Source: an uncultured Chloroflexota bacterium (lineage in GTDB: Bacteria; Chloroflexota; Dehalococcoidia; CAUJGQ01). From it: DNA of 64,000 nucleotides. Below the pieces are notes generated by a model. The model was not told the DNA's origin. It did not search any database and saw only the letters and a list, made by a program, of their open reading frames with translations. Positions 1 through 64,000 of this stretch are shown here, piece by piece; positions within the stretch are counted from its first letter, which is position 1, and every line of letters begins with the position of its first letter. The stretch is from positions 2,071-66,070 of the forward strand of contig CALFMN010000154.1 in assembly GCA_937879875.1 (NCBI GenBank), in the 5' to 3' direction. The translations under genes and the position numbers were made by a program.

Positions 1-830
1 CGGGCGCGCCACTCGACCACGGGCAACGCCAGCAGCTCGGCCAGCCGCAGCAGGCCGTGGAAGCCCGCCGCCGTGCGCCCACTGGCGCCGGTGATCACCA
101 GCGGCCGTTCGCTTTGAACGAGCCGGCGGGCTACGTCGCGCAGCGCATCCGGATCGCCCGCGCCCAGCCGTACGGGCGGCGCCGTTTGCGGGCGGCCGCC
201 GCCCGCCGCGGGGGCGCCGTTCGCCGGTGCATTCTGCATCAGCACCTCGCGCGGCAGGGTCAGATAGACCGGACCGGCCGGGTCACTGGCGGCGATCTGC
301 AAGGCGCGTGCCACGACCTCGCCGATCTGCTCGGCGCGGCGCAGCTCGTAGTCCCACTTCACGTAGTTGCGCACGATGCCGTGCTGGTCCATCTGCTCCT
401 GCAGCCAGTGGATGTAGCCGTCGCGGTGGCCGCGCAATGCCGGATCGGTGGTGTAGGGCGCGCGGCCGGCGCAGATTAGCACGGCGGCGTGGCCGCGCTG
501 CGCGTCGTGCAGCGTGCCCCCCAGGTTCTGCGTGCCCACGTCGACGTGCACCATCACCGCCTGCGGCCGGCCCGTGGCGGCGTAGTAGCCGTGCGCCGCG
601 GCCAGCGCCACGACCTCGAACAGGCAGAGCACGGTGCGCGGTGCGGGCTTGCCCAGCGCGGCGCACTTGGCCAGCGCTTCCTGCACTGGAAAGGTATCGG
701 TCCCGGGGTTGAGAAAGAGGCACTCGACGCCGTGCGCGATCAGCGCCTCGACGAACGCCTCGGCCGTCTCGGCGGCCCGCTCTGCCAGCGCCGTGCCCGT
801 GGAAGGGCTCGTCGGTCTGCTCTCTGCCAT
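1..830 (-). CDS. Thiamine pyrophosphate-dependent enzyme (acetolactate synthase/benzoylformate decarboxylase-like), 5' complete, truncated by window edge
   Basis: The reverse-strand frame from ATG at 828-830 is open to position 1. The translation MAESRPTSPSTGTALAERAAETAEAFVEALIAHGVECLFLNPGTDT...VYLTLPREV matches the TPP-enzyme N-terminal pyrimidine-binding domain. A GGAGGA ribosome-binding site lies 6 nt upstream. The ORF is not in the track because it runs off the window. Confidence 0.65.
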   Translation of the reverse strand, partial: MAESRPTSPSTGTALAERAAETAEAFVEALIAHGVECLFLNPGTDTFPVQEALAKCAALGKPAPRTVLCLFEVVALAAAHGYYAATGRPQAVMVHVDVGTQNLGGTLHDAQRGHAAVLICAGRAPYTTDPALRGHRDGYIHWLQEQMDQHGIVRNYVKWDYELRRAEQIGEVVARALQIAASDPAGPVYLTLPREVLMQNAPANGAPAAGGGRPQTAPPVRLGAGDPDALRDVARRLVQSERPLVITGASGRTAAGFHGLLRLAELLALPVVEWRA

Positions 831-1201
831 CGCGCATCCTCCGCTGATCGGGGCATAGCGTACAGGAGAATGCGAGCGAATGGGGGATCGGTGGGCGCGG
901 TTCGTTTCGTCAGCGCCGTCCAAGCATCGAACGCTTCTGGCCGATCCGGGTGCGCAGCGCCCATCTGCCAATTGGGCCACCACTCACGAAGGCCGGGCGG
1001 TTTTGAGACGTTGCTTGTCTGACGAGTATTCTTACTGGCCACTGAACGTGACGGCTAACCGCTCGGTGCACCAGTTCGGGTTGTCAGAAAAACTGTCCTT
1101 TCTGAGAAGGCGACCAGGATCCCAAAACGAGCACTCGCTCAGGCGTGGGTGGCCGCTGCCTGCGCTGCGGGTCCTCGGGGAGCTGTGCGCCGACCACGCG
1201 C

Positions 1202-2164
1202 TCAGGGCTGCACAACGATCGCGAGGTAAAAGGCCGGCGAGCTCGGGAACAAGCCCACGCATGGCGGGTGCGCAGTGGTGCACGCCGGCGGGTCGGGGGG
1301 AATGCTCAGCGTCGTCTCGCCGGGCTGCACCGCTTTGTACACCCTGTTTCGCGTGTCACCGATGGCACGCAGCACCGCTGGGTCGTTGAACAACGGCGCC
1401 TGGGTGTACGGCGGCCCGAGCCGCAGCACGATCTGCTCACCGACGCGGAGGGAGAGCGTCGTGCCATTGTCGGCCTGGGTGACGATGCGGGGTTGCTTGG
1501 CCGTCGTGCTCGGCGTGGCTATGGCTGCAGGGCTCGCGCTCGCGGAGATGGGGGCCGTCCCGGTCGCGGGCATGGTCGCGGTGACGGACAGGGTGATCGT
1601 AGGGGTACCCGCCGCGCCACTGAAGACGGTGCGGTCCTCGATCTGTTGCAGCAGTTGCAACGCTGGCCGCAAGGGCTTCACGGCCATGGCTGCCGCGGTG
1701 TTTTGCGTGGGAATGCCGTTATACGGGAGGTCCACCCTCTGCCCGTTGTACGTGAGGACACAGCCACTCCCTAGCGAGTTGGGAGGCGATGCACGGCCAA
1801 GCCCTGGCACATCGGCCGCGGCGAGCCGCTTGGCCAGCTCGGCGACGCTGGCCGGGTCGACGAGGTAGAAGTTGTTGGTGACGTCCCAGTCGAGCACGAT
1901 GCCACCGGAGGGTTGTGGTCCGCTGAACCGGTCAATCTCTACCGTTACCCTCCCCGTCCCCGCGCTGCTGCAGTCATAGGTCAGCAGCAAGGCCGAGACA
2001 AGCGCGGGCGTGCCGGGGACACGCGCAGTGCCGGACGGGGCGGTCGGGCGTGTGGCGTTCCTGCTGCTTGTCGCACCGCAGGCCACGGCGAGCGCCAGCG
2101 CGAGCAGCCCAAGTCCGCCCGCCACCGCTAGCGCAGCAGGGCACGACGGACCTGAGCCGCGCAT
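1202..2164 (-). CDS. Putative lipoprotein of unknown function
   Basis: An internal Met of ORF 1202..2509 gives MRGSGPSCPAALAVAGGLGLLALALAVACGATSS, a signal peptide with an LAVAC lipobox. The rest is Ala/Thr/Pro-rich and looks extracytoplasmic. It is co-directional with the kinase cluster. Confidence 0.55.
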   Translation of the reverse strand: MRGSGPSCPAALAVAGGLGLLALALAVACGATSSRNATRPTAPSGTARVPGTPALVSALLLTYDCSSAGTGRVTVEIDRFSGPQPSGGIVLDWDVTNNFYLVDPASVAELAKRLAAADVPGLGRASPPNSLGSGCVLTYNGQRVDLPYNGIPTQNTAAAMAVKPLRPALQLLQQIEDRTVFSGAAGTPTITLSVTATMPATGTAPISASASPAAIATPSTTAKQPRIVTQADNGTTLSLRVGEQIVLRLGPPYTQAPLFNDPAVLRAIGDTRNRVYKAVQPGETTLSIPPDPPACTTAHPPCVGLFPSSPAFYLAIVVQP

Positions 2165-2352
2165 CACGGGCACCGAGCCTGAGCAGGGCCTTGGTCCATC
2201 CACGCCAATTCGTCCAGCAAGCGCGTGCCTGCCAGCCGGGCCTCCACGCCACCAGCGACCAGCCGGGCCACCGCGGCCTCGAACGCTGCTCGCGACACGC
2301 GGGTATGTTCGCCGTAGTAGGTGTCGTCGTGCGGGAGGTAGACCAGTTGCAT
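2164..2352 (-). CDS. Small hypothetical protein (62 aa)
   Basis: MQLVYLPHDDTYYGEH... has a GGAGGA ribosome-binding site 6 nt upstream. Its stop overlaps the lipoprotein start codon (ATGA), which suggests translational coupling. Confidence 0.35.
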   Translation of the reverse strand: MQLVYLPHDDTYYGEHTRVSRAAFEAAVARLVAGGVEARLAGTRLLDELAWMDQGPAQARCP

Positions 2353-2860
2353 TGTCGTCCTCCAACGCGTCCGGCCGGCGCTCCTTGCCGGAGACACGAC
2401 CGGCCTGACGATGCAGTCTTGCGGAAGACGTGGACGTTGCGCTGCTCCTGCTCTGCGTGGCCGTGCGAGCGCGCCCGCTCAGCGGCCAGCTACAGTGAGG
2501 GCCCGCCACCGGGGATCCCAGGGCGGCCCCCGGCTGGGAAGCTGAAGGGAGTGGGGGCCGCGGTCGACTGGAGTATCTGCCAGCGCTGCTCCGGGGTCGG
2601 CCCTGCGCCTACCAGCGCCGTCACTTCTTCGTCATCAGCATCACGAACCTCTTCATGCTGCTTGCTGCCCCGTCCGGCGGGGCTCAATCGCAGCGTAGGG
2701 CGCACAGCACACGGGGGCTTGACAGCGGGCTGTCAGCTTCCTGCCGCGTGCGCAACAAGGCTGTCAGCCTCCGCCTCCTCCGACCCCAACGGCAGAGCGT
2801 GCTGCGCAACGTGGTGGCCGCGCTGGTGGTTTCGTCTGGGACGTGCTACGCCGCCATGGT

Positions 2861-4465
2861 TTACTGTGATGTCGTCGCACAGAGCGGCGCGGTCTGGGCC
2901 GACTCCCCGGCCGCGTTGACCGCCGATACCGTGACGCAGTAGGTCGTGTGCGGCGACAAGTTGCGCAGCGTATAGGCCGGCGTAGCGGCACCGACGCTGG
3001 CGATGAACGCGCCGCTCTGGCCGTCGTAGACGCGGTAACTGGCGACAGCTGGCCCGCCCTGGTCCCAGTCAAACTGAATGCTCGTTGGTCCCAGCGTTGT
3101 GTACCGCAGCCCGGTCGGTACCGCTGGCGGGCCGGCGGCGTTGCCTTGCGGGTGCGTTGAGGAGACGAAGAAGCACAGCTTGTAGGCGGTGTTGGGCTGC
3201 AGGTTCAGGTACCCCTGCGTGTCCGGCACGCTGGGGCCCTCGGATTGCAGGTGCACCAGGTAGAGGCCCGCCGGCAGGTCGAGGCTGCCCGCATCGGTCG
3301 CGGCAGCGCTGCAGCCCTGCGCGGCGTGCTGCGCTGGGTCGTACTCCGGACAGGTGCCACAGCCGCGCAATTGTCCGCCGTAGGGGGCTACGCCGGCGAG
3401 ATTGCTGTTGGTCGCGAGATCGACCTGCTGGAGGGCGGCGATCAGCGGGTAGGGACTGTCGTCCACCACGTCCAACTCCGCATCGCCGGTGCCTGCAAAG
3501 GGCTGTGGGTTGCAGCAGGCCGGGAACTGGATGGGGGTAACGTCCCCCTGGTCGGTGATGGTGACGGCCTGGTCTGTCGTGGTATCGTTGCAGGCCCAGG
3601 CGCCGCGGCCGATGCCCAGCAACGTCTGCTGCGTGTAGCTGTCGGTCAGCGGCGTGTAGACGTACACGCGGCTGGCGCCCGATACCCGAGCGGAGGCGTT
3701 CACGCTGGGGTTGCCGATCATCGCGCACTTGCCGGCCGGCAAGGTGAGGCCGACCGAGGTTTCTGGGCTCGGCGTCAGGCGGAACACCGTCTGCTTGGGC
3801 GTGTAGACCCAGTAGCCGGCACCGGCCTGGAGGTGCTGGAGGTCGGTGGTGCGATAGTCGCTGTCCGTGGGCCCGAAGGTGTAGAGTGTCGGGCTGACCG
3901 AGGACGTCGTGGAGAGCGAGAACGAGGCAGCGTTGCCGAACGACAGCAGGTTCCAGCCGGCGGGGACGTAGACCACGCTGCCTGCCGGCGCCGGCGCTTG
4001 TCCCGGCGTGCTTGGTAGGGTGGCCGCTGGCGGTGTGGCCGCGCAGGCGAGCAGCACATTCCCGCTCACGACCGGCTGCTGCGCAACGCTGAGCGTGAAG
4101 GTGTAGTGACCGGGCGGCAGCGGCGCAGCGATGAAGAACCAGACGACCCCCGCCGCCTGGTTCTCCGGGAAGTCCGTATCGCTAATCGCCTGGCTCTCGA
4201 ACGTCCAGTGGCCGGAGAGCGCGGCAGGCACCGGGAGCTGCGCGTAGCGCACGAAGACGTCGATCTCGGCGGGTGCGCAGGCTTGCAGCGTGCCACCGGG
4301 AGAGACGACATCCGGTGGCGGGCCACCACCCGGTCCACGCGTGGTGGCGAAGCCGAGAAGGCTAAAGGCCGGTGCTGGTGCGCCCGTTTGTGCGTGTGCA
4401 TGCGGCGACGCGGCCAGCAGCGCGATGCTCGCGACGGCGATCAACACGGTGCGTGTGCTGCGCAT
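2861..4465 (-). CDS. Secreted protein with C-terminal fibronectin type III domain
   Basis: Signal peptide MRSTRTVLIAVASIALLAASPHAHAQ follows an AAGGAG ribosome-binding site. The C-terminus (PAVPTGLRYTTLGPTSIQFDWDQ...YCVTVSAVNAAGES) is typical of an Fn3 domain. Pairs of Cys suggest disulfides. Confidence 0.65.
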   Translation of the reverse strand: MRSTRTVLIAVASIALLAASPHAHAQTGAPAPAFSLLGFATTRGPGGGPPPDVVSPGGTLQACAPAEIDVFVRYAQLPVPAALSGHWTFESQAISDTDFPENQAAGVVWFFIAAPLPPGHYTFTLSVAQQPVVSGNVLLACAATPPAATLPSTPGQAPAPAGSVVYVPAGWNLLSFGNAASFSLSTTSSVSPTLYTFGPTDSDYRTTDLQHLQAGAGYWVYTPKQTVFRLTPSPETSVGLTLPAGKCAMIGNPSVNASARVSGASRVYVYTPLTDSYTQQTLLGIGRGAWACNDTTTDQAVTITDQGDVTPIQFPACCNPQPFAGTGDAELDVVDDSPYPLIAALQQVDLATNSNLAGVAPYGGQLRGCGTCPEYDPAQHAAQGCSAAATDAGSLDLPAGLYLVHLQSEGPSVPDTQGYLNLQPNTAYKLCFFVSSTHPQGNAAGPPAVPTGLRYTTLGPTSIQFDWDQGGPAVASYRVYDGQSGAFIASVGAATPAYTLRNLSPHTTYCVTVSAVNAAGESAQTAPLCATTSQ

Positions 4466-4530
4466 GCCCGTCTCCTTGATGCCGAACGACAGCAGGTTCC
4501 TGCGGCGGGTTGGAGTGCCTGCACGTGCGC

Positions 4531-6852
4531 TCACTCAGGACCCAGCGCTTGGGGTGGAATCGTGGCGGCCGGCGCTGGCGGCGGGCCTGTGCCGGGTTGC
4601 GGCGGGATCGTCGCGACCGGTGCAGGTACCTGAGCCGGCTGCGGCGGGGGCGGTAGGGAGGTCGTCGGCACACGGGCCGGCTGCACGGGCGGCGAGGTCG
4701 TGCTGCCGCCCCCACCGGTGTTCGCCGGTGCCGTGATGTGCACGGGCGCCGGCGGTGCCACCGAAGGAGCTGGCGCTGGGGTCGGTGCCTTCCGCGCCGC
4801 GGCGGCGCTTGAGTGCACGCTCGCCGCCGTGGCGAGTGCACCCAGCGGGTCGGCCACGGCAAGAGAGCTCGCCACGAACGTCACGCTCACATCATCCCCC
4901 GCCGCGAGGTCGTCGAAGCGTACCTGCGCGTCGAACGTCGTGCCGTCGCCCACGGCCGCGGCCGCCGTGCGCCCGTCCGCACAGGTCCATTGCAGCGCCT
5001 TGCCTGTCGCGCTGTGTGTGCTGGCGGTGAGCGTGCCGCTCGTGCAGTTCGGTGTAAGCTGCTCGCTGCCCGCCTGAAGGGTGCCGCCCTGCCAGGTGAG
5101 CAGCAGGCTCAGCTGCCCCGTGGGCTGGTCGTACTGTGGGTTCAAGCCGCTGGACGGCGGCGGATAGGCGTTCTCCGCCACGCCGACCGTCGCCGGCTGC
5201 CCGTCCGCGAGGTTAAGCGCGGCGTCCGGCGTGGTGGTGAGGTCAGCGAGGAGCGTGCCTTGCCGCCGCGCTGTATCCCACGCCAGCACGGTCAGACGCT
5301 GGCGGCGGCCGTCGAGTGTCACGGCGCTGAGGACCTGTGGTGCGCTGCCCTGTTCGAGCGAGCGCACCGCGTGCAGGGCCAGCGCCGGGTAACAGGTGCT
5401 ATCCGAACTTCGGTGCACGGGCGGCAGGAGGACGTTGTCGTGTGGCACGGCCGTCGCATCCCAAACGCGGATCCAGGTGCCGTCGGCAGCCGGGTGGAAG
5501 AGGTCGAGGTACGGCTGCGGACATCCATCCGCACCGGGCGCCTGGCTGAACAGGACGATCGTGCCGGGCCCGTTCCCCTCGGCGAGCAGGCCGCGTTGCA
5601 CGAGCTGGGCGCCGGGGCGCAGGAGCGCCGCGTCGGGCACCGCTGCTGCCGACAGTGGCGTCGGGGTCGGCGTCGGGGTCGGCGGCGGTGCCGGTGTGCC
5701 GGCCGATCCTTCCGTTGTGTCCGATGGTGTCGGAGCCGGTCGTTGCGCCGTGATCGGTGTGGGCCGGGCGCCCGCCCCGCCGGCGAGCCAATGCGTGCTC
5801 GCGATGGTGCCGGCGAGCACAAGGAGGAGTGCTGCCCCAGCGATGCTCGCCACGCGGCGGCGGTCCCGTGCGAGTGCCCCGCCCAGGTCGCCTGCTCGCT
5901 GGGTCGTTGCCGGTACAGGAGGCTCGCCGCGCGGGAGCGCTTCGGTGGGGGTGACCTCCACGGGCGGTTCGGGCAGCAGGGTCGCTACCGCTGGCGGTTC
6001 ATGCAAGAGCGGCAGCGTGCGTGATGGGAATGGCGGTGCCGGCCCGGCGGGTCGCAGTGCTGCGGCAAGGGCGGTGGCTGAAGCAGGGCGCGCGGCCGGG
6101 TCTTTGCTGAGCGCAGCCGCAATAACCGCATAAACGGCGTCGGGCAGCCCTGGGCGGATCTCCCGCAGGGGCGGTGGCGGCGTGTACACATGGGCGAACA
6201 GGACCTGCTCGGTGGGGCCGCTGAAGGGCGGCCGACCGCCGAGCAGCCGGTAGGCGAGCACCCCAAGTGCGTAGAGGTCTGTTTCTGGTCCGATCCGACC
6301 ACCACGAATCTGCTCCGGCGCCATCGCCTCCGGCGTGCCGACGATGTGCCCGGTCGGCGTGTCGCCCGGCTGCTCCAGGACAGAGGCGATACCCAGGTCC
6401 ATGAGCACCACCCGCCCGTCTTCTTGCTCCACGATCACGTTGGCGGCCTTGACATCGCGGTGGACGATGCCGTGGTCGTGGAGGTAGTCCAGGGCAGCCC
6501 CGAGCGGCGCCAGGACCGCCGCGACCTGGGCCAGGTCCAGCCCCTGCCCCGGCGCCAGCAGCCGGGCGAGCGTCTCACCCAACAGGAGCTCCATCGTGAA
6601 AAACGGCGCTCCGTCCAGGGCGCTCACGTCGAACACGGTGACGATATGCGGGTGGCGGAGCCGGGCGAGCCGGCGGGCCTCAGCCCGAAAGCGGGTTGTG
6701 GCCTGAGGGTCGGCGGCGATGTGTGGGTGCAGGAGCTTGAGCGCCACGTCCCGCCCCAGCATGCGGTCGGTGGCGCGGTACACCGTGGCGAAGCCGCCGC
6801 GTCCGAGGACGGCGTGGATGTCGTAGCGCTCAAACTGCGGCGGGGCGCCCAT
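4531..6852 (-). CDS. Hanks-type serine/threonine protein kinase, single-pass membrane, large Pro-rich extracellular region
   Basis: Motifs present: glycine loop GRGGFATVY, VALK, catalytic loop HRDVKAANV, DLG, GTPEAMAPE. A TM segment ALLLVLAGTIAS is followed by about 420 aa of extracytoplasmic sequence with PTPTPTP linkers. Confidence 0.9.
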   Translation of the reverse strand: MGAPPQFERYDIHAVLGRGGFATVYRATDRMLGRDVALKLLHPHIAADPQATTRFRAEARRLARLRHPHIVTVFDVSALDGAPFFTMELLLGETLARLLAPGQGLDLAQVAAVLAPLGAALDYLHDHGIVHRDVKAANVIVEQEDGRVVLMDLGIASVLEQPGDTPTGHIVGTPEAMAPEQIRGGRIGPETDLYALGVLAYRLLGGRPPFSGPTEQVLFAHVYTPPPPLREIRPGLPDAVYAVIAAALSKDPAARPASATALAAALRPAGPAPPFPSRTLPLLHEPPAVATLLPEPPVEVTPTEALPRGEPPVPATTQRAGDLGGALARDRRRVASIAGAALLLVLAGTIASTHWLAGGAGARPTPITAQRPAPTPSDTTEGSAGTPAPPPTPTPTPTPLSAAAVPDAALLRPGAQLVQRGLLAEGNGPGTIVLFSQAPGADGCPQPYLDLFHPAADGTWIRVWDATAVPHDNVLLPPVHRSSDSTCYPALALHAVRSLEQGSAPQVLSAVTLDGRRQRLTVLAWDTARRQGTLLADLTTTPDAALNLADGQPATVGVAENAYPPPSSGLNPQYDQPTGQLSLLLTWQGGTLQAGSEQLTPNCTSGTLTASTHSATGKALQWTCADGRTAAAAVGDGTTFDAQVRFDDLAAGDDVSVTFVASSLAVADPLGALATAASVHSSAAAARKAPTPAPAPSVAPPAPVHITAPANTGGGGSTTSPPVQPARVPTTSLPPPPQPAQVPAPVATIPPQPGTGPPPAPAATIPPQALGPE

Positions 6853-6854
6853 GA

Positions 6855-7544
6855 CTACCCGCTCTCCAGCGCACGCGGCGGCTCAGCCGCTGCGAGGCGA
6901 TAACCCAGCCCGCGCACGGTATGCAGGAACCGCGGGTTGTCGGCGTCGTCGCCCAGCTTGCGGCGCAGGCGGGAGATGATCTGCATCAGCGTCTCGTCCG
7001 CTACAGCCCCCTGCGCCTCCGGCCACAGGTGCTGCGCCAGCGCTTCCTTCGTTACTAACGCCGCGCGTTCGCGGTGGAGCAGCAGCAGCGTGCGGTACTC
7101 CTGCGCCGTGAGCTGGATCTGGCGTCCCCCGACCCAGACGGACGCACTCGCGAGGTCCAGCCGCAGGCCGTCCTCGTCAGCCTGGGCTGGCGTCCAGTCG
7201 GTGGTTTCGTCGGTTTCGAAGACGAGCCGCTGGCCCCCGAGCAGCAGGACGTCTCCGTCACGCAAAGAGTGCGGAGCAGCCAAGCGGGCACCGTTGAGGT
7301 AGGTCCCGTTCCTGCTGCCCAGGTCCTGCAATACGTACTGCTGCCCGTCCCACACCACCGCCGCGTGGCGCCGGGAGCTGCCCTTGCTGGTCAGCACGAT
7401 CGCGTTCTGCGGGTCCCGCCCGAGCGTGGTCGTCGCCGCGACGAGATCGTGCCGGGACCCGCCGTCGCGCCCATTCTGGTCAACCAGGTACGCCGTCACT
7501 CTGGTATCCCCAACGCCGGCCCCGCCGTGGATGGCGCGCGGCAC
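6855..7544 (-). CDS. FHA domain protein fused to OmpR/PhoB-type winged-helix DNA-binding domain
   Basis: The N-terminal FHA core is TLGRDPQNAIVLTSKGSSRRHAAVV...GSRNGTYLNG. The C-terminus LTAQEYRTLLLLHRERAALVTKEAL...FLHTVRGLGYRL is trans_reg_C-like. It abuts the kinase start with a 3-bp gap. Confidence 0.75.
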   Translation of the reverse strand: MPRAIHGGAGVGDTRVTAYLVDQNGRDGGSRHDLVAATTTLGRDPQNAIVLTSKGSSRRHAAVVWDGQQYVLQDLGSRNGTYLNGARLAAPHSLRDGDVLLLGGQRLVFETDETTDWTPAQADEDGLRLDLASASVWVGGRQIQLTAQEYRTLLLLHRERAALVTKEALAQHLWPEAQGAVADETLMQIISRLRRKLGDDADNPRFLHTVRGLGYRLAAAEPPRALESG

Positions 7545-7688
7545 CGTTGCACCTGGGCTCCATGCTGACAGTTCTGTCAGCTAACAGATAGCAGCATGCA
7601 TGCGCGTTGTCCAGCCCTGCCGGGCACGGAACGCTGACAAGGCTGACAGCCGGCGGAGAGGAACCTGGTAGCTGCCTGTCAAGCATCC

Positions 7689-7760
7689 GGCTGCGCGGCA
7701 CGCCACACTCAGAGTGAGCCCCACACCAGACGGGGCAGCACGCAGACGGAGGAACGAGCC
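7689..7760 (+). repeat. Leader repeat copy 1 (TGCGCGGCACGCCACAC...AGAGTGA...GGAGGAACGAG) preceding small ORF
   Basis: It is near-identical to 7921..7970. Copy 1 carries an extra insertion of about 24 nt. Both end in the same ribosome-binding site and start-codon context. Confidence 0.6.
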
Positions 7761-7907
7761 ATGAACCAGCAATCCCCCATCACGCCTCTGTCCCCTGCGG
7801 GGCAGCAGATACTGGAGATTTTCGGCGAACAAGCGTTGGTCGCGAGTTGGGGCCTCCAACAGCAGCCCCCGGCCGTCATCTACCACGGGGTCCCACGGCT
7901 GCGCTGA
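7761..7907 (+). CDS. Small ORF A, 48 aa (MNQQSPITPLSPAGQQILEIFGEQALVASWGLQQQPPAVIYHGVPRLR)
   Basis: ATG sits 7 nt after GGAGGAACGAG. It has no Cys and no signal peptide. It is too short for the ORF track. Confidence 0.35.
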   Translation: MNQQSPITPLSPAGQQILEIFGEQALVASWGLQQQPPAVIYHGVPRLR

Positions 7908-7920
7908 CGCGCTGCGCCCA

Positions 7921-7970
7921 TGCTGCGCGGCACGCCACACCGAGAGTGAACGCAGAAGGAGGAACGAGTT
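7921..7970 (+). repeat. Leader repeat copy 2
   Basis: GCTGCGCGGCACGCCACACCGAGAGTGAACGCAGAAGGAGGAACGAGTT ATG duplicates the 7689..7760 leader. Confidence 0.6.
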
Positions 7971-8132
7971 ATGCCTCGGGTCGATTTCAGCAGCAACGCA
8001 GGAACACCGCCCCGGCAGGGGCCGGTCGCGTTCCCCGTCCAGCAGAACCCGGTCGCTTTCGGCCTCGGCCCGGGGCCTTACCCGATTCCGGGCGCAGGGC
8101 TGCGCCCGCTCAACCTCATAGTGCCGGGCTGA
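7971..8132 (+). CDS. Small ORF B, 53 aa (MPRVDFSSNAGTPPRQGPVAFPVQQNPVAFGLGPGPYPIPGAGLRPLNLIVPG)
   Basis: It has the same ribosome-binding site and spacing as ORF A. It is Pro/Gly-rich with the repeated motif PVAF. Confidence 0.35.
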   Translation: MPRVDFSSNAGTPPRQGPVAFPVQQNPVAFGLGPGPYPIPGAGLRPLNLIVPG

Positions 8133-8262
8133 CCCCACGCAACATCCAACACCAGCGGCCACGACGTGTGTCCCTGTCAACCAGCTCGCTGCGCTGCGCC
8201 CCAGCGCTGCGGAGCACGGCCATGCGACTGGTCTATCGTCGCGGAGCGTGCGTGCCGGTATC

Positions 8263-9009
8263 TCAGTCTGTGGGAGCGGCGTAGGCCGCCGCCTCGCGCA
8301 TCGGGTTCCAGAGCGTCACGCCGGTGACGTCGTGCTCACGTAGTGCCTGCAGATAGGCAGGGATTTTGCCGCCGATCACGCTGCCGTGGTGGCAGGCAAG
8401 CGTTGCTGGGGCGAGCGCCTCAATTTTGTCGAGCGCTGCGTCCAGGTGGGCACGCGAGGGGAAGATGCCCACCATGCGGTAGGTCGCCAGCATCTCCTCC
8501 GTGAGGTCCTCGTCCGTCACCGCGGGCCGCGGCCCCGGTTGAATAAAGACATCCGAGGTGAAGACCGTGCGCGTGCTCTCGTCGTAGGCGAGCATGCTCT
8601 CCCACTGATGCACGTAGGGCGTGATGAGGAAGCGGAGGCGATGCTGTCCCAGGTCCAACACCGTCTCCTCCTCAACGGGCAGCGGCTCCCGGAGGGCGAA
8701 GTCCGCAAAGCTGGTGATCACGCCGACCGGGCTGCAAACGGCCTGCGCCTGCGGGGCGATGCCGAGGAAGCGATTCAGTGCGCCGCACTCATCCCCCTCG
8801 AAGTGCGGCGCGACGATGTAGCGGAGCTTGTTCAGGTCGATGAGCTTCTGGACTGCCTCCAGGCTTTCGTCGAAGAGCCGGGCGAAGCCGGTCTCTACCA
8901 GCGCCGGCTGGTCGTCCTTGATGACGAAGAAGCTGAAGGTCACGGGAGAATGGGGCACTGCGCTGTTCACCCGGTAGATGTCCGGCGCGACTTCCGCGAT
9001 CGTGGCCAT
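8263..9009 (-). CDS. MBL-fold metallo-hydrolase
   Basis: VAPHFEGDECGALNRF and HHGSVIGG match the HxHxDH-type beta-lactamase fold. The protein is 248 aa. Confidence 0.75.
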   Translation of the reverse strand: MATIAEVAPDIYRVNSAVPHSPVTFSFFVIKDDQPALVETGFARLFDESLEAVQKLIDLNKLRYIVAPHFEGDECGALNRFLGIAPQAQAVCSPVGVITSFADFALREPLPVEEETVLDLGQHRLRFLITPYVHQWESMLAYDESTRTVFTSDVFIQPGPRPAVTDEDLTEEMLATYRMVGIFPSRAHLDAALDKIEALAPATLACHHGSVIGGKIPAYLQALREHDVTGVTLWNPMREAAAYAAPTD

Positions 9010-9043
9010 GGCACTCCTCCTCGTCTGCCACCTGCTACGGTAG

Positions 9044-9069
9044 ATTAGTGCACAGTACTGTGCACTAAT
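9044..9069. promoter_or_regulatory. Perfect 26-bp palindrome ATTAGTGCACAGTACTGTGCACTAAT, candidate TetR operator
   Basis: It was read directly from the sequence. It lies in the divergent intergenic region between the MBL gene (-) and the TetR gene (+). Confidence 0.5.
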
Positions 9070-9158
9070 CGTGCTGCTATACTACCCATGCCACCGCCGC
9101 TGGGCAATAGGTGAACGATGCTGTTTCCTATTTTGGAACGAGCTCCCAGGGAAGCGTG

Positions 9159-9740
9159 ATGGGTCGGCGCGAGGAGCGACGGCAGGCGGTACGGCAACGC
9201 ATTGTCGAGGCGGCCGTCGAGCTCCACAGCACCGTCGGCCCCGCACGCACGACGATCAGCGCGATTGCGGAGCGCGCCGGCGTCCAGCGCCTCACCGTAT
9301 ATCGCCATTTTCCGGACGAACTGTCGATTTTCATGGCTTGCACTGGCCATGGGCTCGCCACGCTGCCGCCGCCCGACCAGGCGGCCTGGCGCCGTCGTAC
9401 CGATCCCGTGGCGCGTCTGCAGGAGGCGCTCACGGACCTCTACGCCTACTACCGGCGGCGCGAGCCCGTGCTCGTCAACGTGCAGCGTGATGCCCCCTTG
9501 ATGCCGGTGCTGCAGCGCGTGATGGCCGCGCGGTACGGCGAGTACTTCGCGTCAGCGCGGAAGACGTTGAGCGCCGGTTGGGGCGTGCGAGGACGCCAGC
9601 GGACGCTGCTGGTCGCCGCGCTCGGCCACGCCATCGATTTCCAGACCTGGCGCTCGCTGGTGCGGCAGCACGGGCTCAGTGACGATCAGGCGGTCGAACT
9701 GATGGTGTGCCTGGTCCGTTGCGCGGCTGAAGGGGGTTAA
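9159..9740 (+). CDS. TetR/AcrR family transcriptional regulator
   Basis: The N-terminal HTH is RQRIVEAAVELHSTVGPARTTISAIAERAGVQRLTVYRHF. An alternative GTG start is at 9111. Confidence 0.85.
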   Translation: MGRREERRQAVRQRIVEAAVELHSTVGPARTTISAIAERAGVQRLTVYRHFPDELSIFMACTGHGLATLPPPDQAAWRRRTDPVARLQEALTDLYAYYRRREPVLVNVQRDAPLMPVLQRVMAARYGEYFASARKTLSAGWGVRGRQRTLLVAALGHAIDFQTWRSLVRQHGLSDDQAVELMVCLVRCAAEGG

Positions 9741-10046
9741 GCGCTCCGGCGTCGGCTCGCTGTCTCGTAACCCATCGCAGCATCCGTCGCACGCCAGGTT
9801 TTGAGACGAGCGCCAATTGAATCACAAATGAGGGGTTGTTTTACTCGGACGCGATGTGTCGTCCTGGAGCGTGGCCCGGGGCGGACATGGGGCGCCAAAC
9901 CAGTCGGAACGGTGTAGCGCAGTGTGGCGATCTCACTTTCAGCGACTCGCGGCGACACTCGTAGGTCGCAACACACTGCACCGCGTTATCGTGAACGCGA
10001 CTGGTTGCCCCGACACGCTTGCGACCTGCTGTTCAGCAGGCGGCTG

Positions 10047-11204
10047 TCACGGCAGCCCGAACAGCGCGATCGCGTTGCCGCCTACGATGCGCTGCGCGTG
10101 CTCCTCGCTCGTCGCGGCGAAGACGGCCTCGACGGCGCTGCGCGTGTAGCCGAAGGTGCTCTCGTTGTGCGGATAGTCCGACGACCACAGCGCCCGATCG
10201 GCGCCGATGCGGTGCAGCAGCTCCAGCCCGGCCGGGTCGACCATGAAGGTCGCGTAGCAGTTCTGGAACCAGTAGTGGCTGGGCGCGTGCGCGAGGCGCG
10301 GGCGCACGTGGCTGGGGAACGATTCGTGGATCATGTCCGCTTCCTGCAAGGCGCCGGGCACCCAGTGCAGGCCGCTCTCTACGAACACGACACGCAGACC
10401 CGGATTGCGCTCGAACACGCCGCCGAAGGTCAGCGTTGCCCAGACGTTGCGCATGCCGCCCATCTGCTGCATCACGAAGATGCCCGCCAGCCCCCGCTTC
10501 GAGCCGGGCAGCACCGGCTTTTCGCCGATGTGGAAACAGAGCGGCAGCCCGGACTCCTCCACCGCCGCCCAGAACGGCTCCATGCGCTCGCTGTGATAGG
10601 CGATCGGCTCGCCATCGGCGTGCTTGCCGGGGGAGATGGGCACCATCGCCGTTTTGAAGTCCAGCGCCTTAATCTCGGCCAGAGCGTCGCGCGTCGCCGC
10701 GGGATCCCACCAGTTCAAAATCGCCACGCCGTGCAGGCGGTCCGGCTGCCGGGCGCAGAACTCCGCCAACGCCTGGTTGTAGGCGCGGGCGCACCACTCC
10801 TTCTCCTCAAGGTCGTCGAGAAAAAGCAGGTTGAAGAACTTCTGCGGGAAGACGATCTCCTGCGCCACGCCTTCGATATCGAGATCGCGCATGCGCGCCT
10901 CGACATCATTGAAGCCGGGCACGCATTCGAACGCGCAGGCAGCGGTCGCCGCGCCGGGCGGGTTCAGCCGCTTGCCGCCGACCTCGATCTCCCAGCCGCC
11001 GTTCTCGAAGAACACGCGCGGGGCGCGGTGCTTGAGATGGGCGGGGAAGCGATCGATCCAGAGATCCCCCTCCAGCCAGTGGCTGTCCGCGGAGACGATG
11101 ACCGTACCAGGCGGATAGGGGCGGGCAGCCTGCTCCGGCGACCGATCGCGGGCGTCGCCGATGCCCTGCATCCGCGGGATTTCGAGTGTCGATGTAACCG
11201 GCAT
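10047..11204 (-). CDS. Amidohydrolase-2 family protein (ACMSD/TIM-barrel metal-dependent hydrolase-like)
   Basis: It carries an SADSHW metal-binding start and WSSDYPH near the C-terminus, and is 385 aa. Plus-strand ORF 9924..11642 is antisense to it. Confidence 0.8.
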   Translation of the reverse strand: MPVTSTLEIPRMQGIGDARDRSPEQAARPYPPGTVIVSADSHWLEGDLWIDRFPAHLKHRAPRVFFENGGWEIEVGGKRLNPPGAATAACAFECVPGFNDVEARMRDLDIEGVAQEIVFPQKFFNLLFLDDLEEKEWCARAYNQALAEFCARQPDRLHGVAILNWWDPAATRDALAEIKALDFKTAMVPISPGKHADGEPIAYHSERMEPFWAAVEESGLPLCFHIGEKPVLPGSKRGLAGIFVMQQMGGMRNVWATLTFGGVFERNPGLRVVFVESGLHWVPGALQEADMIHESFPSHVRPRLAHAPSHYWFQNCYATFMVDPAGLELLHRIGADRALWSSDYPHNESTFGYTRSAVEAVFAATSEEHAQRIVGGNAIALFGLP

Positions 11205-11374
11205 GTGTGGTCTCCTCGCGGCGTCCGTGCGGCTGCACTACGCGCACCATGCGGCACGGAAGACGCCGTCGTCAACGCCACGACCGCGGGCAGGATGTCG
11301 CCGGCCGGAAAGGCGCCGACCGTGTCGAAGCGGCTATGCTTGCAGGGCCGATCATCCGCGGAGGATCAGTGCGT

Positions 11375-12250
11375 ATGTTTGAAGGCTTTCAGCAGCGCCG
11401 CATCGAGGCGAACGGCGTCACGATCAACCTCGTCACGGCCGGCAGCGGGCCGCCGCTGCTGTTGCTGCATGGCTATCCGCAGACGCACGCCATGTGGCAC
11501 CGCGTCGCGCCGCGGCTGGCAGAGGAGTTCACCGTGGTTGTGCCGGACCTGCGCGGCTACGGCTCGAGTTCAAAACCTCAGGGCGGCGGCGACCACACGG
11601 CGTATGCCAAGCGCACGCTGGCGCTCGACCAGGTCGAGGTGATGCGGGCGCTGGGCTTCGAGCAGTTCTACGTCGCCGGCCACGACCGCGGGGCACGCGT
11701 CGCCTACCGCATGGCGCTCGACCATCCGCAGCGCGTGCGCAAGCTCTGCGTGCTCGACGTGATCCCGACGTATACGATGTTCGCCGGCGTGAACAAGGCG
11801 ATGGCGCTGGGCACGTATCACTGGTTCTTCTTGGCCCAGCCGTTCGATTTGCCGGAGCACCTGATCGGCGGCGACCCGGAATACTTCATTCGTCACACGC
11901 TGGGAGGCTGGGCGGGCAAGCTCGACGCCTTCGCGCCCGAGGCGCTGCAGCAGTACATCGATGCCTTCCGCGACCCGGCCTGCATTCACGCCACCTGCGA
12001 AGACTACCGCGCCGGCGCCACGGTCGACGTTGAGCACGACGCGGCCGATCTGGGCAAGCAGAAGATCGCCTGTCCGCTGCTGGCGCTGTGGGGCAACAAG
12101 GGCGGGCGCTGGAGCCATCAGCACGTGCTCGGCGTCTGGCGCGAGTGGGCCGCTGACGTGCGCGGCCAGCCGATCGCCAGCGGTCACTTCCTCCCGGAAG
12201 AAGCGCCGGACGAAACCTACGCCGCGCTGCGCCAGTTCCTGCGGGCCTGA
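11375..12250 (+). CDS. Alpha/beta hydrolase (haloacetate dehalogenase / epoxide hydrolase-like)
   Basis: Start MFEGF follows a GGAGGA ribosome-binding site. Motifs: LLLLHGYPQTHAMWHRV, nucleophile elbow GHDRGARVAY, and C-terminal His in GHFLPEE. Confidence 0.85.
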   Translation: MFEGFQQRRIEANGVTINLVTAGSGPPLLLLHGYPQTHAMWHRVAPRLAEEFTVVVPDLRGYGSSSKPQGGGDHTAYAKRTLALDQVEVMRALGFEQFYVAGHDRGARVAYRMALDHPQRVRKLCVLDVIPTYTMFAGVNKAMALGTYHWFFLAQPFDLPEHLIGGDPEYFIRHTLGGWAGKLDAFAPEALQQYIDAFRDPACIHATCEDYRAGATVDVEHDAADLGKQKIACPLLALWGNKGGRWSHQHVLGVWREWAADVRGQPIASGHFLPEEAPDETYAALRQFLRA

Positions 12251-12352
12251 CCGGCTGGTGACACTTGCAGGGGCGCATGGCATGCGCCCGTCGTGGCCGC
12301 AGCCGCGAGCAGCGGCGCGGCGCGTTCTCGACTCAACAGGGCTGGGGCCGAT

Positions 12353-12769
12353 CTACTGCGGCTCGCGCCGTGCGATGCCGGGAATGCGGTCGAAGTCGCG
12401 GTCGAAGCTGACCACGGCCGCCGCGCCGGTGCGCTCCACGTGCGCGGCGATCAGCGCGTCCTCGAAATCGATGTTCAGCGTCGCATACCAATCGAGCGCG
12501 CGCAGATAGGTGCCCTTGTGCGCGATGCTCACTCCCGGAAACATGAGCACGCCAGACAAGTACGCGCGAATGTCGTTGCGAGCAAGGTGATAGCGACGTG
12601 GCGAGCCGAGAACATAGACGACCTCGGCGAGCGTGGCTTCGACGAGGTCGGCGGTCTCCTGGCCGGTTTCCAGCTTGCTGAGGTAGGTACGGCACAAAGC
12701 GGCCCTGGCCGGATCGTCCTGGACGATCGGCCGGACGATGACGTTAGCGTCCAGATACGGGTTCGCCAT
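12353..12769 (-). CDS. vapC: PIN-domain toxin VapC
   Basis: MANPYLDANVIV has Asp7. A second acidic cluster is at DFEDALIAAHV and a third at SFDRDF. Confidence 0.85.
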   Translation of the reverse strand: MANPYLDANVIVRPIVQDDPARAALCRTYLSKLETGQETADLVEATLAEVVYVLGSPRRYHLARNDIRAYLSGVLMFPGVSIAHKGTYLRALDWYATLNIDFEDALIAAHVERTGAAAVVSFDRDFDRIPGIARREPQ

Positions 12770-13034
12770 GTAACTCCGCTATCTGGCGGGCGAACCGCTC
12801 TGCTCGTTCCTCGTGGACCTCTTCTCGGATCTGCTTCCAGGTGCGAGGAGGGTCAAGCGGCGGCGCGTACAGGTAGTATTTGTCGAGCACCGATTCCGCC
12901 TTCTCGATGCGCACACCCTTCTCATCTTCCACGAAACGCACGCGGTCCTTCGGTTTGACACCCAGCCAGCGGCGAAGCTCGGCCGGGATCGTCACCTGCC
13001 CTTTGGGGCTCACACGGCTGGTGTAGGTGGTCAT
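12744..13034 (-). CDS. vapB: AbrB/MazE-type antitoxin VapB
   Basis: SPKGQVTIPAELRRWLGVKPKDRVRF is a SpoVT/AbrB swapped hairpin. It lies immediately upstream of vapC and overlaps it. Confidence 0.8.
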   Translation of the reverse strand: MTTYTSRVSPKGQVTIPAELRRWLGVKPKDRVRFVEDEKGVRIEKAESVLDKYYLYAPPLDPPRTWKQIREEVHEERAERFARQIAELHGEPVSGR

Positions 13035-13095
13035 GGCTCTACATGCCCTGTCAGGTAAAACCTGCTGAAGATCGTCGAACGCATCATAACAGGTT

Positions 13096-14025
13096 TTACG
13101 CGAAGATGCTCTTCGGCAGCAGCGCGGACACGATCCAGTTCGGCGCGTCCACGACCTCGCTCACGTGCAGATCGACGGCCACGGAGCAGAGCATGTACGC
13201 CTCTTCCCGCGTGAAGCTGTACTGCTCCACCAGATAGGCGATCATGTGGCGCGTGGCCTGGCGCGCGGCCTCCAGCAGGTCGGGCGAGTGGCCGGTGGTG
13301 GCGTAGTAGCCGGCGGTGTTGATGCGGGGCGAGAGCGGGCCGGGCGTCTCGTACTGCAGCTCGGCGGGCGCCCTGCCCTTGCGCAGGCCGAAGCGCAGCG
13401 TGGCCGTCATCTCGCACTCGATCGCCGTGACGCAGACCTCGCCGTCGCCCTGCGCCGCGTGGCCGTCGCCGCAGGAGAAGAGCGCACCGGGCACGAGCAC
13501 CGGCAGCCAGAGCTTCGCGCCGGCCGTGATCTGCTTGACATCGACGTTGCCGGCGTTGCGGCGCGGCGGCATCGTGTTGAAGCTGCCCGGCTCGGCGAGC
13601 GCCACGCCCATCACGCCGAGAAACGGCTCTTTGGGGATTCGTACGCCGCGCACGAACGGCACCGGGTCGCGGGTCAGATCCCAGTGGAAGAGCGCCGTCT
13701 TCTCAAAATCCTCCGATAGCAGGCCGACTCCCGGCGCGACGACTGTGTAGCCCCAGGGACCGGTCTCCAGCGTCAGCACCTCGATCTCGAGCGCATCGCC
13801 CGGCTCGGCGCCGCGCACGAAGACCGGGCCGGTCAGCGGATGTCCGGGCGCCCGCGGCCGCGCCTGCATTTCGGCAAGCGTTACCGGCGGCTTGTTGCGG
13901 CCGTCCGACGAGTCGCGCGTCTGGAAGACAACCGTATCGCCGGGGTCGATCGCGAGCAGCGGCGGCAGGCTGTTGTCCCAGGCGTGGTGGACGCGCTCGG
14001 CGGAGAGCTGGTGCGTACGGCTCAT
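13096..14025 (-). CDS. Acetamidase/formamidase family protein
   Basis: The FmdA/AmdA-like sequence ...ETGPWGYT...NVDVKQITAGAKLWLPVLVPGALFSCGDGHAAQGDGEV is present. The protein is 309 aa. Confidence 0.85.
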   Translation of the reverse strand: MSRTHQLSAERVHHAWDNSLPPLLAIDPGDTVVFQTRDSSDGRNKPPVTLAEMQARPRAPGHPLTGPVFVRGAEPGDALEIEVLTLETGPWGYTVVAPGVGLLSEDFEKTALFHWDLTRDPVPFVRGVRIPKEPFLGVMGVALAEPGSFNTMPPRRNAGNVDVKQITAGAKLWLPVLVPGALFSCGDGHAAQGDGEVCVTAIECEMTATLRFGLRKGRAPAELQYETPGPLSPRINTAGYYATTGHSPDLLEAARQATRHMIAYLVEQYSFTREEAYMLCSVAVDLHVSEVVDAPNWIVSALLPKSIFA

Positions 14026-14180
14026 GGCGGAGTTCCTGGCGGCCCGGCGGACGTGCCGAGATACCGTCGCGCTTTAGCTGCTGGTTGAGGGGGCGTGCCT
14101 GCGCATGGTAGCACGCTGCACACGCACAAACCGTATCGGCATGGTTACGAGGTGGAAACGCTAGCGGATGCATGAACCAG

Positions 14181-14882
14181 CTATTGGTCGAGCAAGCGTT
14201 CGATCTTGGACAGCGTCGCGATCCACGGCCCGTCGTAGCCCGGCGGCGGGCCGGTGCGGGCGATGAGCACGCCGCCGAGCCCGCCGGCGCATGCGCCCCT
14301 GACGTATTCGGGTTCGTCGTCCACGAACAGCAGCCGCTCAGGCGGCAGCCCGATCTGCGCGACGGCGAACTGGAAGATAGCCGCGTCGGGCTTGAGGCAG
14401 CCGGCGCGGGCCGAGATCACGAACGGATCGAAGTAGTCGCGGAAGCCGAGCCGCCGGTACTTGCCCTCAAGCGAGGGCCAGGCGTTCGAGATCAAGCCCA
14501 GCCGCAGGCCACGGGCGCGCACGCCGTCGAGCGTGGCGCGGGCGTCGGCATACGGCTCGAACTCGCACTCGGCCACGTGCGCATCTGCCAGCGCCTGCAA
14601 CAACGCTGGTGCGGGCGCCGCCACACCGAGCCCGCTGAGCAGCAGCCGGTAGTACTCGCGGAACTGCGCCCGCTCTTCGTCTTCGGTCGTCAGCCGGTGA
14701 TTCGCGTCGAGATAGGCCATGCCGGGCAGGTGCGCCTCAGCATAGCGTTCCCAGGGCAGCTCCGTGTGGCCGTGCGCCTCCACGATGCGGCGGAAATGCG
14801 GATATGGCCACCAGCCTTCGGTCAATGGCCGCATCAGCGTGCCGCCCGAGTCGAACAGCACGCCCTCGATTCGCATCGCCAT
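14181..14882 (-). CDS. HAD-family hydrolase
   Basis: Motif I LFDSGGTL, motif III K in GCLKPD and motif IV FVDDEP are present. Confidence 0.8.
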   Translation of the reverse strand: MAMRIEGVLFDSGGTLMRPLTEGWWPYPHFRRIVEAHGHTELPWERYAEAHLPGMAYLDANHRLTTEDEERAQFREYYRLLLSGLGVAAPAPALLQALADAHVAECEFEPYADARATLDGVRARGLRLGLISNAWPSLEGKYRRLGFRDYFDPFVISARAGCLKPDAAIFQFAVAQIGLPPERLLFVDDEPEYVRGACAGGLGGVLIARTGPPPGYDGPWIATLSKIERLLDQ

Positions 14883-14999
14883 CCTCCATAACGACGATAG
14901 GCCGCGTCGATCAGTGCGATGGTAGCAAGACGCGCTGGTACGGCATTGTCGCCGGTGGCCTCGCGCAGCTCTGCCCAGGCTCGGCGTCGCGGATCGCGC

Positions 15000-15029
15000 T
15001 TGACAGCGCCGCGCCCTGCCGCCTAGACT
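15000..15029 (+). promoter_or_regulatory. Candidate sigma-70-like promoter (TTGACA-18-TAGACT) for the yezD-tauE-cysH-cysC-sat operon
   Basis: A TTGACA hexamer is followed after 18 nt by TAGACT. The element lies about 15 nt upstream of the yezD start. Confidence 0.35.
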
Positions 15030-15042
15030 TCGAGAATCTGGA

Positions 15043-15255
15043 GTGAGTAAGTCAAGAAAGTCAACAATGACAAACGGGGCGCGTGCGGTAGTGGGTCAGG
15101 TTTCACTCGAAGCGGCAACGGCGGACGAGCTGCGCGTGCTGCGCGAGGTGCTGGCCGCGATCCGCGCCGTGCAGCACGGCACCGTCTCGCTGATCCTTCA
15201 GGACCGCCGCGTCGTGCAGATCGACCGTACCGAAAAGCGGCGGCTCGTGAGCTAG
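15043..15255 (+). CDS. YezD/DUF2292 family small protein
   Basis: The C-terminal HGTVSLILQDRRVVQIDRTEKRRL matches the DUF2292 signature. This family is typically linked to sulfur-assimilation operons. Start is GTG at 15043; an alternative ATG is at 15067. Confidence 0.6.
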   Translation: MSKSRKSTMTNGARAVVGQVSLEAATADELRVLREVLAAIRAVQHGTVSLILQDRRVVQIDRTEKRRLVS

Positions 15256-15357
15256 CGCACACCGATACGAAGACCGGCTGACCGGACGACCGGAGGCCTG
15301 CCCCGCAAGAGGCAGGCCTTTCTGTATGCAGCGCACGCAACCCGCAAAGCAAGGGAC

Positions 15358-16119
15358 ATGGAACTCGGACTGATCGTCGTTGGCTTTCTCGTTGGCGGCC
15401 TGATCGGCGCTTCCGGCATGGGCGGCGGCTCGCTGATGGCGCCGCTGCTGATCGGCGTGGTGGGCGTGGGGCCGCTGCAGGCGGTGAGCACCGATTTCGT
15501 CTTCTCTGCCGTCACCAAAGCGCTCGGCGGCGTCCGCCACTGGCGGCTGGGCGGCGTCGACTGGCCGTTGGTGCTGCGCCTCGCCTGCGCCAGCGGGCCG
15601 GGCGTGGTGGCCGGCGTGGCGTTGCTGCATTGGCTTGGCCGCGGCAATCGGGCGCGCGCGGACGGCTTGATCATGCACGCGCTCGGCGTGGCGCTGATCT
15701 GCGCCGCGGCGGCCACGGTCTGGCAGGCACTGCGCCCCAACCATCGGCCCGCGTTGACCGCAAACGGCCAGCCACGCTGGGCGCTGCTGCTGCCTGCCGG
15801 CTTTGCCCTGGGGCTGCTGGTCGGCGTCACCTCCGTCGGCAGCGGCAGCCTCTTCCTCGTCCTGCTCACGACCACCGCGCCGCTCTCGTTGCGCCGCGCG
15901 GTGGGCACGGACGTGGCGCATGCGGCGCTGCTCACCGGCATCGGCGCCATCGCGCATCTTTCCGCCGGCGCCGTCGAGCCGCGGCTCTCGCTCAACCTGA
16001 TCGCCGGTTCGCTGCCCGGCGTGTGGCTCGGCAGCAGCCTGCCGGCGCGGCTGCCGCGGCGGGCGCTCTCGGGCGTGATCGCCTCGGTGCTCGTCGTCAG
16101 CGGCGTGCGCTTTCTGTAA
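15358..16119 (+). CDS. TauE/SafE (TSUP) family sulfite/anion exporter
   Basis: The protein is an 8-TM, Gly-rich internal repeat protein: GASGMGGGSLMAPLL and GVTSVGSGSLFLVLL. Confidence 0.85.
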   Translation: MELGLIVVGFLVGGLIGASGMGGGSLMAPLLIGVVGVGPLQAVSTDFVFSAVTKALGGVRHWRLGGVDWPLVLRLACASGPGVVAGVALLHWLGRGNRARADGLIMHALGVALICAAAATVWQALRPNHRPALTANGQPRWALLLPAGFALGLLVGVTSVGSGSLFLVLLTTTAPLSLRRAVGTDVAHAALLTGIGAIAHLSAGAVEPRLSLNLIAGSLPGVWLGSSLPARLPRRALSGVIASVLVVSGVRFL

Positions 16120-16143
16120 GCACCGCTCTCTGGAGAAACGGCT

Positions 16144-16869
16144 ATGACCAGCACATCCGCAAGCATCCGCCCGGACGAAGCGCAGCTTGCCGCCCTCAAC
16201 GCTCGCCTCGCCGGCGTCGAGGCCCAAGAGCTGATCGCCTGGGCGGCCAGCGAGTATCCCGGCAAGCTGGCGATCTCCTGCTCGTTCGGCGGGCCGAGCG
16301 GCATGGTGCTGCTCGACCTGGCGCTGCAAGTCGAGCGCTCGCTGCCGGTGATCTACGTGGACACCGACTATCTCTTTCCCGAAACCTACGCCACGGTGCA
16401 GACCGTCGAAGCGCGCTACGGCATCACGCCGCTCGCCTTCCGCTCGGCGCTGACTCCGCAAACCCAGGAGCTGCTGCACGGCCCAGCGCTCTGGCAGCGC
16501 GACCCCGACGCCTGCTGCGCCCTGCGCAAAGTCGCGCCGATGCGCGTGGCGCTGTCGCAGTTTTCCGCGTATCTGACCGGCCTGCGCCGCGACCAGGCGA
16601 GCACGCGCCGCGAGACGCCGCTCGTCCAGTGGGACGCGCAGTTCGGCGTGCTGAAGCTGAACCCGCTCGCTGCCTGGAGCGAAGCCGAGATCTGGGCCTA
16701 CATCGTCAAGCACGACCTGCCCTACAACCCGCTGCACGACCGCGGCTATCCCAGCCTCGGCTGCACCAACTGCACGCGCGCCGTGCAGCCCGGCGAAGAC
16801 CCGCGCGCCGGCCGCTGGAGCGGCACCGACAAGATCGAGTGCGGCCTGCACGCAGGGAATAGGGATTAG
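16144..16869 (+). CDS. cysH: Adenylylsulfate (APS) reductase, thioredoxin-dependent, Fe-S type
   Basis: The PP-loop is SCSFGGPSG, and KIECGLH is at the C-terminus. The CC...CxxC cysteine set ([17 protein letters not shown]) is characteristic of APS rather than PAPS reductases. Confidence 0.88.
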
Positions 16870-16878
16870 GGATCAGGG
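16851..16878 (+). repeat. G-quadruplex-capable motif GGGAATAGGGATTAGGGATCAGGGAATAG
   Basis: Four GGG runs with 4-nt loops lie between cysH and cysC. It shares the TAGGGAATAG core with 29385-29410 and, on the minus strand, 30826-30852. Confidence 0.4.
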
Positions 16879-16981
16879 AATAGATGGGCGGAACGCCGTC
16901 ATTCCAAAAAACCACTCCTCACTTCCCCTCTCTATTGGCATGGAGAGGGGCCAGGGGGTGAGGCGACACGAAGGAGTCGAC

Positions 16982-17548
16982 ATGACACCAGCAGCACTAG
17001 GTTTCACTCTCTGGCTCACAGGTCTTTCGGGCGCGGGCAAATCGACGCTCGCCGAGCATTTAGCGCCGCGGCTGCGCGAGCGCGGCGTGCCGGTCGAAGT
17101 GCTCGACGGCGACGAGGTGCGCACGAACCTGAGCAAAGGGCTCGGCTTTTCGCGCGAGGACCGCGACACCAACATCCGCCGCATCGGCTACGTGGCGAAG
17201 CTGCTCTCGCGCAACGGCGTCGGCGTGATCACCGCCGCGATCTCGCCCTACCGCGAAGTGCGCGACGAAGTGCGCGGCACGATTGCAGCTGACGGCGCCG
17301 GCTTTGTCGAGGTCTTCGTGCGCTGTCCGCTGGACGAGCTGGTGCGGCGCGACGTCAAGGGTCTTTACGAAAAGGCGCTGCGCGGCGAGATCGCCAACTT
17401 CACCGGCGTCTCCGATCCCTATGAGGAGCCGCTGCACGCCGAAGTCGTCGTGGACTCTTCTGCCGAGACGGTCGAAGAGAGCGCAGCGCGGATTCTGGAA
17501 GAACTCGAAGCGCTCGGCTATCTGGAGCCCGTGGAGGTGGCGGCATGA
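16982..17548 (+). CDS. cysC: Adenylylsulfate kinase
   Basis: The P-loop is GLSGAGKST and LDGDEVR is present. An AGGAGT ribosome-binding site lies upstream of the ATG. The stop overlaps the sat start. Confidence 0.9.
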
Positions 17549-18729
17549 CGACGCTGGCGGAACGTCCTGCTTCAGCGCACCCGTTGCAGGCGCGGCAGGC
17601 ATCGCCGGAACAGGCGGCGGCGCTGCGCGAGCGGCTGCCCGGCATGCCGAGGCTGGCGATCGATGCGCGGCGGCTGAACGACATCGAACTGCTCGCCATC
17701 GGGGGCTTCAGCCCGCTGCGCGGCTTCATGGGCGAGGCCGACTACCGCGCCGTGGTGCAAGCCCTGCACCTGGCGGACGGCACGCCGTTTCCGATGCCCG
17801 TCGTATTGCCGGCGAGCGAGGAAGACGCCGCGCGGCTGCCGTCGAGCGGCGAACTCGCGCTGACCTTCGGCGGCGCGGTCGTGGCCGTGCTCGATCTGAC
17901 CGAGCGCTTCCGTTACGACGCGCGTGACGAGGCGCGGCTGGTCTACCGCACCGAAGACGAGGCGCACCCCGGCGTGGCCGCCGTCTACGCGCAGGGGCCG
18001 TGGCTGCTGGGCGGCGAGGTGACGGTGCTGTCGCTGCCGCAGCAGCCGTTCGCAGAGTTTCGTCTGACACCGGAGCAAAGCCGCGCCGAGTTTGCGGCTC
18101 GCGGTTGGCGGACCGTGGTCGGCTTCCAGACGCGCAACCCGGTGCACCGCGCCCACGAATACATTCAGAAATGCGCCCTGGAGATCGTGGATGGCCTCTT
18201 CCTGCATCCGCTCGTGGGCGAGACGAAGGGCGATGACGTGCCCGCCGCGGTGCGCATGCGCTGTTATCAGGCGCTCTTGCAGCACTACTATCCGCAGGAT
18301 CGCGTGCTGCTGGCGGTGAACCCGGCGGCGATGCGCTACGCTGGCCCGCGCGAGGCGGTGTTGCACGCCGTCGTGCGGCGCAACTACGGCTGCACCCACT
18401 TCATCGTCGGGCGCGACCACGCCGGCGTGGGCAACTACTACGGCACCTACGATGCGCAGCGCATCTTCTACGACGAGTTCCGGTCGGGCGAATTGGGCAT
18501 CGAGACGCTGAATTTCGAGCACACCTTCTACTGCCACGCCTGCGCCGGCATGGCCAGCGCCAAGACCTGCCCGCACGACGCCGAGGCGCACGTCACGCTC
18601 TCCGGTACGCGTGTGCGGCAACTGCTCGCGGCGGGCGAGGCGCCGCCGCCGGAGTTCAGCCGGCCCGAAGTCGCGCAGATCCTGATCGCGGCGTACCGGG
18701 AGCCGGCGCCCGCGGAGGCGGCATCATGA
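17545..18729 (+). CDS. sat: Sulfate adenylyltransferase (ATP sulfurylase)
   Basis: [12 protein letters not shown] and [12 protein letters not shown] motifs are present. The protein is 394 aa. Confidence 0.9.
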
Positions 18730-18893
18730 GCACGCGTCCCGCGATTCGTTGCGCCCCGGCCCGGCCTCGCGGCCGCACCCGCCGCCCTTCGTCGCTGCAC
18801 GATCTGGTGCGCCGCTTCTGGCAGTTCCTGCGCAGCAACGAGCTGCGCGGCCTGGACGACGTGCCGTTCTGAGCGGGCGCGCCGCCTGCCGCG

Positions 18894-19673
18894 CTATTCC
18901 CCGCGGAAGACCGGCGCGCGTTTCTCCGCGAAGGCGCGCGGACCTTCCTTCGCGTCCGCCGTCTGGCCGACGATCCAGCGCAGCGTGGCGCCGAGACGCA
19001 GCGCCTGCGGCATGGAGAGATCGGCCTGCGCATAGCTGATCTCCTTCAGGCCGCGTACGGCCACGGGCGCGTAGCCCGCGATCTTCGCCGCCATCGCCTG
19101 CGCCGCTGGCAGCAGCTCCGCGGCGGGCAGCACGCGGCTGACGATGCCGAACTGCAACGCCTGCTGCGCGTCGATACGCTCACCGAGAAACAGCATCTCG
19201 TTCGCAAATGCCTGCGGAATCGCGCGTGGCAGCCGCATCGGCGCGCCGGCCAGTGGGAAGAAACCCAGCGTGATCTCCGGCAGCGCGAACGAGGCCTGCT
19301 CCGAGGCGATGCGCAGGTCACAGGCGAGCGCGATCTCGAAACCGCCGCCCAGACAGAAGCCGTTGACCGCGGCGATCACCGGCTTTTTGGTGTCGAACGT
19401 GGCAAACGACTCGCGCTCGTCGGTGGCGAAGACTTCGGCGGGGCCGCCGCTGGCGCCCGGGCTGCGGCTGCGCAGATCGGCGCCGGCGCAAAAGGCGCGG
19501 CCGTTGCCCGTAAGCACGGCGACGCGGATCTCGTCGTCGGCGCGCACGCGGCGCAGCGCCTCCATCAGGCCCGCGCCCAGCTCGGCGTTGATCGCGTTGA
19601 GCGCGTCGGGCCGGTTCAGCGTGATCGTCGCCACGCGTTCGTGGATCTCGAAGAGGACGGCTTCGTCGCTCAT
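18894..19673 (-). CDS. Enoyl-CoA hydratase/isomerase (crotonase) family protein
   Basis: ITLNRPDALNAIN and AFCAGADL oxyanion-hole motifs are present. Confidence 0.85.
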   Translation of the reverse strand: MSDEAVLFEIHERVATITLNRPDALNAINAELGAGLMEALRRVRADDEIRVAVLTGNGRAFCAGADLRSRSPGASGGPAEVFATDERESFATFDTKKPVIAAVNGFCLGGGFEIALACDLRIASEQASFALPEITLGFFPLAGAPMRLPRAIPQAFANEMLFLGERIDAQQALQFGIVSRVLPAAELLPAAQAMAAKIAGYAPVAVRGLKEISYAQADLSMPQALRLGATLRWIVGQTADAKEGPRAFAEKRAPVFRGE

Positions 19674-20746
19674 CGCCTGCTCCCGGTTTCAACTTCGCCT
19701 TGCGCGGCCGGCTCGGCGTTCACCTGCTCGATCAGGCGCATCAAGCGGCCCAGTGTCTCCAGGCGCTCGCCCGGCGTCTCGCCCTGCGGGTTGGCGTGCA
19801 GGGTCGTGACGCCGGCGTCGCGGTAGACGCGCAGGCGCTGCTTCACCATCGCCTCGGTGCCGAGCAGGTTGGACTGGATCACGAACTCGTCCGGGATCAG
19901 CGCGGCTGCTTCGTCGCGGCGGCGCTCGAACCAAAGGTCCTGCACCCGCTGCACCAGTTCGCCGTAGCCCTGCCGCGCGTAGGCGTCCTTGTAAAAGTTG
20001 TGATCGCGCGAGCCCATCGCGCCGATCTCGAAGGCGAAGCCCGGCTTGCGCGGCGCGATCAGGCGTTCCAGGTCGTCGCCGAAGGCCACGACGCCGCCCG
20101 CCTGCCGGTCGATCGCGTCGAAGTTGCGGCCGGCGCCCTCGGCGCCGCGGCGCAGCGGGTCGAAGAAGACCTCGGCGTGCTCGGGCATGAACGCGCTGGC
20201 GATCCAGCCGTCGGCGAGGGCGCCGGTCATCTCCAGGCTCTTCGGGCCGAGCGTCGCCAGGTAGATGGGTACATCGGCCGGCGGCGCGCTGCTTTTCAGT
20301 GCCCTGCCTTCGCCGCCCGCCAGCGGCAACTGGTAGACCGCACCGTTGTAGGCCACGCGCTCACCGCGCGCCGCCATGCGCACGATCTCGACCGTCTCGC
20401 GCAGCCGCGTGACCGGCTGTTTGAACGGCACGCCGTGCCAGCCCTCGATCACCTGCGGTCCGCTCGTGCCCAGGCCGAGGATGAAGCGATCGTCCGAAAG
20501 CGCCGCCAGGCTGAGCGCCGTCATCGCCAGCACGGCCGGGGTGCGCGTGCCGGCCTGCACGATCGCGCTGCCCAGCCTGATGCGGCTGGTGCGCGCCGCA
20601 AGAAACGCCAGCGGCGTGATCGCGTCGAAGCCCCAGGCCTCGCTCGTCCAGACCGAGTCCACGCCCAGCCGCTCGGCTTCGAGCACGTAGCCGACCGCCG
20701 CTTCGCGCTGCTGGCGCCCGAGTCCCGCGTGAATCGCCACGCGCAT
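19670..20746 (-). CDS. LLM-class F420-dependent oxidoreductase (luciferase-like monooxygenase family)
   Basis: It has a TIM-barrel LLM N-terminus (LGVDSVWTSEAWGFDAITPLAFLAA) and is 358 aa. It overlaps the crotonase start by 4 bp. Confidence 0.8.
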   Translation of the reverse strand: MRVAIHAGLGRQQREAAVGYVLEAERLGVDSVWTSEAWGFDAITPLAFLAARTSRIRLGSAIVQAGTRTPAVLAMTALSLAALSDDRFILGLGTSGPQVIEGWHGVPFKQPVTRLRETVEIVRMAARGERVAYNGAVYQLPLAGGEGRALKSSAPPADVPIYLATLGPKSLEMTGALADGWIASAFMPEHAEVFFDPLRRGAEGAGRNFDAIDRQAGGVVAFGDDLERLIAPRKPGFAFEIGAMGSRDHNFYKDAYARQGYGELVQRVQDLWFERRRDEAAALIPDEFVIQSNLLGTEAMVKQRLRVYRDAGVTTLHANPQGETPGERLETLGRLMRLIEQVNAEPAAQGEVETGSRR

Positions 20747-20779
20747 GGCGTTCTCCCTGCACTGTCCGCTGCCGCGGGC

Positions 20780-21310
20780 CTATGCCCCGAACCGCTGAGC
20801 GACGGCCTGCAACTGGCGCAAGTGGTCGAGGTCGTGCACGCGCATGAACAGCAGCCACTCGCGCCACGTAAATGCGCCGAAGGTCGGATGCGTGATAGCG
20901 ATCGCCAGATGCTCATCGCCGCTGGCGTTGAGCACCCGCGCGAGCAGTTGTTCCCGCCGCTCATGATAGGTCTGCCAATAGTCTTCGGCCGTTGTGAGGC
21001 CCGCGCTCGTTTCGCCGGAGATCGTATCGCGCACCCGCGGCGGCAGGACGCCGCGCTCAAGGATGCCCTCGATTGCGCGGGCGCCGGTCTCGTTCATCTG
21101 CAGGATGTGCGTGTAGACCTCGGCCGCCGACCAGTCGTCGGGGCCGGGGTGCTCGGCGAAGCGGGCGGCGGGCACCGCGGCGCCGGCCTCGCGCAGCGGC
21201 GCCGCGTCGCGCCGCACCTTTTCGACCAGTTCGGGAATGCTGAGCTTGTTCGCCTGCGCCAGAATATAGCCGCGCACGCGCTGGGCTTCGTCGGTCTGCG
21301 ACGTCATCGC
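20780..21310 (-). CDS. DinB-like four-helix-bundle metal-binding protein
   Basis: His positions (EVYTHIL, HPTFG, VHDLDHL) match the DinB_2 family. Confidence 0.65.
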   Translation of the reverse strand, partial: AMTSQTDEAQRVRGYILAQANKLSIPELVEKVRRDAAPLREAGAAVPAARFAEHPGPDDWSAAEVYTHILQMNETGARAIEGILERGVLPPRVRDTISGETSAGLTTAEDYWQTYHERREQLLARVLNASGDEHLAIAITHPTFGAFTWREWLLFMRVHDLDHLRQLQAVAQRFGA

Positions 21311-21447
21311 TACCCCTCGCACTACGAGCGGACCGCTGTTCCTGTTACCCCGGTAATTGAGATACTATCTTAGAGATAGCTACGGATCAAGCGTCGAAGC
21401 GATGCATCCGCCCGCGGGTGAGACGGCCGCAGCGGCGGGCCGCTAGA

Positions 21448-22167
21448 ATGCGGCTGCACGAGAGCACAAGGGGATCGCCGGACGTGGCGAAGACGCGCAT
21501 CTATCAGCACTTCTGCCCGGTGGCGCGGTCGCTTGAGCTGATCGGCGAGAAGTGGTCGCTGCTGGTGGTGCGCGATCTGCTGCGCGGCCCGCAACGGTTC
21601 ACGGACTTAATGGCTTCGCTCGGCGGCATCACACCCAAATGGCTGACGCTGCGGCTGCGCGATCTGGAGGTGGCCGGCATCGTCGAGCGCGACGCGCAGC
21701 CGGGACGGCGTGAGGTCTGGTACCGGCTGACGACAGCGGGCCGCGACCTGGCGCCGGTGGTCGAGTCGCTTTCGGCCTGGGGCATCGAGCATGCGATCCG
21801 GCCGCCGCAGCTCGGGGAGGCGGTGCACCCGGCGCAAACCATGTCCGGCATCGCCAGCGTCCTGAACCGGCGCGGCCGCGGCCTGGCGCAGCCAGCGGCC
21901 TGGGTGGTGCGCTTCGCTTCCGACCGCGCCTGGACGTTGCGCTACGACGGCGCCCGCTGGTCGGTGCAGCGCGGCGCGGCCGAGCCGGCCGATCTCGTGA
22001 TCGAGGCGACACCGGAGGCCTGGGTGACCTTCCTGCTCACGCCGCCGCCGGAGCGGCCGGCGCTGCTGGGCGGCCTGCGCGTCCTCGGGCCGGCGGAACA
22101 GCTAGAGCAGCTTGTGCAGGGCTTCGGCTGGTGGGAACGGCCGCAGGCAAGCGCCGCCGGACGGTAG
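21448..22167 (+). CDS. HxlR-family transcriptional regulator fused to SCP2-like domain
   Basis: CPVARSLELIGEKWSLLVVRDLLRGPQRFTDL is the HxlR HTH. The C-terminal half resembles a sterol-carrier fold. Confidence 0.65.
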   Translation: MRLHESTRGSPDVAKTRIYQHFCPVARSLELIGEKWSLLVVRDLLRGPQRFTDLMASLGGITPKWLTLRLRDLEVAGIVERDAQPGRREVWYRLTTAGRDLAPVVESLSAWGIEHAIRPPQLGEAVHPAQTMSGIASVLNRRGRGLAQPAAWVVRFASDRAWTLRYDGARWSVQRGAAEPADLVIEATPEAWVTFLLTPPPERPALLGGLRVLGPAEQLEQLVQGFGWWERPQASAAGR

Positions 22168-22253
22168 CCGCGCGGTGCTCGCGCCGCGTAGCCATTGCCA
22201 ACGTCCGGCGGCGCGTTTACCATGCGGGATGAATCGGCCGCGAGGTGGTTTCG

Positions 22254-23060
22254 ATGCGTCCTCTGCCCCGCCGGGTCTACATCGCCGTTGCCGTGGTCGC
22301 CTGCGCCGCGATCGCGGCCTTCGGCGTGGCGATCGCCGTGGCGCCGTTCCATGCGCGGCTCGTCACCTGGCTGATGGCCGGGGAGATCGCCGTGGCGGCC
22401 GCGGCCTCGCTGCTCATGCCGGTGCCGCTGGCCACGCGTACGTTGCACTACGTCACCACTACGCCGATCTTACTGGCCGCCGTGCTGTTGCCCGCGCCGC
22501 TGGCGATGGCGGAAGTCATGCTGGTGTGGATCGCTACGGATCAGGTTCGGCGCATGGACCGAGCGGCCCCGCGCCCCATTCCCTGGGTTGAGACGGCGTT
22601 CAACGCCGCGAAGACCGTGCTGCGTGTCGGCGTGGGGGCCGTGGTTTTCCGCGGGGTGAGCAGCGTGCCGCTGGTGGCCGGCGCACTCAGCGATCGGGTG
22701 CTGTTGGCCGTCGTGGCGGCGGGCGTGGCAATGTACCTGACGAACCAACTGCTCGTGCACGGGATCGTCAGCGTGCAGTCCGGCCGCTGGCGGCTGGCCG
22801 CGCTCGTGCGGCTCGCCCGCGTGGACCTGATGCAGGATGCTTCGTTACTGTTGCTCGGCGTGCTCGGCGCGATCATCGCCGGGCGCGCCCCGCTCGCGAT
22901 CGCCGTGCCGCTCGCCCTCACGATGGTGATCCAGCGCGAGCTGTTGCGCGCGCGTGGCGACACGCTGGTCGACCTCGTCAACACGGACGAAGCGCCGCGC
23001 GCCACCGAGGCAGCGCGCGGCACAGCGCCGCTGACCGCGATGTTCTGGTGGGCCAGCTAG
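22254..23060 (+). CDS. Hypothetical polytopic membrane protein
   Basis: It has 6-7 predicted hydrophobic helices, is Ala/Leu/Val-rich, and has no recognisable catalytic motif. Confidence 0.4.
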   Translation: MRPLPRRVYIAVAVVACAAIAAFGVAIAVAPFHARLVTWLMAGEIAVAAAASLLMPVPLATRTLHYVTTTPILLAAVLLPAPLAMAEVMLVWIATDQVRRMDRAAPRPIPWVETAFNAAKTVLRVGVGAVVFRGVSSVPLVAGALSDRVLLAVVAAGVAMYLTNQLLVHGIVSVQSGRWRLAALVRLARVDLMQDASLLLLGVLGAIIAGRAPLAIAVPLALTMVIQRELLRARGDTLVDLVNTDEAPRATEAARGTAPLTAMFWWAS

Positions 23061-23105
23061 GCGGTCAGCCACCTATGCCATACCCCCGAACCGCACGGCG
23101 CAGGC

Positions 23106-23247
23106 TAGCAGCCGGCACACCAGCTATTGTCGGCGTGTGCCACCGGTGTGGCCTGATGGCCGACGCCGATACCACTGCCCACCACCGCGAAACCCAACAC
23201 CGCTGCCACCAGCAATCCGCGAAGTCCGGAGCTCTTGATCCGACGCA
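23106..23247 (-). CDS. Small secreted/membrane peptide candidate (47 aa, MRRIKSSGLRGLLVAAVLGFAVVGSGIGVGHQATPVAHADNSWCAGC)
   Basis: GAGGAG sits 8 nt upstream of the ATG. An N-terminal signal-like hydrophobic segment is present, and the C-terminus is CAGC. It is not in the ORF track. Confidence 0.35.
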
Positions 23248-23521
23248 TCACGTCACTCCTCTGCGTGGCCTATTCGCCACACCTTGAGCAACGAGTGCCG
23301 GCGCGAGCTCCTGCAGGGGCGTTCGGTAACGAACGAGGAACAGCCGCGTTGCGAGCCGGTCTCCGCGCCATGGCGCATCGGCGCGGAAGGAGGCTGTTCG
23401 GACACATGCGGTGGCGCGGTGGCGGACGCAGCCGCCCACGAGCGGCCGCGTAATTCGCTACACTGACGGCGAACTGCCGCCTCACGGAATGAGCGGCACC
23501 CGACGCACAGGGTCCGCCGCT

Positions 23522-23671
23522 ATGGCCGAGCTGCCGACCGGGACGATCACCTTCCTCTTCACGGACGTGGAGGGCAGCACCCGCCTGGGGGAAGCCTATC
23601 CCCAGGCGATGCGGGCCGTGATGGCCCGCCACGACGCGCTGCTGACGTACCGGAGAGCCGATGCCTGCTGA
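23522..23671 (+). pseudogene. Truncated class III adenylate/guanylate cyclase fragment
   Basis: MAELPTGTITFLFTDVEGSTRLGEAYPQAMRAVMARHDALL is the canonical CYC-domain start. A stop follows after 49 aa, immediately before the vsr-dcm-RE island. Confidence 0.55.
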
Positions 23672-23753
23672 CGGTGAATCTGCCGGCCGCACGCGCCAAC
23701 CGTGGAGTGCCCTTCCACCGTTCGAAGTGCCGTCGGCCACGCGTAGCCGCAAC

Positions 23754-24134
23754 ATGGCGTCGATTCGGGCGGCTGATACGGAACCCGAAGTCTATGTGCG
23801 CCGCGTGCTGCATGCCGGCGGATTCCGCTTCAGGCTGCGTCCACGGTCGCTGCCGGGACGACCGGATCTGGTCTTGCCCCGGTATCGGCTCGCGGTCTTT
23901 GTGCATGGCTGCTTTTGGCACCGCCATGACTGCACCAACGTCAGGGTTCCGCGGACGAACACGGCCTACTGGCGGGCGAAACTTGATGCAAATGCCGATC
24001 GGGATCGGCGCAACGAAGCTTTGCTCGCGCAAGCGGGTTGGGCTGTTCGCATCGTTTGGCAATGCAGGCTGGCCGCGGACACAGCGACTCTGCTGGCCGA
24101 CCTTCGCGTCTTGCGCGAGCGTACGCGGACATAA
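23754..24134 (+). CDS. vsr: Very-short-patch-repair endonuclease
   Basis: FVHGCFWHRH and VPRTNTAYWRAKLDANADRDRRN motifs are present. Confidence 0.85.
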   Translation: MASIRAADTEPEVYVRRVLHAGGFRFRLRPRSLPGRPDLVLPRYRLAVFVHGCFWHRHDCTNVRVPRTNTAYWRAKLDANADRDRRNEALLAQAGWAVRIVWQCRLAADTATLLADLRVLRERTRT

Positions 24135-24176
24135 GGGCCTTGCGCCCCCGCCGCAGGTGCTCGATAGTCTGACAGT

Positions 24177-25196
24177 ATGGAACAGATGAGCTATGTCGAG
24201 AGAATCAACGCCGGCCTGGAGCCGAATCCTCGAACTGAAAGCGTCGTCGTCGATCTGTTCGCCGGTTGCGGTGGCCTGGCCCTCGGGTTTGAGGCGCAGG
24301 GATACGCGACACATGGCTTCGAAATGGACGAGGACTGCTGCGAGACCTACCGGCGGAACCTCAGTGGCCAGTGTTCGCAGGTCTACTTGACCCCTGAAAC
24401 TGAATTGCCGCCGGCCAATGTCGTGATCGGCGGCCCGCCATGTCAGCCATTCAGCGTTGGCGGCAATCAGCTTGGCCGGAGAGATGATCGCGACGGCTTC
24501 CCGACGTTCATCTCGGCTGTCAAACGGCTGAAGCCGGACATCTGGCTGTTTGAAAATGTGCGCGGGATGTTTTACCGCAATCGGAGCTACATGGAACAAG
24601 TCACAGACAGCCTCCGCGGCCTGGGGTATATCGTTGATGCGCGCCTCCTGAACGCCGTGGACTACGGCGTGCCGCAGAACCGGGAGCGGCTGGTAGTTGT
24701 GGGCCATCGCGGCGGCTTTCGGTTTCCTCAGCCGCTAACCCGGCGATTCACCGCGGGTGAGGCGCTGGGGGAATCTGCGTTCGCATGTCCTCCAAATGCG
24801 AAGATCCTGACCGAGAGCATGGATGCGTACGTCGCCCGCTATGAGCGGGCCTCCAAATGCGTCCGCCCGCGAGATCTCCATCTTAATCGGCCGGCCCGTA
24901 CGCTCACGTGCCGCAATCTTGCCGGCGCTACCGGCGACATGCAGCGTGTCCGGCTGCCCGATGGGCGTCGCCGGCGCTTGCTCGTGCGCGAAGCGGCCCG
25001 TTTACAAAGCTTTCCAGACTGGTTCGCGTTCTACGGGTCCGAAGGATCGCAGTTCAATCAGATAGGAAACGCAGTGCCTCCGATGTTCGCGTTCGCGTTA
25101 GCCGCAGCTGTGCGGTCGTATCTGGACGGTATGGGCGAAGCGGCTGAGGTTCCGGCCGAGATGCTAGCCGGCCCGCGGCAACCCTCCCTCTTCTGA
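24177..25196 (+). CDS. dcm: DNA (cytosine-5)-methyltransferase
   Basis: Motif I DLFAGCGG, motif IV GGPPCQPFS, ENV, and QNRERL are present. Local GC is lower than the flanks. Confidence 0.9.
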   Translation: MEQMSYVERINAGLEPNPRTESVVVDLFAGCGGLALGFEAQGYATHGFEMDEDCCETYRRNLSGQCSQVYLTPETELPPANVVIGGPPCQPFSVGGNQLGRRDDRDGFPTFISAVKRLKPDIWLFENVRGMFYRNRSYMEQVTDSLRGLGYIVDARLLNAVDYGVPQNRERLVVVGHRGGFRFPQPLTRRFTAGEALGESAFACPPNAKILTESMDAYVARYERASKCVRPRDLHLNRPARTLTCRNLAGATGDMQRVRLPDGRRRRLLVREAARLQSFPDWFAFYGSEGSQFNQIGNAVPPMFAFALAAAVRSYLDGMGEAAEVPAEMLAGPRQPSLF

Positions 25197-25264
25197 ATTC
25201 GAATCTTGGTGAGGCAGCTTGCTTCCGGATCTAATGGCTGGCGGACAGCGGCGACGGCGGCTCG

Positions 25265-26215
25265 ATGAGCAAGGTGGACGACGCCAGGGATATCCTGCGA
25301 CAACTCGGTTTCGCCGGGGCACAGCAGAGCACGATGTGCGCTCTGACTCTCTTGGCACTTGCTGGCTTGGACGAGTCGACAGCCTGGTCGAGCGCGTCTG
25401 CGCCGCGGCTGGGTATTGCTGGGCCGGATGGAATCATGGCCTTTGTCCGGGACCGGCTTGGTCACCCTTATGCGATGAACACCAGGGAAAGCTTCCGAAA
25501 GCAGGCGTTGCATTACTTCGTGCTTGCTGGAATCGCGCTGCGTAACCCGGACAATCCGGAGCTTGCGACAAATGACCGGCGGAATCACTATGCGCTTCGC
25601 GCTGAAACGGTTACGCTGCTGCAACACTACGGATCCGAGTCATGGCCGGAGCAGTTACGGCGGTTTCAGACAATGCGGCCTGCCTTGACCGACCGCTCGC
25701 GAAAGGTCGCCGACAGCTACCGGCTCAGCCTCGCACTTGATAGCGGAGATGTCATTACGCTGGCCCCCGGTCCGCATAACGTGCTTCAAGCCGCGATTGT
25801 TCGCGAGTTTCGGCCTCGATTTGCGGCAGCGGCACGTCTCCTCTACCTTGGCGACGCTGAGAACAAGACGCTTGTTTATCTCCAGTCTGAACTGGAAGGG
25901 CTGGGAATTTCTCTGTCAAGCCATGACAAGCTGCCCGATATCGTGCTGCACGATCCTGGGAATCGAAGGGTCTTCCTCATCGAGGCGGTGTATTCAACTG
26001 GCCCTGTCTCTCCAAAGCGATTCCTCGAATTGGAAGAGGTGTTCGAACAGACGGGTTTGACCCGCGTGTACGTTACAGCCTTCCCGAACTTCACGACATT
26101 CAAGAAGTATGCAACCATCATCGCGTGGGAGACTGAGGTTTGGCTGGCCGAGGCGCCCGACCACTTGATCCACTTCGACGGCGAAAAGTTTCTGCGTTCA
26201 CTCGCTGAGGGATAG
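25265..26215 (+). CDS. Putative type II restriction endonuclease (BsuBI/PstI-like two-domain architecture, tentative)
   Basis: It lies immediately downstream of dcm and shares its reduced GC. C-terminal PDIVLHD...VFLIEAV resembles a PD-(D/E)xK core. The family assignment comes from memory, not from a search. Confidence 0.5.
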   Translation: MSKVDDARDILRQLGFAGAQQSTMCALTLLALAGLDESTAWSSASAPRLGIAGPDGIMAFVRDRLGHPYAMNTRESFRKQALHYFVLAGIALRNPDNPELATNDRRNHYALRAETVTLLQHYGSESWPEQLRRFQTMRPALTDRSRKVADSYRLSLALDSGDVITLAPGPHNVLQAAIVREFRPRFAAAARLLYLGDAENKTLVYLQSELEGLGISLSSHDKLPDIVLHDPGNRRVFLIEAVYSTGPVSPKRFLELEEVFEQTGLTRVYVTAFPNFTTFKKYATIIAWETEVWLAEAPDHLIHFDGEKFLRSLAEG

Positions 26216-26295
26216 CGCCTCGCCAGTATGGACTACGGCCGCTGCGGAGCGCTGAGATCTGCGCTTGGTTGGTCTGCGGCTATACGCCGGTTTGA

Positions 26296-27888
<1,593 letters not shown>

Positions 27889-27948
27889 GTGACAGGGCAC
27901 AGATGACAGGTTACAGCGGGCTCAGCACAAGACCCTTACTGTCACCTG

Positions 27949-28542
27949 TCACCTGCGTAATCCGCGCAGCAGGCGGTCGAGCGACTCGCCGACCTCGGCG
28001 CGGGTGGCCCGCGGGTCGTCCGCCTGGGCGAGCAGCATGCCCGCCTCACCGAGGGCGCCGAGCAGCATGTGCGCCAGCGGCTCCAGCGGCTGCGGGTCGA
28101 GTTGGCCCGCGTCGACGGCAGCCTGCAGCCCCGCGCGCGTCGCGCCGATGCCGTAGCGCTCGTCCATCTCGCGCCAGGCGGGCCAGCCCATCACGGCGGG
28201 GCCGTCGATCAGCACGATCTGGCGCATCGCCGGCTCAAGGCAGCTATCGAGGAAGGTCTGCATCGCCGTGCGTATCCGCTCCCACGGGTCGGGAATCGCG
28301 CCGGCCGCGGCAGCGAGCCGGTCCATCGACTCCTGCTGCACGTCCTCGACCACGGCGCGGAACAGATCCTGCTTGTCCTTGAAGTGGTAGTACAGCGCGC
28401 CGCGCGTGACGCCGGCCTGGCGCACGATCTCCTCGGTCGCCGTGCCGGCGAAGCCGCGCTCGGTAAACAGGCGCCGGCCCACGTCCAGCAGCAGGCGGCG
28501 CGTTTGCTCGGACCGCTCGGCCTGCTTACCCTTGACATACAT
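27949..28542 (-). CDS. TetR/AcrR family transcriptional regulator
   Basis: The HTH is RRLLLDVGRRLFTERGFAGTATEEIVRQAGVTRGALYYHFKDK. Confidence 0.85.
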   Translation of the reverse strand: MYVKGKQAERSEQTRRLLLDVGRRLFTERGFAGTATEEIVRQAGVTRGALYYHFKDKQDLFRAVVEDVQQESMDRLAAAAGAIPDPWERIRTAMQTFLDSCLEPAMRQIVLIDGPAVMGWPAWREMDERYGIGATRAGLQAAVDAGQLDPQPLEPLAHMLLGALGEAGMLLAQADDPRATRAEVGESLDRLLRGLRR

Positions 28543-28556
28543 ACAGACTGTATGTA
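28536..28556. promoter_or_regulatory. Inverted repeat ATACATACAG-A-CTGTATGTAT overlapping the TetR start region
   Basis: It is a 10-bp arm palindrome, read directly. It is AT-rich relative to the genome and is a likely autoregulatory operator. Confidence 0.4.
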
Positions 28557-28653
28557 TCCTCCAATCACCACGTGGATGATAGCACAGCCGCTGCGGCAGC
28601 GGTGAAAGCCGAGGGGTTCGAATCTCGAGGAAGGCCGGCAGCAGCGGGCACCC

Positions 28654-28878
28654 GGGGCACCTAACCCTGATATCGCTGAAGCGATATCTGTCCCTTCCCG
28701 CCTCGGGAAGGGACTTCTGGAGCGCTCCACTCGCCGTGCGAGGGCAACGGGGCCGGGGTGTCCTTGTGAGACATGCAAACGGATTTTCTCCCGCACCTCC
28801 GGATATCCTCGAAGTCGTCCCTTCCAGTTTCGGGAAGGGACAGCTTTGCCGCCAGGCAAAGCAGGGTTAGGTGCCCCG
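28654..28878. mobile_element. MITE-like repeat, copy A (terminal inverted repeats GGGGCACCTAACCCTGA / TCAGGGTTAGGTGCCCC)
   Basis: The 17-bp terminal inverted repeats are perfect. Internal hairpins (GTCCCTTCCCGCCTCGGGAAGGGAC) and a TGGAGCGCTCCA palindrome are present. ORFs called within it are spurious. Confidence 0.6.
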
Positions 28879-28936
28879 CGCGGCCTCGCCAGGACGCATC
28901 GACCTTCAACCTCATGGAATCACAAGGAGAGCGATC

Positions 28937-29194
28937 GTGACCACGCAAACCAACAACCGTACCGACCTGATCACGCGGCTCGAAGCAGAGCAGACCGCGT
29001 TGCAGGCCGTGCTGCGAGATTTGCCGGAAGAACGCATGGGCGAGACGCTGCTGGGCGTGTGGTCGCTCGGCGACGTCCTCACGCACATCGCGACATGGTA
29101 CGAGCTGGCCACCCGCGATAGCGAACGCGCCATCCACGGTCGGACGCCGGCGCTGGCCACATTTCAGCCTGGCCGCGGCCCGCGTCCGACCTGA
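28937..29194 (+). pseudogene. N-terminal fragment of a ClbS/DfsB(DinB-like)-family protein, truncated at 85 aa
   Basis: A GTG start follows GGAGAG. TTQTNNRTDLITRLEAEQTALQAVLRDLPEERMGETLLGVWSLGDVLTHIATWYE is paralogous to the N-terminus of the frameshifted gene at 40155..40612. It sits right after MITE copy A. Confidence 0.4.
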
Positions 29195-29370
29195 TGCAGC
29201 CGCTCGCCTGGATGCGCGGTTTCCGCACCACCATTATCGGCCTGGCGCTGGCGGGCGTCGGTGCGGCCTGGCTCTGGCAGATCGGCTGGTTGCTGGCCGT
29301 CTCCCTGATCGTCGGCTTCGGCGAAACGCTTGAGTCCTCGCTCGACATCGACGCTTTCGAGAGAGAATAG
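29194..29370 (+). CDS. Small two-helix membrane peptide candidate (58 aa)
   Basis: MQPLAWMRGFRTTIIGLALAGVGAAWLWQIGWLLAVSLIVGF... has a start that overlaps the previous stop (TGATG). There is no further support. Confidence 0.25.
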   Translation: MQPLAWMRGFRTTIIGLALAGVGAAWLWQIGWLLAVSLIVGFGETLESSLDIDAFERE

Positions 29371-29447
29371 GGCGTAGCGCGTAGGGCCGTAGGGAATAGA
29401 GGGGCCTGAAGCCGTCCCTCTACGCCCTACGCCCTCTGCCCTACGCC

Positions 29448-30230
29448 CTACACAACGCCGGAGGTGCCGCCGTCGAAGTTGATGGCGACGCCGGTGATGT
29501 AGGCGGCGCGCTCCGAGCAGAGAAAGGCGATCAGCGCTGCGGCTTCGCTCGTCTCGGCGATGCGGCCGATCGGCACGTTTTCACCCATCCTTGCCCACGC
29601 CTGATCCAACGGCAGATCGGGAAAGCTGGCGAGGGCGCGGCGTTCGAGCTGGGCGCTCTTCACCAGCCCGATGCAGACCGTATTGACGAGGATCTTATCC
29701 TTCGCCAGCTCTTTCGAGAGCGCCTTGGTGAGGGCGATGCCGGCGGCGCGGCTGACGCTTGTGGGCAGGGAGCGGGCGCCCGGCTGCTTGGCGCCGATGT
29801 TGGTCAGGTTGACCACGCGCCCGCCGCCGGCCGCGCGCATCATCGGCACGACGAGGCGCGTGGTGCGTACGGCGGCCATCAGCTTCAGATCGAGGTCGGC
29901 GTACCAGCCTTCGTCGTCCACGCTTTCAAACGGACCAGCGGCCGATGTGCCGGCGTTGTTCACCAGGCGCGTGATCGGCCCTAGCTGCGCGCGTACTGTC
30001 TCCACGCAGCGGGCGATCTCGTTCGGCTTGCGCACGTCGGCCGGCACGGCGATCACGTCGCCGCCGCTCGCCTTGCGGATCTCATCCGCCGCGGCTTCGA
30101 GCACGTCCGGCCGGCGGGCGCAGATCGCCACGCGGGCGCCCTCGTGCGCCAGCGCTTCCGCCGTCGCCTTGCCGATTCCCTCGCTTCCGCCCGTGACAAG
30201 CGCCACCGCGCCGCGCAGCCCCAACTCCAT
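29448..30230 (-). CDS. SDR-family oxidoreductase
   Basis: TGGSEGIGKA Rossmann motif, NNAG, and the catalytic tetrad region S...YxxxK-like segment are present. Confidence 0.85.
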   Translation of the reverse strand: MELGLRGAVALVTGGSEGIGKATAEALAHEGARVAICARRPDVLEAAADEIRKASGGDVIAVPADVRKPNEIARCVETVRAQLGPITRLVNNAGTSAAGPFESVDDEGWYADLDLKLMAAVRTTRLVVPMMRAAGGGRVVNLTNIGAKQPGARSLPTSVSRAAGIALTKALSKELAKDKILVNTVCIGLVKSAQLERRALASFPDLPLDQAWARMGENVPIGRIAETSEAAALIAFLCSERAAYITGVAINFDGGTSGVV

Positions 30231-30393
30231 CGGTGTACCCCTTGCAGCTGACAGGTTACAGGTGCCAGGGGACAGTATGGCCGAAGCTCGTGGCTTATGT
30301 CATGGTGTCTCTTCTCAGAAAGAGAACAAATGTGCTATTTTGAAGCGCATCAGGAGCCTGCGGCAAAACGCGGGCAGCGCGGAGGGATGCACG

Positions 30394-30837
30394 ATGGCGA
30401 GCGACGCGGCGATCGGCGATCCCGTACAGCTTGGATGCGCGGCGGGGCGGCGCGCCCGTACGGAGGACGATGCGGCCGAATTGGAGCCGCCCGCTCGCCC
30501 GGTGCTGCTGATGCGCGCGGCCGTGGCCTGTGCCGCGCTGGCGGACACGTTGCCGGGTCCACCGCGGCACGACCCCGTGATCGCCCGCGAGCGCTTCGTC
30601 TGGGCCTTCGTCCTCGGCTACGAGGAGGGAACAGGGGGCTTCTACAACCGCCTGGAGGGCGGTTCTTCGATCGAACAGGGAATAGACGGAGAAAGCGCAG
30701 GCAGACGACAGTACGCGTGGTCGTACACCCGGCCACGCGCCGTCCCCGCCGCAGGCGCGATCAGGCGTGGCATACGGGCTGTACGTGTGCGGAAGCGCGG
30801 CGTGGGCTCGCCAATCCCCCTATTCCCTAGCCCCTGA
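30394..30837 (+). CDS. Hypothetical protein (about 148 aa), uncertain
   Basis: A GGAGGG ribosome-binding site lies 7 nt upstream. The first about 100 aa are protein-like (DPVIARERFVWAFVLGYEEGTGGFYNRLEGG). The tail runs into a G/C-rich repeat. Confidence 0.3.
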   Translation: MASDAAIGDPVQLGCAAGRRARTEDDAAELEPPARPVLLMRAAVACAALADTLPGPPRHDPVIARERFVWAFVLGYEEGTGGFYNRLEGGSSIEQGIDGESAGRRQYAWSYTRPRAVPAAGAIRRGIRAVRVRKRGVGSPIPLFPSP

Positions 30838-30847
30838 CCCCTGAACC

Positions 30848-31691
30848 CTAGATGAGGCTGTAGCCGGAGCCGGCGCGGTCCACGCCGCCGCCCTGGGCTT
30901 TGTCGATCCAGCCGTACTCTTTGAGGATCTGCTGGCTGCAGGTGACACGGCCGGAGACTTTGTCGTACGGCTCGGTGGCGAGCAGCAGCGCGGCCTTCGC
31001 CATGAGTTCGGGCGGCTCGCCGCGCGGATCGTTCATCCCTTCGACCAGGTGGTGATAGACCGTGCCTGGCGTCGGCACCACCTGCGAGGGTGAGAAGCAG
31101 GTGACGCTGATGCCGTGCTGAAAGACCTCCTGCGCCAGCCCTTGCGTGAAGCGCGCCAGCGCGGCTTTGGAGGCACCGTACATCGTGCCGCCGCGGCCGG
31201 CGTCGGTGTACGGCCCGCGGCCGGGACCGATCGCCGCGCCGGAGGAGATGTTGACGATCGCGCCGCTTTTGCGCGCGATCATCTCCGGCAGCGCGTAGTG
31301 GCTGAGAAAGAACGGTCCGTGTACGTTCACCGCCATCGCCCGCAGTCAGCGGCTGGGCGAATAGTCCACGATCGGCACGTAGTAGTTGAGCGCGGCGTTG
31401 TTGACGAGCACGTCCACCGGACCGTAGGCCGCGCGCGTCTCGTCGATCAGCCGTTTGCACTCATCGTCTTCGGAGATGTTGCAAACCACGGCCAGCGCCT
31501 CGCCGCCCGCGGCCCTGATGCCGTCTACCGTTTGCCTGCATCGAGCCTTCCAGCGGATGGTCGTCTTCGTGCAGCGTGCGCGCCGCGCACACGACCTGCG
31601 CGCCTTCTTGTGCGAACAGATCGGCGATCGCCTTGCCGATGCCGCGGCTGGCGCCGGTGACGATCGCGACTTTGCCATCGAGCTTGCCCAT
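30848..31691 (-). pseudogene. SDR-family oxidoreductase disrupted by two frameshifts
   Basis: Three consecutive frames carry the N-terminus MGKLDGKVAIVTGASRGIGKAIA, the middle VLVNNAALNYYVPIVDY, and the C-terminus NISSGAAIG...YGASKAAL. A GGGAGGG ribosome-binding site precedes the first ATG. Confidence 0.55.
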
Positions 31692-31881
31692 CTCATACCC
31701 TCCCTGGTTGCCGGCGGCGCGGGCGCATCGCAGGACGCCCGCGAACCCCGTTCGGCGCCATCCGAAGGTCACGATAGGTCGCGGTCGGCACGAGCGCAAA
31801 TGCGTGGCGGCAGTGGGCGAGAAATGGGCAAAGCCGCGAGAGCGCCTCTTGCGGCTCTGCCGCCGGCCGGCCGGCAATCGC

Positions 31882-32331
31882 TCAGCCAGGGATGACGCCG
31901 AGTTGGCGCAACACCGTGGCGAAGTCAAAGTAGACCCGCTCGCAGAGCAGACGGTCCTCATCGAACTCGAACAGCGTCGCCACGCGCACGTCGATCGGCT
32001 TGCCCGTGGGCGGAATGCCGGCGAACTCGCCCCGCTGCGTGCCCGTCATGCGCACCTCCGCGAAGATCGCACTCTCCGCGTGCAGCAACGGCGTGGTGAG
32101 TTCGGCGTGCCAGTCGGGGAAGCCGGCGAAGAGGCTGCCGATCAGGTCGTGCACTGCCTGGCCACCCTTCGCCTGGCCCAGCTCGCCCATCGCCGGCACG
32201 TCGTAGCGCGGCGCGTGGAAGGTCTGCACCGTGCCGGCCGGGTCGTGCCGGTTCTCGGCATCCATATGCGCCCGCACGATCGCCTCGCGGCGCGTGCGCA
32301 GGTCCGAGCTGGTGGATGTCGTCGTGGTCAT
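31882..32331 (-). CDS. SnoaL-like ester cyclase (NTF2-like fold)
   Basis: The protein is 150 aa. Sequence is ...RREAIVRAHMDAENRHD...VHDLIGSLFAGFPDWHAELT.... Confidence 0.65.
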   Translation of the reverse strand: MTTTTSTSSDLRTRREAIVRAHMDAENRHDPAGTVQTFHAPRYDVPAMGELGQAKGGQAVHDLIGSLFAGFPDWHAELTTPLLHAESAIFAEVRMTGTQRGEFAGIPPTGKPIDVRVATLFEFDEDRLLCERVYFDFATVLRQLGVIPG

Positions 32332-32460
32332 TGCCTGTTCCCTTCGTTCTGGCATATCGATTGCACGGAAGGCTGGGTGGCGCCGGCCCGGCATGGCCCA
32401 GCGCTGCACGGCCGGCCGCTGTCCAAGCGCTGGGGGTGGTGACGGCACAACCGGCCGGCG

Positions 32461-32895
32461 TCAGGCCGGCGCCGAAGCCGGAATCGCGCCGATCTGCTGC
32501 ACTACGCCGAGCAGGTCGAGATTGAGCCAGGACTCGACGATCTGCCCGCCGGCGAAGCGGAAGATGTAGACGCCCGTGGTGTTCACCTGCCGCCCCGTCG
32601 CCGGCACGCCCATGAGCTCACCCATCTGCGTGCCCATGCCCGACCACCGCACCGCCACGCTGTCGCCCTCGGCGATGATGTCCTCAACCGTGTCGCGGAT
32701 GTCGGGCATGGCCGCGCGGAACATCGCCACCATCTGCTTGTGGCCCTCGCGGTCGAGCGGGTCGGGCGTTCCCGGGATGGCGATGTGGAGCCGGGCGTTC
32801 TCAGCCAGCAGTTCGTCGTGAATGGCTACGTAGTCATCCCCGTTGTGCTCCTCGACAAAGCGTCTCGCGATGCTGATGTTGCGCTCGACGGCCAT
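32461..32895 (-). CDS. SnoaL-like ester cyclase (NTF2-like fold), tandem paralogue
   Basis: MAVERNISIARRFVEEHNGDDY...MFRAAMPDIRDTVEDIIAEGDSVAVRW follows a GAGGAG ribosome-binding site. Confidence 0.7.
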   Translation of the reverse strand: MAVERNISIARRFVEEHNGDDYVAIHDELLAENARLHIAIPGTPDPLDREGHKQMVAMFRAAMPDIRDTVEDIIAEGDSVAVRWSGMGTQMGELMGVPATGRQVNTTGVYIFRFAGGQIVESWLNLDLLGVVQQIGAIPASAPA

Positions 32896-33089
32896 GGCGT
32901 TTCTCCTCGCGCGGCGGCAGCGCCCAGAACCATCGCTACCGGCACTGAGCAGCGTATTCCTGCGGCCTGCGACCGCCATCGCGGAAAGCCATGATTCCTG
33001 CTTGCGCCTGTGCCCTGAACGCGCCAGCCGCCCGGTAATGGAAACCCTGTAGCTGCCATTGCGCGTTGCACCCAGCGCCCGCGACTCCG

Positions 33090-36000
33090 TTAACCCCTGC
33101 CCGCTATCCCCTCGCGCAAGGCGAAGGCGGTGGCGTCGGCGCGGCCACGGGCGCCGATCTTGGCGTACAGATTGGTGATATGCCGCTCGACGGTCGGAAC
33201 GCTCACGACCAGTTCGCCGGCAATCTCGCGCGTGGTGCGGCCGGCGGCGATCCGTCGCAGTACCTCGATCTCGCGCGGTGTGAGTCCGGATGCCGCGTGC
33301 CCGAGCCCGCGCGTCGCGCGGGCCGCATCCTCGGCCGTCTCGCAAGCGTCGCCAAGCTTATGCACCAGCCGCGACATGCCCAGCGTTCGGGCCAGCGTCC
33401 GCGCTTCGGCCAGCAGCGCCCGCGCTCGCTCCGCATCATGTGGATCAGCGCGAGCCAGCAGCATCTGGGCGTACTCATGCCGCGTGTGCGCCAGCCAGCC
33501 GTGGGCGCCCAGCCGCTCGTTCACCAGCAGTGCCCGCTGGAAGTGGCGTTCGGCCACGCTCCAGCGGCGCTGCACGGTGGCGAGCAGCCCCAGATAGCGC
33601 GAGACGGAGCCAAGGTAGACGGGAATGCCCACCATCACGTTCCAGTCCGCGTAGGGCAGCATCTGCGCATAGAGCACGCCGGCGCGGTCGGGCTCGTTCA
33701 ACATCAGGCACAGCTCGGCCAGCAGCGCCGCGCTCGCCAGCCAGGTGAGGTCGCGGCGCACGGCGCGAAAGCCATCGGCGGAGAGCAGCCGCAAATGATC
33801 GCGCGCCTCGCCGGGCCGGCCGCTGTCGGCGCACAGCCAGGCGAGGAAGCAGCGCAACACCGGCAGCGTCGGCGCCAGCGCCCCGCGCAGCCAGGGTTCC
33901 AGCTCGCCGAGCCGGTCCAGCTCGCGCAGCAGCACCATGCGCTGGCCACGCTCATAAATCAATGCGGTGCCGCTGTGCGTCCGCTCGCCGGCGGCGTGGG
34001 CGGCATCGATCAGCGCCCCCGCCTCCGCGAAGCGGCCGTCCAGCAGCGCCTGCGCCGCACGAAAGACGGCGGCGTACCAGCGGTAGAGCGGCTGGCGTGC
34101 GTCCTCGGCAAGGTGAGCAAGGTTCTCGATCTCGGCGTCGGCTTCGTTACGGCGGGCCGCCTCCAGCAGATCGGGAATGCGCCAGCGGCGGCCCTGCATG
34201 GCGAGGTCGGGATTGCCGCTCGTTTCGCCGAGCTGAACGATCTCCGTGGCGGCGGTCAGCCGCTCCGGCAGCGTCGCCGGCTCCCAGATCGCGTAGTGCC
34301 GCGCGTTCAGCGCAAAGCCGAGCGCGGCCACGTCACCGCTGCGGCGGGCCATCGCGACCGCCTCGGCGCTCAGGTTTCGCCGTCGATCCGTTTCCTCGGA
34401 GTACAGCAGTTCCATCGCCAGCCGGCCGAGCACGCGCGCCCGCAGCGCGCTCGGCTCGTCGCCCAGCGCGCTGAGCGCCTCGTCCAGCAGCCGCACCAGC
34501 GGCGCATCGACCTCCCCGACCGTCACGACTGGCCCACCGAAGCCCAACGCGGCGCGCGCCAGCCGTTCGGGCGTCTGCAGCGTCCGTGCCAGATCGGCGG
34601 CCTGGGCGAAGCGCTCGCGGGCCTGCGCCGTGCGGCCGGCGCGGGCTTCGGCCTCGCCCAGCGCGAGCAGAAAGTCGCAGCGGCGCGGCGTGGGGCCGCG
34701 CTCCTGCAAATCCAGCGACTGCAAGGCCAGGACGTACTGCCGGGCTGCCTCTTCATAGGCCAGCAGGCGGCCAGAGCGCTCGGCGGCAAGCGTCGCATAG
34801 GTTATCGCCCGCTCGACCTCACCGCCGGCAGCCGCATGCACGAAGTGATGCGCCAATTCGGCCAGGTGCGGCTCCATGTCCGCGGCGTACCACGCTTCCA
34901 ATGCAAGGCCGGCTTCGCGGTGCAGGCGGATACGGCGCATGCTGGTTAACTCTTCGTAGAGCGTCTCCCGCAGCAGCGCGTGTGCGAAGCGGTAGCTGCC
35001 GGGCGCATCGGGCACGGCGGCGATGATGCGCGTGGCCTCCGCCTCGTCCAACGCCTCGGCGAGGGCGCGGTCGTCCAGCGCAGTCTCGCCGGCGGCAAGG
35101 GCCGCGCGCAGCACCCCGGCGGAGAACTGCCGGCCGATGACGGCGGACATGGTCAACGCGCGGATGCACGCCGGCGAGAGCCGCGCCACGCGCCGGCCGA
35201 TTACCTCACGCACACCGTCCGGGACGCCGATCGTGCGCAGGCTGGCCGCGTCCACCGCCGCGCGGCCGCTTTCGCTGAGATGGCGCAGCACCTCTTGAAT
35301 GAAAAACGGGTTGCCCTCGGTTTCATCATAGAGTGCATGGGCAAATGCGGACTCCGAGCCCGCGGGCGCCAGGTTGCGCAGCACCGCCAGCACGGCATCG
35401 ATCGGCAAGCCGCGCAGAGGGATATGCGCAAACGCCGGCTGCCGGCGCAGCGCCGCCAACGTCTCGCTCAAGGGATGGGCGCGGTCAACCTCGACATCCC
35501 GATACGTTCCCAGCACCAGCAGCGGCGCCGAGGTGAGGTCGCGCGCGAGGAACTGCAACAGCAGCAGCGACGGAGCGTCGGCCGAGTGCAGGTCGTCCAA
35601 CACGAGCAGCAGCGGCTGCCGGGCGGCGAGCGTGCGCAGGAAGGCGGAGACCGACTCGAACAGCCGGAAGCGGGCCTGGTCAGGTTCGAGCGCGGGCAGA
35701 GCGGGCAGATCGGGCGGAGCGCCGAGCTGTTCGCGCAGTTCGGGCAAGAGCACCGCCAGATCGGCCGCGCCCTGGCGCAGCGCCTCACGCAGAGCAGCGG
35801 CATCGCCGGAGCGGACCAGGGTGCGCAATGCCTCGACCCACGGCCAGAAGGCGGGCGCGCCCGCGCCTTCCCAGCAGCGCCCCCAGAGCACGCGCATGCC
35901 GTGTTCGAGCGCCCGGCCAGACAGCTCTTCGGCCGTGCGCGTCTTGCCGATGCCCGGTTCGCCGCCCACCAGCACGATGGCGCCCTGACCCGCTGCCGCT

Positions 36001-36125
36001 GCATCGAGGTATGCCCCAAGTGCGGCCAGCTCACGTTCGCGGCCGACAAACGGTGTGCGCCCGCCGAATCGCTCCACGCTGGCTGCTGCCTCCTGCCACG
36101 GCCGTCGGCCGCCCTGGAATGCCAT
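33090..36125 (-). CDS. Large AAA-ATPase/TPR/LuxR-family transcriptional regulator (MalT/LAL-like)
   Basis: Walker A is VGGEPGIGKT, and the C-terminal LuxR HTH is LTPREIEVLRRIAAGRTTREIAGELVVSVPTVERHITNLYAKIG. Start was chosen at Met70 of ORF 33090..36332, where the AAA domain begins. The plus-strand ORFs 33066..34949 and 34980..36221 are antisense artefacts. Confidence 0.85.
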   Translation of the reverse strand: MAFQGGRRPWQEAAASVERFGGRTPFVGRERELAALGAYLDAAAAGQGAIVLVGGEPGIGKTRTAEELSGRALEHGMRVLWGRCWEGAGAPAFWPWVEALRTLVRSGDAAALREALRQGAADLAVLLPELREQLGAPPDLPALPALEPDQARFRLFESVSAFLRTLAARQPLLLVLDDLHSADAPSLLLLQFLARDLTSAPLLVLGTYRDVEVDRAHPLSETLAALRRQPAFAHIPLRGLPIDAVLAVLRNLAPAGSESAFAHALYDETEGNPFFIQEVLRHLSESGRAAVDAASLRTIGVPDGVREVIGRRVARLSPACIRALTMSAVIGRQFSAGVLRAALAAGETALDDRALAEALDEAEATRIIAAVPDAPGSYRFAHALLRETLYEELTSMRRIRLHREAGLALEAWYAADMEPHLAELAHHFVHAAAGGEVERAITYATLAAERSGRLLAYEEAARQYVLALQSLDLQERGPTPRRCDFLLALGEAEARAGRTAQARERFAQAADLARTLQTPERLARAALGFGGPVVTVGEVDAPLVRLLDEALSALGDEPSALRARVLGRLAMELLYSEETDRRRNLSAEAVAMARRSGDVAALGFALNARHYAIWEPATLPERLTAATEIVQLGETSGNPDLAMQGRRWRIPDLLEAARRNEADAEIENLAHLAEDARQPLYRWYAAVFRAAQALLDGRFAEAGALIDAAHAAGERTHSGTALIYERGQRMVLLRELDRLGELEPWLRGALAPTLPVLRCFLAWLCADSGRPGEARDHLRLLSADGFRAVRRDLTWLASAALLAELCLMLNEPDRAGVLYAQMLPYADWNVMVGIPVYLGSVSRYLGLLATVQRRWSVAERHFQRALLVNERLGAHGWLAHTRHEYAQMLLARADPHDAERARALLAEARTLARTLGMSRLVHKLGDACETAEDAARATRGLGHAASGLTPREIEVLRRIAAGRTTREIAGELVVSVPTVERHITNLYAKIGARGRADATAFALREGIAGRG

Positions 36126-36221
36126 GAGTATACCGAGCGCCGCGCCAACGGCCGCGCAACGCCCCGTATACTCGAAGCGCAGAGCGTACGCGGCCGGCGG
36201 CGCGCACGCGGGAGCAAGACG

Positions 36222-36773
36222 ATGCCGATCAGCTTCGAAACCTACGCGCGTGTGGCGCTGGAGGATACGGATGAGCAGTGGGAGCTGGTCTGCGGCCAGT
36301 TGCGGCAGAAGCCGCCGATGACGATCGAGCACGACGGATCGGGATGGCGGCTGACCACGCAGCTCGTGCGGCAGCTTGACGACCGGCGATTTCTGGTGAG
36401 CCAGGCCGCACGCGTCCGAATTTCCGCGTCCAACTTCTTCATCCCCGACCTCTGCGTGATTCCCATAACGCTTGAGCGCCGGATCCGGCGCGAGCGGCCG
36501 CGCGAGCTTGCCGTGCTGGACGAACCGCTGCCGCTGGTCGTCGAGGTCTGGTCGCCATCGACCGGCGACTACGACATGGAAACGAAAATCCCCGGCTACC
36601 GCGAGTGCGGCGATGCCGAAATCTGGCGTCTCTACCCATACGACCGCACGCTGACCGCCTGGCGCCGCCAGCCGGACGGCAGCTACGCGGAGACGCAGTA
36701 CACGGGCGAGGTGATCGTCGAGCCGGCGTCGCTGCCCGGCGTGCGCATCGATCTGGCCGCGGTGTTCGCGTAG
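36222..36773 (+). CDS. Uma2-family (DUF820) putative restriction-endonuclease-like protein
   Basis: MPISFETYARVALEDTDEQWELVCGQL...PDLCVIP...LVVEVWSPST is the typical Uma2 layout with a PD-(D/E)xK core. Confidence 0.65.
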   Translation: MPISFETYARVALEDTDEQWELVCGQLRQKPPMTIEHDGSGWRLTTQLVRQLDDRRFLVSQAARVRISASNFFIPDLCVIPITLERRIRRERPRELAVLDEPLPLVVEVWSPSTGDYDMETKIPGYRECGDAEIWRLYPYDRTLTAWRRQPDGSYAETQYTGEVIVEPASLPGVRIDLAAVFA

Positions 36774-36933
36774 GGCGGAGGGCGCCGTGCTCGATGCCGC
36801 GTTGCGCGTGCCGCCGAAGGCCCGCCTGGCTGGGCCTCTTCGCCCTGCGCCCTTTGCCCTCCGCCCGATATGCTAGAGTGTGCGCTCAACCGGCGCCCGC
36901 GCCGCGTGACGCCCGCCCGCAGGAGGCTCCGCC

Positions 36934-38037
36934 ATGACCACCGCAGCGCTGCCCCGCTCGATCGAGGCGCTGACGTCCGCATTCCTCACCGATGCCCTGC
37001 GCGAGGGCGGCGTGCTGCCCCGCGGCAGCGTCGCGGCCGTTTCCAGCGAGCCCGTGGGGCAAGGCGTGGGGCTGCTCTGCCAGCTCGCGCGGCTGTTCCT
37101 GACCTATGACGGCGCCCCGGCCGGCGCGCCCGCCACGCTGATCGCCAAGATCCCCTCCGGCGACGAGCAGACCAAAGGTCTGGCGAATGCCTTCGGCTTC
37201 TATGCCAAAGAGGTGCGCTTCTACCGCGAGCTGGCCGCGCGCGTTTCGCTGCCGTCGCCCGCCTGCTACTACAGCGCCCTCGAAGAAGCAACGGGCGATT
37301 TCGTGCTGCTGCTGGAAGACCTGGCGAGCGCCCGCATCGGCGATCAGCTCAGCGGCTGCACGGTCGAGCAGGCGGCGCTGCTGCTGCGCGAGCTGGCGAA
37401 ACTGCACGCCGCCTGGTGGAACAGCCCGCAACTGAACGCGCTGGACTGGGTGCCCAATTCGGGCTCGCCCATCAACAAGGCCGGCCTCACGCTCTATCCC
37501 ATGGCCTGGCCGAACTTCGTCGAGCGTTTCGGCAAGGAGACGCCGCCCGAGCTGCTGCGCATCGGCGAGCGGCTGGGTGAGAACGTGAACGCGATCCTTG
37601 ACCGCTTCTGCGCCGGCCCGAAGACGCTCTGCCACGGCGACTACCGCGCCGACAACTTCTTCTTCGCCGCGGAAGCGGGGCAGCCGCCGCTGCGCGTGAT
37701 CGACTGGCAGATCGGGTTACGCGCGGTGGGTGCCTTCGACGTTGGCTACTTCCTGACGCAGAGCATGGACGTGCCGCTGCGCCGGGCGCACGAGCTGGAG
37801 CTGCTCGGGCTGTATTACCGAACGCTGCGCGAAGGCGGCGTGCAGGACTACCGCTTCGGCGACCTGATCACGGATTACCGCTGGACCGCGCTCTTCTGCT
37901 TCGCCTATCCGGTGATGGGCGGCGGCCTGGCCGACCTCACCAATGACCGCGGCGTGGCGCTGGCCCGCGCGATGATGCAGCGCAGCGCCGCCGCCATCCT
38001 CGACTGGCAGGCCGGCGAGCTGCTTGACGAGGTATGA
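36934..38037 (+). CDS. Phosphotransferase-family protein (APH/EcKL-like small-molecule kinase)
   Basis: Brenner motif is LCHGDYRADNFFF and the DFG-equivalent is VIDWQ. The protein is 367 aa. Confidence 0.8.
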   Translation: MTTAALPRSIEALTSAFLTDALREGGVLPRGSVAAVSSEPVGQGVGLLCQLARLFLTYDGAPAGAPATLIAKIPSGDEQTKGLANAFGFYAKEVRFYRELAARVSLPSPACYYSALEEATGDFVLLLEDLASARIGDQLSGCTVEQAALLLRELAKLHAAWWNSPQLNALDWVPNSGSPINKAGLTLYPMAWPNFVERFGKETPPELLRIGERLGENVNAILDRFCAGPKTLCHGDYRADNFFFAAEAGQPPLRVIDWQIGLRAVGAFDVGYFLTQSMDVPLRRAHELELLGLYYRTLREGGVQDYRFGDLITDYRWTALFCFAYPVMGGGLADLTNDRGVALARAMMQRSAAAILDWQAGELLDEV

Positions 38038-38069
38038 GGGCAGAGGGCGGAGGGAATCACGTCTACGCC

Positions 38070-38696
38070 CTACGTCCTCCGCCCTTTGCCCTCGCCGAGG
38101 TAGCTCTCGATCACGTCGGCGGCGCGGGCATCGCCGGGATCATTGCGCTCGCGCAGCTTCGCGATCACGTTGCGCCTCATCTCGGCCGGGCCGAAGGGGC
38201 CGGTCTTGAACTTCACCTCGCGGGCGAGAATCTTCAGCCGCACCACACCCAGCCGGCGCAGGCGCGGACCGTAGAAATCGCCGTCGGCGATCGGCGTGTA
38301 GTTGGCGCCCGGCTCATACGTTGCCACCAGTCCGGCCAGCGTCTGCGCCACCTCGGCGGGATCGGTGCAAGTCTCGGCTTCGCAGAAGTACTGCACGGCG
38401 CGGAAGTTGAGCGTGGCGCGGCCGCCGTCGGCCGGGTCCACCCAGTCGTGGCGCGAGAAGGCGAGGAAGTCGGAGACGAGAAACGTGGCCAGTGGCCGGG
38501 CTTGCAGCGCTTGGAAGACCGCGTCCTCTTGTACGGCGTGCAGATCGATCGTGTCGCCGCGCTTGACGAACGGCAGGAAGCTGACCTGCGGAAAGCCGTC
38601 CGCCGGCGTGGCGATGAGCTGCCCGTGGCGCTGCCCGGCGACGAACGCCTCGATCGTGGCCTCGTCTTCCACCAGATAGCGGTCGGAGCGATACAT
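38070..38696 (-). CDS. FMN-binding negative transcriptional regulator, PaiB family
   Basis: MYRSDRYLVEDEATIEAFVAGQRHGQLIATPADGFPQVSFLPF is the PaiB N-terminus. Confidence 0.7.
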   Translation of the reverse strand: MYRSDRYLVEDEATIEAFVAGQRHGQLIATPADGFPQVSFLPFVKRGDTIDLHAVQEDAVFQALQARPLATFLVSDFLAFSRHDWVDPADGGRATLNFRAVQYFCEAETCTDPAEVAQTLAGLVATYEPGANYTPIADGDFYGPRLRRLGVVRLKILAREVKFKTGPFGPAEMRRNVIAKLRERNDPGDARAADVIESYLGEGKGRRT

Positions 38697-38909
38697 CGCG
38701 GCCCTCCCTGCTGAGCGTGAAGCCAGCGTAGCAGGATGAATGGCCCGCTCGCAGTGCCAATTATGCTGCCATTGGTTGGGCCAATGGTCGGTGAATGTCG
38801 AACAGGTTTTGAGGCCGCGGAGCCGACGACGCCGGCCGATGGCGAGCGGCGGGCGATGAACAGCGACGTGCAAACGGATTCACTGCTCGCCATCGGCCTC
38901 CTTCCGCCC

Positions 38910-39899
38910 TCACTTCATCGCGTAGGCGTTGAGCGGCGAGCCGACGGCGCCGGTGAAGGGCAGCGGCGGCGCCACGAACAGGAACTCGTAGACGCCGTCC
39001 TGAGCGCAGTCGGCGGCCAGCGCCTCGAAGTCGAAGATCTCGCCCACCAGCAGGCCCATGCTGGCGATCAGGATCAGGTGCAGCGGCTGGAAGCAGTCGG
39101 GCGTCTCGTTCGGGCGCACCTCCATGCCCCACGTATCCGTGGCGATGCAGGCGATCTCCGTGTCATGCAAGAACTGCGCCGTCTCCAGGCAGAGTCCAGG
39201 CGCATCGCCGCCGGCGTAGCTGCCCCAGCCGCCCTGCGCCCGGCACTGCGCGATCTGGCCCGTGCGCACCAGCAGCGCATCGCCGCTGCCGAGCGTGACG
39301 CCCGCGTGGTGCGCGCAGCCGAGCAGATCCGCGCTGCTGACCGGCGTGCCCGGCTCCAGCCAATCCACGCCTTTGAAGCGCGGCAGATCGAGCAGCACGC
39401 CGCGCGTGGCGACTTTGCCGGCCAGCTTCTCGATGCCGTTCACGGTCGCGCCGCCGGAATGAACCAGCGCCATGTCGCGGCCGTTGTAGGTCTTGCCCTC
39501 GACGAAGATGTGCGCGAGGCCGTCCCACTGCGTGCCGCACTGCAGCGGCATGGTGATCACGTCGTCGGCGTAGCGCAGACCGGGGATCTGATCCTGGGCG
39601 CCGGCCGCGGCGTCGGCGCCGCTGGCGAGCATCAGGTGGATGGGGTTGAAGCGCCGGCCGCCGCGCTGCGGGCCGTCGGCGTCGTAGGGCAGGGCGCAGG
39701 CGATGATTTTGCCTTGCTTGACCAGTGCGGCGGCATCTGTGATTTTCTGCGGCGTGATGAAGTTCAGCGTGCCGATCTCGTCATCGGCGCCCCAGCGGCC
39801 CCAGTTGCGCAGCCGCCGGCCCTCTTCCAGCACAGTTCGCAGCGTCCATGTCTTCGTCGTCACGATACGCCTCCTGCCCGTAGTGGTCGGACGGTGCAC
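38910..39899 (-). CDS. Cyclase-family protein (kynurenine-formamidase-like metal hydrolase)
   Basis: GTQWDGLAHIF resembles the HxGTHxDxPxH cyclase motif. The protein is 329 aa. Confidence 0.65.
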   Translation of the reverse strand: MHRPTTTGRRRIVTTKTWTLRTVLEEGRRLRNWGRWGADDEIGTLNFITPQKITDAAALVKQGKIIACALPYDADGPQRGGRRFNPIHLMLASGADAAAGAQDQIPGLRYADDVITMPLQCGTQWDGLAHIFVEGKTYNGRDMALVHSGGATVNGIEKLAGKVATRGVLLDLPRFKGVDWLEPGTPVSSADLLGCAHHAGVTLGSGDALLVRTGQIAQCRAQGGWGSYAGGDAPGLCLETAQFLHDTEIACIATDTWGMEVRPNETPDCFQPLHLILIASMGLLVGEIFDFEALAADCAQDGVYEFLFVAPPLPFTGAVGSPLNAYAMK

Positions 39900-40154
39900 A
39901 TGGTAGGCACGTACGCATCTGGCCGCAAGGCGGCGTGGATCAACTCAAACTCACGTCCTCTCGGCCCGATACTCGCGCTGATCGGCGCCACGATCGCTGC
40001 TTGAAAGCAAGCATAGTAGCAACGATTCGCGCAGGCGTTGCAGCGTCCATCCTCTAGCTCTGCAGCCGCGCTGGGGAGGTTCTCCTCTGCCTTCGCGGCG
40101 AAGGCCGCGGCGCGGCCGCGATAGAGTGGATTGACGGCCGGGCTGCCGGCCTGC

Positions 40155-40612
40155 CTATCCGCTCGCCTCTTGTAGTTGCTGGAGATGGCTGCGCCAGTGG
40201 CGGGCGATCATCTCCAGCCGCTGGCCGGCGCTCAGCTCACGGCCGTCGGTGAAGCGGAAAACGACCGCATCGAGATCCGGCGCCGCGTGCGCGACGCGCG
40301 GCAGCCGTGACGTGGCCTGCCGCAGCTGGGCCGCGATCTCCGCCGCGCTCTCGCGGCACGGGTCCGCAGCGCCGCGTCGTTGATCTCGTCGGCCGTGCCG
40401 GAGATCAGCCAGGGCAGGCCGCTGTGCGCCGCCGAGGCGATGCCCCAGGCCGTCGCATCGTGCCAGTAGGGAAAGTGCGCCAGCACGTCCCAGGCGCCCC
40501 AACGCTCGACTCGCGCCGTCGATTGCCGTCCCGGTCCCTCGAACTAGGCGAGCGTCTCCTGCACGGTAGTTTCGAGCGCAGCGATGAGTGCTTCTCTGGT
40601 CTGGTTGTTCGT
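40155..40612 (-). pseudogene. ClbS/DfsB (DinB-like) family gene disrupted by two frameshifts
   Basis: MTNNQTREALIAALETTVQETLA, then VLAHFPYWHDATAWGIASAAHSGLPWLISGTADEINDAALR, then a C-terminal segment lie in three frames. It is adjacent to the degenerate MITE copy E. Confidence 0.45.
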
Positions 40613-40650
40613 CATTGCGTCCTCCTGCGCGTACGGAAGTATAGCGCCCG

Positions 40651-40793
40651 CCGCACCTATCCCTGACGGCTGCGCCGTCTGTCCCTTTCCTACAAGGAAA
40701 GGGTTAGTTCGGGGAGATCGGTAGTACTCAGAAAGCCCTTCCCCTGTGGGGAAGGGACAGACTTCGCTTGCGAAGTCAGGGATAGGCGCCGCA
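40651..40793. mobile_element. MITE-like repeat, degenerate short copy E (terminal inverted repeats GCACCTATCCCTGA / AGGGATAGGCGCC)
   Basis: It has the same hairpin architecture as the other copies (GCCCTTCCCCTGTGGGGAAGGGAC, GACTTCGCTTGCGAAGTC) with diverged termini. Confidence 0.45.
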
Positions 40794-40878
40794 TGACCGG
40801 CGGGCGGAAACGGGAGTACCATAGGCCACCAGAGCGCCGACCGCGCCGCTTCAACGGACATTCTTCGAGGAGGCGATC

Positions 40879-42483
40879 ATGACCGCCGCACCGTACGTTG
40901 CGCACGCGCGCCGCAGCATCTGGATGAACGGGCTGGAGTCGGACGAGCCCTCGCCCGCGCAGCGCGCCGAACAGCAGCGGCGCCTCTCCGAACGGCTCGG
41001 CACGAACGTCGAGCTGCCGCCGATCCCGCCGCTCAGCGCGCTGCAGCTACGGGCGCCGCGGATTACGCCGCCCGATGCGCTGGCGCCGTTCTGCTTCACC
41101 GATACCTACGAACGGGCGCTGCACAGCAAGGGCGATCGCCTCGAAGAGATCCGCGGCGTGTTCAAGAACCCGCCCGACATCGTCGCCCACCCGCGCGACG
41201 AGCAGGAACTTGAGGCCGTGCTCGACTGGTGCTCTGCGCAGAGCTACGTGGCGATTCCCTACGGCGGTGGCTCGTCGGTGGTCGACGGCGTGACGCCCCC
41301 GGAGGGCTGCGACGCCGTCGTGACGATCGACATGGACCAGTTCGACCGCGTGTTGGAGATCGACGCGGCCTCGCGCGCGGCGCGCATTCAGGCCGGCGTC
41401 TACGGCCCAGCGCTCGAAGGCCAGTTGCGCCCGCACGGCTTCACACTGCGCCACTTTCCCCAGAGCTTCACCATGTCCACGCTCGGCGGCTGGATCGCCA
41501 CACGCTCCGGCGGCCACTACGCCACGAATCAGACGCACATCGATGAGTTCGTCGAGTCGGCGCGCATGCTGACTCCGGCCGGCTGGTGGGAGGCGCGGCG
41601 GTTGCCCGGCGGCGGCGCGGGACCGGACCCCAACCGCCTCGTCTGCGGCAGCGAGGGCATTCTGGGCATCATCAGCGAGGCCTGGATGCGCATTCAGGCG
41701 CGGCCGCGCTTCCGCGCCACGGCGGGTGTTACGTTTGCGAGCTGGGAAGCCAGCTACGAGGCGGCGCGACGCATCGTGCAGACCAAGCTCTGGCCGGCGA
41801 ACCTGCGCGTGCTTGACCCGAAGCTGGCGCAGGACGCGGCCGGGATGGACGGGCAGCACGCGCTCTTGATCATCGGCTTCGAGTCGGCCGAGGTGCCGCA
41901 GGACTGGCCGATTCGCCAGGCTGTGGCGATCGCGCGCGATGCCGGCGGCCAAATCGAGGACGACGTGCTGATCTCCGGCTCAGGCCAGCCGACCGGCCGT
42001 GGCGGCGCGGTGGGCGCCTGGCGCGACGCGTTCATTCCGGGCAGCGGCGCCGAGATCATGCCGGCGGGCATCGGGCTGGTCAGCGGCACGTTTGAGACCG
42101 CGATCACCTGGGACCGCTGGCCCGCCTTCGACGCAGCCGTGCGCGAGGCGGCACAGCGGGCGCTGAACGAGATCTGCGGCGGCGGCGCGCTCAACTGCCG
42201 CTTCACGCACGTCTACACCGACGGCCCGGCGCCCTACTACACGTTTGCCGGCCTCTACCGCCCCGGCCTGACGCACAGGGACTGGCTGGCGCTGAAGGCG
42301 GCCGCCTCGGACGCGATCATCAAGGCGGGCGGCACGATCACGCACCACCACGCCGTGGGCCGCCAGCACCGCCCCTGGTACGACCAGGAGCGCCCCGACC
42401 CGTTCGCCATTGCATTGCGCGCGGCGAAGAAGGCGCTAGACCCGAACGGCGTGCTCAACCCGGGCGTGCTGATCGATCCGTGA
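40879..42483 (+). CDS. FAD-linked oxidase (FAD_binding_4 + C-terminal domain; alkyl-DHAP synthase/glycolate oxidase-like)
   Basis: VAIPYGGGSSVVDG FAD-binding motif is present. The protein is 534 aa. Confidence 0.85.
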   Translation: MTAAPYVAHARRSIWMNGLESDEPSPAQRAEQQRRLSERLGTNVELPPIPPLSALQLRAPRITPPDALAPFCFTDTYERALHSKGDRLEEIRGVFKNPPDIVAHPRDEQELEAVLDWCSAQSYVAIPYGGGSSVVDGVTPPEGCDAVVTIDMDQFDRVLEIDAASRAARIQAGVYGPALEGQLRPHGFTLRHFPQSFTMSTLGGWIATRSGGHYATNQTHIDEFVESARMLTPAGWWEARRLPGGGAGPDPNRLVCGSEGILGIISEAWMRIQARPRFRATAGVTFASWEASYEAARRIVQTKLWPANLRVLDPKLAQDAAGMDGQHALLIIGFESAEVPQDWPIRQAVAIARDAGGQIEDDVLISGSGQPTGRGGAVGAWRDAFIPGSGAEIMPAGIGLVSGTFETAITWDRWPAFDAAVREAAQRALNEICGGGALNCRFTHVYTDGPAPYYTFAGLYRPGLTHRDWLALKAAASDAIIKAGGTITHHHAVGRQHRPWYDQERPDPFAIALRAAKKALDPNGVLNPGVLIDP

Positions 42484-42488
42484 CCGTC

Positions 42489-42650
42489 GGCCCTCACCCC
42501 CGACCCCTCTCCCAATCCTGGGAGAGGGGCGACCGTGCGGAGTACGACTCGGGCGGCGTCGGGTTAACCGTGTGCTGGTCGGAACGCCCAATGCCCGATC
42601 GTCTCCTTCTCCCAGGATTGGGAGAAGGAGACAGGAGAGGTTTGAGGGCC
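42489..42650. repeat. Hairpin repeat element, family 2, copy F (GGCCCTCA...TGAGGGCC ends; CTCCCAATCCTGGGAGA hairpins)
   Basis: It fills the gap between convergent genes. Two near-perfect hairpins are present, TCTCCCAATCCTGGGAGA and TCTCCCAGGATTGGGAGA. Confidence 0.5.
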
Positions 42651-42656
42651 GAAAGC

Positions 42657-44225
42657 CTACGCGCCCGTCTGGACCGGGGCACTGAGCATCGAGCGGCCCT
42701 GCCGCGCCGAGTTCACGACGAACCACAGCACGCCGAGCACGACCCACACGCCGACGATCAGCAGCGCCTTTTGCCCGTCATCCGCGGTGCTGCCGCCGGA
42801 GGAGAAGGCGATGTAGAAGACGGCGAGCATCATGAAGATGTTCAGGAACGCTCCGGCAAACGGTACGACCTTGTGCCGCAGGAAGTCGCGGTCGCCATGA
42901 CTCCAGAATGCCACCAGTGTCACCAGGCAGGTGAAGCCGTAGAGGATGAACGTGCCCACGTTTGAGGCGAGCGTGATCTGCACGAGGTTGTCCGCGCTGC
43001 GCACACCGTACGCGCCGAACAGAGCCGACACCACCACCATCGACACCACACCCCAGTGCGGCGTGGCGTACCTGCCGTGCAGGAAGCCGAGCAGGCCTGG
43101 CATCTCCTTGTCGCGGCCCATCACATAGGTGATGCGCACGCCGGTGTTCATGGCGGAGAGAATGCTCCCCACCAGCGCCAGCACGACCGTGACTGCCACG
43201 ATCGTCGCGAGGGCAACACCGAGATTGCTGAACCAGTGGTCGCCCATGTACTTCACAAAGTCGCCCAGCGGCGAGCCGGACTGTGCCGCGGCCGCATAAC
43301 CGGCGACCACGGCGCCCTTCGCCGCCCCCGCCGAGGTATCCGGCGCCGAAATCTGCTTGCCGATAAAGTAGTTCGCGGCGAAGTACTCGAACAGGTAGGC
43401 GAAAACGCCCTGGATCGTCAGTGAGAGCAGGATCGCCTGGCGGATGTGGCGCTTCGGGTTCTTCGCCTCGGCGCCCAGTGCGGTCACGGACTCGAAGCCG
43501 ACTAAGAGCAAGATCGCGATCGTGCCCTGATAAACGACATTGGTGAAATGGTGCGGCGTGAGCACGTCGATCACGCTGCTATGCTCGTATTGAATGCTGC
43601 CATGCGCGGCGCGGAAAACGATCGCCAGCACCGATACAGCGAGCAGTGTGACGAGCTGGATCACGTTGATCGCCAGCGCCGTCATCGTCGAGCCGTTGAT
43701 GCCGCGGAAGGCGATGAAGCCGATCAGTGCGGCGGAAACCACTGCGATCAACATCTGGATGTTGATATCAACAGCCGTCGAACTGTAGAGGCCCACGACG
43801 TAGACGATCAGCGTGGCGATGAAGGCGACGAGAATGCCGGGGTAAACCCAGTAGTAGAGGTGCGAGATCCAGCCAGCCGTCATCTTGGCCGCGCGTGCCC
43901 ACCGCTGATGGTGCGCCTTCTCCTTGTCCAGGAAGGCAGCCTCGGCGAAGTAGTATGACGAGCCGGCGCCGGCCCGCGGGTAAAGGTTCGCCAGTTCGGA
44001 GTAGCAGAGCGCGGTGAGAAACGCGATCGCGATCGAGGCGATCAGCGCAAACCACATATCGGAGGCCGTGCTGCTCGATCCGTTCGCCAGCGTCGCCTGC
44101 GCCTGGAACGTGGTCCAGAGGAAGGCGCCGGGCGCGATCAGCGCCATCGCGTTCACGGTCAGGCCGGTCAGACCGAGGGTTGGTCGCGGTCCCTCTTCGG
44201 ACGCCGCCGGGGGATTTGCCGCCAT
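42657..44225 (-). CDS. APC-family amino-acid permease
   Basis: It has 12 TM helices, about 522 aa, and a typical APC N-terminus. Confidence 0.85.
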   Translation of the reverse strand: MAANPPAASEEGPRPTLGLTGLTVNAMALIAPGAFLWTTFQAQATLANGSSSTASDMWFALIASIAIAFLTALCYSELANLYPRAGAGSSYYFAEAAFLDKEKAHHQRWARAAKMTAGWISHLYYWVYPGILVAFIATLIVYVVGLYSSTAVDINIQMLIAVVSAALIGFIAFRGINGSTMTALAINVIQLVTLLAVSVLAIVFRAAHGSIQYEHSSVIDVLTPHHFTNVVYQGTIAILLLVGFESVTALGAEAKNPKRHIRQAILLSLTIQGVFAYLFEYFAANYFIGKQISAPDTSAGAAKGAVVAGYAAAAQSGSPLGDFVKYMGDHWFSNLGVALATIVAVTVVLALVGSILSAMNTGVRITYVMGRDKEMPGLLGFLHGRYATPHWGVVSMVVVSALFGAYGVRSADNLVQITLASNVGTFILYGFTCLVTLVAFWSHGDRDFLRHKVVPFAGAFLNIFMMLAVFYIAFSSGGSTADDGQKALLIVGVWVVLGVLWFVVNSARQGRSMLSAPVQTGA

Positions 44226-44279
44226 ATGCTCCTCCTTCTACTCGCTACTCGGGCTAATCGTGAACAGGGAACAGACGGC

Positions 44280-44729
44280 CTAATGCCGCCCGCCCGCGGT
44301 GCGCAGCCGCCGCCGCCTCGCCACGCCGCTGCCGGTTCGCGCCGGTGGCGCGAAGCTGATCGGCGCGGCCGCTGTACGTTGCGGCGTCGGGCGGGTGCCG
44401 AGCCGCGCGGCCAGCCAGAACGCGGCCAGACTGCCGGCAATACCCAGTGCCGTGGCGATGCCGCCAAGCGCGCCGTAGCCGCTGGAGACGCGCCAGAGTA
44501 CGACCGCGTAGATGCTGAGCGCGGCGGCGGGCAAATGCTTCCACGCCGTGCGTGGGGGGCCAGAGAGGTAATAAAACGCGAGCAGCGGCATCGCCGCCGC
44601 CCAGAGCAGCGGGTAGACGGCGGTTTTAATGTGAAGCAGGGCAAATGACCAGGAGATGCCCAGCGCCATCGTCGCACCGATCAGCGCTGCGCTGCGCAGT
44701 TTCACCAATGTTGTCTGTTGAATCCGCAT
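44280..44729 (-). CDS. Small hypothetical membrane protein upstream of permease
   Basis: It has 3-4 hydrophobic helices and is co-directional with the permease, from which it is separated by 55 bp. Confidence 0.4.
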   Translation of the reverse strand: MRIQQTTLVKLRSAALIGATMALGISWSFALLHIKTAVYPLLWAAAMPLLAFYYLSGPPRTAWKHLPAAALSIYAVVLWRVSSGYGALGGIATALGIAGSLAAFWLAARLGTRPTPQRTAAAPISFAPPARTGSGVARRRRLRTAGGRH

Positions 44730-45063
44730 CGTTTCTCCGTTGCTGCGATGCAACACACCGCGAAAATGAAGCGCAGCCTACGCCGCAGCTTCACGGACGC
44801 ACCGATCGCTGCTCATCATCACTGGCTACAGTGACCCCATCTTCACGGTCAGCAGTTTCACCAGTGTGTCCCCAATGTGAAATCTATGTTTCTGCACGGT
44901 GGAAGCACCCGTGCTGATTCGCTTCCACCATAACGATCTTCTGGCTGAGCCTTACCGCAACTCCGTGCATTTCCAGCGGATTTCGCGATCGTTGCTCGAG
45001 TGTTTCGGATTGCCGGTGTTCTGCCTGGTGCGCCGGTGGAGACCGGAGCGGTGGAGACGCGCT

Positions 45064-45346
45064 GGGGCACCTACCCCCGCTTTCGCTTCAGCGAAAGCTG
45101 TTGTTGGAAGTCTCCGACGGTTGCGCTGCGGTCATCGGAAGTCTCCGACGGTTGCGCTGCGCTCTGGCCCGACACGGGAAGGGTTGGTTCCAGGACACAC
45201 TATCGGGTTGGAGGTCAGACCGCCGCATATCCCACAGGGGCACCACAACCCCGCCGCCGTCGCACTGAGTATGGAGCGCTCCAGAAGTCCCTTTCCCGCC
45301 TCGGGAAGGGACAGACGCCGCTTGCGGCGTCAGGGTTAGGTGCCCG
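45064..45346. mobile_element. MITE-like repeat, copy B
   Basis: Left end is GGGGCACCTACCCCC and right end is TCAGGGTTAGGTGCCC. Internally it carries a 24-nt tandem duplication (GGAAGTCTCCGACGGTTGCGCTGCG x2) and the GGAGCGCTCC palindrome. Confidence 0.55.
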
Positions 45347-45616
45347 CTACGCCGGCCAGGCTTGGATCGACCGGCGCGGGTATGCGAACAGCGCCACAGG
45401 GAGAATCTACTATCGTGGCGCGAGCCATACTGCGGCAAACCCGGTCAACCTACTGCGCGGAGGCGGCAGCGACCGTATGCGCGCTAAAGATCCACCGCGC
45501 CGGAACGATACTTGAGGCGAGATGTTGCGGTACTCTTGCAGCGCGGACCGCGGCGCGGTCGGCTTGCGCAAACGCCCGGTTACGATGTGGTTATGTGATA
45601 ATGAGGCCCGACGCCC

Positions 45617-47863
45617 ATGACGACAACGGCCAGCGAAGCAGATGCGACGGAGGAGTTCTTGGCCTCCGAGCCCCCGCAGCAAGAGCCCTTTGTGCCGGCG
45701 ATGCACCAGGCCGTACGGCTCCTTGCACTGCACGAGCTGGCGCTGGACGCAGCGTTGGTGCACTCCACACCAGAACTCGGCGAACGCATCGTCGACGCGG
45801 CGCTGCGCATCAGCGAGGCTGAAAGCGCATCGGTCTATTTATGGGAACCGGTCGAAGGGCTGTTGCGCGCCGTGGCCCATGGCGGCGACGCCACGCCGCT
45901 CCCACCGGAAAGTGTGCAGCCCGGACAGGGCATTACCGGCACCGTCTGGCAGCTCGGCGCGCCGCTGATGGTGGATGTTTTCGATGGCGATGACGCCGTG
46001 GGTCGCACGGGCCTGCGCGCCACACTCGCCGCGCCACTCGAGGCCGGCACGCAAAAGCTCGGCGTCGTGATCGTGCGCCGCTACGCACCGGGCGCCGCTT
46101 TCTCCGCCGAAGATACCCGCATGCTCAGCCTGCTCGCCGCGCAGGCCGGGCATCTGCTCTCGCGCCGTGCGGCAGAGGAGCAGGTGCGCGCCAGCGAAGC
46201 GCGCTTCCGCGCCCTGGTGGACTACAGTTCCGACATCATCCTCGTGCTCGACCCGATCGGCACGATCACCTTCTTGAGCCCCGCCGCCGAGCGCAGCATC
46301 GGCCGGCCCGCGGAGCGCCTGCTCGGCAGCAGCGTCTTCGAGACGATCCACCGCGAGGACGCGGAGCGCCTGCACAGCGCCCTGGACGAGGTTTCGGCAA
46401 CCGTCGGGCACCAGCGTACGGTCGAGTATCGCCAGCAGACCGGCGACGGCGCCTGGGTGTATATCGAGGCGATCCTGCGCAACTCGCTGGACGACGCCAA
46501 CGTGGACGGCATCATCGTCACCGCGCGCGATATCACCACCCGCAAGCAGGTTGAGGAACTGTTGCAGCACCAGGTGCTGCATGACGCGCTCACCGGCCTG
46601 CCGAATCGCACGCTGCTGCAGGATCGCTTGCAGCACGCCATCCGCCTGGCCTACCGGCAGCGCTCGCCGCTGGCCCTGCTCTTCCTTGATCTCGACCAGT
46701 TCAAGGAAGTCAACGACCGCTTCGGCCATCACGCCGGCGACCAGCTCTTGCAGCAGGCCGCGCCGCGCCTGCAAAGCGCCCTGCGCGACTCGGATACGCT
46801 GGCGCGGCTGGGCGGCGACGAATTCGCCGTCGTGCTGCCGGGGGCGCGCAGCGCTGATGCCGAAGTTGTAGCGCAAAAAATCGTGCGCGCCTTCGAGCAG
46901 CCGTTCGTGATCGACGGCCGCCACATCACGATGCACGTGAGCACGGGCATCGCGCTGTTCCCCGACCACGGCGCCGATGCGGAGACGCTGGTGCGTCACG
47001 CCGATCTGGCGATGTACGCCGCCAAGCGCAGCGGCAGCGACACCGCTCGCTACGGCGAGCCCGAAGAACTGGAAGACCCGAACCGGCTGGCGCTGCTTTC
47101 CGAGTTGCGCCGCGCTCTGGCCCAGCGCTGGCTGCTGCTGCACTATCAGCCCGTCGTGGAGATGCCCTCCGGCCGCATCATCCGGGCGGAGGCGCTGGCG
47201 CGCTGGCAGCACCCGGAGCGCGGCCTGCTGATGCCCGACCAGTTCATTCCCCTCGCCGAGCAGGCGGGGCTGATCGCGCCACTGACCCGCTGGGTGTTGG
47301 CTACGGCGCTGCGCCAGTGCCGCGCCTGGCGGCTGGAGGGGCTGGAACTGGGCGTCACCGTCAACCTGTCGCCCCGGCTCGGCTACAACTCGCTGCTCTC
47401 CGACACGCTCACGACGCTGCTCTCGCACCTGGAAGTCGATCCGGGCTGGCTGACGTTCGGCATCACCGACGGTGGTGTAGCGGAAGACCTGCGCCGCGCC
47501 GTGGCGATGCTGGAGCAGCTCGATGCGGCGGGCGTGCGCCTCTCCGTCGAGGGCTTCGGCTCCAGCCAGTTCACGCAGCCGCACCTGGCGCAGCTCGGCG
47601 TGGACGAGATCAAGATCGACCGGGCTCTCGTCGGACGCATGGTCTTCGACCACTCCGCGCTCGCCGTCGTGCGTTCCGTGATCGAGCTGGTGCACGGCGC
47701 CGGGCTGGTCGTGGTGGCCGAAGGCGTGGAGAATCAGGAGACCTGGGACGCGCTGCTGGCACTGGGCTGCGACGCGGCGCAGGGCTTCTTCGTCGGCCGG
47801 CCGATGCCCGCCGGCATGCTGGCGGCGCGCGTCCACGAGCAGTTGCGGGCGCGGCCCTCATAG
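45617..47863 (+). CDS. GAF-PAS-GGDEF-EAL cyclic-di-GMP turnover protein
   Basis: GGDEF is literally present (LARLGGDEFAVV). EAL (RAEALARW) and downstream DDFGSG-like/EGVE motifs are present. A GAF domain and a PAS domain lie N-terminal. Confidence 0.9.
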   Translation: MTTTASEADATEEFLASEPPQQEPFVPAMHQAVRLLALHELALDAALVHSTPELGERIVDAALRISEAESASVYLWEPVEGLLRAVAHGGDATPLPPESVQPGQGITGTVWQLGAPLMVDVFDGDDAVGRTGLRATLAAPLEAGTQKLGVVIVRRYAPGAAFSAEDTRMLSLLAAQAGHLLSRRAAEEQVRASEARFRALVDYSSDIILVLDPIGTITFLSPAAERSIGRPAERLLGSSVFETIHREDAERLHSALDEVSATVGHQRTVEYRQQTGDGAWVYIEAILRNSLDDANVDGIIVTARDITTRKQVEELLQHQVLHDALTGLPNRTLLQDRLQHAIRLAYRQRSPLALLFLDLDQFKEVNDRFGHHAGDQLLQQAAPRLQSALRDSDTLARLGGDEFAVVLPGARSADAEVVAQKIVRAFEQPFVIDGRHITMHVSTGIALFPDHGADAETLVRHADLAMYAAKRSGSDTARYGEPEELEDPNRLALLSELRRALAQRWLLLHYQPVVEMPSGRIIRAEALARWQHPERGLLMPDQFIPLAEQAGLIAPLTRWVLATALRQCRAWRLEGLELGVTVNLSPRLGYNSLLSDTLTTLLSHLEVDPGWLTFGITDGGVAEDLRRAVAMLEQLDAAGVRLSVEGFGSSQFTQPHLAQLGVDEIKIDRALVGRMVFDHSALAVVRSVIELVHGAGLVVVAEGVENQETWDALLALGCDAAQGFFVGRPMPAGMLAARVHEQLRARPS

Positions 47864-47921
47864 CCCTCTTCGCCGGCTCTCCCATCCGCGCGAGAAGCCG
47901 GAAGCGGCACGGCGGGCCGGC

Positions 47922-50912
47922 TTAGCGTCGGTCCTTCAGCAGTTGCAGCCCAGTCGCCAGCGCCCCGAACGCGACGACGAAGCCGATCAAAATCACCCAG
48001 CGGCTGATCGCCGCGCCGTCGATGGCGGCGGTCTGCGGGAACTGCTCCGGGATAATCGCCAGCTTCACCACGCCCAGCACGCGCCCCAGCGCCTCATATG
48101 TCCAGCGCGTCGTCACCAGCGCGGCCAGCGGCTGCGCCGGGCCAAGATCCTTCACCGGCTGCAGGAGGCCGCTGAAGAGGATCTGCGGCAGCATGATCAG
48201 CGGCGCGGCGAACACGGCGCGGTCGGGATTCGAAACCCCGGCCGAAACCGCGAGGGCGAGCGCGACCGACGCCGCCCCGCCCAGGGCCAGCGACAACCAG
48301 GCGCCGGTCAGCCCGCTTGCCCCGCCCGGAAAATGAATGCGCAGCGCCGTGATGCCGATCAGCAGCGTCGACTGTACGACGATCAGCGCGAACAATACCG
48401 CGAACTTCGAAGCGACGTACGGAAAGACGCGCAGATTGACTACGCGCTCGCGCCGGTAGATGGCGTCCTCCTTCGAGATCTCGCGGATCGCGTTGAGCGT
48501 GCCGAGCCAGACGATCATCGCGGCCAAAATCAGTGCGAGCTGTGTGGCTTTGCCGGCGTTCGTATTGCCGTTACCGCTTGCCAGATCGCAGTCGCCGCTG
48601 AGGCCGAGCGCGGCGATGCGTGTCGGGCTGCAGTCCGGCCCGGTCACGGCGAGCAGCGTCGCATGTGAATCGACACCGCTGATCGCGCCGGTCCTCGGAT
48701 CAGGCGTCACGGGCCGCAGGACGCCATTGTCCTTGGCGAACACGAGCACGCCGCTCGGACGTGTGAAGACCGCGGGCTTGAACAGCAACCAGAGGAAGAG
48801 CGCGAAGATCGGCGCCTGCAGGAGCAGGATCAGCAGGTTCTTGCGATCGTTCAGCACGATATTGGCGTAGCGCCGCGTCAGGATCTGGAGCTGGCGCCAG
48901 GCCACGGGCTGCGGCCGGTGCTTGCCCGGACCGGCCGTTTCGCGGCGCGGCTGCTGCGGCGCCAGGGCGGCGGCGGCGCCCTGCGGATGCTCCAGCCGCG
49001 CCTGGATCTCGTACTGATAGAAGGGCGACGCCTGGAACGACTGTTCCCACTCCTCCGGCGATCGCGTGTTCTCGATCAGGTCGTAGATATCCTCGAACTC
49101 GGCCACTCCGAAGTAATCGAGCGCGGCCCGCGGCGGACCGAAGTAGGCGATGCGGCCGCCACGCGCCAGAAAGAGCGCCTTGTCGCAGAGCGAGACGTTG
49201 CGCGTGGCGTGGGTGATCAAGAGCACCGTGCGGCCCTGGTCGGCGAGCTGGCGCAGCAGCGCCATCATGCGCGTTTCCGTGCCCGGATCCAGGCCCGAGG
49301 TCGGCTCGTCCAGGAAGAAGAGCGGCGGGCTGGTCAGCAGCTCCACGCCGATGCTGACGCGTTTGCGCTGGCCGCCGCTCAGGCTGGCCACGATCGTCTG
49401 GCGCTGGCGCTGCAAGCCCAGCTCCTCGATCACCTCGTCCAGACGGGCGGCGCGCTCGGCGGGCGTCACGTCTTCCGGCATGCGCAGCTGCGCGGCGTAG
49501 TCCAGCGCTCGCTCGACGCTCAACTCCTTGTGGATGATGTCGTCCTGCGGCACATAGCCGATCTGTGCGCGCAACGAGTCGAAATGGTCGTAGAGCGAGA
49601 AGCCGTTCAGCAAGACCTGCCCGCTGGTCGCGGGCCGCAGGCCGCTGAGCGCGCCCAGCAGTGTCGACTTGCCCGCGCCCGAGACGCCGACCACGGCCAC
49701 GAACTCGTGCGGCTGGACGACGAGCGTGATGTCCTGCAGGATCGCCGTGCCCTTGCCGACGAGCTTGCGCAGGTTGAGCGCCTCCAGCAGGATGCCCGTC
49801 GTCTCGTCGAAGTGCTCGATCTCACCCTGGCGCACCGTCAGGCGGTACGGCCCGATGCGAATCACGTCGCCTTCGCGCAACTGGCGCTCGGCGATCGCCT
49901 CGCCGTTGACGTAGGTGCGGTTGGTGCTCTTGAGGTCGCTGATCACCCAGGGCGCATCGGCGGCGGCGCGGACGACGACGGCGTGCTCGCGCGACACCTG
50001 CGGCGACGGCAGCACGAGGTCGTTGCTGGCAACGCGGCCGACGGTAATCCGCGCCGCGCCGGGCTCGTGCGGTACCACGCGCGGCCGTGTATCGCTGCCG
50101 GGCGGAAGCGGTCCCGGTGCGAGCGGCGGCGCGCTGCCCCCGCGAGCCGGCTCGATCGCGGCAGTAGTGCCGAGCATGCTGGCAGAAGCGGGCGCCGGCT
50201 GCGGCTCGGCGCCGCTCTCTCGACGAAGTGCCTGGGTCACCGCGTCCGGATCGGTCGTGCCGCCCGGCGCCGCGACGAGCGTCTGCGGATCATCGGCGCG
50301 CAGGGCGAAGGTGATGGTCACAGCGCCGGAGAGCTGGAACGTTTCACCGTCGTTGAGCAGCGCTTCTTCGACCGGCTGGCCGTTGATCGAGGTGCCGTTG
50401 CGGCTGTGCAGATCGACGACCTCCCAGCGCTCGCCCCGCCGGCGCACCACCGCGTGATGCACCGAGACGGTCGGCAGATCGATGGGAATGTCGTTAGTGT
50501 TGCCGCGGCCGATCGTCACCTCATCGCGCTGCATGCGCACGCTGAAGCGACGGTTGGGCGTGTGGACGTAGAGCACGGGCCGGAAGTCGGTGTTCGTCGC
50601 GGTTGCCGGGCGTGCGGCCATGGCCGGCGCCTTCAGCGTGAGCTGAAACGAGCCGATGCCGATACGATCGCTGGGGCCGACCTCGGCCGTTTCGCTGCGC
50701 AGCACGCGTCCGTTCAGCGTCGTGCCGTTGGCGCCGCCCAAGTCTTCGACGAAGATCGACGCGGCCCGGCGCACGATGCGGGCGTGATGGCGCGAGACGC
50801 TCGCATCGGCCAGCACCAAATCGTTGTCGGTGGAGCGGCCGACGGTGATGTCGTCCTTGTCGGACGCCTCCTGGCGGGCGTCTCCGTCGCGTTCGATCAG
50901 CAGTTCGAGCAT
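47922..50912 (-). CDS. FHA(x3)-ABC ATPase-ABC-2 permease fusion (ABCG-like half transporter), paralogue 1
   Basis: Three FHA cores are VGRSTDNDLVL...GTTLNG, IGRGNTNDIPI...GTSING and VGRVASNDLVL...RTYVNG. Walker A is GVSGAGKST, the signature is LSGGQRKRVSIG, and Walker B is LFFLDEPTSGLD. A 6-TM ABC-2 domain is C-terminal. Start was taken at MLELLIERDG. Confidence 0.85.
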   Translation of the reverse strand: MLELLIERDGDARQEASDKDDITVGRSTDNDLVLADASVSRHHARIVRRAASIFVEDLGGANGTTLNGRVLRSETAEVGPSDRIGIGSFQLTLKAPAMAARPATATNTDFRPVLYVHTPNRRFSVRMQRDEVTIGRGNTNDIPIDLPTVSVHHAVVRRRGERWEVVDLHSRNGTSINGQPVEEALLNDGETFQLSGAVTITFALRADDPQTLVAAPGGTTDPDAVTQALRRESGAEPQPAPASASMLGTTAAIEPARGGSAPPLAPGPLPPGSDTRPRVVPHEPGAARITVGRVASNDLVLPSPQVSREHAVVVRAAADAPWVISDLKSTNRTYVNGEAIAERQLREGDVIRIGPYRLTVRQGEIEHFDETTGILLEALNLRKLVGKGTAILQDITLVVQPHEFVAVVGVSGAGKSTLLGALSGLRPATSGQVLLNGFSLYDHFDSLRAQIGYVPQDDIIHKELSVERALDYAAQLRMPEDVTPAERAARLDEVIEELGLQRQRQTIVASLSGGQRKRVSIGVELLTSPPLFFLDEPTSGLDPGTETRMMALLRQLADQGRTVLLITHATRNVSLCDKALFLARGGRIAYFGPPRAALDYFGVAEFEDIYDLIENTRSPEEWEQSFQASPFYQYEIQARLEHPQGAAAALAPQQPRRETAGPGKHRPQPVAWRQLQILTRRYANIVLNDRKNLLILLLQAPIFALFLWLLFKPAVFTRPSGVLVFAKDNGVLRPVTPDPRTGAISGVDSHATLLAVTGPDCSPTRIAALGLSGDCDLASGNGNTNAGKATQLALILAAMIVWLGTLNAIREISKEDAIYRRERVVNLRVFPYVASKFAVLFALIVVQSTLLIGITALRIHFPGGASGLTGAWLSLALGGAASVALALAVSAGVSNPDRAVFAAPLIMLPQILFSGLLQPVKDLGPAQPLAALVTTRWTYEALGRVLGVVKLAIIPEQFPQTAAIDGAAISRWVILIGFVVAFGALATGLQLLKDRR

Positions 50913-50970
50913 GGTCCGTCCATGATAGTCGTCACGATTCTGAAGGTCATCTGGCAACGTCGGCGGCGCA

Positions 50971-51178
50971 GGGCACCTAACCCCGCCGCGCCTGAAGGCA
51001 CGTCTCCCTTCCCGACACGGGAAGGGTTGGTCCGAGGATGGGTGAGAGCCCGCCGCGCGTCCCACAAGGACACCCCGGCTCCGCCGCCGTCCGCCGTCGG
51101 CGGGAACGCTCCAAAAGTCCCTTCCAGTTTCGGGAAGGGACAGACCTGGCTTCAGCCAGGGCAGGGTTAGGTGCCCCG
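50971..51178. mobile_element. MITE-like repeat, copy C, between FHA-ABC paralogues 1 and 2
   Basis: GGGCACCTAACCCC...GCAGGGTTAGGTGCCCC ends are present, with internal GTCCCTTCCAGTTTCGGGAAGGGAC hairpins. Confidence 0.6.
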
Positions 51179-51224
51179 CCCAGCGGCCAGCGTTCGCCCC
51201 ATTGCCGCGATCGACGGTCAGCCC

Positions 51225-54059
51225 TCATCGCCGGTCCTTCAGCCGCTGGAGGCCGACGGCCAGCGCACCGAACGCGGCGACGAAACAGAGCAGGATCAGC
51301 AGGCGCGTGATCGCCGTGCCGTCGGCGGCGTCCCGAAACTGAAACTTGCTGCGCAGCGTGGTGGCCGTCGAGACGACATTCGAGATCCGTGCGAGCGCCT
51401 CGAACGTCCAGCGGCTGGCGATCAGCGCCGCCAGCGGCTTCGCGACGCCGAGCTGACTCACCGGCACGAAGATCCCGGCGAAGAAGACCTGCGGCAGCAT
51501 GATCAGCGGCGCCGCAAACACCGCGCGGTCGGGGTTCGAAACGGCCGCCGAGACAGCCAGCGCCAGCGCCACGGCGGCGGAGCCGCCGAGCACCAGGCAG
51601 AGCCACATGCCGACATCAGCGCCGCCGCCGGGCATATCGACCTTGATGGCGACAACGCTGAAGAGCAAGGTCGCCTGCACGACCACCAGCGCCAGCAACA
51701 CGGCGAACTTGGACGCGATGTAGGGAAAGACGCGCAGGTTGACCAACCGCTCGCGCCGGTAGATCGCGTCTTCCTTCGAAATCTCGCGCACGGCGTTCAA
51801 CGTGCCCAGCCAAACCGCGGTAGCCGCAAGGATGAATGCGAGCTGAATCGCCTTATTCGCCTTCCAGTTGCCGTCGCCGCTATCGACGGCGCATGTACTC
51901 GACGGCGTGGGATTGCGAGGATCGCAGTTGCCGGTGAACGCCGCGGGCTGCGCGCCGAGCCGACCGACGGTGTAGCCCGGAGGCCGCTGAAAGAGGTTGG
52001 CCTGCGGAAACAGCGCCCAGAGCAGGACGGCGATAATCGGCGCCTGCAGCAGCAGGATGGCCAGATTCTTGCGGTCGCGCAACACGATCTCGCCGTAGCG
52101 CCGCGTGAGGATCGAGAACTGGCGCCAGGCCTCGTTGCGCGTGCCGTGCTGGCCCGGCCCGGCCGTGACCGGCCGCGACTGCACCGGCGTGGCGGCGGCG
52201 GCGCCCGGCGTGTTGACGATGCGGCTGCCGATCTCCGACTGGTACAGCGGCGAGGCGTGGAAGCGCTGCTCCCACTCCTCGGGCGAGCGCGTGTTCTCGA
52301 TCAGGTCGTAGATCTCGTCGAAGCGGCCGACGCCGAAGTATTGCAGCGCCATGTCCGGTGCGCCGAAGAAGGCGAGCCGCCCGCCGCGTGCCAGGAAGAC
52401 CACGCGGTCGCACTGCGCGATGTTCACCGTGGCGTGCGTAATCAGCAGGATCGTGCGGCCCTGGTCGGCGAGCTGGCGCAAGAGCGCCATCATGCGCGTC
52501 TCGGTCGCCGGATCGAGGCCGGACGTTGGCTCGTCCAGGAAGAAGAGCGGCGGCTTGGTCAGCAGCTCCACGCCGATGCTGACGCGCTTGCGCTGGCCGC
52601 CGCTCAGGCTCGCTACGACCGTGCTCTTCTGCGCCTCCAGCCCCAGCTCGCCGATCACCTCGGACACCCGCGCGTTGCGTTCAGCCGGGCTGGTGTCCGC
52701 CGGCATGCGCAGCTCTGCGGCGTAGTTCAGCGCCCGCTGCACGCTCAGCTCCTTGTGGATGATATCGTCCTGCGGCACGTAGCCGATCTGCTGACGCAGC
52801 GCGTCGAAGTGCTCGTACAGCGAGAAGCCGTTCAGCAGCACCTGGCCCTTTGTCGCCGGGCGCAGGCCGCTGAGCGCGCCCAGCAGTGTCGACTTGCCCG
52901 CGCCCGACACGCCGACGATGCCGACGAACTCATGCGGCTGCACCACCAGCGTGATCGGTTGCAGGATCGTCTTGCCTTTGCCGACCTGTTTGGTCAGGCC
53001 GAAGGCTTCCAGCAACATGCCGGCGGTCTCGTCGAAGTGCTCGATCTCGCCGTGCCGCACCGTCAGCCGAAAGGGGCCGATGCGTACGACGTCGCCTTCG
53101 GCGAGTTGCCGCTGTGCGACGGCGTCGCCGTTGACATACGTGCGGTTCATGCTGCCCAGGTCCGTAATCGACCAGGGCGCGCCCTCCGCCGGCCGCTCAA
53201 GCACCGCATGCTGCCGTGAGATCTGCGGCGAATCAAGCACCAGCTGATTCTGCGGCGAGCGGCCGATCGTCAGGTGGACGGCGCCGGGACCATGCGGGAC
53301 CAGCCCCTGCGTGCGCGGCCGCCCGCCCGACGAGACAGCCAGCGCCGCCGGTTTCAGGCGGAAGGTCAGCGCCACGTCGGTGCCGAGCGCGACGCGGTCG
53401 CCGTCGTGCAGCGGGGCCGACTCGATCTGCCGGCCGTTGACGAAGGTGCCGTTGCGGCTGCGCAGGTCGATCACCGTCCAGCCGTCGTCCTGGCGGCAAA
53501 CCATCGCGTGGCTGGCGGAGAGCGTGGGGGCCGCAAGGGAGATGTCGTTGCCAGGGCCGCGTCCCAGCGTCGCCTCGTCGCGCTGCATGATGAAGCTGAA
53601 GCTGCGCCCGTCGGCCTCGATCAGCAACTCCGGCCGGGCAGCCGCGAGATTCGCGGGCGTCGTCGCGCCCGGCGCTCCGGCGGCAGCAGTTTGACGCAGA
53701 TTGACGGCCGCGGGCGGCGGGGAAGGCGCGAAGCCGCCGGCGGCTGCCACTGTGCCGCCCAGCGGCTGACCGAGCTCGTACGCCGCGATGCGGTAGGCGC
53801 CGACGACGAACTCCTCGCCAGGCCGAATCTGTGCGGCTTCGGATCGCAGCAGGCGGCCGTTGAGCTGTGTGCCATTGGTCCCGCCGAGGTCTTCGAGATA
53901 GAGCGCGCCGTTGCGTTGCACCACGCGGGCGTGCTGCCGCGAAACGCTCTCGTCCGGCAGCACGATGTCGTTGCCGGGTGCACGGCCCAGGGACGCCTCC
54001 TCACGGGAGACCGTCTGTTCGCGCGATGCCGAACCACCCTCGATGCGAAAGCGCAGCAT
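51225..54059 (-). CDS. FHA(x3)-ABC ATPase-ABC-2 permease fusion, paralogue 2
   Basis: It has the same architecture and motifs as paralogue 1, for example GVSGAGKST and LSGGQRKRVSIG. It is 944 aa. Confidence 0.85.
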   Translation of the reverse strand: MLRFRIEGGSASREQTVSREEASLGRAPGNDIVLPDESVSRQHARVVQRNGALYLEDLGGTNGTQLNGRLLRSEAAQIRPGEEFVVGAYRIAAYELGQPLGGTVAAAGGFAPSPPPAAVNLRQTAAAGAPGATTPANLAAARPELLIEADGRSFSFIMQRDEATLGRGPGNDISLAAPTLSASHAMVCRQDDGWTVIDLRSRNGTFVNGRQIESAPLHDGDRVALGTDVALTFRLKPAALAVSSGGRPRTQGLVPHGPGAVHLTIGRSPQNQLVLDSPQISRQHAVLERPAEGAPWSITDLGSMNRTYVNGDAVAQRQLAEGDVVRIGPFRLTVRHGEIEHFDETAGMLLEAFGLTKQVGKGKTILQPITLVVQPHEFVGIVGVSGAGKSTLLGALSGLRPATKGQVLLNGFSLYEHFDALRQQIGYVPQDDIIHKELSVQRALNYAAELRMPADTSPAERNARVSEVIGELGLEAQKSTVVASLSGGQRKRVSIGVELLTKPPLFFLDEPTSGLDPATETRMMALLRQLADQGRTILLITHATVNIAQCDRVVFLARGGRLAFFGAPDMALQYFGVGRFDEIYDLIENTRSPEEWEQRFHASPLYQSEIGSRIVNTPGAAAATPVQSRPVTAGPGQHGTRNEAWRQFSILTRRYGEIVLRDRKNLAILLLQAPIIAVLLWALFPQANLFQRPPGYTVGRLGAQPAAFTGNCDPRNPTPSSTCAVDSGDGNWKANKAIQLAFILAATAVWLGTLNAVREISKEDAIYRRERLVNLRVFPYIASKFAVLLALVVVQATLLFSVVAIKVDMPGGGADVGMWLCLVLGGSAAVALALAVSAAVSNPDRAVFAAPLIMLPQVFFAGIFVPVSQLGVAKPLAALIASRWTFEALARISNVVSTATTLRSKFQFRDAADGTAITRLLILLCFVAAFGALAVGLQRLKDRR

Positions 54060-54139
54060 GATCGCCGCTTCTCATCCAACCACTGAATGCGTGCCTGTGA
54101 CGGCACCGGCTCATCGTCTGATCGTGGGAAACTGGCGGT

Positions 54140-57055
54140 TCACCGCCGGTCTTTGGTGCGTTGCAGCGCCGCGGCGAGCACGCCGAACGCCACGACGAAA
54201 CCCAGCAGGATCAGCCAGCGGCTGACAGCGCTGCCGTCGAGTCCGTCCCGGTACAGGAATACGGGCGGCAGCGCGGTCGCATTGATGATCCCGGCGGCGC
54301 GCCCAGCCGCCTCGAAGGTCCAGCGTGCGGTTGTGAGCGCCGCCAACGGCTGGGCCGGACCGAGCTTCGACACGGGCACGAGCAGCCCGGCGAAGAAGAT
54401 CTGCGGCAGCATGATCAGTGGCGCGGCGAACACGGCACGGTCGGGGTTGGAGACGGCGGCGGAGACGGCGAGCGCGACCGCGACCGAGGCAGCCCCGCCC
54501 AGCACCAGGGCGAGCCAGACGCCGGGCACGCCGCCCGCCGGTACCGGGACACGGATCAGCGCGACGCCGAAGAGCAGCGTCGCCTGGATGGCGACGAGAA
54601 CCAATAACACGGCGAACTTCGAGGCGATATAAGGGAAGACGCGCAGGTTCACCAGCCGCTCGCGGCGGTAGATGGCGTCTTCCTTCGAGATCTCGCGGAT
54701 CGCGTTCAGCGTGCCCAGCCAAACGGCGGTCGCGGCGAGGATGAAGGCCATGCGCGCGGCTTCGGAGGCGTTGCCGTTGCCGTTGCCCTGGTCCTGATGG
54801 CAGCCTGGTTCGTTAAAGGGATTGCCCCGATCGGAGCAACCCGTTCCTGTGAAGACGATGAAGGTAGGGACGTTGCTTTGACCCGATTGCCCGCCCGCGC
54901 CCTGGCGAAGACCGGGATTCCGTTTGAATTGCAACTCGGCTTGCTTCACCCCGACGGGATCGAGCGCGATCGGCCCCTGCGCGCCGTCTATGACGATTAC
55001 TGGATTGGGCGGCGCCTTGAACAGATTCCCATTGGTGAACAGCGCCCAGAGCAACACGGCGATGATCGGCGCCTGCAAGAGCAGAATCGCCAGGTTCTTG
55101 CGGTCGCGCAGCACGATCTCCGCGTAGCGCCGCGTCAGGATCTTGAACTGGCGCAGCGACTCCGACGGCTGGCGCGCCTGGCCCGGTACGTAGACTGCCC
55201 ACACTTTCGGCGCCGGCGCAACGAGCGCCGCCCCCGGCAGGTGTTCGATACGCTCGGCAATCTCGCTCTGGTAAAGCGGCGAGGCGGCGAACGACACCTC
55301 CCACTCCTCCGGCGTGCGCTGGTTCTCGATCAGGTCGTAGATGTCTTCGAACTCGCGCACGCCGAAGTAGTCGAGGGCAACTTTCGGTGCGCCGTAGAAG
55401 GCGACACGGCCGCCGCGCGCCAGAAACAGTACACGATCGCACATCGAGACGTTGCGCGTGGCGTGCGTGATCAGGAGCACCGTGCGGCCCTGGTCGGCGA
55501 GCTGGCGCAGCAGCGCCATCATGCGCGTTTCCGTGCCCGGATCGAGGCCCGAGGTCGGCTCGTCCAGGAAGAAGAGCGGCGGGCTGGTCAGCAACTCCAC
55601 GCCGATGCTGACGCGCTTGCGCTGGCCGCCGCTCAGGCTCGCCACCACCGTCTGGCGCTGCTGTTCGAGGCCCAGCTCGGCCAGTACCTCGCTCACACGC
55701 GCGGTCTTCGCGGCCGGCGGCAACTCGGCAGGCAGGCGCAACTCGGCCGCGTACTCCAGCGCTCGTTCGACCGGCAGCTCGCGGTGGATGATATCGTCCT
55801 GCGGCACGTAGCCGATCTTCGCGCGCAGCGCCTCGAAGTGCTCGTAGAGCGACATGCCGTTCAGCAGCACCTGGCCGGAGGTCGCCGGCCGGAAGCCGCT
55901 GAGCGCGCCGAGCAGCGTCGATTTGCCTGCACCCGAGACGCCGACCACGGCCACGAACTCCTGCGGCCGCACGACCAGCGAGACGTTGTTGAGGATCACC
56001 TTGCCGTTGTCGACTTCGCGCCGCAGGTTGAGCGCTTCGAGCAGGATGGAGGCCGGCTCCGGCTCGGCCGGGATCGGCGGTGGCGCCGGCGCGATCTGAG
56101 CAACCTCGACGATCCGCGGCGGTCGCGGCGCCTGCCGGTTCCCCCCGCCGAGCGGCCCCGCACCGCCCAGCGGTCCGACCCCACGCCGCGGCCCAGGCGC
56201 CGCGTCCGGCCGGGCCACGACGGCTGGACGCGCGTTCGGACTGCCGAGAGGGGGCACGGGCCGGAAGAACGACGCGCCCGCATCCGCTTCTCCCGGCGCC
56301 GGCGGCGCGGCCGCGATCTGCGCCACCGGCTCGCGCAGCTCTTCGGGCCGCACGGCCGCGGTTTCGACGAGCTGCGTCGCCTGCGGCTGCTGGCTGACCG
56401 GCACCTCGGTGCTCAGATGCGAGCTTTCCACGAAGCGAAAGATGACAGTTACGGAGTCTGCGAGCTGAAAGCGGGTTCCGTCTTTGAGCAACTCCTCCTC
56501 GATGCGCCGGCCGTCCATCTGCGTGCCGTTGCGGCTGTTGAGGTCGACGATCTCGAAACGGTCGCCCAGGCGGCGCACGACGGCATGGTGCGAGGAAACC
56601 GTACCCACGCGGACGGTGAGGTCGTTCGACTCGGCGCGGCCGATCGAGACCTGGTCATGCTCGATCGGATAGGTGAAACGGCCGTCCGGCGTCTCCACGA
56701 TCAGCATCGGCCGCGGCTGCGCGGGTGCTGGTGCAGCCGTGGCGCCCTGCTGTCCAACGAGCCCGACGTGCAATAAGGCATGGAGCTGGAAGGGGCCGAT
56801 GCCGACGAGGTCGCCCGGCTTCACCTCGGCCCAGGCGTTCATCAGCAGGTTGCCGTTGACGCGCGTGCCGTAGGTTCCCCACAGGTCTTCGACGTAGATG
56901 GCGTCGCCGTGGCGCCAGAGGCGGGCGTGGCGCAGCGAAACGCCCGCATCCGCCAGCACGACATCGTTGTCCGGCGCGCGCCCCAGCGTCACCTCATCCC
57001 GGTCAAGCATCTCCTCCCGAGACTGGCCGGCACCCGCGATTTGCAGCCGGATCAT
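54140..57055 (-). CDS. FHA(x2)-Pro-rich linker-ABC ATPase-ABC-2 permease fusion, paralogue 3
   Basis: Two FHA cores are followed by about 110 aa of Pro/Ala/Gly-rich linker, then the ABC and ABC-2 domains. Start was taken at MIRLQIAG. Confidence 0.85.
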   Translation of the reverse strand: MIRLQIAGAGQSREEMLDRDEVTLGRAPDNDVVLADAGVSLRHARLWRHGDAIYVEDLWGTYGTRVNGNLLMNAWAEVKPGDLVGIGPFQLHALLHVGLVGQQGATAAPAPAQPRPMLIVETPDGRFTYPIEHDQVSIGRAESNDLTVRVGTVSSHHAVVRRLGDRFEIVDLNSRNGTQMDGRRIEEELLKDGTRFQLADSVTVIFRFVESSHLSTEVPVSQQPQATQLVETAAVRPEELREPVAQIAAAPPAPGEADAGASFFRPVPPLGSPNARPAVVARPDAAPGPRRGVGPLGGAGPLGGGNRQAPRPPRIVEVAQIAPAPPPIPAEPEPASILLEALNLRREVDNGKVILNNVSLVVRPQEFVAVVGVSGAGKSTLLGALSGFRPATSGQVLLNGMSLYEHFEALRAKIGYVPQDDIIHRELPVERALEYAAELRLPAELPPAAKTARVSEVLAELGLEQQRQTVVASLSGGQRKRVSIGVELLTSPPLFFLDEPTSGLDPGTETRMMALLRQLADQGRTVLLITHATRNVSMCDRVLFLARGGRVAFYGAPKVALDYFGVREFEDIYDLIENQRTPEEWEVSFAASPLYQSEIAERIEHLPGAALVAPAPKVWAVYVPGQARQPSESLRQFKILTRRYAEIVLRDRKNLAILLLQAPIIAVLLWALFTNGNLFKAPPNPVIVIDGAQGPIALDPVGVKQAELQFKRNPGLRQGAGGQSGQSNVPTFIVFTGTGCSDRGNPFNEPGCHQDQGNGNGNASEAARMAFILAATAVWLGTLNAIREISKEDAIYRRERLVNLRVFPYIASKFAVLLVLVAIQATLLFGVALIRVPVPAGGVPGVWLALVLGGAASVAVALAVSAAVSNPDRAVFAAPLIMLPQIFFAGLLVPVSKLGPAQPLAALTTARWTFEAAGRAAGIINATALPPVFLYRDGLDGSAVSRWLILLGFVVAFGVLAAALQRTKDRR

Positions 57056-57087
57056 GCAGCGCTCCGTGGCCAGAGCTGGCCGGCGTG

Positions 57088-57519
57088 TCAATCTTCTTGC
57101 ACCGGCCAGCGCCAGTCTACCACGCGCTCCGGCTGAATGCGGATGACGGGCAGCTCTTCCAGCGCCATCTCACGATATTGCGGATAGCGTGCGCGCAAGG
57201 CCACGATCGCCGCGAGCTGCTCGCCGCCCGGCAGCACAATCTGCGCCGTTCCGCGTATCTGCAGCCAGCGCAGCCGGCGCCAGTCCTCGTCGTAGTCGTC
57301 AACCGTGAGACAGACGGCGGGATTTGCTGCGAGGTCACGGACGCGGCGCAGGCGCTCGACCGGCACGCGTTTCGGCTTGCGATCGAGCGGCGTGTAGATA
57401 GCGCCGCCGTAGAGCGCGAAGCAGACGGGCACGACGTGCGGTTTGCTCGCGCCGTCGGCCGTGGCGAAGTGCGCTACGCGATGCGCCAGCAGGAAGGCGG
57501 TCTGTTCAGGGGAAAGCAT
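57088..57519 (-). CDS. PPOX-class (pyridoxamine 5'-phosphate oxidase-like) probable F420-dependent enzyme
   Basis: MLSPEQTAFLLAHRVAHFATADGASKPHVVPVCFALYGGAIY is the typical split-barrel N-terminus. It is 143 aa and lies 33 bp upstream of FHA-ABC paralogue 3. Confidence 0.7.
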   Translation of the reverse strand: MLSPEQTAFLLAHRVAHFATADGASKPHVVPVCFALYGGAIYTPLDRKPKRVPVERLRRVRDLAANPAVCLTVDDYDEDWRRLRWLQIRGTAQIVLPGGEQLAAIVALRARYPQYREMALEELPVIRIQPERVVDWRWPVQED

Positions 57520-57553
57520 CGTTCGCTCCGGCTCAGACGACTCAGGACACGCG

Positions 57554-57771
57554 GGGCACCTAACCCTGACCTGGCTGAAGCCAGGTCTGTCCCTTCCCGA
57601 CACAGGAAGGGTGGGTTCGAGGACAGACAAAGATTGGGAGACAATCCGTCTGCGCTTCCCACAAGGACACCGCCGCCCCGCCGTCGCACAGAGTATGGAG
57701 CGCTCCAGAAGTCCCTTCCCGCCTCGGGAAGGGACAGACTTCCCGCCAGGGAAGTCAGGGTTAGGTGCCCC
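57554..57771. mobile_element. MITE-like repeat, copy D
   Basis: Terminal inverted repeats GGGGCACCTAACCCTGA / TCAGGGTTAGGTGCCCC are perfect. Coordinates were cross-checked against the codons of the spurious ORF 57474..57797. Confidence 0.6.
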
Positions 57772-57826
57772 GGCGGTGCTGCGGCGCAGTCGCGCACCGA
57801 CGCCGCTCTCGGCTACAGTGGGCAGC

Positions 57827-58765
57827 ATGGACACCGCCGCCGCTCCGCGCTCGCTGCGCTTGCTGCCTGGCCGGCCGTACGCATTCGACCACGCGCTCAC
57901 CTACTTTACCCGCCGCGCCGGCGAGTTGGTCGATCGCGCCGAAGACGGCGTGTACCGGCGGTTGCTCGTGCTCACGCACGGGCCGGCGCTCGCAGAAGTC
58001 CGGCCCTGCGCGGATGGCAGTCTCACGCTTCTTCTGCGCGGAGCCGATGGCGGCGCCGCGCCGACCGAGACCGAGATCGAGGCGGCGGCCCGGACGTTGA
58101 CCCGCACGCTCGGTCTGGACGACGATCTGGCAGGTTTCCGCGCCGCTGTCGCCGGCGATGCGCCGCTGGCCGGGCTGGTGCGGCGCTTCCCCGGCTTGCG
58201 CCTGATCAGCACGCCGTCGCCCTTCGAAGCGTTCGCCTGGGCGGTGCTGGGCCAGCAGATCAGTCTGCACGTTGCCTTTCGCCTGAAGGCCGCGCTGGTG
58301 CGGCGCTGCGGCACGACCGCGCTGATCAACGGTGAAGCTTACTGGGCCTTTCCGACGGCGGAGCGGCTCGCCGCGGAAAACCCGGACGAGCTGGCCGCGC
58401 TCGGGCTCGGCCGGCGCAAGGCGGCGACGATCGTGCATGTCGCGGGGCTCGTCGCCGGCGGCTCGCTCAAGCTCGACACACTCGGCTGCCTGCCGCTGGC
58501 CGAAGCCGAGCAGGAACTCGTCGCGCTGCACGGCGTGGGACCGTGGACGGCGCGTTACACGCTGCTGCGCGGCCTGCGCGTGGCCGACGCCTGCCCGGTG
58601 AGCGACGGCGGCCTGATGGTGGCCTGCGGTTCGCTCTACGGCCTCGGCCGCAAGGCGAGCGTCGCCGAGGTCGCGGCGTTTTCGGAGCGCTGGCGGCCGT
58701 ACCGGGGCTACGCTGCCTTCTATCTCTGGTTCATGCTCGCGCGGATGGGGAGGAGCGATGGCTAG
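57827..58765 (+). CDS. alkA: DNA-3-methyladenine glycosylase II (HhH-GPD, AlkA-like)
   Basis: The HhH-GPD motif is LVALHGVGPWTARYTLLRGL with the catalytic Asp region VSDGGL. The protein is 312 aa. Confidence 0.8.
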   Translation: MDTAAAPRSLRLLPGRPYAFDHALTYFTRRAGELVDRAEDGVYRRLLVLTHGPALAEVRPCADGSLTLLLRGADGGAAPTETEIEAAARTLTRTLGLDDDLAGFRAAVAGDAPLAGLVRRFPGLRLISTPSPFEAFAWAVLGQQISLHVAFRLKAALVRRCGTTALINGEAYWAFPTAERLAAENPDELAALGLGRRKAATIVHVAGLVAGGSLKLDTLGCLPLAEAEQELVALHGVGPWTARYTLLRGLRVADACPVSDGGLMVACGSLYGLGRKASVAEVAAFSERWRPYRGYAAFYLWFMLARMGRSDG

Positions 58766-59882
58766 CCTTGCACCGCGATCGGACTTCGAGCTGCCCGACG
58801 GCCTGATTCATCTGGCGCCCGGCGGGGAGGCGCCGTCGCTGCGCTCACACCGCGCGGTGCTGGAACGCTACCTGGCCTGCAAAGGCACAGGACCGGCCGG
58901 CCAAACGGTGCGTAAGCAGACGGTTCAATCGGTGCGCGAACTGGCTGCCGCGTTGTTCGGTCTGTCCGGCGCCGAGGCGATCGCCTTTGTGCCCTCGGTC
59001 TCGGACGGCATGAACGCGCTTTCGCATGCGCTGCCGGTACAACCCGGCGACAACGTGGTGCTCGAAGACCGCGAGTTCGGCGCTGTGCTGTATCCCTGGC
59101 TGCATCTGGAGCGGCAGGGCGTCGAGGTGAGGCTGGTGCGCCAGCGCGACTGGGAGCCGGCGGAAAGCGCCTTTCGCGCCGCGATCGACGGCCGCACCCG
59201 CGCCGTAGCGGCAAGCCAGGTGAGCTTCCTCACCGGCCTGCATCACAACCTCGAAGCGCTGTCCGAGCTGGCACACGCGCGGGGCGCCTGGTTCGTGCTC
59301 GATGCCACGCACGCCGCCGGCGCGGTGCCCGTGCCGGGAGCACTTTGCGACTTCGTGCTCACCGCCTGCTACAAGTGGCTGCTCGGCTGGCACGGCGTGG
59401 CGCTGCTCGGCTGGAACCGCGAGCGTGTTCCCGACGTTGAGCCCGCGATCCTGGGCTGGAAGACGACCGCAGCCGTGCCGGATCGCGAGAATCCGAAGGG
59501 CTACATCCGCAGCGAGGACGCGACACGCTTCGAGATCGGCAATCCCAGCTACGCCGGCATCTTCGTGCTGGAGAACGCGCTGCGCTATCTGCGCGAGCTG
59601 GGCATCGAGCGCATCGCCGAGCATGACCGTGCGCTCAGCGGCGTGCTGAACCGCGCCCTGCGCGAGCTGGGGCTGGACGTGGCGACACCGCTTGACGCCG
59701 CGCACCGAGCGGGTAACACCTGCTTCTGGCACGCGGAGCCTGAAGCGCTGGCGGCGAAGCTGGCCGAAGACGGCATCTGGGTGAACGGCAGCGACGGGCG
59801 CATCCGCATCGGCACGCACCTCTGGTGCAGCGAAACGGACGTGGAAGCGGCGGTGGCGGCGGTGGAACGGGCGCTCGCCTGA
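58758..59882 (+). CDS. Class V aminotransferase-fold PLP-dependent enzyme
   Basis: Cysteine desulfurase/isopenicillin-N-epimerase-like. A Lys in TACYKWLLG is the probable PLP lysine. It overlaps alkA by 8 bp. Confidence 0.8.
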   Translation: MASLAPRSDFELPDGLIHLAPGGEAPSLRSHRAVLERYLACKGTGPAGQTVRKQTVQSVRELAAALFGLSGAEAIAFVPSVSDGMNALSHALPVQPGDNVVLEDREFGAVLYPWLHLERQGVEVRLVRQRDWEPAESAFRAAIDGRTRAVAASQVSFLTGLHHNLEALSELAHARGAWFVLDATHAAGAVPVPGALCDFVLTACYKWLLGWHGVALLGWNRERVPDVEPAILGWKTTAAVPDRENPKGYIRSEDATRFEIGNPSYAGIFVLENALRYLRELGIERIAEHDRALSGVLNRALRELGLDVATPLDAAHRAGNTCFWHAEPEALAAKLAEDGIWVNGSDGRIRIGTHLWCSETDVEAAVAAVERALA

Positions 59883-59985
59883 CGCCGGCCCAGGCTGTGA
59901 CCCGCCCTGGTGAAGGTCACGGCTGGCGCCGCGACGGGCGGTTCAATCTCGGTGCGTCACGCTGACGGCGGCCAGGCTCTTCCGC

Positions 59986-60018
59986 TCCAGAAAATGCGAG
60001 AGGAGCGCCACCCCTGCG
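59986..60018. other. Perfect 13-bp-stem hairpin GCGAGAGGAGCGC-N7-GCGCTCCTCTCGC
   Basis: It was read directly and lies just 3' of the aminotransferase gene. It may be a terminator, although no T-tract follows. Confidence 0.3.
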
Positions 60019-60192
60019 CTCCTCTCGCGTGGCTGCGGTGATGCTTCGGTGCGCGGAGGACCGAACCCCGACCTCCGTGCCACACCCCCGACGCCGATGT
60101 CCGCGGCGGGCGACCGGGCTACTGCGCCCGCCGGTCCACTCGCAGCGTAGGTTACCCCGGGCAGGGGAACAGTCCGGCCGGCGGCGCATCGC

Positions 60193-60215
60193 CTGTCAGG
60201 AAAAACCTGACAGGC
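60193..60215. other. Hairpin CCTGTCAGG-AAAAA-CCTGACAGG (same TGTCAG half-site as the 7559-7576 region)
   Basis: It is a perfect 9-bp inverted repeat inside a 690-bp gene-free stretch. Confidence 0.3.
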
Positions 60216-60575
60216 AGGGGCGTGGCCCTCATAGCGCCCTGTTCCACGCCTCACCAAAATCATCCTTGACTCCGGTGGACACTGCGGTCGACCAATGACC
60301 GCCTGCAGTGGGCCAGACCGGTTCAATCCGTCTCACGACCCATCCGCGCCCGACACCGCCTCTCTTGCCCACGACCGCGGCGTTGGCTATGCTCGGCCTC
60401 TGTGTGGCCATGCACCGGGCCGTCCGTACCGTCCACATTGAGCAGGATGCGTGACCGGCCGCCCCGCACAGCCGCGCTCGCGCATGTACAGGGCAGCCAG
60501 CGCCTCCCGCCAGCCGTTGGACGGTGTGGCGGTCCACAGGTCCCGACCTGCTCCAACCCTGATGCAGAATCCGGG

Positions 60576-61889
60576 CTAGCGTGTCGCGGCCGCGGGCACG
60601 AGTTCCCGTTCCCGGGGAAGTGTGCTGTGCCCGGTCAACTCGTCGCCTGCCGGAATCAGGCGGCTGCGCGTGCGGCGCAGGTAGAGCAGCGACGCCGCGA
60701 TGCCGGCGATGCAGATGCCGCCCATCGTGGCGACCGTCGGCTGCACGCCGGTGCGCTGCGCCATGCTGCCGATGATGAAACTGCCGATCGGCGTGCTGCC
60801 GGCGAAGAGCAGCGTCTGAATGCTCATCACGCGACCGCGCAACGGTGCGGGCGTGATCAGTTGCAGGCGGGCGCTGTTCGTGGCCGTGAAGATGCTGCTG
60901 CTCACGCCCAGCAGCACGAACAGCGGCGCGAGAGCCAGCCAACTGCTCGACAGGCCGATGGCGAAGAGGATCACGCTGAAGCAGGCCGCGCCGATCAGCA
61001 GCACGCGCCGCGTCGCCCGGCCGAGCCAGGCCACGGCCAGCGCCGCGACGACCGAGCCGGCCGCCATGCACGAGGTCAGCAGACCGTAGCCTACGGCGCT
61101 GGTATGTAGTACGAACTGTGCGATCAGCGGCGTAAACACCTGGAAGTTGTAGCCGAAGGTGCCGATCACGGCCATCGTGATCACGGCGAGACAGATATCG
61201 GGCGTCGTGACGGCGTAATGCAGCCCTTCACCCACCTGCTTGATCATCGCCGCGCGCTTCGGCCGTTCGACCTTATAAAAGCGGTCTGGCTCCATCATCA
61301 GCAGGCCCGCCAGCACGGCGATGAAGCTGACCGCGTTGAGGTAGAAGCACAGTGCCGTACCCAGCGTCGCCACGGTGAGTCCACCGAGGGCAGGGCCAAC
61401 CAGCCGTGTCATCTGCAATTGCGACGAGTTGAGCGCGACCGCGTTGGGCACGTCCTTCGGCCCAACCATCTCCATCACGAAGGCCTGGCGGGCCGGCATG
61501 TCGAGCGCATTCGCCGTGCCCTGGACCGCGGCGAGCAGATAGATGACCGGCAGGTTGACGAGATGCGCCGAAGTCAGCACGGCGAGCACGACGGCCTGGA
61601 CGGCCATGGTCGTCTGCGTGCCGATCAGCAAACGCTGCCGCTGCAACCGGTCGGCGACCACGCCGCCGAACAGCGAGAGCAGCAAGACCGGCAGGAACTG
61701 AAATGTAGACACCGCGCCGAGCGCCAGCGCCGAGTGCGTGCGGCTGAGCACGAACCAGGCGAGCGCCGTGGACTGCATCCAGGTGCCGACCTGGGAGATG
61801 AGCTGGCCGAAAAAGTAGAGGCGGTAGTTGCGAATGCGCAGTGAAGCCCAGGTGGCGCCGAGCGGCGGGCGTTCCCCGCCCACGCTCAT
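60576..61889 (-). CDS. MFS transporter (EntS/drug-efflux-like)
   Basis: It has 12 TM helices and 437 aa. Its start overlaps the marR stop. Confidence 0.85.
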   Translation of the reverse strand: MSVGGERPPLGATWASLRIRNYRLYFFGQLISQVGTWMQSTALAWFVLSRTHSALALGAVSTFQFLPVLLLSLFGGVVADRLQRQRLLIGTQTTMAVQAVVLAVLTSAHLVNLPVIYLLAAVQGTANALDMPARQAFVMEMVGPKDVPNAVALNSSQLQMTRLVGPALGGLTVATLGTALCFYLNAVSFIAVLAGLLMMEPDRFYKVERPKRAAMIKQVGEGLHYAVTTPDICLAVITMAVIGTFGYNFQVFTPLIAQFVLHTSAVGYGLLTSCMAAGSVVAALAVAWLGRATRRVLLIGAACFSVILFAIGLSSSWLALAPLFVLLGVSSSIFTATNSARLQLITPAPLRGRVMSIQTLLFAGSTPIGSFIIGSMAQRTGVQPTVATMGGICIAGIAASLLYLRRTRSRLIPAGDELTGHSTLPRERELVPAAATR

Positions 61890-62374
61890 GGCTGCGCCTC
61901 CGGCGGCTCGGCGTCGGACACGAGCGGCAGCGCTGAGCGGGCCGCGGTGGAAGCGTTCGCCAGCCGTTCGAGTGCGACGGTGACCTCGGCGATCGCGCCG
62001 CCAAGCTGTTGCATGACCTCGTCGAGGAAGGCGACGGCCGGGCCGCGCAGCTCACCTACCAGCGCCTCGCCCTGCGTCGTTAGCTGCAAGGGAATCTGGC
62101 GCCGGTCGCCCGGGGCCGAGGTGCGCTCGATCAGCCCGCGGTCGGCCAGCTTGCCGACAAGGCCGCTGGTGGTGGAGACGGTGACGCCGATCGCGCGGGC
62201 CAGCTCGCCTGTCGTGATGCCGGGAGTACGCCGCACCTGATAGAGCACCCGCAGTTGCGGCAGGGTGACGTGCCACTGCTCCCACTGCCGCAGACGTACC
62301 ACGTCGAGGTCGCGCACGGCCTGCCAGTAGGCCTGCCTGAACCGCGCTTCGACGTTGGACTGCCCGCTGCTCAT
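61886..62374 (-). CDS. MarR-family transcriptional regulator
   Basis: The winged HTH is LPQLRVLYQVRRTPGITTGELARAIGVTVSTTSGLVGKLADRGLIER. Confidence 0.8.
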   Translation of the reverse strand: MSSGQSNVEARFRQAYWQAVRDLDVVRLRQWEQWHVTLPQLRVLYQVRRTPGITTGELARAIGVTVSTTSGLVGKLADRGLIERTSAPGDRRQIPLQLTTQGEALVGELRGPAVAFLDEVMQQLGGAIAEVTVALERLANASTAARSALPLVSDAEPPEAQP

Positions 62375-62456
62375 GCGACAATTGTACGGCAACACAGGAC
62401 AGTTTGTCAACGCGGATCAGTCCGTTGCTGCGGATCGATTTGGCGTGGCGCCGCAG

Positions 62457-63455
62457 TTAGTCTTCGCCGGGCGCAAGCACGCGGCCGCTGGGCATATGGA
62501 TGCGCACCGGCTCCAAATAGACGGGAGCTACGGTCGTCGTCTCTGGCAGCAGGTGCGAAACCGCCATTTTCAGCGGTTCGGTCGCCATATCCAGCCACAT
62601 CGGGTACAGGTCGTCGTGGTGCGCGGCGAGCAGCACTTTTGGCCGGTACAGCTCGACCAGCGGCAGGGTGCGCTCGTCGAGCTGGCGGCGCACCAGCGGC
62701 CGGCCGATGAAGCCGACGATCGCCGCGTCGACGCCGCCGATCTTGTCGAAGCAGGCTCGCTCCTCGGCGCTGATCGGGCCAGCGCTGTCACGGTAGACCA
62801 AACGGAAGTCACCGAACTCGAAGATCATGCACATGGTCGCTTCTTCGAGCACGGCCTTATCCATGCTGCCGCGCGAGCGCACCGCGTCGTAGTGCGCCTG
62901 CTCGTCCGGGGTCAGCGGACCCAGGTCGTCCTCCCACTGCTCGCGCACCTTGAGCAGCGCCTGTACGTTCGGCCGCGGATCGGGCAGGTCTTCGTCGGCC
63001 ATCAGGTGGAAGCCATGCAGAATGCGCACGCGGTATTCGCCGAACTCGATCACGTCACCGTCGCCGAGGCCGCGATAGCCCTGCGTCTGCTTCGGGTTCA
63101 ACCCCTCGCGCACGACGACCTCAGAGGCGATCGGGTGGCCGAACACGGTCGCGCCGGTGCGCTGCGCCACGGCGGCGGCATCGGAGATGTGATCGTAGTG
63201 CGGATGGCCGATGAAGATCTCGCTGGCGCGCTGCACGTCTTGCGGGCCGAAGCCGATCGGCCGCATGCGCGGACCGCGATCGTAGTGGCAGTCGAGCAGG
63301 AAGACGCGGCCGCCGGCGTTGACCTCGAAGTTGGCGGTGCCGAGCCAGCGCAGCGTGAGCAGGTCCGGCCGCGCTTCGATGGTGCCGCCGAGCATGGCGG
63401 GCAGGCTGAAGGCGTCGCGGTTGCCGCCGAGGTCGCCGCGTGAATGGTGCGTCAT
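62457..63455 (-). CDS. MBL-fold metallo-hydrolase
   Basis: HPHYDHISD metal-binding motif is present. Start MTHHSRG follows a GAGGAG ribosome-binding site. The N-terminal extension in the ORF track comes from the repeat element. Confidence 0.8.
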   Translation of the reverse strand: MTHHSRGDLGGNRDAFSLPAMLGGTIEARPDLLTLRWLGTANFEVNAGGRVFLLDCHYDRGPRMRPIGFGPQDVQRASEIFIGHPHYDHISDAAAVAQRTGATVFGHPIASEVVVREGLNPKQTQGYRGLGDGDVIEFGEYRVRILHGFHLMADEDLPDPRPNVQALLKVREQWEDDLGPLTPDEQAHYDAVRSRGSMDKAVLEEATMCMIFEFGDFRLVYRDSAGPISAEERACFDKIGGVDAAIVGFIGRPLVRRQLDERTLPLVELYRPKVLLAAHHDDLYPMWLDMATEPLKMAVSHLLPETTTVAPVYLEPVRIHMPSGRVLAPGED

Positions 63456-63472
63456 GCCGGTCTCCTCTAACT

Positions 63473-63762
63473 GGCCCTCATAACCCCCTTCCCCTTCTCT
63501 CCCATACACAAGGGAGGGGAGATCCGCTGCGTTCTACGAGCGTATGGGAGAGAAGGGGCGATCCTGTTTGTAGCGCGCCGATCGGCGTCGGGTTACCGGC
63601 GACTCCGGGCGCGTGCCACGCGCCCAATGGGGCGTTGCTGACATGCCATCGCCCCGCGATTCCTCCCAGCGATCGCCCCTTCTCTCCCATACAGGCCGCA
63701 ATCGTCCCGTGGTCTCAAAGCCCCTGTGTATGGGAGAGAAGAGGGTCGGGGTTATGAGGGCC
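63473..63762. repeat. Hairpin repeat element, family 2, copy G (GGCCCTCATAACCCCC...GGGGTTATGAGGGCC; CTCTCCCATAC / GTATGGGAGAGA hairpins)
   Basis: About 290 bp with four copies of the CCCTTCTCTCCCATACA unit in alternating orientation. It generates mirror-image spurious ORFs (MYGREGEGGYEG on both strands). Confidence 0.5.
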
Positions 63763-64000
63763 GCTCCGTCGCGTGCGCCGCCTCCCCGCTGGCCAGCGCC
63801 GCCAGGATCGCCTGCACGAGGCCGCGCGCCGACTCGGCGCTCAGCTCCACGGCGACGCGCTCACCGGGGGCGCCGGCCGCGGGCACGAAATCGATGTTGA
63901 GCGCGTGGTCGAGCTGCGCGTGGTAGGGATGGTCGAAGTACACGTTGGCTTGATCGACGCGCATCCAACCGTTCGCACCCTTGGCACTGCCGACGAGCAG
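63752..64000 (-). CDS. Hypothetical protein, C-terminal part only (N-terminus beyond window)
   Basis: The frame is open from the window edge to a stop at 63752. ...DQANVYFDHPYHAQLDHALNIDFVPAAG... looks protein-like. Confidence 0.35.
   Translation of the reverse strand: MLVGSAKGANGWMRVDQANVYFDHPYHAQLDHALNIDFVPAAGAPGERVAVELSAESARGLVQAILAALASGEAAHATERPS

Follow-up and report, generated by a model that had tools for sequence, protein, structure and literature searches.

The 64-kb stretch of DNA analysed here (the window) carries on its minus strand a gene for a regulator of 229 aa (6855–7544; a 214-aa start is also called), in which Pfam recognises FHA, Yop-YscD_cpl and Trans_reg_C, and NCBIfam places the FHA domain at residues 17–110 and an OmpR/PhoB-type winged helix (wHTH) at residues 119–218. 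Neither a receiver domain nor a BTAD was detected in it with Pfam or NCBIfam. The second gene, after the regulator, encodes a membrane Ser/Thr protein kinase of 773 aa (4531–6852, minus strand; Pkinase at residues 10–262, E = 2.7e-43), an ordinary Hanks-type enzyme whose kinase domain is N-terminal and which has a membrane segment, and the same regulator–kinase gene order is found in homologous loci. On the plus strand lie two short open reading frames, ORF A (7761–7907, 48 aa) and ORF B (7971–8132, 53 aa), both called by the source's gene caller and both divergent from the regulator gene, as the preliminary description of this DNA had stated. Between ORF B and the 3' end of a convergent gene on the minus strand (8263–9009) lie 130 nt. 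Neighbouring genes encode an ODP di-iron protein, a TetR protein, an amidohydrolase and a hydrolase. An antisense ORF of 199 aa (7581–8180, minus strand) was rejected as a gene, having no Pfam match and a flat GC3.

The interval 7545–8262 holds the densest box cluster of the window, which bears out the earlier remark that TGTCAG-type repeats abound here: there are 5 copies of GCTGAC where 0.37 would be expected (P = 4.5e-5), and 3 of CTGACA where the expectation is 0.07 (P = 5e-5). A palindrome at 7564–7581, GCTGACA-N4-TGTCAGC, is a putative operator of the FHA-wHTH regulator and is retained at 16/17 positions (blastn) in the closest orthologous locus, L098, whose regulator is 65% identical. 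Two direct GCTGACA boxes, 9 bp apart from start to start (7633–7648), are absent from L098 and are thus an insertion specific to the window. The promoter-proximal box of unit A, TAGCTGCCTGTCAAGC (7669–7684), is 15/16 identical to L098, reads TTGACA on the minus strand, and lies 33 nt upstream of AGAGTGAG. Scans for a sigma-70-type promoter and for an intrinsic terminator found neither. A sigma-54 promoter was rejected by inspection: the leader has GGCACG, but the -12 element reads ACTC/ACCG instead of TTGC. The duplicated promoter and ribosome-binding site that had been proposed for the two ORFs therefore stands as a duplicated leader with its ribosome-binding site, while its promoter part is presumed, no sigma-70-type promoter being detectable.

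Each ORF is preceded by a copy of the same leader, and the view of two tandem units, each a leader with a strong ribosome-binding site and a short ORF, was confirmed. Block 1 of leader A, GCTGCGCGGCACGCCACACTCAGAGTGA (7690–7717, plus strand), recurs at 7922–7949 with 26/28 identical positions and an exact core of 19 nt, and block 2 (7740–7763 versus 7950–7973, repeat D3) with 21/24. The parts of block 2 that belong to the leaders proper (7740–7760 and 7950–7970) contain the Shine-Dalgarno (SD) sequence GGAGGA at 7748–7753 and 7958–7963, respectively. Overall, the leaders are about 90% identical, and the likeness of units A and B ends 2 nt upstream of each ATG. Both leaders had been put at about 55 nt, which needs correction to 71 nt for leader A and 49 nt for leader B; the difference is a 22-nt insert present in unit A alone (7718–7739), recognised as an alignment gap, which folds into a hairpin with a 9-nt loop (GCCCC-N9-GGGGC) pairing GCCCC at 7718–7722 with GGGGC at 7732–7736. 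When up to 3 mismatches are allowed, each block is found at these two places of the 64-kb window and nowhere else in it (means of 0.39 and 0.06 in shuffled sequence). The duplication is therefore not due to chance, and the window has no further leader copies; a scan of JGI metagenomes gave two chance matches with no extended similarity. Nor is the leader duplication an assembly artefact, as a JGI contig from a separate assembly has 100% identity across 17.5 kb.

The repetition extends beyond the two ORFs. Three units follow each other head to tail at periods of 232 and 266 nt, each of them opening with GCTGCGC, and the last one is truncated: downstream of ORF B, a box and leader start, TGTCAACC-N5-GCTGCGCTGCGC (8175–8212, plus strand), is found with neither an SD sequence nor an ORF. 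Its first part, TGTCAACC-N5-GCTGCGC (8175–8203), belongs to repeat D1 (7675–7705 versus 8173–8203, 77% identical) and is also represented in repeats D6 and D8. The GCTGCGC heptamer has 7 copies, all on the plus strand (0.64 expected, P = 5e-6), and together with the 5 copies of GCTGAC it is enriched on one strand over all 718 nt, including inside the ORFs and across both stop codons. Compared with shuffled sequences, the leaders showed no significant folding (z = -1.15 and +1.38 for leaders A and B, respectively); leader B was less folded than its shuffles, so that its initiation region is open and the ribosome site accessible.

Several properties of the ORFs themselves are those of translated genes. 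In both, GGAGG (at 7748 and 7958) is followed after 8 nt by ATG, as at real genes in the window, where 11 of 19 other GGAGG-N(4-10)-ATG sites lead into ORFs of 200 aa or more and only 3/19 into ORFs shorter than 25 aa. The GC contents at codon positions 1/2/3 are 0.69/0.44/0.79 for ORF A and 0.74/0.57/0.81 for ORF B, so that in each case the highest GC3 and the lowest GC2 coincide with the reading frame. Codon usage is less telling: the log-likelihood ratios per codon (0.036 for ORF A, 0.002 for ORF B) are each the best among six frames, but among 50-codon chunks of real genes they would rank at the 5th percentile, and 17–23% of spurious small ORFs nested in real genes match or exceed them. 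Neither purifying selection nor protein conservation was seen for A and B. Other contigs with this locus encode identical A and B peptides, and the one compared in DNA, the JGI contig, is 100% identical; with all available copies the same, the locus offers no polymorphism for a selection test. A contig from the cluster of amidohydrolases at least 90% identical was checked for a syntenic variant and found not to be syntenic.

The two peptides are unrelated in sequence, as had been proposed. Their similarity is at the level of shuffled sequence, both as proteins (Smith-Waterman, p = 0.77) and as coding sequences aligned against codon shuffles (p = 0.50), and we accordingly rejected the idea that they are paralogues. 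Their described composition also held up on recounting: both are free of Cys, peptide A has 8 Gln and 6 Pro among 48 residues, and peptide B has 12 Pro and 8 Gly among 53. The motif PVAF does occur twice in peptide B, where it stems from a 27-nt internal direct repeat (8012–8033 / 8039–8060), while peptide A has no internal repeat. Each peptide contains exactly one Thr, with a Pro next to it (ITPL in A, GTPP in B). A 19-aa hydropathy scan, with maxima of 0.64 for A and 0.42 for B, revealed no hydrophobic segment of the kind expected of a type I toxin or a small membrane protein. Predicted tryptic peptides are VDFSSNAGTPPR and QGPVAFPVQQNPVAFGLGPGPYPIPGAGLR for B, and a single one of 45 residues for A. 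Single-sequence AlphaFold2 models gave two short helices in A (residues 12–31, pLDDT 69) and no secondary structure in B (pTM 0.14), in both cases at low confidence and not discriminating.

The homology search that the preliminary description had called for left both peptides as orphans, with self matches only in a word-indexed search of 5.8 billion clustered proteins and no match in Pfam or NCBIfam. An exhaustive HMMER search with A against 1.8e9 representatives returned two matches, one an fn3-repeat and the other a WD40-repeat protein, both through short motifs (ASWG..PPA..Y, SPxGQQIL). We rejected both as chance, because the summation over repeats inflates the scores and the two folds are unrelated; the Pfam fn3 model did not match A, and A is also unlike the window's own fn3 protein.

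A different picture emerged from homologous loci. Three distinct types of FHA-wHTH plus kinase locus (L082–84, L092/93 and L094/97), with regulators 49–52% identical to the one in the window, have divergent small-peptide genes of 49–58 aa with a strong SD sequence, and these genes form one conserved family with the consensus M..LF...L....LNPFAGF..ARTA...L.ELQxPEGxRGxG...TG and a C-terminal [ST]-x-[ST]-G. This family evolves fast: dN/dS is about 0.57–0.84 where homology is recognisable and reaches about 1.1 in the pair that has diverged most. The promoters of the family have four GTCAGC-type boxes at 11-bp spacing, AGTGTGAGC 35 nt past the last box (a distance computed for three related promoters and counted by hand for L094), and a 5-bp GC hairpin that shows one compensatory double change. 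In one of these loci, L083, the promoter and leader are duplicated, as the leader is here. Unit A of the window has the same layout, namely a box (GTCAAG), 33 nt, AGAGTGAGC, a hairpin and an SD sequence, and it likewise lies divergently beside an FHA-wHTH regulator and a Pkinase gene; across all these loci the layout can be written as a box, 33–35 nt, AG(A/T)GTGAGC, a hairpin and an SD sequence. Block 1 of leader A contains CAGAGTGAGC, a 9/10 match to CAGTGTGAGC of the related loci, and the hairpin follows the GTGA motif at an equal offset in unit A and in the leaders of L083, L092 and L094. Unit B has neither a forward box nor a hairpin. The boxes are also arranged differently: the related loci have four of them, directly repeated every 11 bp, while those of the window comprise one inverted pair, one direct pair at 9 bp and some that stand singly.

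In spite of this shared layout, neither ORF A nor ORF B belongs to the LNPF...ELQxPEG family. The hhalign probability was 0.1% for each, and among the matches listed (E up to about 40) the family HMM had none within 7545–8262 in a six-frame translation of the window and no significant one in the whole window, the best having E = 0.51. The nearest relatives by regulator differ again. L098 has a gene for an FAD enzyme in the ORF position and no small ORF, even though the palindrome and TAGCTnCCTGTCAAGC are conserved in it; L085, with a regulator homologue of 60% identity, has no divergent partner of any kind. Another homologous locus, L099, has a gene fragment in the small-ORF position. The ORF region does not appear to be a remnant of the FAD enzyme gene of L098, as tblastn gave no signal, and a scan of GTDB genomes with the regulator gave distant wHTH-domain matches only, with no usable synteny. 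The expectation that small ORFs would accompany such regulator–kinase pairs in related genomes thus holds for the three locus types above; it fails for L098, and A and B stand outside the family found there.

Two characterised systems invite comparison. In Streptomyces, the Ser/Thr kinase AfsK controls AfsR, a factor with a winged helix of the OmpR-type fold; AfsR targets the adjacent, very small gene afsS, and AfsS feeds back on the regulator (PMC10832544). The promoters of afsS genes are conserved, while their proteins, which contain internal repeats, are 17–38% identical (PMC10832544), and in the window the leaders of units A and B are conserved and their ORFs are not. Unlike the regulator in the window, which consists of FHA and wHTH only and is not a SARP, AfsR has a SARP-NOD-TPR architecture and lacks an FHA domain; afsS lies on the same strand downstream of afsR, whereas the small ORFs here are divergent and paired; and the two to five repeats of AfsS have no recognisable counterpart, given that B has PVAF twice only and A has none. 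The phylum differs as well, probably Chloroflexota here. The second system, PknH/EmbR of Mycobacterium tuberculosis, also combines a Hanks-type membrane kinase with a factor that joins an OmpR-type winged helix to an FHA phospho-threonine reader, but its targets are the embCAB arabinosyltransferase genes and not mini-ORFs (PMC8636726, PMC9239209). The domain order of EmbR is wHTH-BTAD-FHA, whereas the order here is FHA-wHTH with no BTAD, and the regulator is therefore not of the EmbR type.

OmpR/PhoB-type operators consist of direct repeats one helical turn apart. The Trans_reg_C domain of the regulator belongs to this class, and the related loci indeed show direct repeats in 11-bp phase, with an activator-type promoter that has no -35 element downstream of them; the boxes in the window, by contrast, are not 11-bp phased. 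As the regulator has no receiver domain, control would run through the FHA domain and phospho-threonine rather than through phosphorylation of Asp.

Tentatively, and at somewhat less than even odds, we favour the explanation that ORFs A and B are small, fast-evolving mini-protein genes, separately initiated and controlled by the regulator, that form a divergent target of the kinase/FHA-wHTH pair. This explanation builds on what was observed, namely the repeated leader, the geometry of SD sequence and ATG, the clustered boxes, and small genes with the same layout that recur at homologous regulators; from these we infer transcription, translation, binding of the regulator and a role for the peptides. 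The leaders are about 90% identical, the ORFs are at the shuffled level, and the transition lies 2 nt upstream of the ATG, a combination that fits constraint on a translation-initiation module.

The possibility that the region is non-coding cis-regulatory DNA deserves serious attention, although we consider it doubtful. The repeats and boxes would then be operator or promoter elements of the regulator operon or of non-coding transcripts, and the 50-codon ORFs would be accidents of 68% GC after an SD-like purine run. That both ORFs are orphans with marginal codon usage agrees with this, as do the retention of the operator motifs in L098 with no small ORF, the one-strand enrichment of GCTGCGC and GCTGAC through ORFs and stop codons, and the truncated third copy with no ORF. 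The Pro/Gly-rich, disordered composition of B is typical of translated GC-rich non-coding DNA and counts against coding, and a box arrangement that departs from the direct repeats spaced 11 bp apart in the related loci, together with the missing forward box of unit B, counts against regulated genes. Such accidents, however, would have had to place an SD sequence and an ATG at ideal spacing twice, with the similarity ending at the ATG, and to yield the best coding frame of six for both ORFs; moreover, the homologous loci have real small genes in an equal position with an equal leader layout, and the searches revealed neither a structured RNA nor an Rfam family. It is improbable, but less so than the precursor and attenuator readings below, that a small gene, perhaps a former LNPF...ELQxPEG member, was duplicated in tandem and that the units are its decaying copies, whose ORFs drifted while selection or gene conversion kept the leaders. 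Three head-to-tail units with a truncated last one would suit such a history, as would the leader layout common to the family loci, the fast evolution of that family and the gene fragment in the corresponding position of L099. Decay is nevertheless hard to reconcile with the loss of all residual similarity between A and B, and of either to the family, when the ATG, the SD sequence, the open frame and the frame-specific GC3 are intact in both.

Two further proposals of the preliminary description found little to sustain them, and we regard both as very unlikely. Precursors of RiPP-like modified or quorum-type signalling peptides might be suspected from the small size, the two variants behind one leader and the adjoining sensor kinase, and the ELQ motif of the related family has what we take to be a putative likeness to class III lanthipeptide leaders. 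The gene neighbourhood, however, has no adjoining modifying enzyme, protease or exporter, A and B are free of Cys, with no signal or export motif evident in either, neither Pfam nor NCBIfam gave a precursor match, and the kinase is not of the LanKC/LanL type, so that the proposal is unsupported. Leader peptides of a transcription attenuator, or the 5' ends of small RNAs (or, by extension, of a riboswitch), might likewise be suspected from short ORFs behind a conserved untranslated leader and from the hairpin of unit A. An attenuator would be expected to precede a co-directional gene, but the next gene is convergent, and no terminator-like hairpin was found. As for an RNA element, the leaders fold no better than shuffles, unit B has no hairpin, the JGI metagenomes gave no further leader copies, and Rfam 15 had no match in the region even at E ≤ 10 and none at the gathering threshold in the whole window (the best scores in the region were 15.5 and 14.5 bits, where the gathering scores are 70 and 35). 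The absence of an Rfam match, of a significant fold and of a co-directional downstream gene thus disfavours both the attenuator and the non-coding RNA, including membership of a known ncRNA family.

If A and B are indeed regulator-controlled mini-protein genes, the duplicated leader would comprise a common promoter-proximal region and a 5' UTR with its SD site, and would place both ORFs under equal transcriptional and translational control. A signal sensed by the membrane kinase may, by phospho-threonine signalling through the FHA domain, alter binding of the regulator at GTCAGC/TGTCAA-type boxes, and this binding would set transcription of the small genes and probably that of the regulator operon itself. 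The products would be short, fast-evolving proteins, A with a short helical core and B disordered, that act as modulators rather than enzymes, as AfsS does with AfsK/AfsR. A bolder version, to which we give little credence, is that kinase, FHA-wHTH regulator and divergent mini-proteins form an undescribed three-part module of uncultivated high-GC bacteria (probably Chloroflexota), in which the mini-proteins are substrates of the kinase and phospho-threonine ligands of the regulator's FHA domain and feed back on their own promoter. In such a module the promoter and leader would be conserved and the peptide part replaceable or divergent, and this would account for a pair of unrelated orphan ORFs that share a leader.

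Were the ORFs not expressed, the finding would come down to the remnant of a duplicated operator and leader in a single uncultivated lineage. Expressed mini-ORFs, on the other hand, would provide an example outside the Actinobacteria of a winged-helix regulator controlled by a Ser/Thr kinase that drives adjacent, fast-evolving mini-protein genes; in the literature searched, we found no functional study of an FHA domain fused directly to an OmpR-type DNA-binding domain. The likely boxes of this regulator (GTCAGC-type, 11-bp phased in the relatives) and a conserved layout of its target promoters can now be defined, and the reuse of one promoter and leader before unrelated short ORFs bears on how new small proteins originate.

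The window is part of the metagenome contig ENA ERZ27245795 k141_81735 (69.8 kb, 68% GC). A JGI contig from a separate assembly, Ga0212123_10003046, matches it at 100% identity across 17.5 kb; the region is therefore no assembly artefact, and because of this identity it offers no polymorphism either. Distant matches in Chloroflexota/Dehalococcoidia genomes give a weak hint of its taxonomy. The two units, each a leader followed by a short ORF (ORF A, 48 aa, 7761-7907, plus strand; ORF B, 53 aa, 7971-8132, plus strand), lie within 718 nt of intergenic DNA (7545-8262). This stretch is flanked at one end by a minus-strand operon whose first gene encodes a regulator with an FHA and a Trans_reg_C domain (FHA-wHTH; 6855-7544) and which also contains the gene of a membrane Ser/Thr kinase (4531-6852) and that of an fn3 protein, and at the other by a convergent ODP di-iron gene (8263-9009). 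A MazE-antitoxin/PIN-domain pair is found a few kb from the units (~12350-13040; Pfam labels, gene list of the source contig). Further away, at 47922-57091 on the minus strand, are three tandem genes of ~950-1050 aa, each joining two or three FHA domains at the N-terminus to an ABC ATPase and an ABC-2 membrane domain, which we take to be Rv1747-like. Ser/Thr-kinase/FHA signalling appears to be a heavy investment of this organism.

As the preliminary description had it, a duplicated leader with a strong Shine-Dalgarno (SD) sequence precedes each short ORF: block 1 (7690-7717 vs 7922-7949) is identical at 26 of 28 positions, block 2 (7740-7763 vs 7950-7973) at 21 of 24, and both units have GGAGG, 8 nt and ATG. 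A 22-nt insert in unit A forms a hairpin, GCCCC-N9-GGGGC. Each block occurs exactly twice in the 64-kb window at up to three mismatches. The likeness breaks off 2 nt upstream of the ATG, and past it the ORFs resemble each other at shuffled level (protein, p=0.77; codon-shuffled DNA, p=0.50), in agreement with the view that the peptides are unrelated. The reported richness in TGTCAG repeats is also borne out, with five GCTGAC boxes against 0.37 expected, and the TGTCAG/CTGACA cluster of 7545-8262 is the densest in the window. Both stop codons lie within such boxes (7903-7908, gcGCTGACgc, ORF A; 8128-8133, ggGCTGACcc, ORF B), and each unit therefore closes with a reverse-oriented box. A truncated third copy, consisting of a box and the leader start, is seen at 8175-8212. 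The heptamer GCTGCGC is found seven times on the plus strand of 7690-8200, against 0.64 expected, and never on the minus strand. It stands near both ORF ends and starts every unit and leader copy, a position from which it may have provided the microhomology for a tandem duplication or recombination. Alternatively it may be a binding site. At L099, one of the homologous regulator loci, (GCTGC)x3 immediately precedes the ribosome site of a small ORF.

Are the two ORFs genes? Both are predicted by the gene caller and occupy the frame in which GC3 is high and GC2 low, which of all six also has the best codon score. Their SD/ATG geometry is that of the window's real genes, 11 of the 19 other GGAGG-N(4-10)-ATG sites opening ORFs of at least 200 aa, and leader B folds more weakly than its shuffles and is thus suited to ribosome access. 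Against this, their codon scores only reach the 5th percentile of 50-codon chunks from genuine genes, a level that 17-23% of spurious nested ORFs also attain. The middle of ORF A (7803-7850) is AT-richer, with codons that look rare for 68% GC (ATA, ATT, CAA, GAA, TTG, AGT), which likely accounts for its low score; this could reflect a gene that is young or was acquired, or else DNA that does not code for protein. The peptides are indeed Cys-free and Pro/Gly/Gln-rich, and the PVAF repeat noted in B stems from a 27-nt internal duplication. Neither contains a hydrophobic segment; B is predicted to be disordered and A to form a short helical hairpin at most. Protein database searches returned no homologues of either, two weak matches of A to repeat proteins of unrelated folds being due to chance. 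That A and B are expressed units, as the preliminary description proposed, is plausible; they remain orphans, and their support is indirect.

We retrieved the genomic contexts of homologues sharing the FHA-wHTH architecture. The expectation that small ORFs would flank such regulators holds in part: small genes of 49-58 aa are directly divergent from 49-52%-identical regulators in three locus types (L082-84, L092/93 and L094/97), but there is no small ORF at the closest ortholog (L098, 65%), where an FAD-enzyme gene takes the divergent slot, and neither A nor B is similar to these small genes. At other homologues the slot is taken by a gene for a guanylate kinase or an FHA protein, by a gene fragment, or by a partner in the operon. 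At L099 it contains a 43-aa ORF (298-429, minus strand; …WLCAEAASFVTGVSLASV…) that by eye resembles the C-terminal part of a short-chain dehydrogenase and is probably a gene remnant. The divergent small genes form one conserved family (M..LF...L...LNPFAGF..ARTA...L.ELQxPEGxRGxG...TG; L083 2398-4833, minus strand; L092 481-657; L094 754-930), which is apparently previously unnamed and has no match in Pfam or NCBIfam. Each has a strong ribosome site, AAGGAGC; a 120-aa form shares the C-terminus, and dN/dS is ~0.57-0.84 in most pairs and ~1.1 in the most divergent one. Where the gene downstream of the regulator is on the contig, it encodes the same kinase (L082-84, L092); at L094 it is convergent and encodes a solute-binding protein. 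L083, which shares its source sample with the window, carries five family copies, followed by genes for secreted proteins, membrane proteins and a GvpL/GvpF gas-vesicle protein.

The promoters of this family contain four GTCAGC-type boxes (GTCAGC/GTCAAC/GTCAGG) exactly 11 bp apart (L083 4860-4985 and 2850-2975, L092 700-800 and L094 980-1080, all minus strands), followed, 35 nt past the last of them, by (C)AGTGTGAGC and further on by a GC hairpin of 5 bp, GCYGC-N7-GCRGC, that in one copy has undergone a compensatory double change (GCCGC/GCGGC to GCTGC/GCAGC). At L083 this promoter/leader is itself duplicated, before two gene pairs. Unit A is laid out in the same way, with GTCAAG followed after 33 nt by (C)AGAGTGAGC, which matches at 9/10 positions, and then by a hairpin at equal offset, SD and ATG. 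Common to L098 and the window are the palindrome GCTGACA-N4-TGTCAG as well as the element TAGCTnCCTGTCAAGC. The regulator start is ambiguous (7499-7544, minus strand), a 229-aa form beginning at GTG and another source giving 214 aa (VTAYLVDQ...), near which the homologues start; the palindrome would lie ~65-80 nt upstream of the start codon of the shorter form vs ~20-35 nt for the longer. Box clusters accompany regulators with a divergent target, in L083, L092, L094, L098 and the window, and are absent from L099, whose slot is a gene fragment, and L089. The boxes and leader layout are therefore what is conserved, the encoded product being variable. The 11-bp boxes, AGTGTGAGC and hairpin are likely the operator/promoter for this clade of regulators, and the window's sequence feature is real and sensibly sited in a recurring signalling context.

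Several readings of the units can be weighed against these data. That the region is purely cis-regulatory and non-coding is a substantial possibility, albeit one we hold to be on the unlikely side; it draws on the orphan status of A and B, their marginal codon usage, the missing small ORFs in the nearest ortholog and a motif enrichment that extends through the ORFs. Decaying tandem copies are possible, with a distinctly smaller chance of being correct. The preliminary description had also proposed precursor peptides, attenuator leaders or small RNAs, all of which are now disfavoured. Modified-peptide precursors would call for a modifying enzyme or exporter, neither of which is nearby, and A and B lack Cys and match no precursor family; an attenuator is unlikely with no co-directional gene downstream of the ORFs and no terminator-like site; and a structured RNA sits poorly with leaders that fold no better than shuffles and have no Rfam match.

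The most economical reading, in which transcription, translation, binding and peptide function are all putative, is that of regulator-controlled mini-genes. The boxes would be bound by the FHA-wHTH regulator, as suggested by their co-occurrence with it, their conservation and their 11-bp phasing, which is typical of OmpR/PhoB-type domains. The leader would comprise a regulator-dependent promoter-proximal region and 5' UTR, and A and B would be lineage-specific mini-protein genes under regulator control. A promoter scan found no sigma-70 consensus in the region, and the promoter position is thus uncertain; nAGWGT within the conserved motif may be a weak -10-like element. The kinase may act through the regulator's FHA domain, as PknH does on EmbR (PMC8636726, PMC9239209). 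In function, the nearest precedent is AfsK/AfsR/AfsS. In that system a winged-helix regulator under the control of a kinase switches on a very small neighbouring gene, afsS; the promoter of this gene is conserved, whereas its protein, which contains repeats, shares only 17-38% identity across species, and AfsS binds back to AfsR (PMC10832544). The feature seen here is best placed with such systems, in which a winged-helix regulator answers to a kinase and has a small target gene beside it, and the conserved FHA-wHTH/kinase/mini-protein module with its box motif is a more valuable lead than the window's own ORFs.

Follow-up and report, generated by a model that had tools for sequence, protein, structure and literature searches.

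A hairpin-ended palindromic repeat family dispersed between genes in Dehalococcoidia

Introduction

Dehalococcoidia form a large uncultured lineage of soils and springs, and their mobile DNA is poorly characterised. A 64,000-nucleotide stretch of the genome of an uncultured member (the window) contains several short intergenic sequences with inverted termini, which the initial annotation described as a MITE-like family. What kind of element are they, and by what means have they come to lie between so many genes? Not all dispersed bacterial palindromes are MITEs. REPINs are inverted hairpin repeats, found in hundreds of intergenic copies, that contain no gene and do not duplicate their target; they depend on a RAYT, a Y1 HUH transposase whose single gene is located elsewhere in the genome, typically with repeats on its flanks. 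In these repeats hairpin structure outweighs stem sequence. Here, we analyze the anatomy, covariation, flanks, and genomic setting of the window copies and of their relatives in metagenomes.

Results

The Window Copies Belong to a Dispersed Repeat Family

When the window was searched for the terminal repeat GGGGCACCTAACCCTGA with up to three mismatches, 10 matches were found, compared with 0.11 expected from shuffled sequences. The matches pair, plus strand then minus strand, into five elements (A, E, B, C, and D; Table 1), located where the initial annotation had placed its repeat family. It had left open that the sequence might be unique to the window or that the termini might fail to align. 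In fact, the window copies (143–283 bp) can be aligned end to end over their whole length, and at least 99 further distinct copies exist elsewhere: in two JGI metagenomes containing related Dehalococcoidia, 91 stretches yielded 103 paired copies, of which 99 are distinct; the modal length is 222–224 bp. The lengths of these paired copies are not multiples of 3, and the termini are kept across 71 aligned copies. Both orientations occur, as had been claimed (A runs opposite to B, C, and D; among metagenome copies the balance is 47:46). Irregular spacing of 5–12 kb and mixed orientations rule out a CRISPR or tandem array.

Table 1. Positions of the five window copies and their parts
Feature	Position	Strand	Description
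Copy A, full-length	28653..28878	-	226 bp including flanking C/G; inverted relative to B–D
Copy E, short degenerate	40650..40792	+	143 bp, hardly more than two end modules
Copy B, long subfamily	45064..45346	+	283 bp; extra GTCTCCGACGGTTGCGCTGCG module replaces the left CCCTTCCC arm
25-nt direct repeat, two units, in copy B	45106-45130 and 45137-45161 (45106..45161)	+	period 31, exact matches
Copy C, full, shortened center	50970..51178	+	~209 bp; CCCCG/C--TCCC left-end subfamily
Copy D, canonical full-length	57552..57772	+	221 bp including flanking C/G
Copy D, left end module	57553..57611	+	terminal repeat 57553-57569; h1 57570-57585; h2 57591-57611
Copy D, center	57622..57670	+	variable-stem hairpin with GGGAGA loop, 57622-57652; then near-palindrome region 57655-57670
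Copy D, TGGAGCGCTCCA palindrome	57696..57707	+	family consensus listed here as GGGAACGCTCCA
Copy D, right end module	57711..57771	+	h2 57711-57735; h1 57738-57755; terminal repeat 57755-57771

The five copies differ in how closely they follow the family. Both termini of copy D are exact, and it matches consensus positions 1–226 at 84%; copy A, with 0 and 1 mismatch in its termini, matches the same positions on the minus strand at 83.6% (BLAST). Copy E has three mismatches in each terminus, and its end modules alone match the family consensus; similar mini-forms occur in three metagenome loci (L021, L018, and L040). Over 285 bp, copy B shares 80% identity with a copy that another organism carries (L010:7936-8217). 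The tandem duplication reported in copy B is real, but its size had been given as 24 nt; it consists of two 25-nt units with a period of 31 nt. It is also present in the L010 copy, while copies in L084 and L002 have a single unit of this module; since it is common to copies from different organisms, the duplication is a subfamily mark and not a private event.

The copies are old, with a mean pairwise identity of 75%. The maximum is 93%, and as no pair is nearly identical, recent movement of the family is not demonstrated. A window copy resembles copies of another organism as closely as it does the other window copies. The distribution of the family is poorly known. Neither terminal 12-mer was found in a text search of the literature, a very strict 29-base family pattern had no match in GTDB representative genomes, and no match was found in viral contigs (two patterns) or plasmids.

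End Modules Contain a Hairpin Maintained by Pairing

The two ends of an element are inverted versions of a single ~60-nt module, which is the true terminal inverted repeat and comprises the terminal repeat, a first hairpin (h1), and a second (h2), in that order. The terminal sequence of the module is C-GGGGCACCTAACCCTG. h1 is a hairpin of 7–8 bp whose stem sequence is hypervariable yet 96% paired; h2 is a sequence-conserved hairpin, CCCTTCCC-loop-GGGAAGGG. The GTCCCTTCCC-N-GGGAAGGGAC hairpins pointed out previously are indeed present near both ends. A polar, non-coding core of ~100 nt separates the two end modules.

In a covariation count over the stems, 97.8% of cells were paired. Two-sided changes were found in 260 cells, compared with 95 ± 10 in shuffles (none of 500 reached 260) and 6–41 in slid controls. 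They affect 6 of the 8 pairs of each h1 helix and include GC↔CG and AU↔CG swaps. Such survival of h1 pairing through many two-sided changes is unlike the random decay of a MITE, and the MITE reading therefore needs revision. To our knowledge, compensatory evolution of a sub-terminal hairpin has not been reported for bacterial MITEs.

The two ends draw on a common pool of h1 hairpins (17 shared types), and the polarity of the h1 loop, read from the outside in, is identical at both (TGAA 51, TTCA 8). Wobble pairs give no strand bias: with more than 1,000 pairs at each end, G·T and A·C pairs number 6 and 6 at the left end and 13 and 6 at the right. That G·T is no commoner than A·C, and that one hairpin pool serves both ends, points to a constraint acting on the end hairpins as DNA rather than as RNA.

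The core is less uniform. The initial annotation had described a 12-bp palindrome as conserved, and TGGAGCGCTCCA is indeed found exactly in copies A, B, and D, but copy C has GGGAACGCTCCA and copy E lacks the motif. Since, within the window, the exact form is limited to those three copies and the family-wide consensus at this position is GGGAACGCTCCAGAA, the perfect palindrome is a subfamily state. Further inside, the family has a central near-palindrome, GTGTCC-CACAA-GGACAC, the left arm of which is degenerate in copy D, where CTTCCCACAAGGACAC is found at 57655-57670. Copy D as a whole is predicted to fold as single-stranded DNA at −69.9 kcal/mol (z = −8.1). Fold predictions for the centers of single copies disagree with one another, and we therefore make no claim about the family center beyond its conserved motifs.

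Copies Lie between Genes and Can Be Absent from Orthologous Sites

Checked against gene positions, all five window copies are intergenic, in agreement with the annotation, and no copy has an internal gene, a transposase included. Three copies (A, D, and E) separate genes that start divergently; copy A has on one side a TetR gene on the minus strand, starting at 28542, and on the other a plus-strand ORF preceded by AAGGAG. Copy B is located upstream of a gene start and copy C between two tandem paralogous FHA-ABC transporter genes. Copies elsewhere in the family are likewise always intergenic; ilvC, murA, and mreB are examples of the housekeeping genes around them. The suggestion that copies contribute promoters gained no support, either from a scan for promoter and terminator consensus sequences inside copies, which gave no match, or from orientation relative to neighboring genes, which is without bias (25:16).

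In three relatives (L100, L102, and L103; 92%, 89%, and 86% amino-acid identity), the region upstream of the orthologous GGDEF-EAL gene has no copy B, as expected of an inserting element. The surrounding intergenic DNA is unalignable, and the empty-site junction cannot be placed to the nucleotide. No intact copy was present in ~84 kb of non-redundant DNA from relatives, and the closest relative sampled has almost no copies. At another site, a decayed relic in one lineage (L094) is orthologous to a full copy in a second (L084). Overlapping loci of the two metagenomes are ~100% identical and hence uninformative for polymorphism.

No Target-Site Duplication or Parent Element Was Found

The initial annotation could see no clean target-site duplication by eye, and a test of 93 copies agrees, with none of 3 bp or more. 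In this test, copy-specific direct repeats (k = 2–9, nine offsets) were not in excess, k = 5 giving 0–1 matches. Of 97 copies, 93 have C at position −1, and G predominates at +1, which places the element between C and G; this fixed CG, inseparable from the inverted repeat, is the sole remaining candidate and a possible one. Beyond it, the flank consensus is weak, GC-rich, palindromic, and symmetric (CCGCGC-element-GCGCGG), which implies that the true ends or the target are not fully defined. Copy-specific complementarity between flanks is in slight excess (Smith-Waterman score 14.9 versus 12.9, p = 0.009), but the excess is weak and driven by few copies, and insertion into palindromes was rejected as a general property. 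Nested insertions were likewise discarded as a readout of the target, none being a clean insertion into known sequence: long copies are right-half/right-half chimeras, copies with extra modules, or, in L084, a truncated copy abutting a full one.

A full-length parent IS, for which a search had been proposed, did not come to light. Among 235 end modules in ~1 Mb, none belongs to an autonomous element with matching ends, and no left-right pair of modules is more than 400 bp apart; the genes between neighboring copies are housekeeping genes. When the DNA analyzed here was searched by tblastn, with approximate sequences of the IS200 TnpA protein and of a RAYT from E. coli as queries, only chance-level matches appeared, the best in a Ser/Thr kinase ORF.

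Bacterial MITEs and similar repeats do resemble the family. Correia/NEMIS elements of Neisseria, Nezha elements of cyanobacteria, and ERIC sequences share with it their short length, non-coding nature, inverted termini, dispersal over intergenic positions, and stable fold, and bacterial MITEs also form mosaic subfamilies with internal insertions and deletions. However, bacterial MITEs have a defined target duplication (TA for Correia), and for several a parent IS has been identified. Thus, the MITE-like label holds for non-coding, intergenic, dispersed sequences that are short, at under ~600 bp, and have inverted termini, but a classical MITE requires a target duplication, and since none of 3 bp or more is present, that class is not supported; among the 235 modules, no parent IS was found that would speak for it.

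A cut-and-paste MITE of the DDE family could nevertheless be reconciled with these data if the real ends were GGGCACC...GGTGCCC and a 2-bp CG target were duplicated, hidden in the apparent inverted repeat. IS630/Tc1 elements duplicate a TA target, and an IS630-like gene (HTH + DDE_3) is present on a related Dehalococcoidia contig (L098). The C at −1 and the G at +1 fit such a duplication, and the size, inverted termini, dispersal, and intergenic position are typical of MITEs. Yet no parent with these termini exists among the 235 modules, copy-specific duplications are absent at every length and offset examined, and the flank consensus is palindromic beyond the CG. Nor would compensatory upkeep of a sub-terminal hairpin be expected of ends bound by a DDE enzyme. 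We consider a DDE element unlikely.

End Modules Resemble the Rfam Family whalefall-1

At the gathering threshold, no Rfam family matched the window or 10 further loci. Below it, the model of whalefall-1 (RF01762; gathering score, 37 bits) matched 11 ends in 56 kb with 23–33.5 bits and E values down to 5e-5. Model positions 1–56 align full-length at both ends of copies, and the variable stem also agrees. In copy D, the right module (57714-57767) scores 27.9 bits (E = 2e-5, full model 1–56) and the left module 19.2 bits on the minus strand. The initial annotation does not mention this resemblance.

The two families share a 56-nt architecture, in which a pyrimidine-rich hairpin (CUCCCC..GGGGAG in whalefall-1, CCCTTCCC..GGGAAGGG in the window) is followed by ACAGA, a variable-stem hairpin, and UCAGxGGxAGG; the conserved stem differs by one compensatory pair change. 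whalefall-1 was published as a stand-alone non-coding RNA, rated 'Y' as RNA on the strength of covariation and tetraloops, and the available part of the publication makes no mention of a paired, repeat-like nature (Weinberg et al., 2010, Genome Biol 11:R31, PMC2864571). In the accessible portion of the authors' flanked alignment, an inverted partner is located ~100 nt upstream in five of six instances (GUCCUCACCCUGA-hairpin-UCUGUCCCUCCCC..GGAGGGAC), which makes these instances the right end of a ~150-nt palindromic unit. The left end of that unit, in the same portion, aligns with the left end of the window family: CCT(A/C)ACCCTGA..TCTGTCCCT(T/C)CCC. To judge from this alignment, the whalefall-1 "sRNA" appears to be one end of a related palindromic repeat. 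The families are nonetheless distinct: the outermost terminal bases differ (GTCCTC... in whalefall-1, GGGGCACCTA... in the window family), whalefall-1 units are ~150 nt long in an AT-rich organism compared with 222 nt here, and every match of the window family is below the gathering score (at most 33.5 versus 37 bits).

The copies might then be small structured RNA genes or domains, as whalefall-1 is in Rfam, transcribed and serving either the host or a mobile element, for example an outward-reading guide or scaffold RNA with its 3′ end in the flank. The systematic full-model matches, the published 'Y' rating of whalefall-1, the strong stem covariation, and a loop class that reads as CUUG or GCAA depending on the strand all agree with an RNA. 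However, modules come in inverted pairs with the same loop polarity, so that one transcript would hold two non-equivalent versions, and G·U makes up ~1% of pairs and is no commoner than A·C, unlike genuine RNA helices. Together with the sub-threshold scores, the balanced orientation relative to flanking genes, the lack of promoter or terminator consensus inside copies, and a relic that decays freely in one lineage, this makes an RNA gene quite improbable.

Conservation Patterns and a Possible Host Function

Conservation within the family is a mosaic, with invariant blocks beside saturated ones, and combined with the similarity across organisms it could equally mean purifying selection at the level of the host. 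The copies would then be domesticated cis elements of the REP/BIME, ERIC, or Correia kind, acting as mRNA stabilisers or processing sites, insulators, or sites for nucleoid proteins or gyrase. Invariant blocks at 75% mean identity, strictly intergenic positions, a very high density, with 5 copies in the 64 kb of the window and 3 in 6 kb of one locus (L013), and distances of 3–118 nt from stop codons where copies adjoin gene 3′ ends are all compatible with this. But divergent gene pairs are enriched for copies (28) and convergent pairs depleted (10), and it is between convergent genes that a terminator or stabiliser would be most useful. The nearly copy-free closest relative and the decayed copy at an orthologous site also argue against domestication, and there is no resemblance to those known binding sites that could be checked. 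Such a role appears very unlikely.

Finally, integron attC-type recombination sites are hardly credible: ACCTAAC/GTTAGGT in the termini fits the R″/R′ core sites RYYYAAC/GTTRRRY directly and inside an imperfect palindrome with a very stable single-stranded DNA fold, but chance readily produces a match to a 7-mer in which four positions are degenerate. Copies are dispersed among core genes at intervals of 5–12 kb, in either orientation, with no one-way array of promoterless cassettes and no integrase, their ~222 bp exceed the ~57–141 bp of attC sites, and the related whalefall-1 termini lack the motif in the available part of their alignment; the core match is probably a coincidence.

Discussion

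We favor, at little better than even confidence, the view that the copies are non-autonomous, hairpin-ended palindromic repeats of Dehalococcoidia (Chloroflexota), selfish, REPIN/MITE-like, and mobilised in trans. An enzyme encoded elsewhere in the genome would recognize the folded end modules as DNA, in single-stranded or cruciform form, and the element would enter GC-rich intergenic DNA without duplicating its target. Propagation would be restricted to copies with intact hairpins. Alternatively, the two arms of a hairpin may be corrected against each other during replication. By either route, selection or arm correction, the stems would stay complementary while their sequence drifts.

Among known systems, REPIN/RAYT (IS200/IS605-like Y1) shares with the window family an inverted pair of hairpins, intergenic position, many copies, and no target duplication. 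Elements of the window family exceed typical REPINs two- to threefold in length and contain a conserved polar core of ~100 nt, each of their ends carries two hairpins and a 17-nt terminal sequence, and a GTAG-type tetranucleotide as in REP sequences is not evident in the end modules. We take this as a likeness and not as membership. PATEs, derived from IS200/IS605, are similar in their sub-terminal hairpins, lack of target duplication, and non-autonomous nature. However, PATEs lack terminal inverted repeats, both of their end hairpins belong to one strand, and they integrate 3′ of a fixed tetra- or pentanucleotide that is present at one side alone. In the window family, one end is a true inverted copy of the other, hairpin pool and loop polarity are shared between them, and the flank consensus is symmetric; we rejected this class.

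A wider proposal, which we put forward tentatively and regard as doubtful, is that the whalefall-1-type module is the terminal recognition structure of an unrecognised cross-phylum superfamily of hairpin-ended mobile palindromes, inserted without target duplication via single-stranded or cruciform DNA by a class of enzyme that has so far not been connected with them. whalefall-1 and the Dehalococcoidia family would both be non-autonomous members, and h1 would be upheld either because template switching occurs between its arms or because copies are selected for their ability to transpose. In a bolder variant, outward transcription from each end into the flank might supply a nuclease encoded by a transposon with a guide-type RNA.

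A hairpin kept by pairing rather than by sequence, together with the absence of target duplication, points to mobilisation outside the standard DDE cut-and-paste mechanism. whalefall-1, an Rfam family without function, organism, or context since 2010, can be reinterpreted as one end of a palindromic repeat. More generally, RNA genes cannot be told from DNA-level hairpins of mobile elements by covariation alone. Repeats of this kind also fragment metagenome assemblies and may be mis-annotated as sRNAs. The density in the window, one copy per 13 kb, extrapolates to some hundreds of copies per genome. If our reading is correct, it adds an abundant and structurally unusual repeat family to Dehalococcoidia.

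Copies in the window and their neighbourhood

The terminal 17-mer GGGGCACCTAACCCTGA has 10 matches in the window (≤3 mismatches), against 0.11 expected from dinucleotide shuffles. Occurring in the order plus then minus, they pair up into five elements (A–E) that can be aligned along their entire length, bearing out the five-copy inverted-repeat family of the initial annotation and its occurrence in both orientations. Divergent gene starts flank copies A, D and E; copy B is upstream of a gene start, and copy C separates two tandem paralogues. The gene content is unremarkable and includes ilvC and TetR, short-chain dehydrogenases, an FAD oxidase and an amino-acid permease, as well as a GGDEF-EAL protein and three FHA-ABC transporter paralogues in tandem.

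Positions in the window of the repeat copies and of the motif in their termini
Feature	Position	Form or orientation	Basis
Copy A	28653-28878	opposite orientation to B, C and D	paired termini
Copy E	40650-40792	143-bp form, little beyond two ends	paired termini
Copy B	45064-45346	long form	paired termini
Copy C	50970-51178	left-end variant CCCCG...C--TCCC	paired termini
Copy D	57552-57772		paired termini
ACCTAAC / GTTAGGT	e.g. 57558-57564 and 57760-57766		termini of all family copies

The transporter genes (47922-57091, minus strand) encode ~1000 aa each, with two to three FHA domains plus ABC_tran and ABC2_membrane, and their DNA segments are 67-85% identical; copy C separates the first gene from the second, and copy D is ~460 bp past gene three, with a short ORF on the minus strand in that interval. 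At 24001-26000, G+C content falls to 0.61, compared with ~0.69 in the rest of the window. ENA ERZ27245795 contig k141_81735 (69.8 kb) contains the window sequence without a mismatch, and a JGI 3300022557 contig matches the window at 99.99% identity. The best named relatives of its IlvC are in Dehalococcoidia MAGs, with GCA_035310145.1 at 94% identity. In this closest relative (L094:4389-7919), ilvC has next to it a 58-aa ORF (4389-4565) that weakly matches the TetR C-terminal domain; then come a HEPN gene, a 759-aa nucleotidyltransferase/DUF7380 gene, and an intact TetR gene. This order suggests a defence-type insertion at the site of the window's lone TetR gene. A related Dehalococcoidia contig (L098:6130-7223) carries an IS630-like transposase annotated as two ORFs, the first with HTH domains and the second with DDE_3.

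Anatomy and distribution of the family

The anatomy of the element was derived from 71 aligned canonical copies. From the outside in, an end module consists of a flanking C (adjoining the element in 93 of 97 copies), GGGGCACCTAACCCTG, hairpin h1 (stem 7-8 bp, loop 2-4 nt), CTG, and a second hairpin, h2, CCCTTCCC-loop-GGGAAGGG; the opposite end is the same module, inverted. Thus the terminal inverted repeats are present, but the 17 bp originally assigned to them is too short: the structured unit is ~60 nt. The polar core of ~100 nt between the modules has conserved blocks TTCGAGGA, a GGGAGA motif in variable context, GCCCCGCCGCCGTCGCA and GGGAACGCTCCAGAA, with a conserved GTGTCC-CACAA-GGACAC at its exact centre. 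The 12-bp palindrome TGGAGCGCTCCA, described as conserved, exists in that state in A, B and D only. Besides the left-end variant to which copy C belongs, subfamilies include a long form with a GTCTCCGACGGTTGCGCTGCG module instead of the left CCCTTCCC arm (copy B is a member), right-half/right-half chimeras, and mini-forms resembling E. The tandem duplication in B is real, at 25 nt × 2 rather than 24 nt; it is common to a copy of another organism (locus L010), and so is not peculiar to B.

In a metagenome collection, a pattern spanning the terminus and the second hairpin matched 91 stretches, all on contigs with the JGI prefixes Ga0207416 and Ga0102924. The 98 paired copies in these loci, which show that the repeat is not unique to the window, bring the total to 103 (99 distinct), with a sharp length mode at 222-224 bp; ~20 additional copies have one degenerate terminus. 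The family is therefore large and not restricted to the window organism. Host genomes of the metagenome copies differ from that of the window: besides the repeats, only a few gene segments are alike (~68-70% identity). Locus L084 is 84% identical to GCA_035310145.1 across a peptidase gene. Judged by such sequence comparisons, the hosts and the window organism are of the same broad clade. A very strict pattern gave no match in GTDB representative genomes, and none was among the matches listed in a second scan; nothing similar to the family was found in viral contigs, plasmids, or the searchable literature.

A second palindromic repeat family (~290-350 bp) is found together with the first, both in the window (63473-63762; relic at 47848-47885) and in metagenome loci (L027:8556-8882, L090:3829-4181, L074:1875-2166, L009, L026, L066, and L079). 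It has termini GGCCCTCATAACCCC.. and four internal copies, two direct and two inverted, of CCCCTTCTCTCCCATAC; its terminus (..CATAACCCC) is similar to that of the first family (..CACCTAACCC). At L005:14411-14537, a long, nearly perfect hairpin directly adjoins a family copy; several microRNA-precursor models matched it on both strands, up to 59 bits and under their thresholds, and it is probably yet another palindromic repeat. One family-carrying metagenome organism has a 23S rRNA gene (L015:9552-14254, minus strand) split by a group I intron (RF00028, 67 bits, 11237-11492) and followed by tRNA and 5S rRNA.

Evidence for mobility

Copies occur at unrelated loci amid core genes (murA, mreB) in both orientations, in 28 divergent, 41 tandem, and 10 convergent gene contexts. 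Three relatives (protein identity 92%, 89%, and 86%) lack copy B upstream of the orthologous GGDEF-EAL gene and share conserved non-coding blocks flanking the missing segment on both sides. These blocks, strongly conserved in four related genomes (window ~44850-44900 and 45480-45616, with copy B inserted between them), include GGTTTCGCCAGTGTGTCCCCAATGTGAAATCTATGTTTCTGC, GCTAAAG, CGATACTT, and TTATGnAATAATGAGG and may represent a promoter, an operator, or a leader RNA. No intact copies were found in ~84 kb of non-redundant DNA from relatives. A full long-form copy is present upstream of a peptidase gene in one lineage, and a decayed relic of that copy at this place in another. At 4 of ~61 gene 3' ends facing an element (93 copies, metagenome loci and window), the ORF enters the element by 10 nt and stops at the TAA in the terminal GGGGCACCTAA; there the repeat supplies the stop codon.

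At each length tested between 2 and 9 bp, no copy-specific direct repeats flank the copies, and the flank consensus is weak, symmetric, and GC-rich. Among 235 end modules in ~1 Mb, no pair lies >400 bp apart; hence neither an autonomous copy nor a full-length parent with matching termini is present there. The lack of a flanking duplication, and of an autonomous copy in this DNA, argues against a textbook MITE, and the earlier MITE-like designation is only partly upheld. A DDE-type MITE whose CG duplication is hidden is, in our estimate, unlikely. Copy-to-copy identity averages 75% (maximum 93%, no near-identical copies), and window copies are as alike to other organisms' copies as to each other. 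We conclude that the family is old; recent activity is not demonstrated.

Relationship to whalefall-1 and the level of constraint

No Rfam family matched anywhere in the window at its gathering score. At permissive thresholds, the ends of copy D matched whalefall-1 (RF01762) over the entire 56-position model (27.9 and 19.2 bits), and 11 element ends in four other loci matched at 23-33.5 bits (lowest E 5e-5), none attaining the gathering score of 37. By the Rfam criterion, we take the window family to be a relative of whalefall-1 and not a member. Both share a plan of pyrimidine-rich hairpin, ACAGA, variable-stem hairpin, and UCAGxGGxAGG. According to Weinberg et al. (2010; PMC2864571), whalefall-1 is two hairpins plus a purine-rich tail, has 16 instances from a whale-fall metagenome only, and is graded certain RNA. 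In the flanked alignment of that source, an inverted counterpart (GUCCUCACCCUGA, variable hairpin, UCUGUCCCUCCCC..GGAGGGAC) lies ~100 nt upstream in five of the six instances examined. This left end aligns with that of the window family, CCT(A/C)ACCCTGA...TCTGTCCCT(T/C)CCC, and the conserved stems differ by a compensatory pair. Whalefall-1 thus appears, from these instances, to be the right-hand end of a ~150-nt palindromic repeat built like the window family.

Pairing in the 71 copies was assessed by RNAalifold and explicit pair counting. Paired cells make up 97.8%, and two-sided changes were counted in 260 cells, compared with 95 ± 10 in column shuffles (0 of 500 reached 260) and 6-41 in slid-partner controls. 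They affect six of eight pairs of each h1 helix (for example, AU 30 / CG 28 at one pair and GC 34 / CG 27 at another); h2 and terminal pairs hardly vary. The structure is under constraint. Each end has 46-50 different h1 sequences from a common pool (17 types occur at left and right), and loop polarity read from outside is the same at both ends (TGAA 51 vs TTCA 8); this makes left and right equivalent modules in inverted orientation rather than separate portions of a single RNA. G·T pairs make up ~1% of pairs and are no more frequent than A·C mismatches (6:6 and 13:6), many swaps are GC to CG or the reverse, without a wobble intermediate, and element orientation relative to flanking genes has no significant bias (25 vs 16). 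Together with the equivalent ends, these features argue against selection on a transcript, and the constraint looks DNA-level. A true structured-RNA family strikes us as quite improbable. Folded as single-stranded DNA, a canonical copy gives -69.9 kcal/mol (z = -8.1); central-region folds disagree between copies, so no structure is claimed for the centre. As possible sources of the stem covariation we infer either selection for transposition competence or arm-to-arm template switching at quasi-palindromes.

Interpretation

We lean towards a non-autonomous, trans-mobilised palindromic repeat: an enzyme acting in trans would recognise the two-hairpin ends as folded DNA, and the element would insert without duplicating its target. 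By analogy, REPINs would be closest in their way of working; the window family is larger and more complex. A domesticated cis-acting element is a doubtful proposition. That the copies are attC-like sites is scarcely credible: ACCTAAC/GTTAGGT in the terminal repeat fits the integron attC R''/R' consensus (RYYYAAC / GTTRRRY), but the copies are dispersed in two orientations and whalefall-1 termini lack the motif, so we judge the resemblance a coincidence.

The feature is real and a new repeat family, not a new category. What sets it apart is the lack of target duplication, the compensatory change in the hairpins of its ends, and the failure of ~1 Mb to yield a parent element. The link to whalefall-1 is informative in tying an orphan Rfam motif to a repeat family; the finding would matter more should the whalefall-type module turn out to mark a class of hairpin-ended mobile DNA that spans phyla.

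Follow-up and report, generated by a model that had tools for sequence, protein, structure and literature searches.

Introduction

To our knowledge, Rv1747 of M. tuberculosis is the only ABC exporter fused to FHA domains that has been studied experimentally. It has the order FHA-FHA-NBD-TMD, and once phosphorylated by PknF the pump is activated and forms clusters (PMC3138270, PMC5549992, PMC9312465); its linker is reported to be about 150 aa long (PMC7761784). A literature search for three-FHA or tandem FHA-ABC transporters returned nothing relevant. Here we analyzed a 64,000-nt stretch of DNA (the window) from an uncultured Chloroflexota bacterium which carries three such genes in tandem, referred to as A, B and C. 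The positions of these genes and of their neighbours are presented in Table 1.

Table 1. Features located in the window (MITE ends are approximate).
Feature	Position	Strand	Description
Hanks kinase	4531-6852	(-)	Only kinase in the window, 41 kb from the array
FHA-OmpR gene	6855-7544	(-)	Adjacent to the Hanks kinase
MITE-like copy	28655-28876		Fourth copy in the window
MITE-like copy	45065-45345		Shared terminal repeat
GAF-PAS-GGDEF-EAL gene	45617-47863	(+)	Converges on gene A
Gene A	47922-50912	(-)	996 aa; 3 FHA + ABC_tran + ABC2_membrane (gene call, Pfam)
Sigma-70-like hexamer pair	50922-50950	(-)	Consensus scan; between the MITE and the start of gene A
MITE-like copy	50971-51176		Within the 312-nt B-A spacer; terminal inverted repeat GGGCACCTAACCC
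Gene B	51225-54059	(-)	944 aa; 3 FHA + ABC_tran + ABC2_membrane (Pfam, AlphaFold2)
Gene C	54140-57055	(-)	971 aa; 2 FHA + ABC_tran + ABC2_membrane (Pfam, alignments)
PPOX-class oxidoreductase	57088-57519	(-)	143 aa; TIGR03668, PNPOx_N
MITE-like copy	57554-57770		In the spacer of the divergent AlkA and PPOX genes, ahead of the PPOX-C-B transcription unit

Domain architecture of the three proteins

Both the open reading frames and the gene calls place A, B and C in the same direction, and the HMM search proposed with the original prediction bore out its architecture of two or three FHA domains joined to an ABC ATPase and an ABC-2 permease, with a Pro-rich linker in one member. Pfam matched the FHA domains of A (three, 1e-57), B (three, 4e-59) and C (two, 3.5e-31), ABC_tran in each protein at an E-value of about 1e-30, and ABC2_membrane at 55.7-66.3 bits against a gathering score of 26.9; ABC2_membrane_3 was also matched. 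For gene A a longer GTG reading frame extends up to 51065, into the MITE, and differs from the called start.

In protein A, FHA1 (aa 1-94) and FHA2 (aa 111-205) are separated by a short linker, and a 67-aa linker bearing AVTQAL and TTAAIEP motifs, conserved across orthologues, leads to FHA3 (aa 277-361), followed by the NBD and an ABC-2 domain with six hydrophobic segments. Protein B is arranged as FHA1 (aa 1-94), a linker (aa 101-138), FHA2 (aa 142-237), FHA3 (aa 262-335), the NBD (about aa 344-610) and the TMD (aa 641-943). Its linker carries GGTVAAA and LRQTAAA motifs and is predicted to be disordered, and both aa 101-138 and aa 238-249 have a pLDDT below 50 in the AlphaFold2 model. In protein C, FHA1 (aa 1-93) and FHA2 (aa 115-210) are followed by a Pro/Ala-rich linker of 135 aa (aa 211-345, window positions 56021-56425; P 19%, A 17%) in the position of FHA3, and then by the NBD and a TMD whose first extracellular loop is the longest of the three. 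A degenerate or frame-shifted third FHA domain in C was ruled out, as no remnant turned up in an HMM scan at maximum sensitivity, in blastp or in tblastn of the other frames.

The GR, SxxH and N residues of phosphothreonine binding are kept in seven of the eight FHA domains. In FHA1 of C, as seen in both C orthologues, Tyr replaces the peptide-contacting Asn of the "NGT" motif, so phosphothreonine binding need not hold for every FHA domain. T-x-x-[ILV] motifs in the FHA linkers are conserved among orthologues in the alignments, and within the FHA1-FHA2 linkers 78 were observed compared with 42 +/- 6 in shuffled sequences.

Transport engine and divergence between paralogues

Walker A (GVSGAGKST), the Q-loop (YVPQDD), the signature (LSGGQRKR), Walker B (LFFLDEPTSGLD) and the H-loop (ITHAT) are identical in A, B and C. 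Given these canonical ATPase motifs and the 6-TM ABC-2 domain, each protein should form dimers that work as ATP-driven exporters or floppases. The AlphaFold2 model of protein B (pLDDT 88.8, pTM 0.75) matched ABCG2, ABCG1, ABCG5/G8 and ABCG25 by Foldseek (E 1e-24, target TM 0.79-0.84), with about 630 superposed columns at 20-23% identity. The predicted fold is of the ABCG (type V) kind, in which the NBD precedes the TMD, and the description of these proteins as ABCG-like half-transporters holds on both domain order and fold. TIGR00955 (ABCG/white subfamily) was the best NCBIfam match at 194-203 bits, short of its cut-off of 736. Sequence searches of the PDB found no solved full-length relative, and the matches were at NBD level only.

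The paralogues share 76-80% identity in the NBD, 90-95% in IL1, 88-94% in TM5a and 64-72% in TM2, as against 37-52% in FHA1/2, 11-32% in linker 1 and 30-45% in EL1. Paralogue divergence thus lies almost wholly in the FHA module, in the linkers that bear Thr and are predicted to be disordered, and in the extracellular loops, and the engine is nearly unchanged.

Distribution of the family

Homologues come from Chloroflexota, Cyanobacteria and Actinomycetota and are annotated as uncharacterised "FHA domain-containing protein". At least 565 3xFHA-ABC-ABC2 loci are present in species-representative genomes, and among 123 proteins examined (the 120 closest cluster representatives and the three window proteins) 102 have three FHA domains. 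The genome search for tandem FHA-ABC arrays that had been suggested showed that such arrays also exist elsewhere in Chloroflexota, and recovered three copies in a Thermoflexaceae MAG (L010), two copies at each of two further loci (L034 and L038) and a divergent pair (L072). The original prediction had singled out a triplicated array as different; this stands in comparison with M. tuberculosis only, since three FHA domains are the majority form among the 120 closest homologues and tandem arrays recur independently. A, B and C are members of a very common, uncharacterised exporter family, and the locus is a fairly ordinary one.

Of 80 homologous loci, 31 have a full kinase domain no more than 10 kb away, a raw count with no genome-wide baseline; downstream of the ABC core, 22 co-directional kinase matches lie at a distance of up to 3.5 kb, and PP2C is present in 13 of the 80 loci. 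When the regulatory module alone was compared with 1.84 billion representatives, matches in many architectures were obtained, 76 of them with E<=1e-30 and 7,328 with E<=1e-10. Multi-FHA modules are thus common, and these counts give no measure of the size of the exporter family.

Age and origin of the array

Orthologous arrays are present in three related assemblies, in the orders PPOX-C-B-A-D-FHA-PP2C (L001), PPOX-B-A-D-FHA-PP2C, lacking C (L003), and A-D-FHA-PP2C (L088), where D is a fourth paralogue with no FHA domain and is adjoined by a stand-alone FHA protein and PP2C. None of these last three genes occurs elsewhere within the window, and P0017, considered as a candidate D-like protein, was set aside as coming from another sample and another context. 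Each of A, B and C has one-to-one orthologues in the related MAGs with 78-89% identity. The pairwise alignments proposed for dating the duplications gave 59-64% protein identity (66-70% for DNA) between the paralogues. In a neighbour-joining tree each orthogroup had a bootstrap of 100, as did the monophyly of the whole A/B/C/D clade, and dN was 0.29-0.37 for paralogues versus 0.07-0.16 for orthologues. Judged by these sequence comparisons, the array is the product of old, clade-specific tandem duplications in Dehalococcoidia-type Chloroflexota.

The three copies might instead be an assembly artefact, from a collapsed or duplicated contig, or redundant copies in decay, a prospect raised by nothing more than the general risk attached to metagenome assemblies. 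Copies only 66-70% identical in DNA, together with the presence of protein B on five independently assembled contigs, exclude the artefact which the original prediction had named among its refutations. Independent assemblies in the ENA, JGI and NCBI records, like the related MAGs, agree in gene order; the reading frames are intact and orthologue dN/dS is 0.13-0.24, leaving artefact or decay a negligible chance.

The interleaved MITE copies B, C and D of the original prediction were found, and a fourth is present in the window. As expected of MITEs, these elements are short (206-281 bp), non-coding, multicopy and bounded by terminal inverted repeats, with empty sites in relatives. Their 13-nt terminal repeat occurs 8 times versus 0.03 expected. 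Flank alignments revealed no clear target-site duplication, and neither the MITE nor the spacers matched an Rfam family. If transcribed, the element between B and A would fold as one long hairpin (-149 kcal/mol, z -7.2).

These copies had prompted the proposal of a recent building or remodelling of the array, and amplification by MITE-associated recombination could be imagined, as one copy occupies the B-A spacer, another lies upstream of PPOX and a third is 2.5 kb past gene A, and the D-FHA-PP2C genes of the relatives are missing downstream of A, where the GGDEF-EAL gene is found instead. However, each paralogue has its own orthologues, the paralogues are only 59-64% identical and their dN exceeds that of orthologues. 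In L001 the B-A spacer measures only 76 nt and in L003 34 nt, compared with 312 nt here, and the L001 counterpart of the AlkA/PPOX spacer is 55 nt from gene coordinates; because the relatives' spacers are short and free of the element, the MITEs are read as later, lineage-specific and simple insertions. They altered no gene content, and neither breakpoint of synteny with the relatives (about 47863-47922 and about 59900-60500) holds a MITE. For the duplications, the proposal of recent assembly is thus contradicted, and a MITE-driven origin is highly improbable.

In the B-A spacer the sigma-70 consensus scan found one site versus 0.7 expected, whose -10 hexamer lies within a stretch conserved in the relatives (CACTATCATGGACGGACCATG); this hexamer pair is a weak lead to a candidate promoter. 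The terminator scan was uninformative, as it returned fewer sites than shuffled sequences did.

Partnership between the paralogues

The paralogues might be obligate heterodimer partners in the manner of ABCG5/ABCG8, the array then encoding one or two heteromeric exporters of fixed composition in place of independent homodimers. Every related genome seen has A next to B, and a D protein devoid of FHA domains could borrow the regulation of its partner. TM2 and TM5a, which form the presumed interface by homology to ABCG2, are conserved between paralogues together with IL1, so mixed dimers look sterically possible. Against obligate pairing, all three NBDs are catalytically complete, and none shows the degenerate site that is typical of obligate ABC heterodimers; the absence of C from L003 and of D from the window indicates that partners are dispensable, and arrays elsewhere are independent in origin and variable in number. 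We regard fixed heterodimers as unlikely.

Neighbouring genes

An F420-type PPOX enzyme had been predicted ahead of the array, and the gene in this position, 32 nt upstream of C, scored 144.4 bits against TIGR03668 (the F420-dependent Rv0121 family; cut-off 119.15), which makes it a putative F420-dependent enzyme. The enzyme and the exporters could form one functional unit, for instance with the enzyme making or modifying the exported substrate, and besides their shared strand they are also neighbours in L001 and L003, with gaps of 30 nt and 212 nt. Since the three genomes sharing the adjacency are close relatives, this synteny carries little weight. In other lineages, none of the 80 homologous loci has a PPOX homologue within 10 kb, which ruled out PPOX as a family-wide partner and makes a common unit here improbable.

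The Hanks kinase and FHA/OmpR gene noted in the original prediction are present, but the link to the array that it implied is not upheld, since they lie 41 kb away as a pair of their own. The array has no cognate Hanks kinase in its operon of the pknF-Rv1747 type, and no kinase or PP2C gene adjoins it in the window. The predicted GAF-PAS-GGDEF-EAL gene does face A, but it is absent from the relatives' loci and is no family-wide partner. The PPOX and GGDEF-EAL genes and the MITEs are probably neighbours only, and no parts of the exporter system.

Discussion

Taken together, the data make it likely that A, B and C are intact, selectively maintained, FHA-regulated ABCG-like paralogues from an old tandem duplication, in which one engine is coupled to different phospho-inputs. 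By analogy with Rv1747, a Hanks kinase would phosphorylate the conserved linker threonines in T-x-x-[I/L/V] motifs, the FHA domains would engage the resulting phosphothreonines in cis or in trans, and this binding would activate or cluster the transporters; a PP2C phosphatase, such as that encoded next to the relatives' array, would reverse the activation. The three copies may then represent one export engine whose phospho-inputs differ from copy to copy, as do its partners or substrates at the outer face, and the substrate exported is probably an envelope lipid or glycolipid.

A bolder reading, which we hold only tentatively and think doubtful, is that of phosphorylation-gated combinatorial export, with heterodimers of graded FHA content and shared pThr-FHA clusters, and with the three-FHA form ancestral and Rv1747 derived. 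One kinase/PP2C signal could re-partition exporter species with different extracellular loops, and a three-FHA module with a conserved linker threonine of the (G)(Q/H)TVV type could be the widespread ancestral form in Chloroflexota and Cyanobacteria, the two-FHA Rv1747 being a derived case. The condensates of Rv1747 offer a precedent for pThr-FHA clustering.

Judged by this locus and the homologues surveyed, the three-FHA protein is the commoner natural form, widespread in Chloroflexota, Cyanobacteria and Actinomycetota and tandemly duplicated several times independently. Because regulatory modules and outer loops diverge and the engine stays constant, the paralogues with 3, 3, 2 and 0 FHA domains form a natural series for how FHA valency tunes an ABC transporter. 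With no new principle involved and an uncultured organism, practical value is modest.

Comparison with known systems

In architecture the array proteins are analogous to Rv1747, with N-terminal FHA domains and a Thr-bearing linker (predicted to be disordered in the array protein B), then an NBD and an ABC-2 TMD, in one polypeptide (PMC3138270, PMC7761784). Homologues of the array family are also often found near Hanks kinases. While Rv1747 has two FHA domains and is a single gene, A and B have three and belong to a set of three tandem paralogues (four in one relative); the array has no operon kinase, the relatives having a stand-alone FHA protein and PP2C adjacent, and its linkers measure 38-67 aa rather than the about 150 aa reported (PMC7761784). 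The FHA domains of Rv1747 (6CAH, 6CCD), compared as isolated domains alone, were matched at E 2.6e-9 and 1.1e-7, a generic FHA level.

Eukaryotic ABCG transporters (ABCG2, ABCG1, ABCG5/G8 and plant ABCG25/16) share with the array proteins the NBD-then-TMD order, the need to dimerise and the fold; they differ in that the array proteins fall below the TIGR00955 cut-off and bear N-terminal FHA modules. ABCG2 has its large extracellular loop between TM5 and TM6, whereas in the model of B the elaborated extracellular element lies between TM1 and TM2 (aa 696-725) and is a beta-hairpin loop containing two conserved Cys. ABCG5/G8 is asymmetric, unlike the array, in which all NBDs are canonical. Closest are the uncharacterised 3xFHA-ABC-ABC2 proteins, with the same architecture and 39-45% full-length identity, from which the present array is set apart by its separate clade-specific duplications and by a graded FHA count of 3, 3 and 2, reaching 0 in the D protein of the relatives.

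Gene content and domain architecture

The window has a G+C content of 65-72%, and ORF analysis together with gene calls placed four genes in succession on its minus strand between 47.9 and 57.5 kb, and all four agree with the gene calls publicly available for the source, a metagenome contig of 69,767 bp. The longest ORF for gene A opens with a GTG at 51065, the added stretch entering a repeat element, while the ATG at 50912 lines up with where B, C and the orthologues begin. Pfam searches detected three FHA domains in A, three in B and two in C, with one ABC_tran and one ABC2_membrane/ABC2_membrane_3 domain per protein. The PPOX-class product matched TIGR03668 (Rv0121-type F420-dependent PPOX family) at 144 bits, above the curated cut-off of 119. 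The original prediction of three FHA-ABC-ABC2 fusion genes and an F420-type PPOX gene was thus confirmed in every part. The nearest named database relatives were MAG proteins labelled Dehalococcoidia bacterium.

Coordinates of the array genes, repeat elements and other genes discussed
Feature	Position	Strand	Size	Remarks
PPOX-class gene	57088-57519	minus	143 aa
Gene C	54140-57055	minus	971 aa
Gene B	51225-54059	minus	944 aa
Gene A	47922-50912	minus	996 aa
MITE-like copy	28655-28876		206-281 bp (all copies)	terminal inverted repeats GGGGCACCTAACCC (all copies)
MITE-like copy	45065-45345			extra internal insert of ~75 nt, including a tandemly repeated stretch
MITE-like copy	50971-51176			B-A spacer
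MITE-like copy	57554-57770			AlkA/PPOX divergent spacer
ORF	44280-44756	minus	149-158 aa	no Pfam family
FHA-OmpR (Trans_reg_C) gene	6855-7544	minus
Hanks kinase gene	4531-6852	minus	773 aa
fn3-domain gene	2861-4534			downstream of the kinase gene

On alignment, the Walker A, Q-loop, signature, Walker B/D-loop and H-loop motifs were identical across A, B and C, none of which has a degenerate ATP site; each protein contains six hydrophobic segments. Seven of the eight FHA domains retain GR, SxxH and the Asn of NGT/NRT. In FHA1 of C (aa 60-64) the sequence is WGTYGT against GG(A/T)NGT in the others, and this replacement of the peptide-contacting Asn by Tyr, shared with the orthologue in L001 (a homologous locus in assembly GCA_037025045), suggests altered or lost phosphothreonine binding. 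At the position of FHA3 in A and B, protein C carries a 135-aa Pro/Ala-rich segment, and searches of every reading frame there detected no remnant of an FHA domain.

Age and origin of the array

The paralogues were 59-64% identical as proteins and 66-70% as DNA. This divergence, together with the presence of the array in independent assemblies, ruled out an assembly artefact, and the three genes are real copies. The gene order in L001 was aminotransferase-AlkA / PPOX-C-B-A-D-(FHA protein)-PP2C, D being a fourth ABC-ABC2 paralogue, of 714 aa, that has no FHA domain. The order was PPOX-B-A-D-(FHA protein)-PP2C in L003-L005 (GCA_035310145 and two metagenome contigs) and A-D-(FHA protein)-PP2C at the loci L088/L089. 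Across L001 (16008-20083), L003 (13063-16862) and L088 (3273-7231) this block comprised D (667-716 aa, no FHA), a convergent, soluble stand-alone FHA protein (241-252 aa) whose tail is rich in Pro and Ala, and a PP2C phosphatase. D, the stand-alone FHA protein and PP2C were absent downstream of A and anywhere in the 64-kb window.

Neighbour-joining on the NBD-TMD core paired each of A, B and C with its positional counterpart and placed A+B+C+D in one clade-specific radiation, both with 100% bootstrap. Orthologue pairs had a dN of 0.07-0.16 and a dN/dS of 0.13-0.24, and paralogue pairs a dN of 0.29-0.37. The duplications are thus older than the split of these genomes. Every copy is also under purifying selection, which contradicts pseudogene decay. 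In the orthogroups of B and A, the window sequence clustered with L003 and not L001 (bootstrap 73 and 89), so that loss of C by L003 would be the simplest reading.

MITE-like elements

The 13-nt core of the MITE terminal repeat matched eight times in the window against 0.03 expected. The family carries internal CCCTTCCCG/CGGGAAGGG palindromes; it had no Rfam match and its copies no obvious target-site duplication. One copy explains the 312-nt B-A spacer, which in the relatives measured 76 nt (L001) and 34 nt (L003), with the element missing and the flanks conserved. The spacer holding the AlkA/PPOX copy was likewise only 55 nt in L001. No copy lay at a synteny breakpoint, and the copies are, from these comparisons, late and simple insertions. 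The original prediction had taken the interleaved elements as a sign that the array was built or remodelled recently, a reading that found no support. A recent, MITE-driven amplification is contradicted by the empty sites in relatives, by the one-to-one orthologues and by a divergence between paralogues that exceeds that between orthologues.

If transcribed, the B-A copy would form one long hairpin (-149 kcal/mol, z -7.2), and a promoter-like hexamer pair lies immediately downstream of it; in this genome, transcription of gene A may therefore be independent of PPOX-C-B. Beside the copy with the extra insert is a minus-strand ORF, located between a gene for an amino-acid permease and the GGDEF-EAL gene.

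Distribution of the family and of tandem arrays

The FHA-ABC exporter family is very large: at least 7194 homologues were found at E<=1e-30 (8000 candidates scored), and species-representative genomes contained at least 565 confirmed loci, spread over Chloroflexota (Anaerolineae, Chloroflexia, Dehalococcoidia, Thermomicrobiales), Cyanobacteria, Actinomycetota (Thermoleophilia, Gaiellales) and others. Among the best 120 cluster representatives and the three window proteins, 102 had three FHA domains and only 6 had two, a count somewhat biased by a query that itself has three.

Arrays were surveyed at 80 unrelated loci, each with flanks of at most 10 kb and many of them truncated. Three successive 3xFHA-ABC-ABC2 genes occurred at one, in a Thermoflexaceae MAG (L010; JAYUAG010000246.1, 3-8541), as the product of its own lineage-specific duplications (bootstrap 98). 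Co-directional pairs were present at two loci (L034, L038) and a divergent pair at one (L072, a complete cyanobacterial genome). Tandem expansion is thus a minority state, at ~5% of sampled loci, yet a recurrent one.

With respect to the neighbours, PPOX adjoined the exporters only in this close clade and at 0/80 loci elsewhere, and was rejected as part of the exporter system. The GAF-PAS-GGDEF-EAL gene does converge on A as originally described, where relatives carry D-FHA-PP2C, but it is missing from their array loci and does not belong to the array. A kinase and an FHA/OmpR regulator are also present as predicted; however, the kinase gene directly follows the regulator gene and overlaps its stop, an arrangement like EmbR/PknH, so the kinase has its own FHA partner, and nothing connects it to the array 41 kb away.

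Divergence of the paralogues and proposed phospho-regulation

Identity between paralogues was 90-95% in IL1, 88-94% in TM5a and 76-80% in the NBD, falling to 37-52% in FHA1/FHA2, 30-45% in EL1 and 11-32% in linker 1. Sequence divergence has thus spared the transport engine and hit the regulatory and outer parts, and the unlike outer loops suggest that each paralogue has its own substrate or outer partner. Obligate heterodimerization of A, B and C is a less likely reading: A always adjoins B and the presumed interface helices are conserved between paralogues, but all ATP sites are canonical, with no asymmetry, and neither C nor D is constant among genomes. Also improbable is a combinatorial system in which paralogues of graded FHA valency form heterodimers or share phospho-dependent clusters.

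A full Hanks kinase domain lay within 10 kb at 31 of the 80 homologous loci and PP2C at 13 (raw neighbour counts), and 22 co-directional kinase hits lay downstream of the transporter at a distance of at most 3.5 kb. T-x-x-[I/L/V] was enriched about two-fold in FHA1-FHA2 linkers (78 observed, 42 +/- 6 shuffled). The motif often read (G)(Q/H)TVV. Homologues from several phyla (P0001-P0120) have it in common as (G)(Q/H)TVV[IVA], the corresponding stretch of B being aa 101-107, and it is a candidate conserved phospho-acceptor and FHA ligand. Linker threonines conserved in this clade were found in B (GGTVAAA, LRQTAAA), A (AVTQA[L/I], TAAIEP) and C (TQ[L/M]V, TAAV).

Comparison with known transporters

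The AlphaFold2 model of B, built on a 94-sequence alignment, was confident (pLDDT 88.8, pTM 0.75), with disorder confined to the linkers between FHA domains (aa 101-138, 238-249) and to a short stretch connecting NBD and TMD. In Foldseek its NBD-TMD superposed on ABCG2, ABCG1, ABCG5/G8 and plant ABCG25/16 (E ~1e-24, target TM-scores 0.79-0.84, identity 20-23%), while the best NCBIfam match, TIGR00955 (ABCG/white subfamily), scored far under its cut-off. ABCG-like half-transporter is therefore a fair account of the modelled build, not of family membership. Unlike ABCG2, modelled B has between TM1 and TM2 a beta-hairpin loop that contains two invariant cysteines and varies in length among paralogues.

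In Rv1747, the FHA-FHA-NBD-TMD exporter of Mycobacterium tuberculosis, two linker threonines are phosphorylated by PknF and bound by both FHA domains. The pump is activated by this phosphorylation, and its regulatory module forms clusters or a separate phase, which the phosphatase PstP can reverse (PMC3138270, PMC9312465, PMC7761784). In A, B and C, a kinase would by analogy act on the linker threonines, the FHA domains would read these in cis or in trans, activating or clustering the exporters, and PP2C would undo the effect. A role in PIM export has been proposed for Rv1747 (PMC5549992); going by this and by what type V exporters carry, our best guess at the substrate is a lipid or glycolipid of the envelope. 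No paper was found on three-FHA or tandem FHA-ABC transporters, and all experimental knowledge in the literature on FHA-ABC exporters concerns Rv1747. The array is an old, clade-specific paralogue set within a branch of Rv1747-like FHA-ABC exporters that is very common and known from databases but experimentally unstudied.
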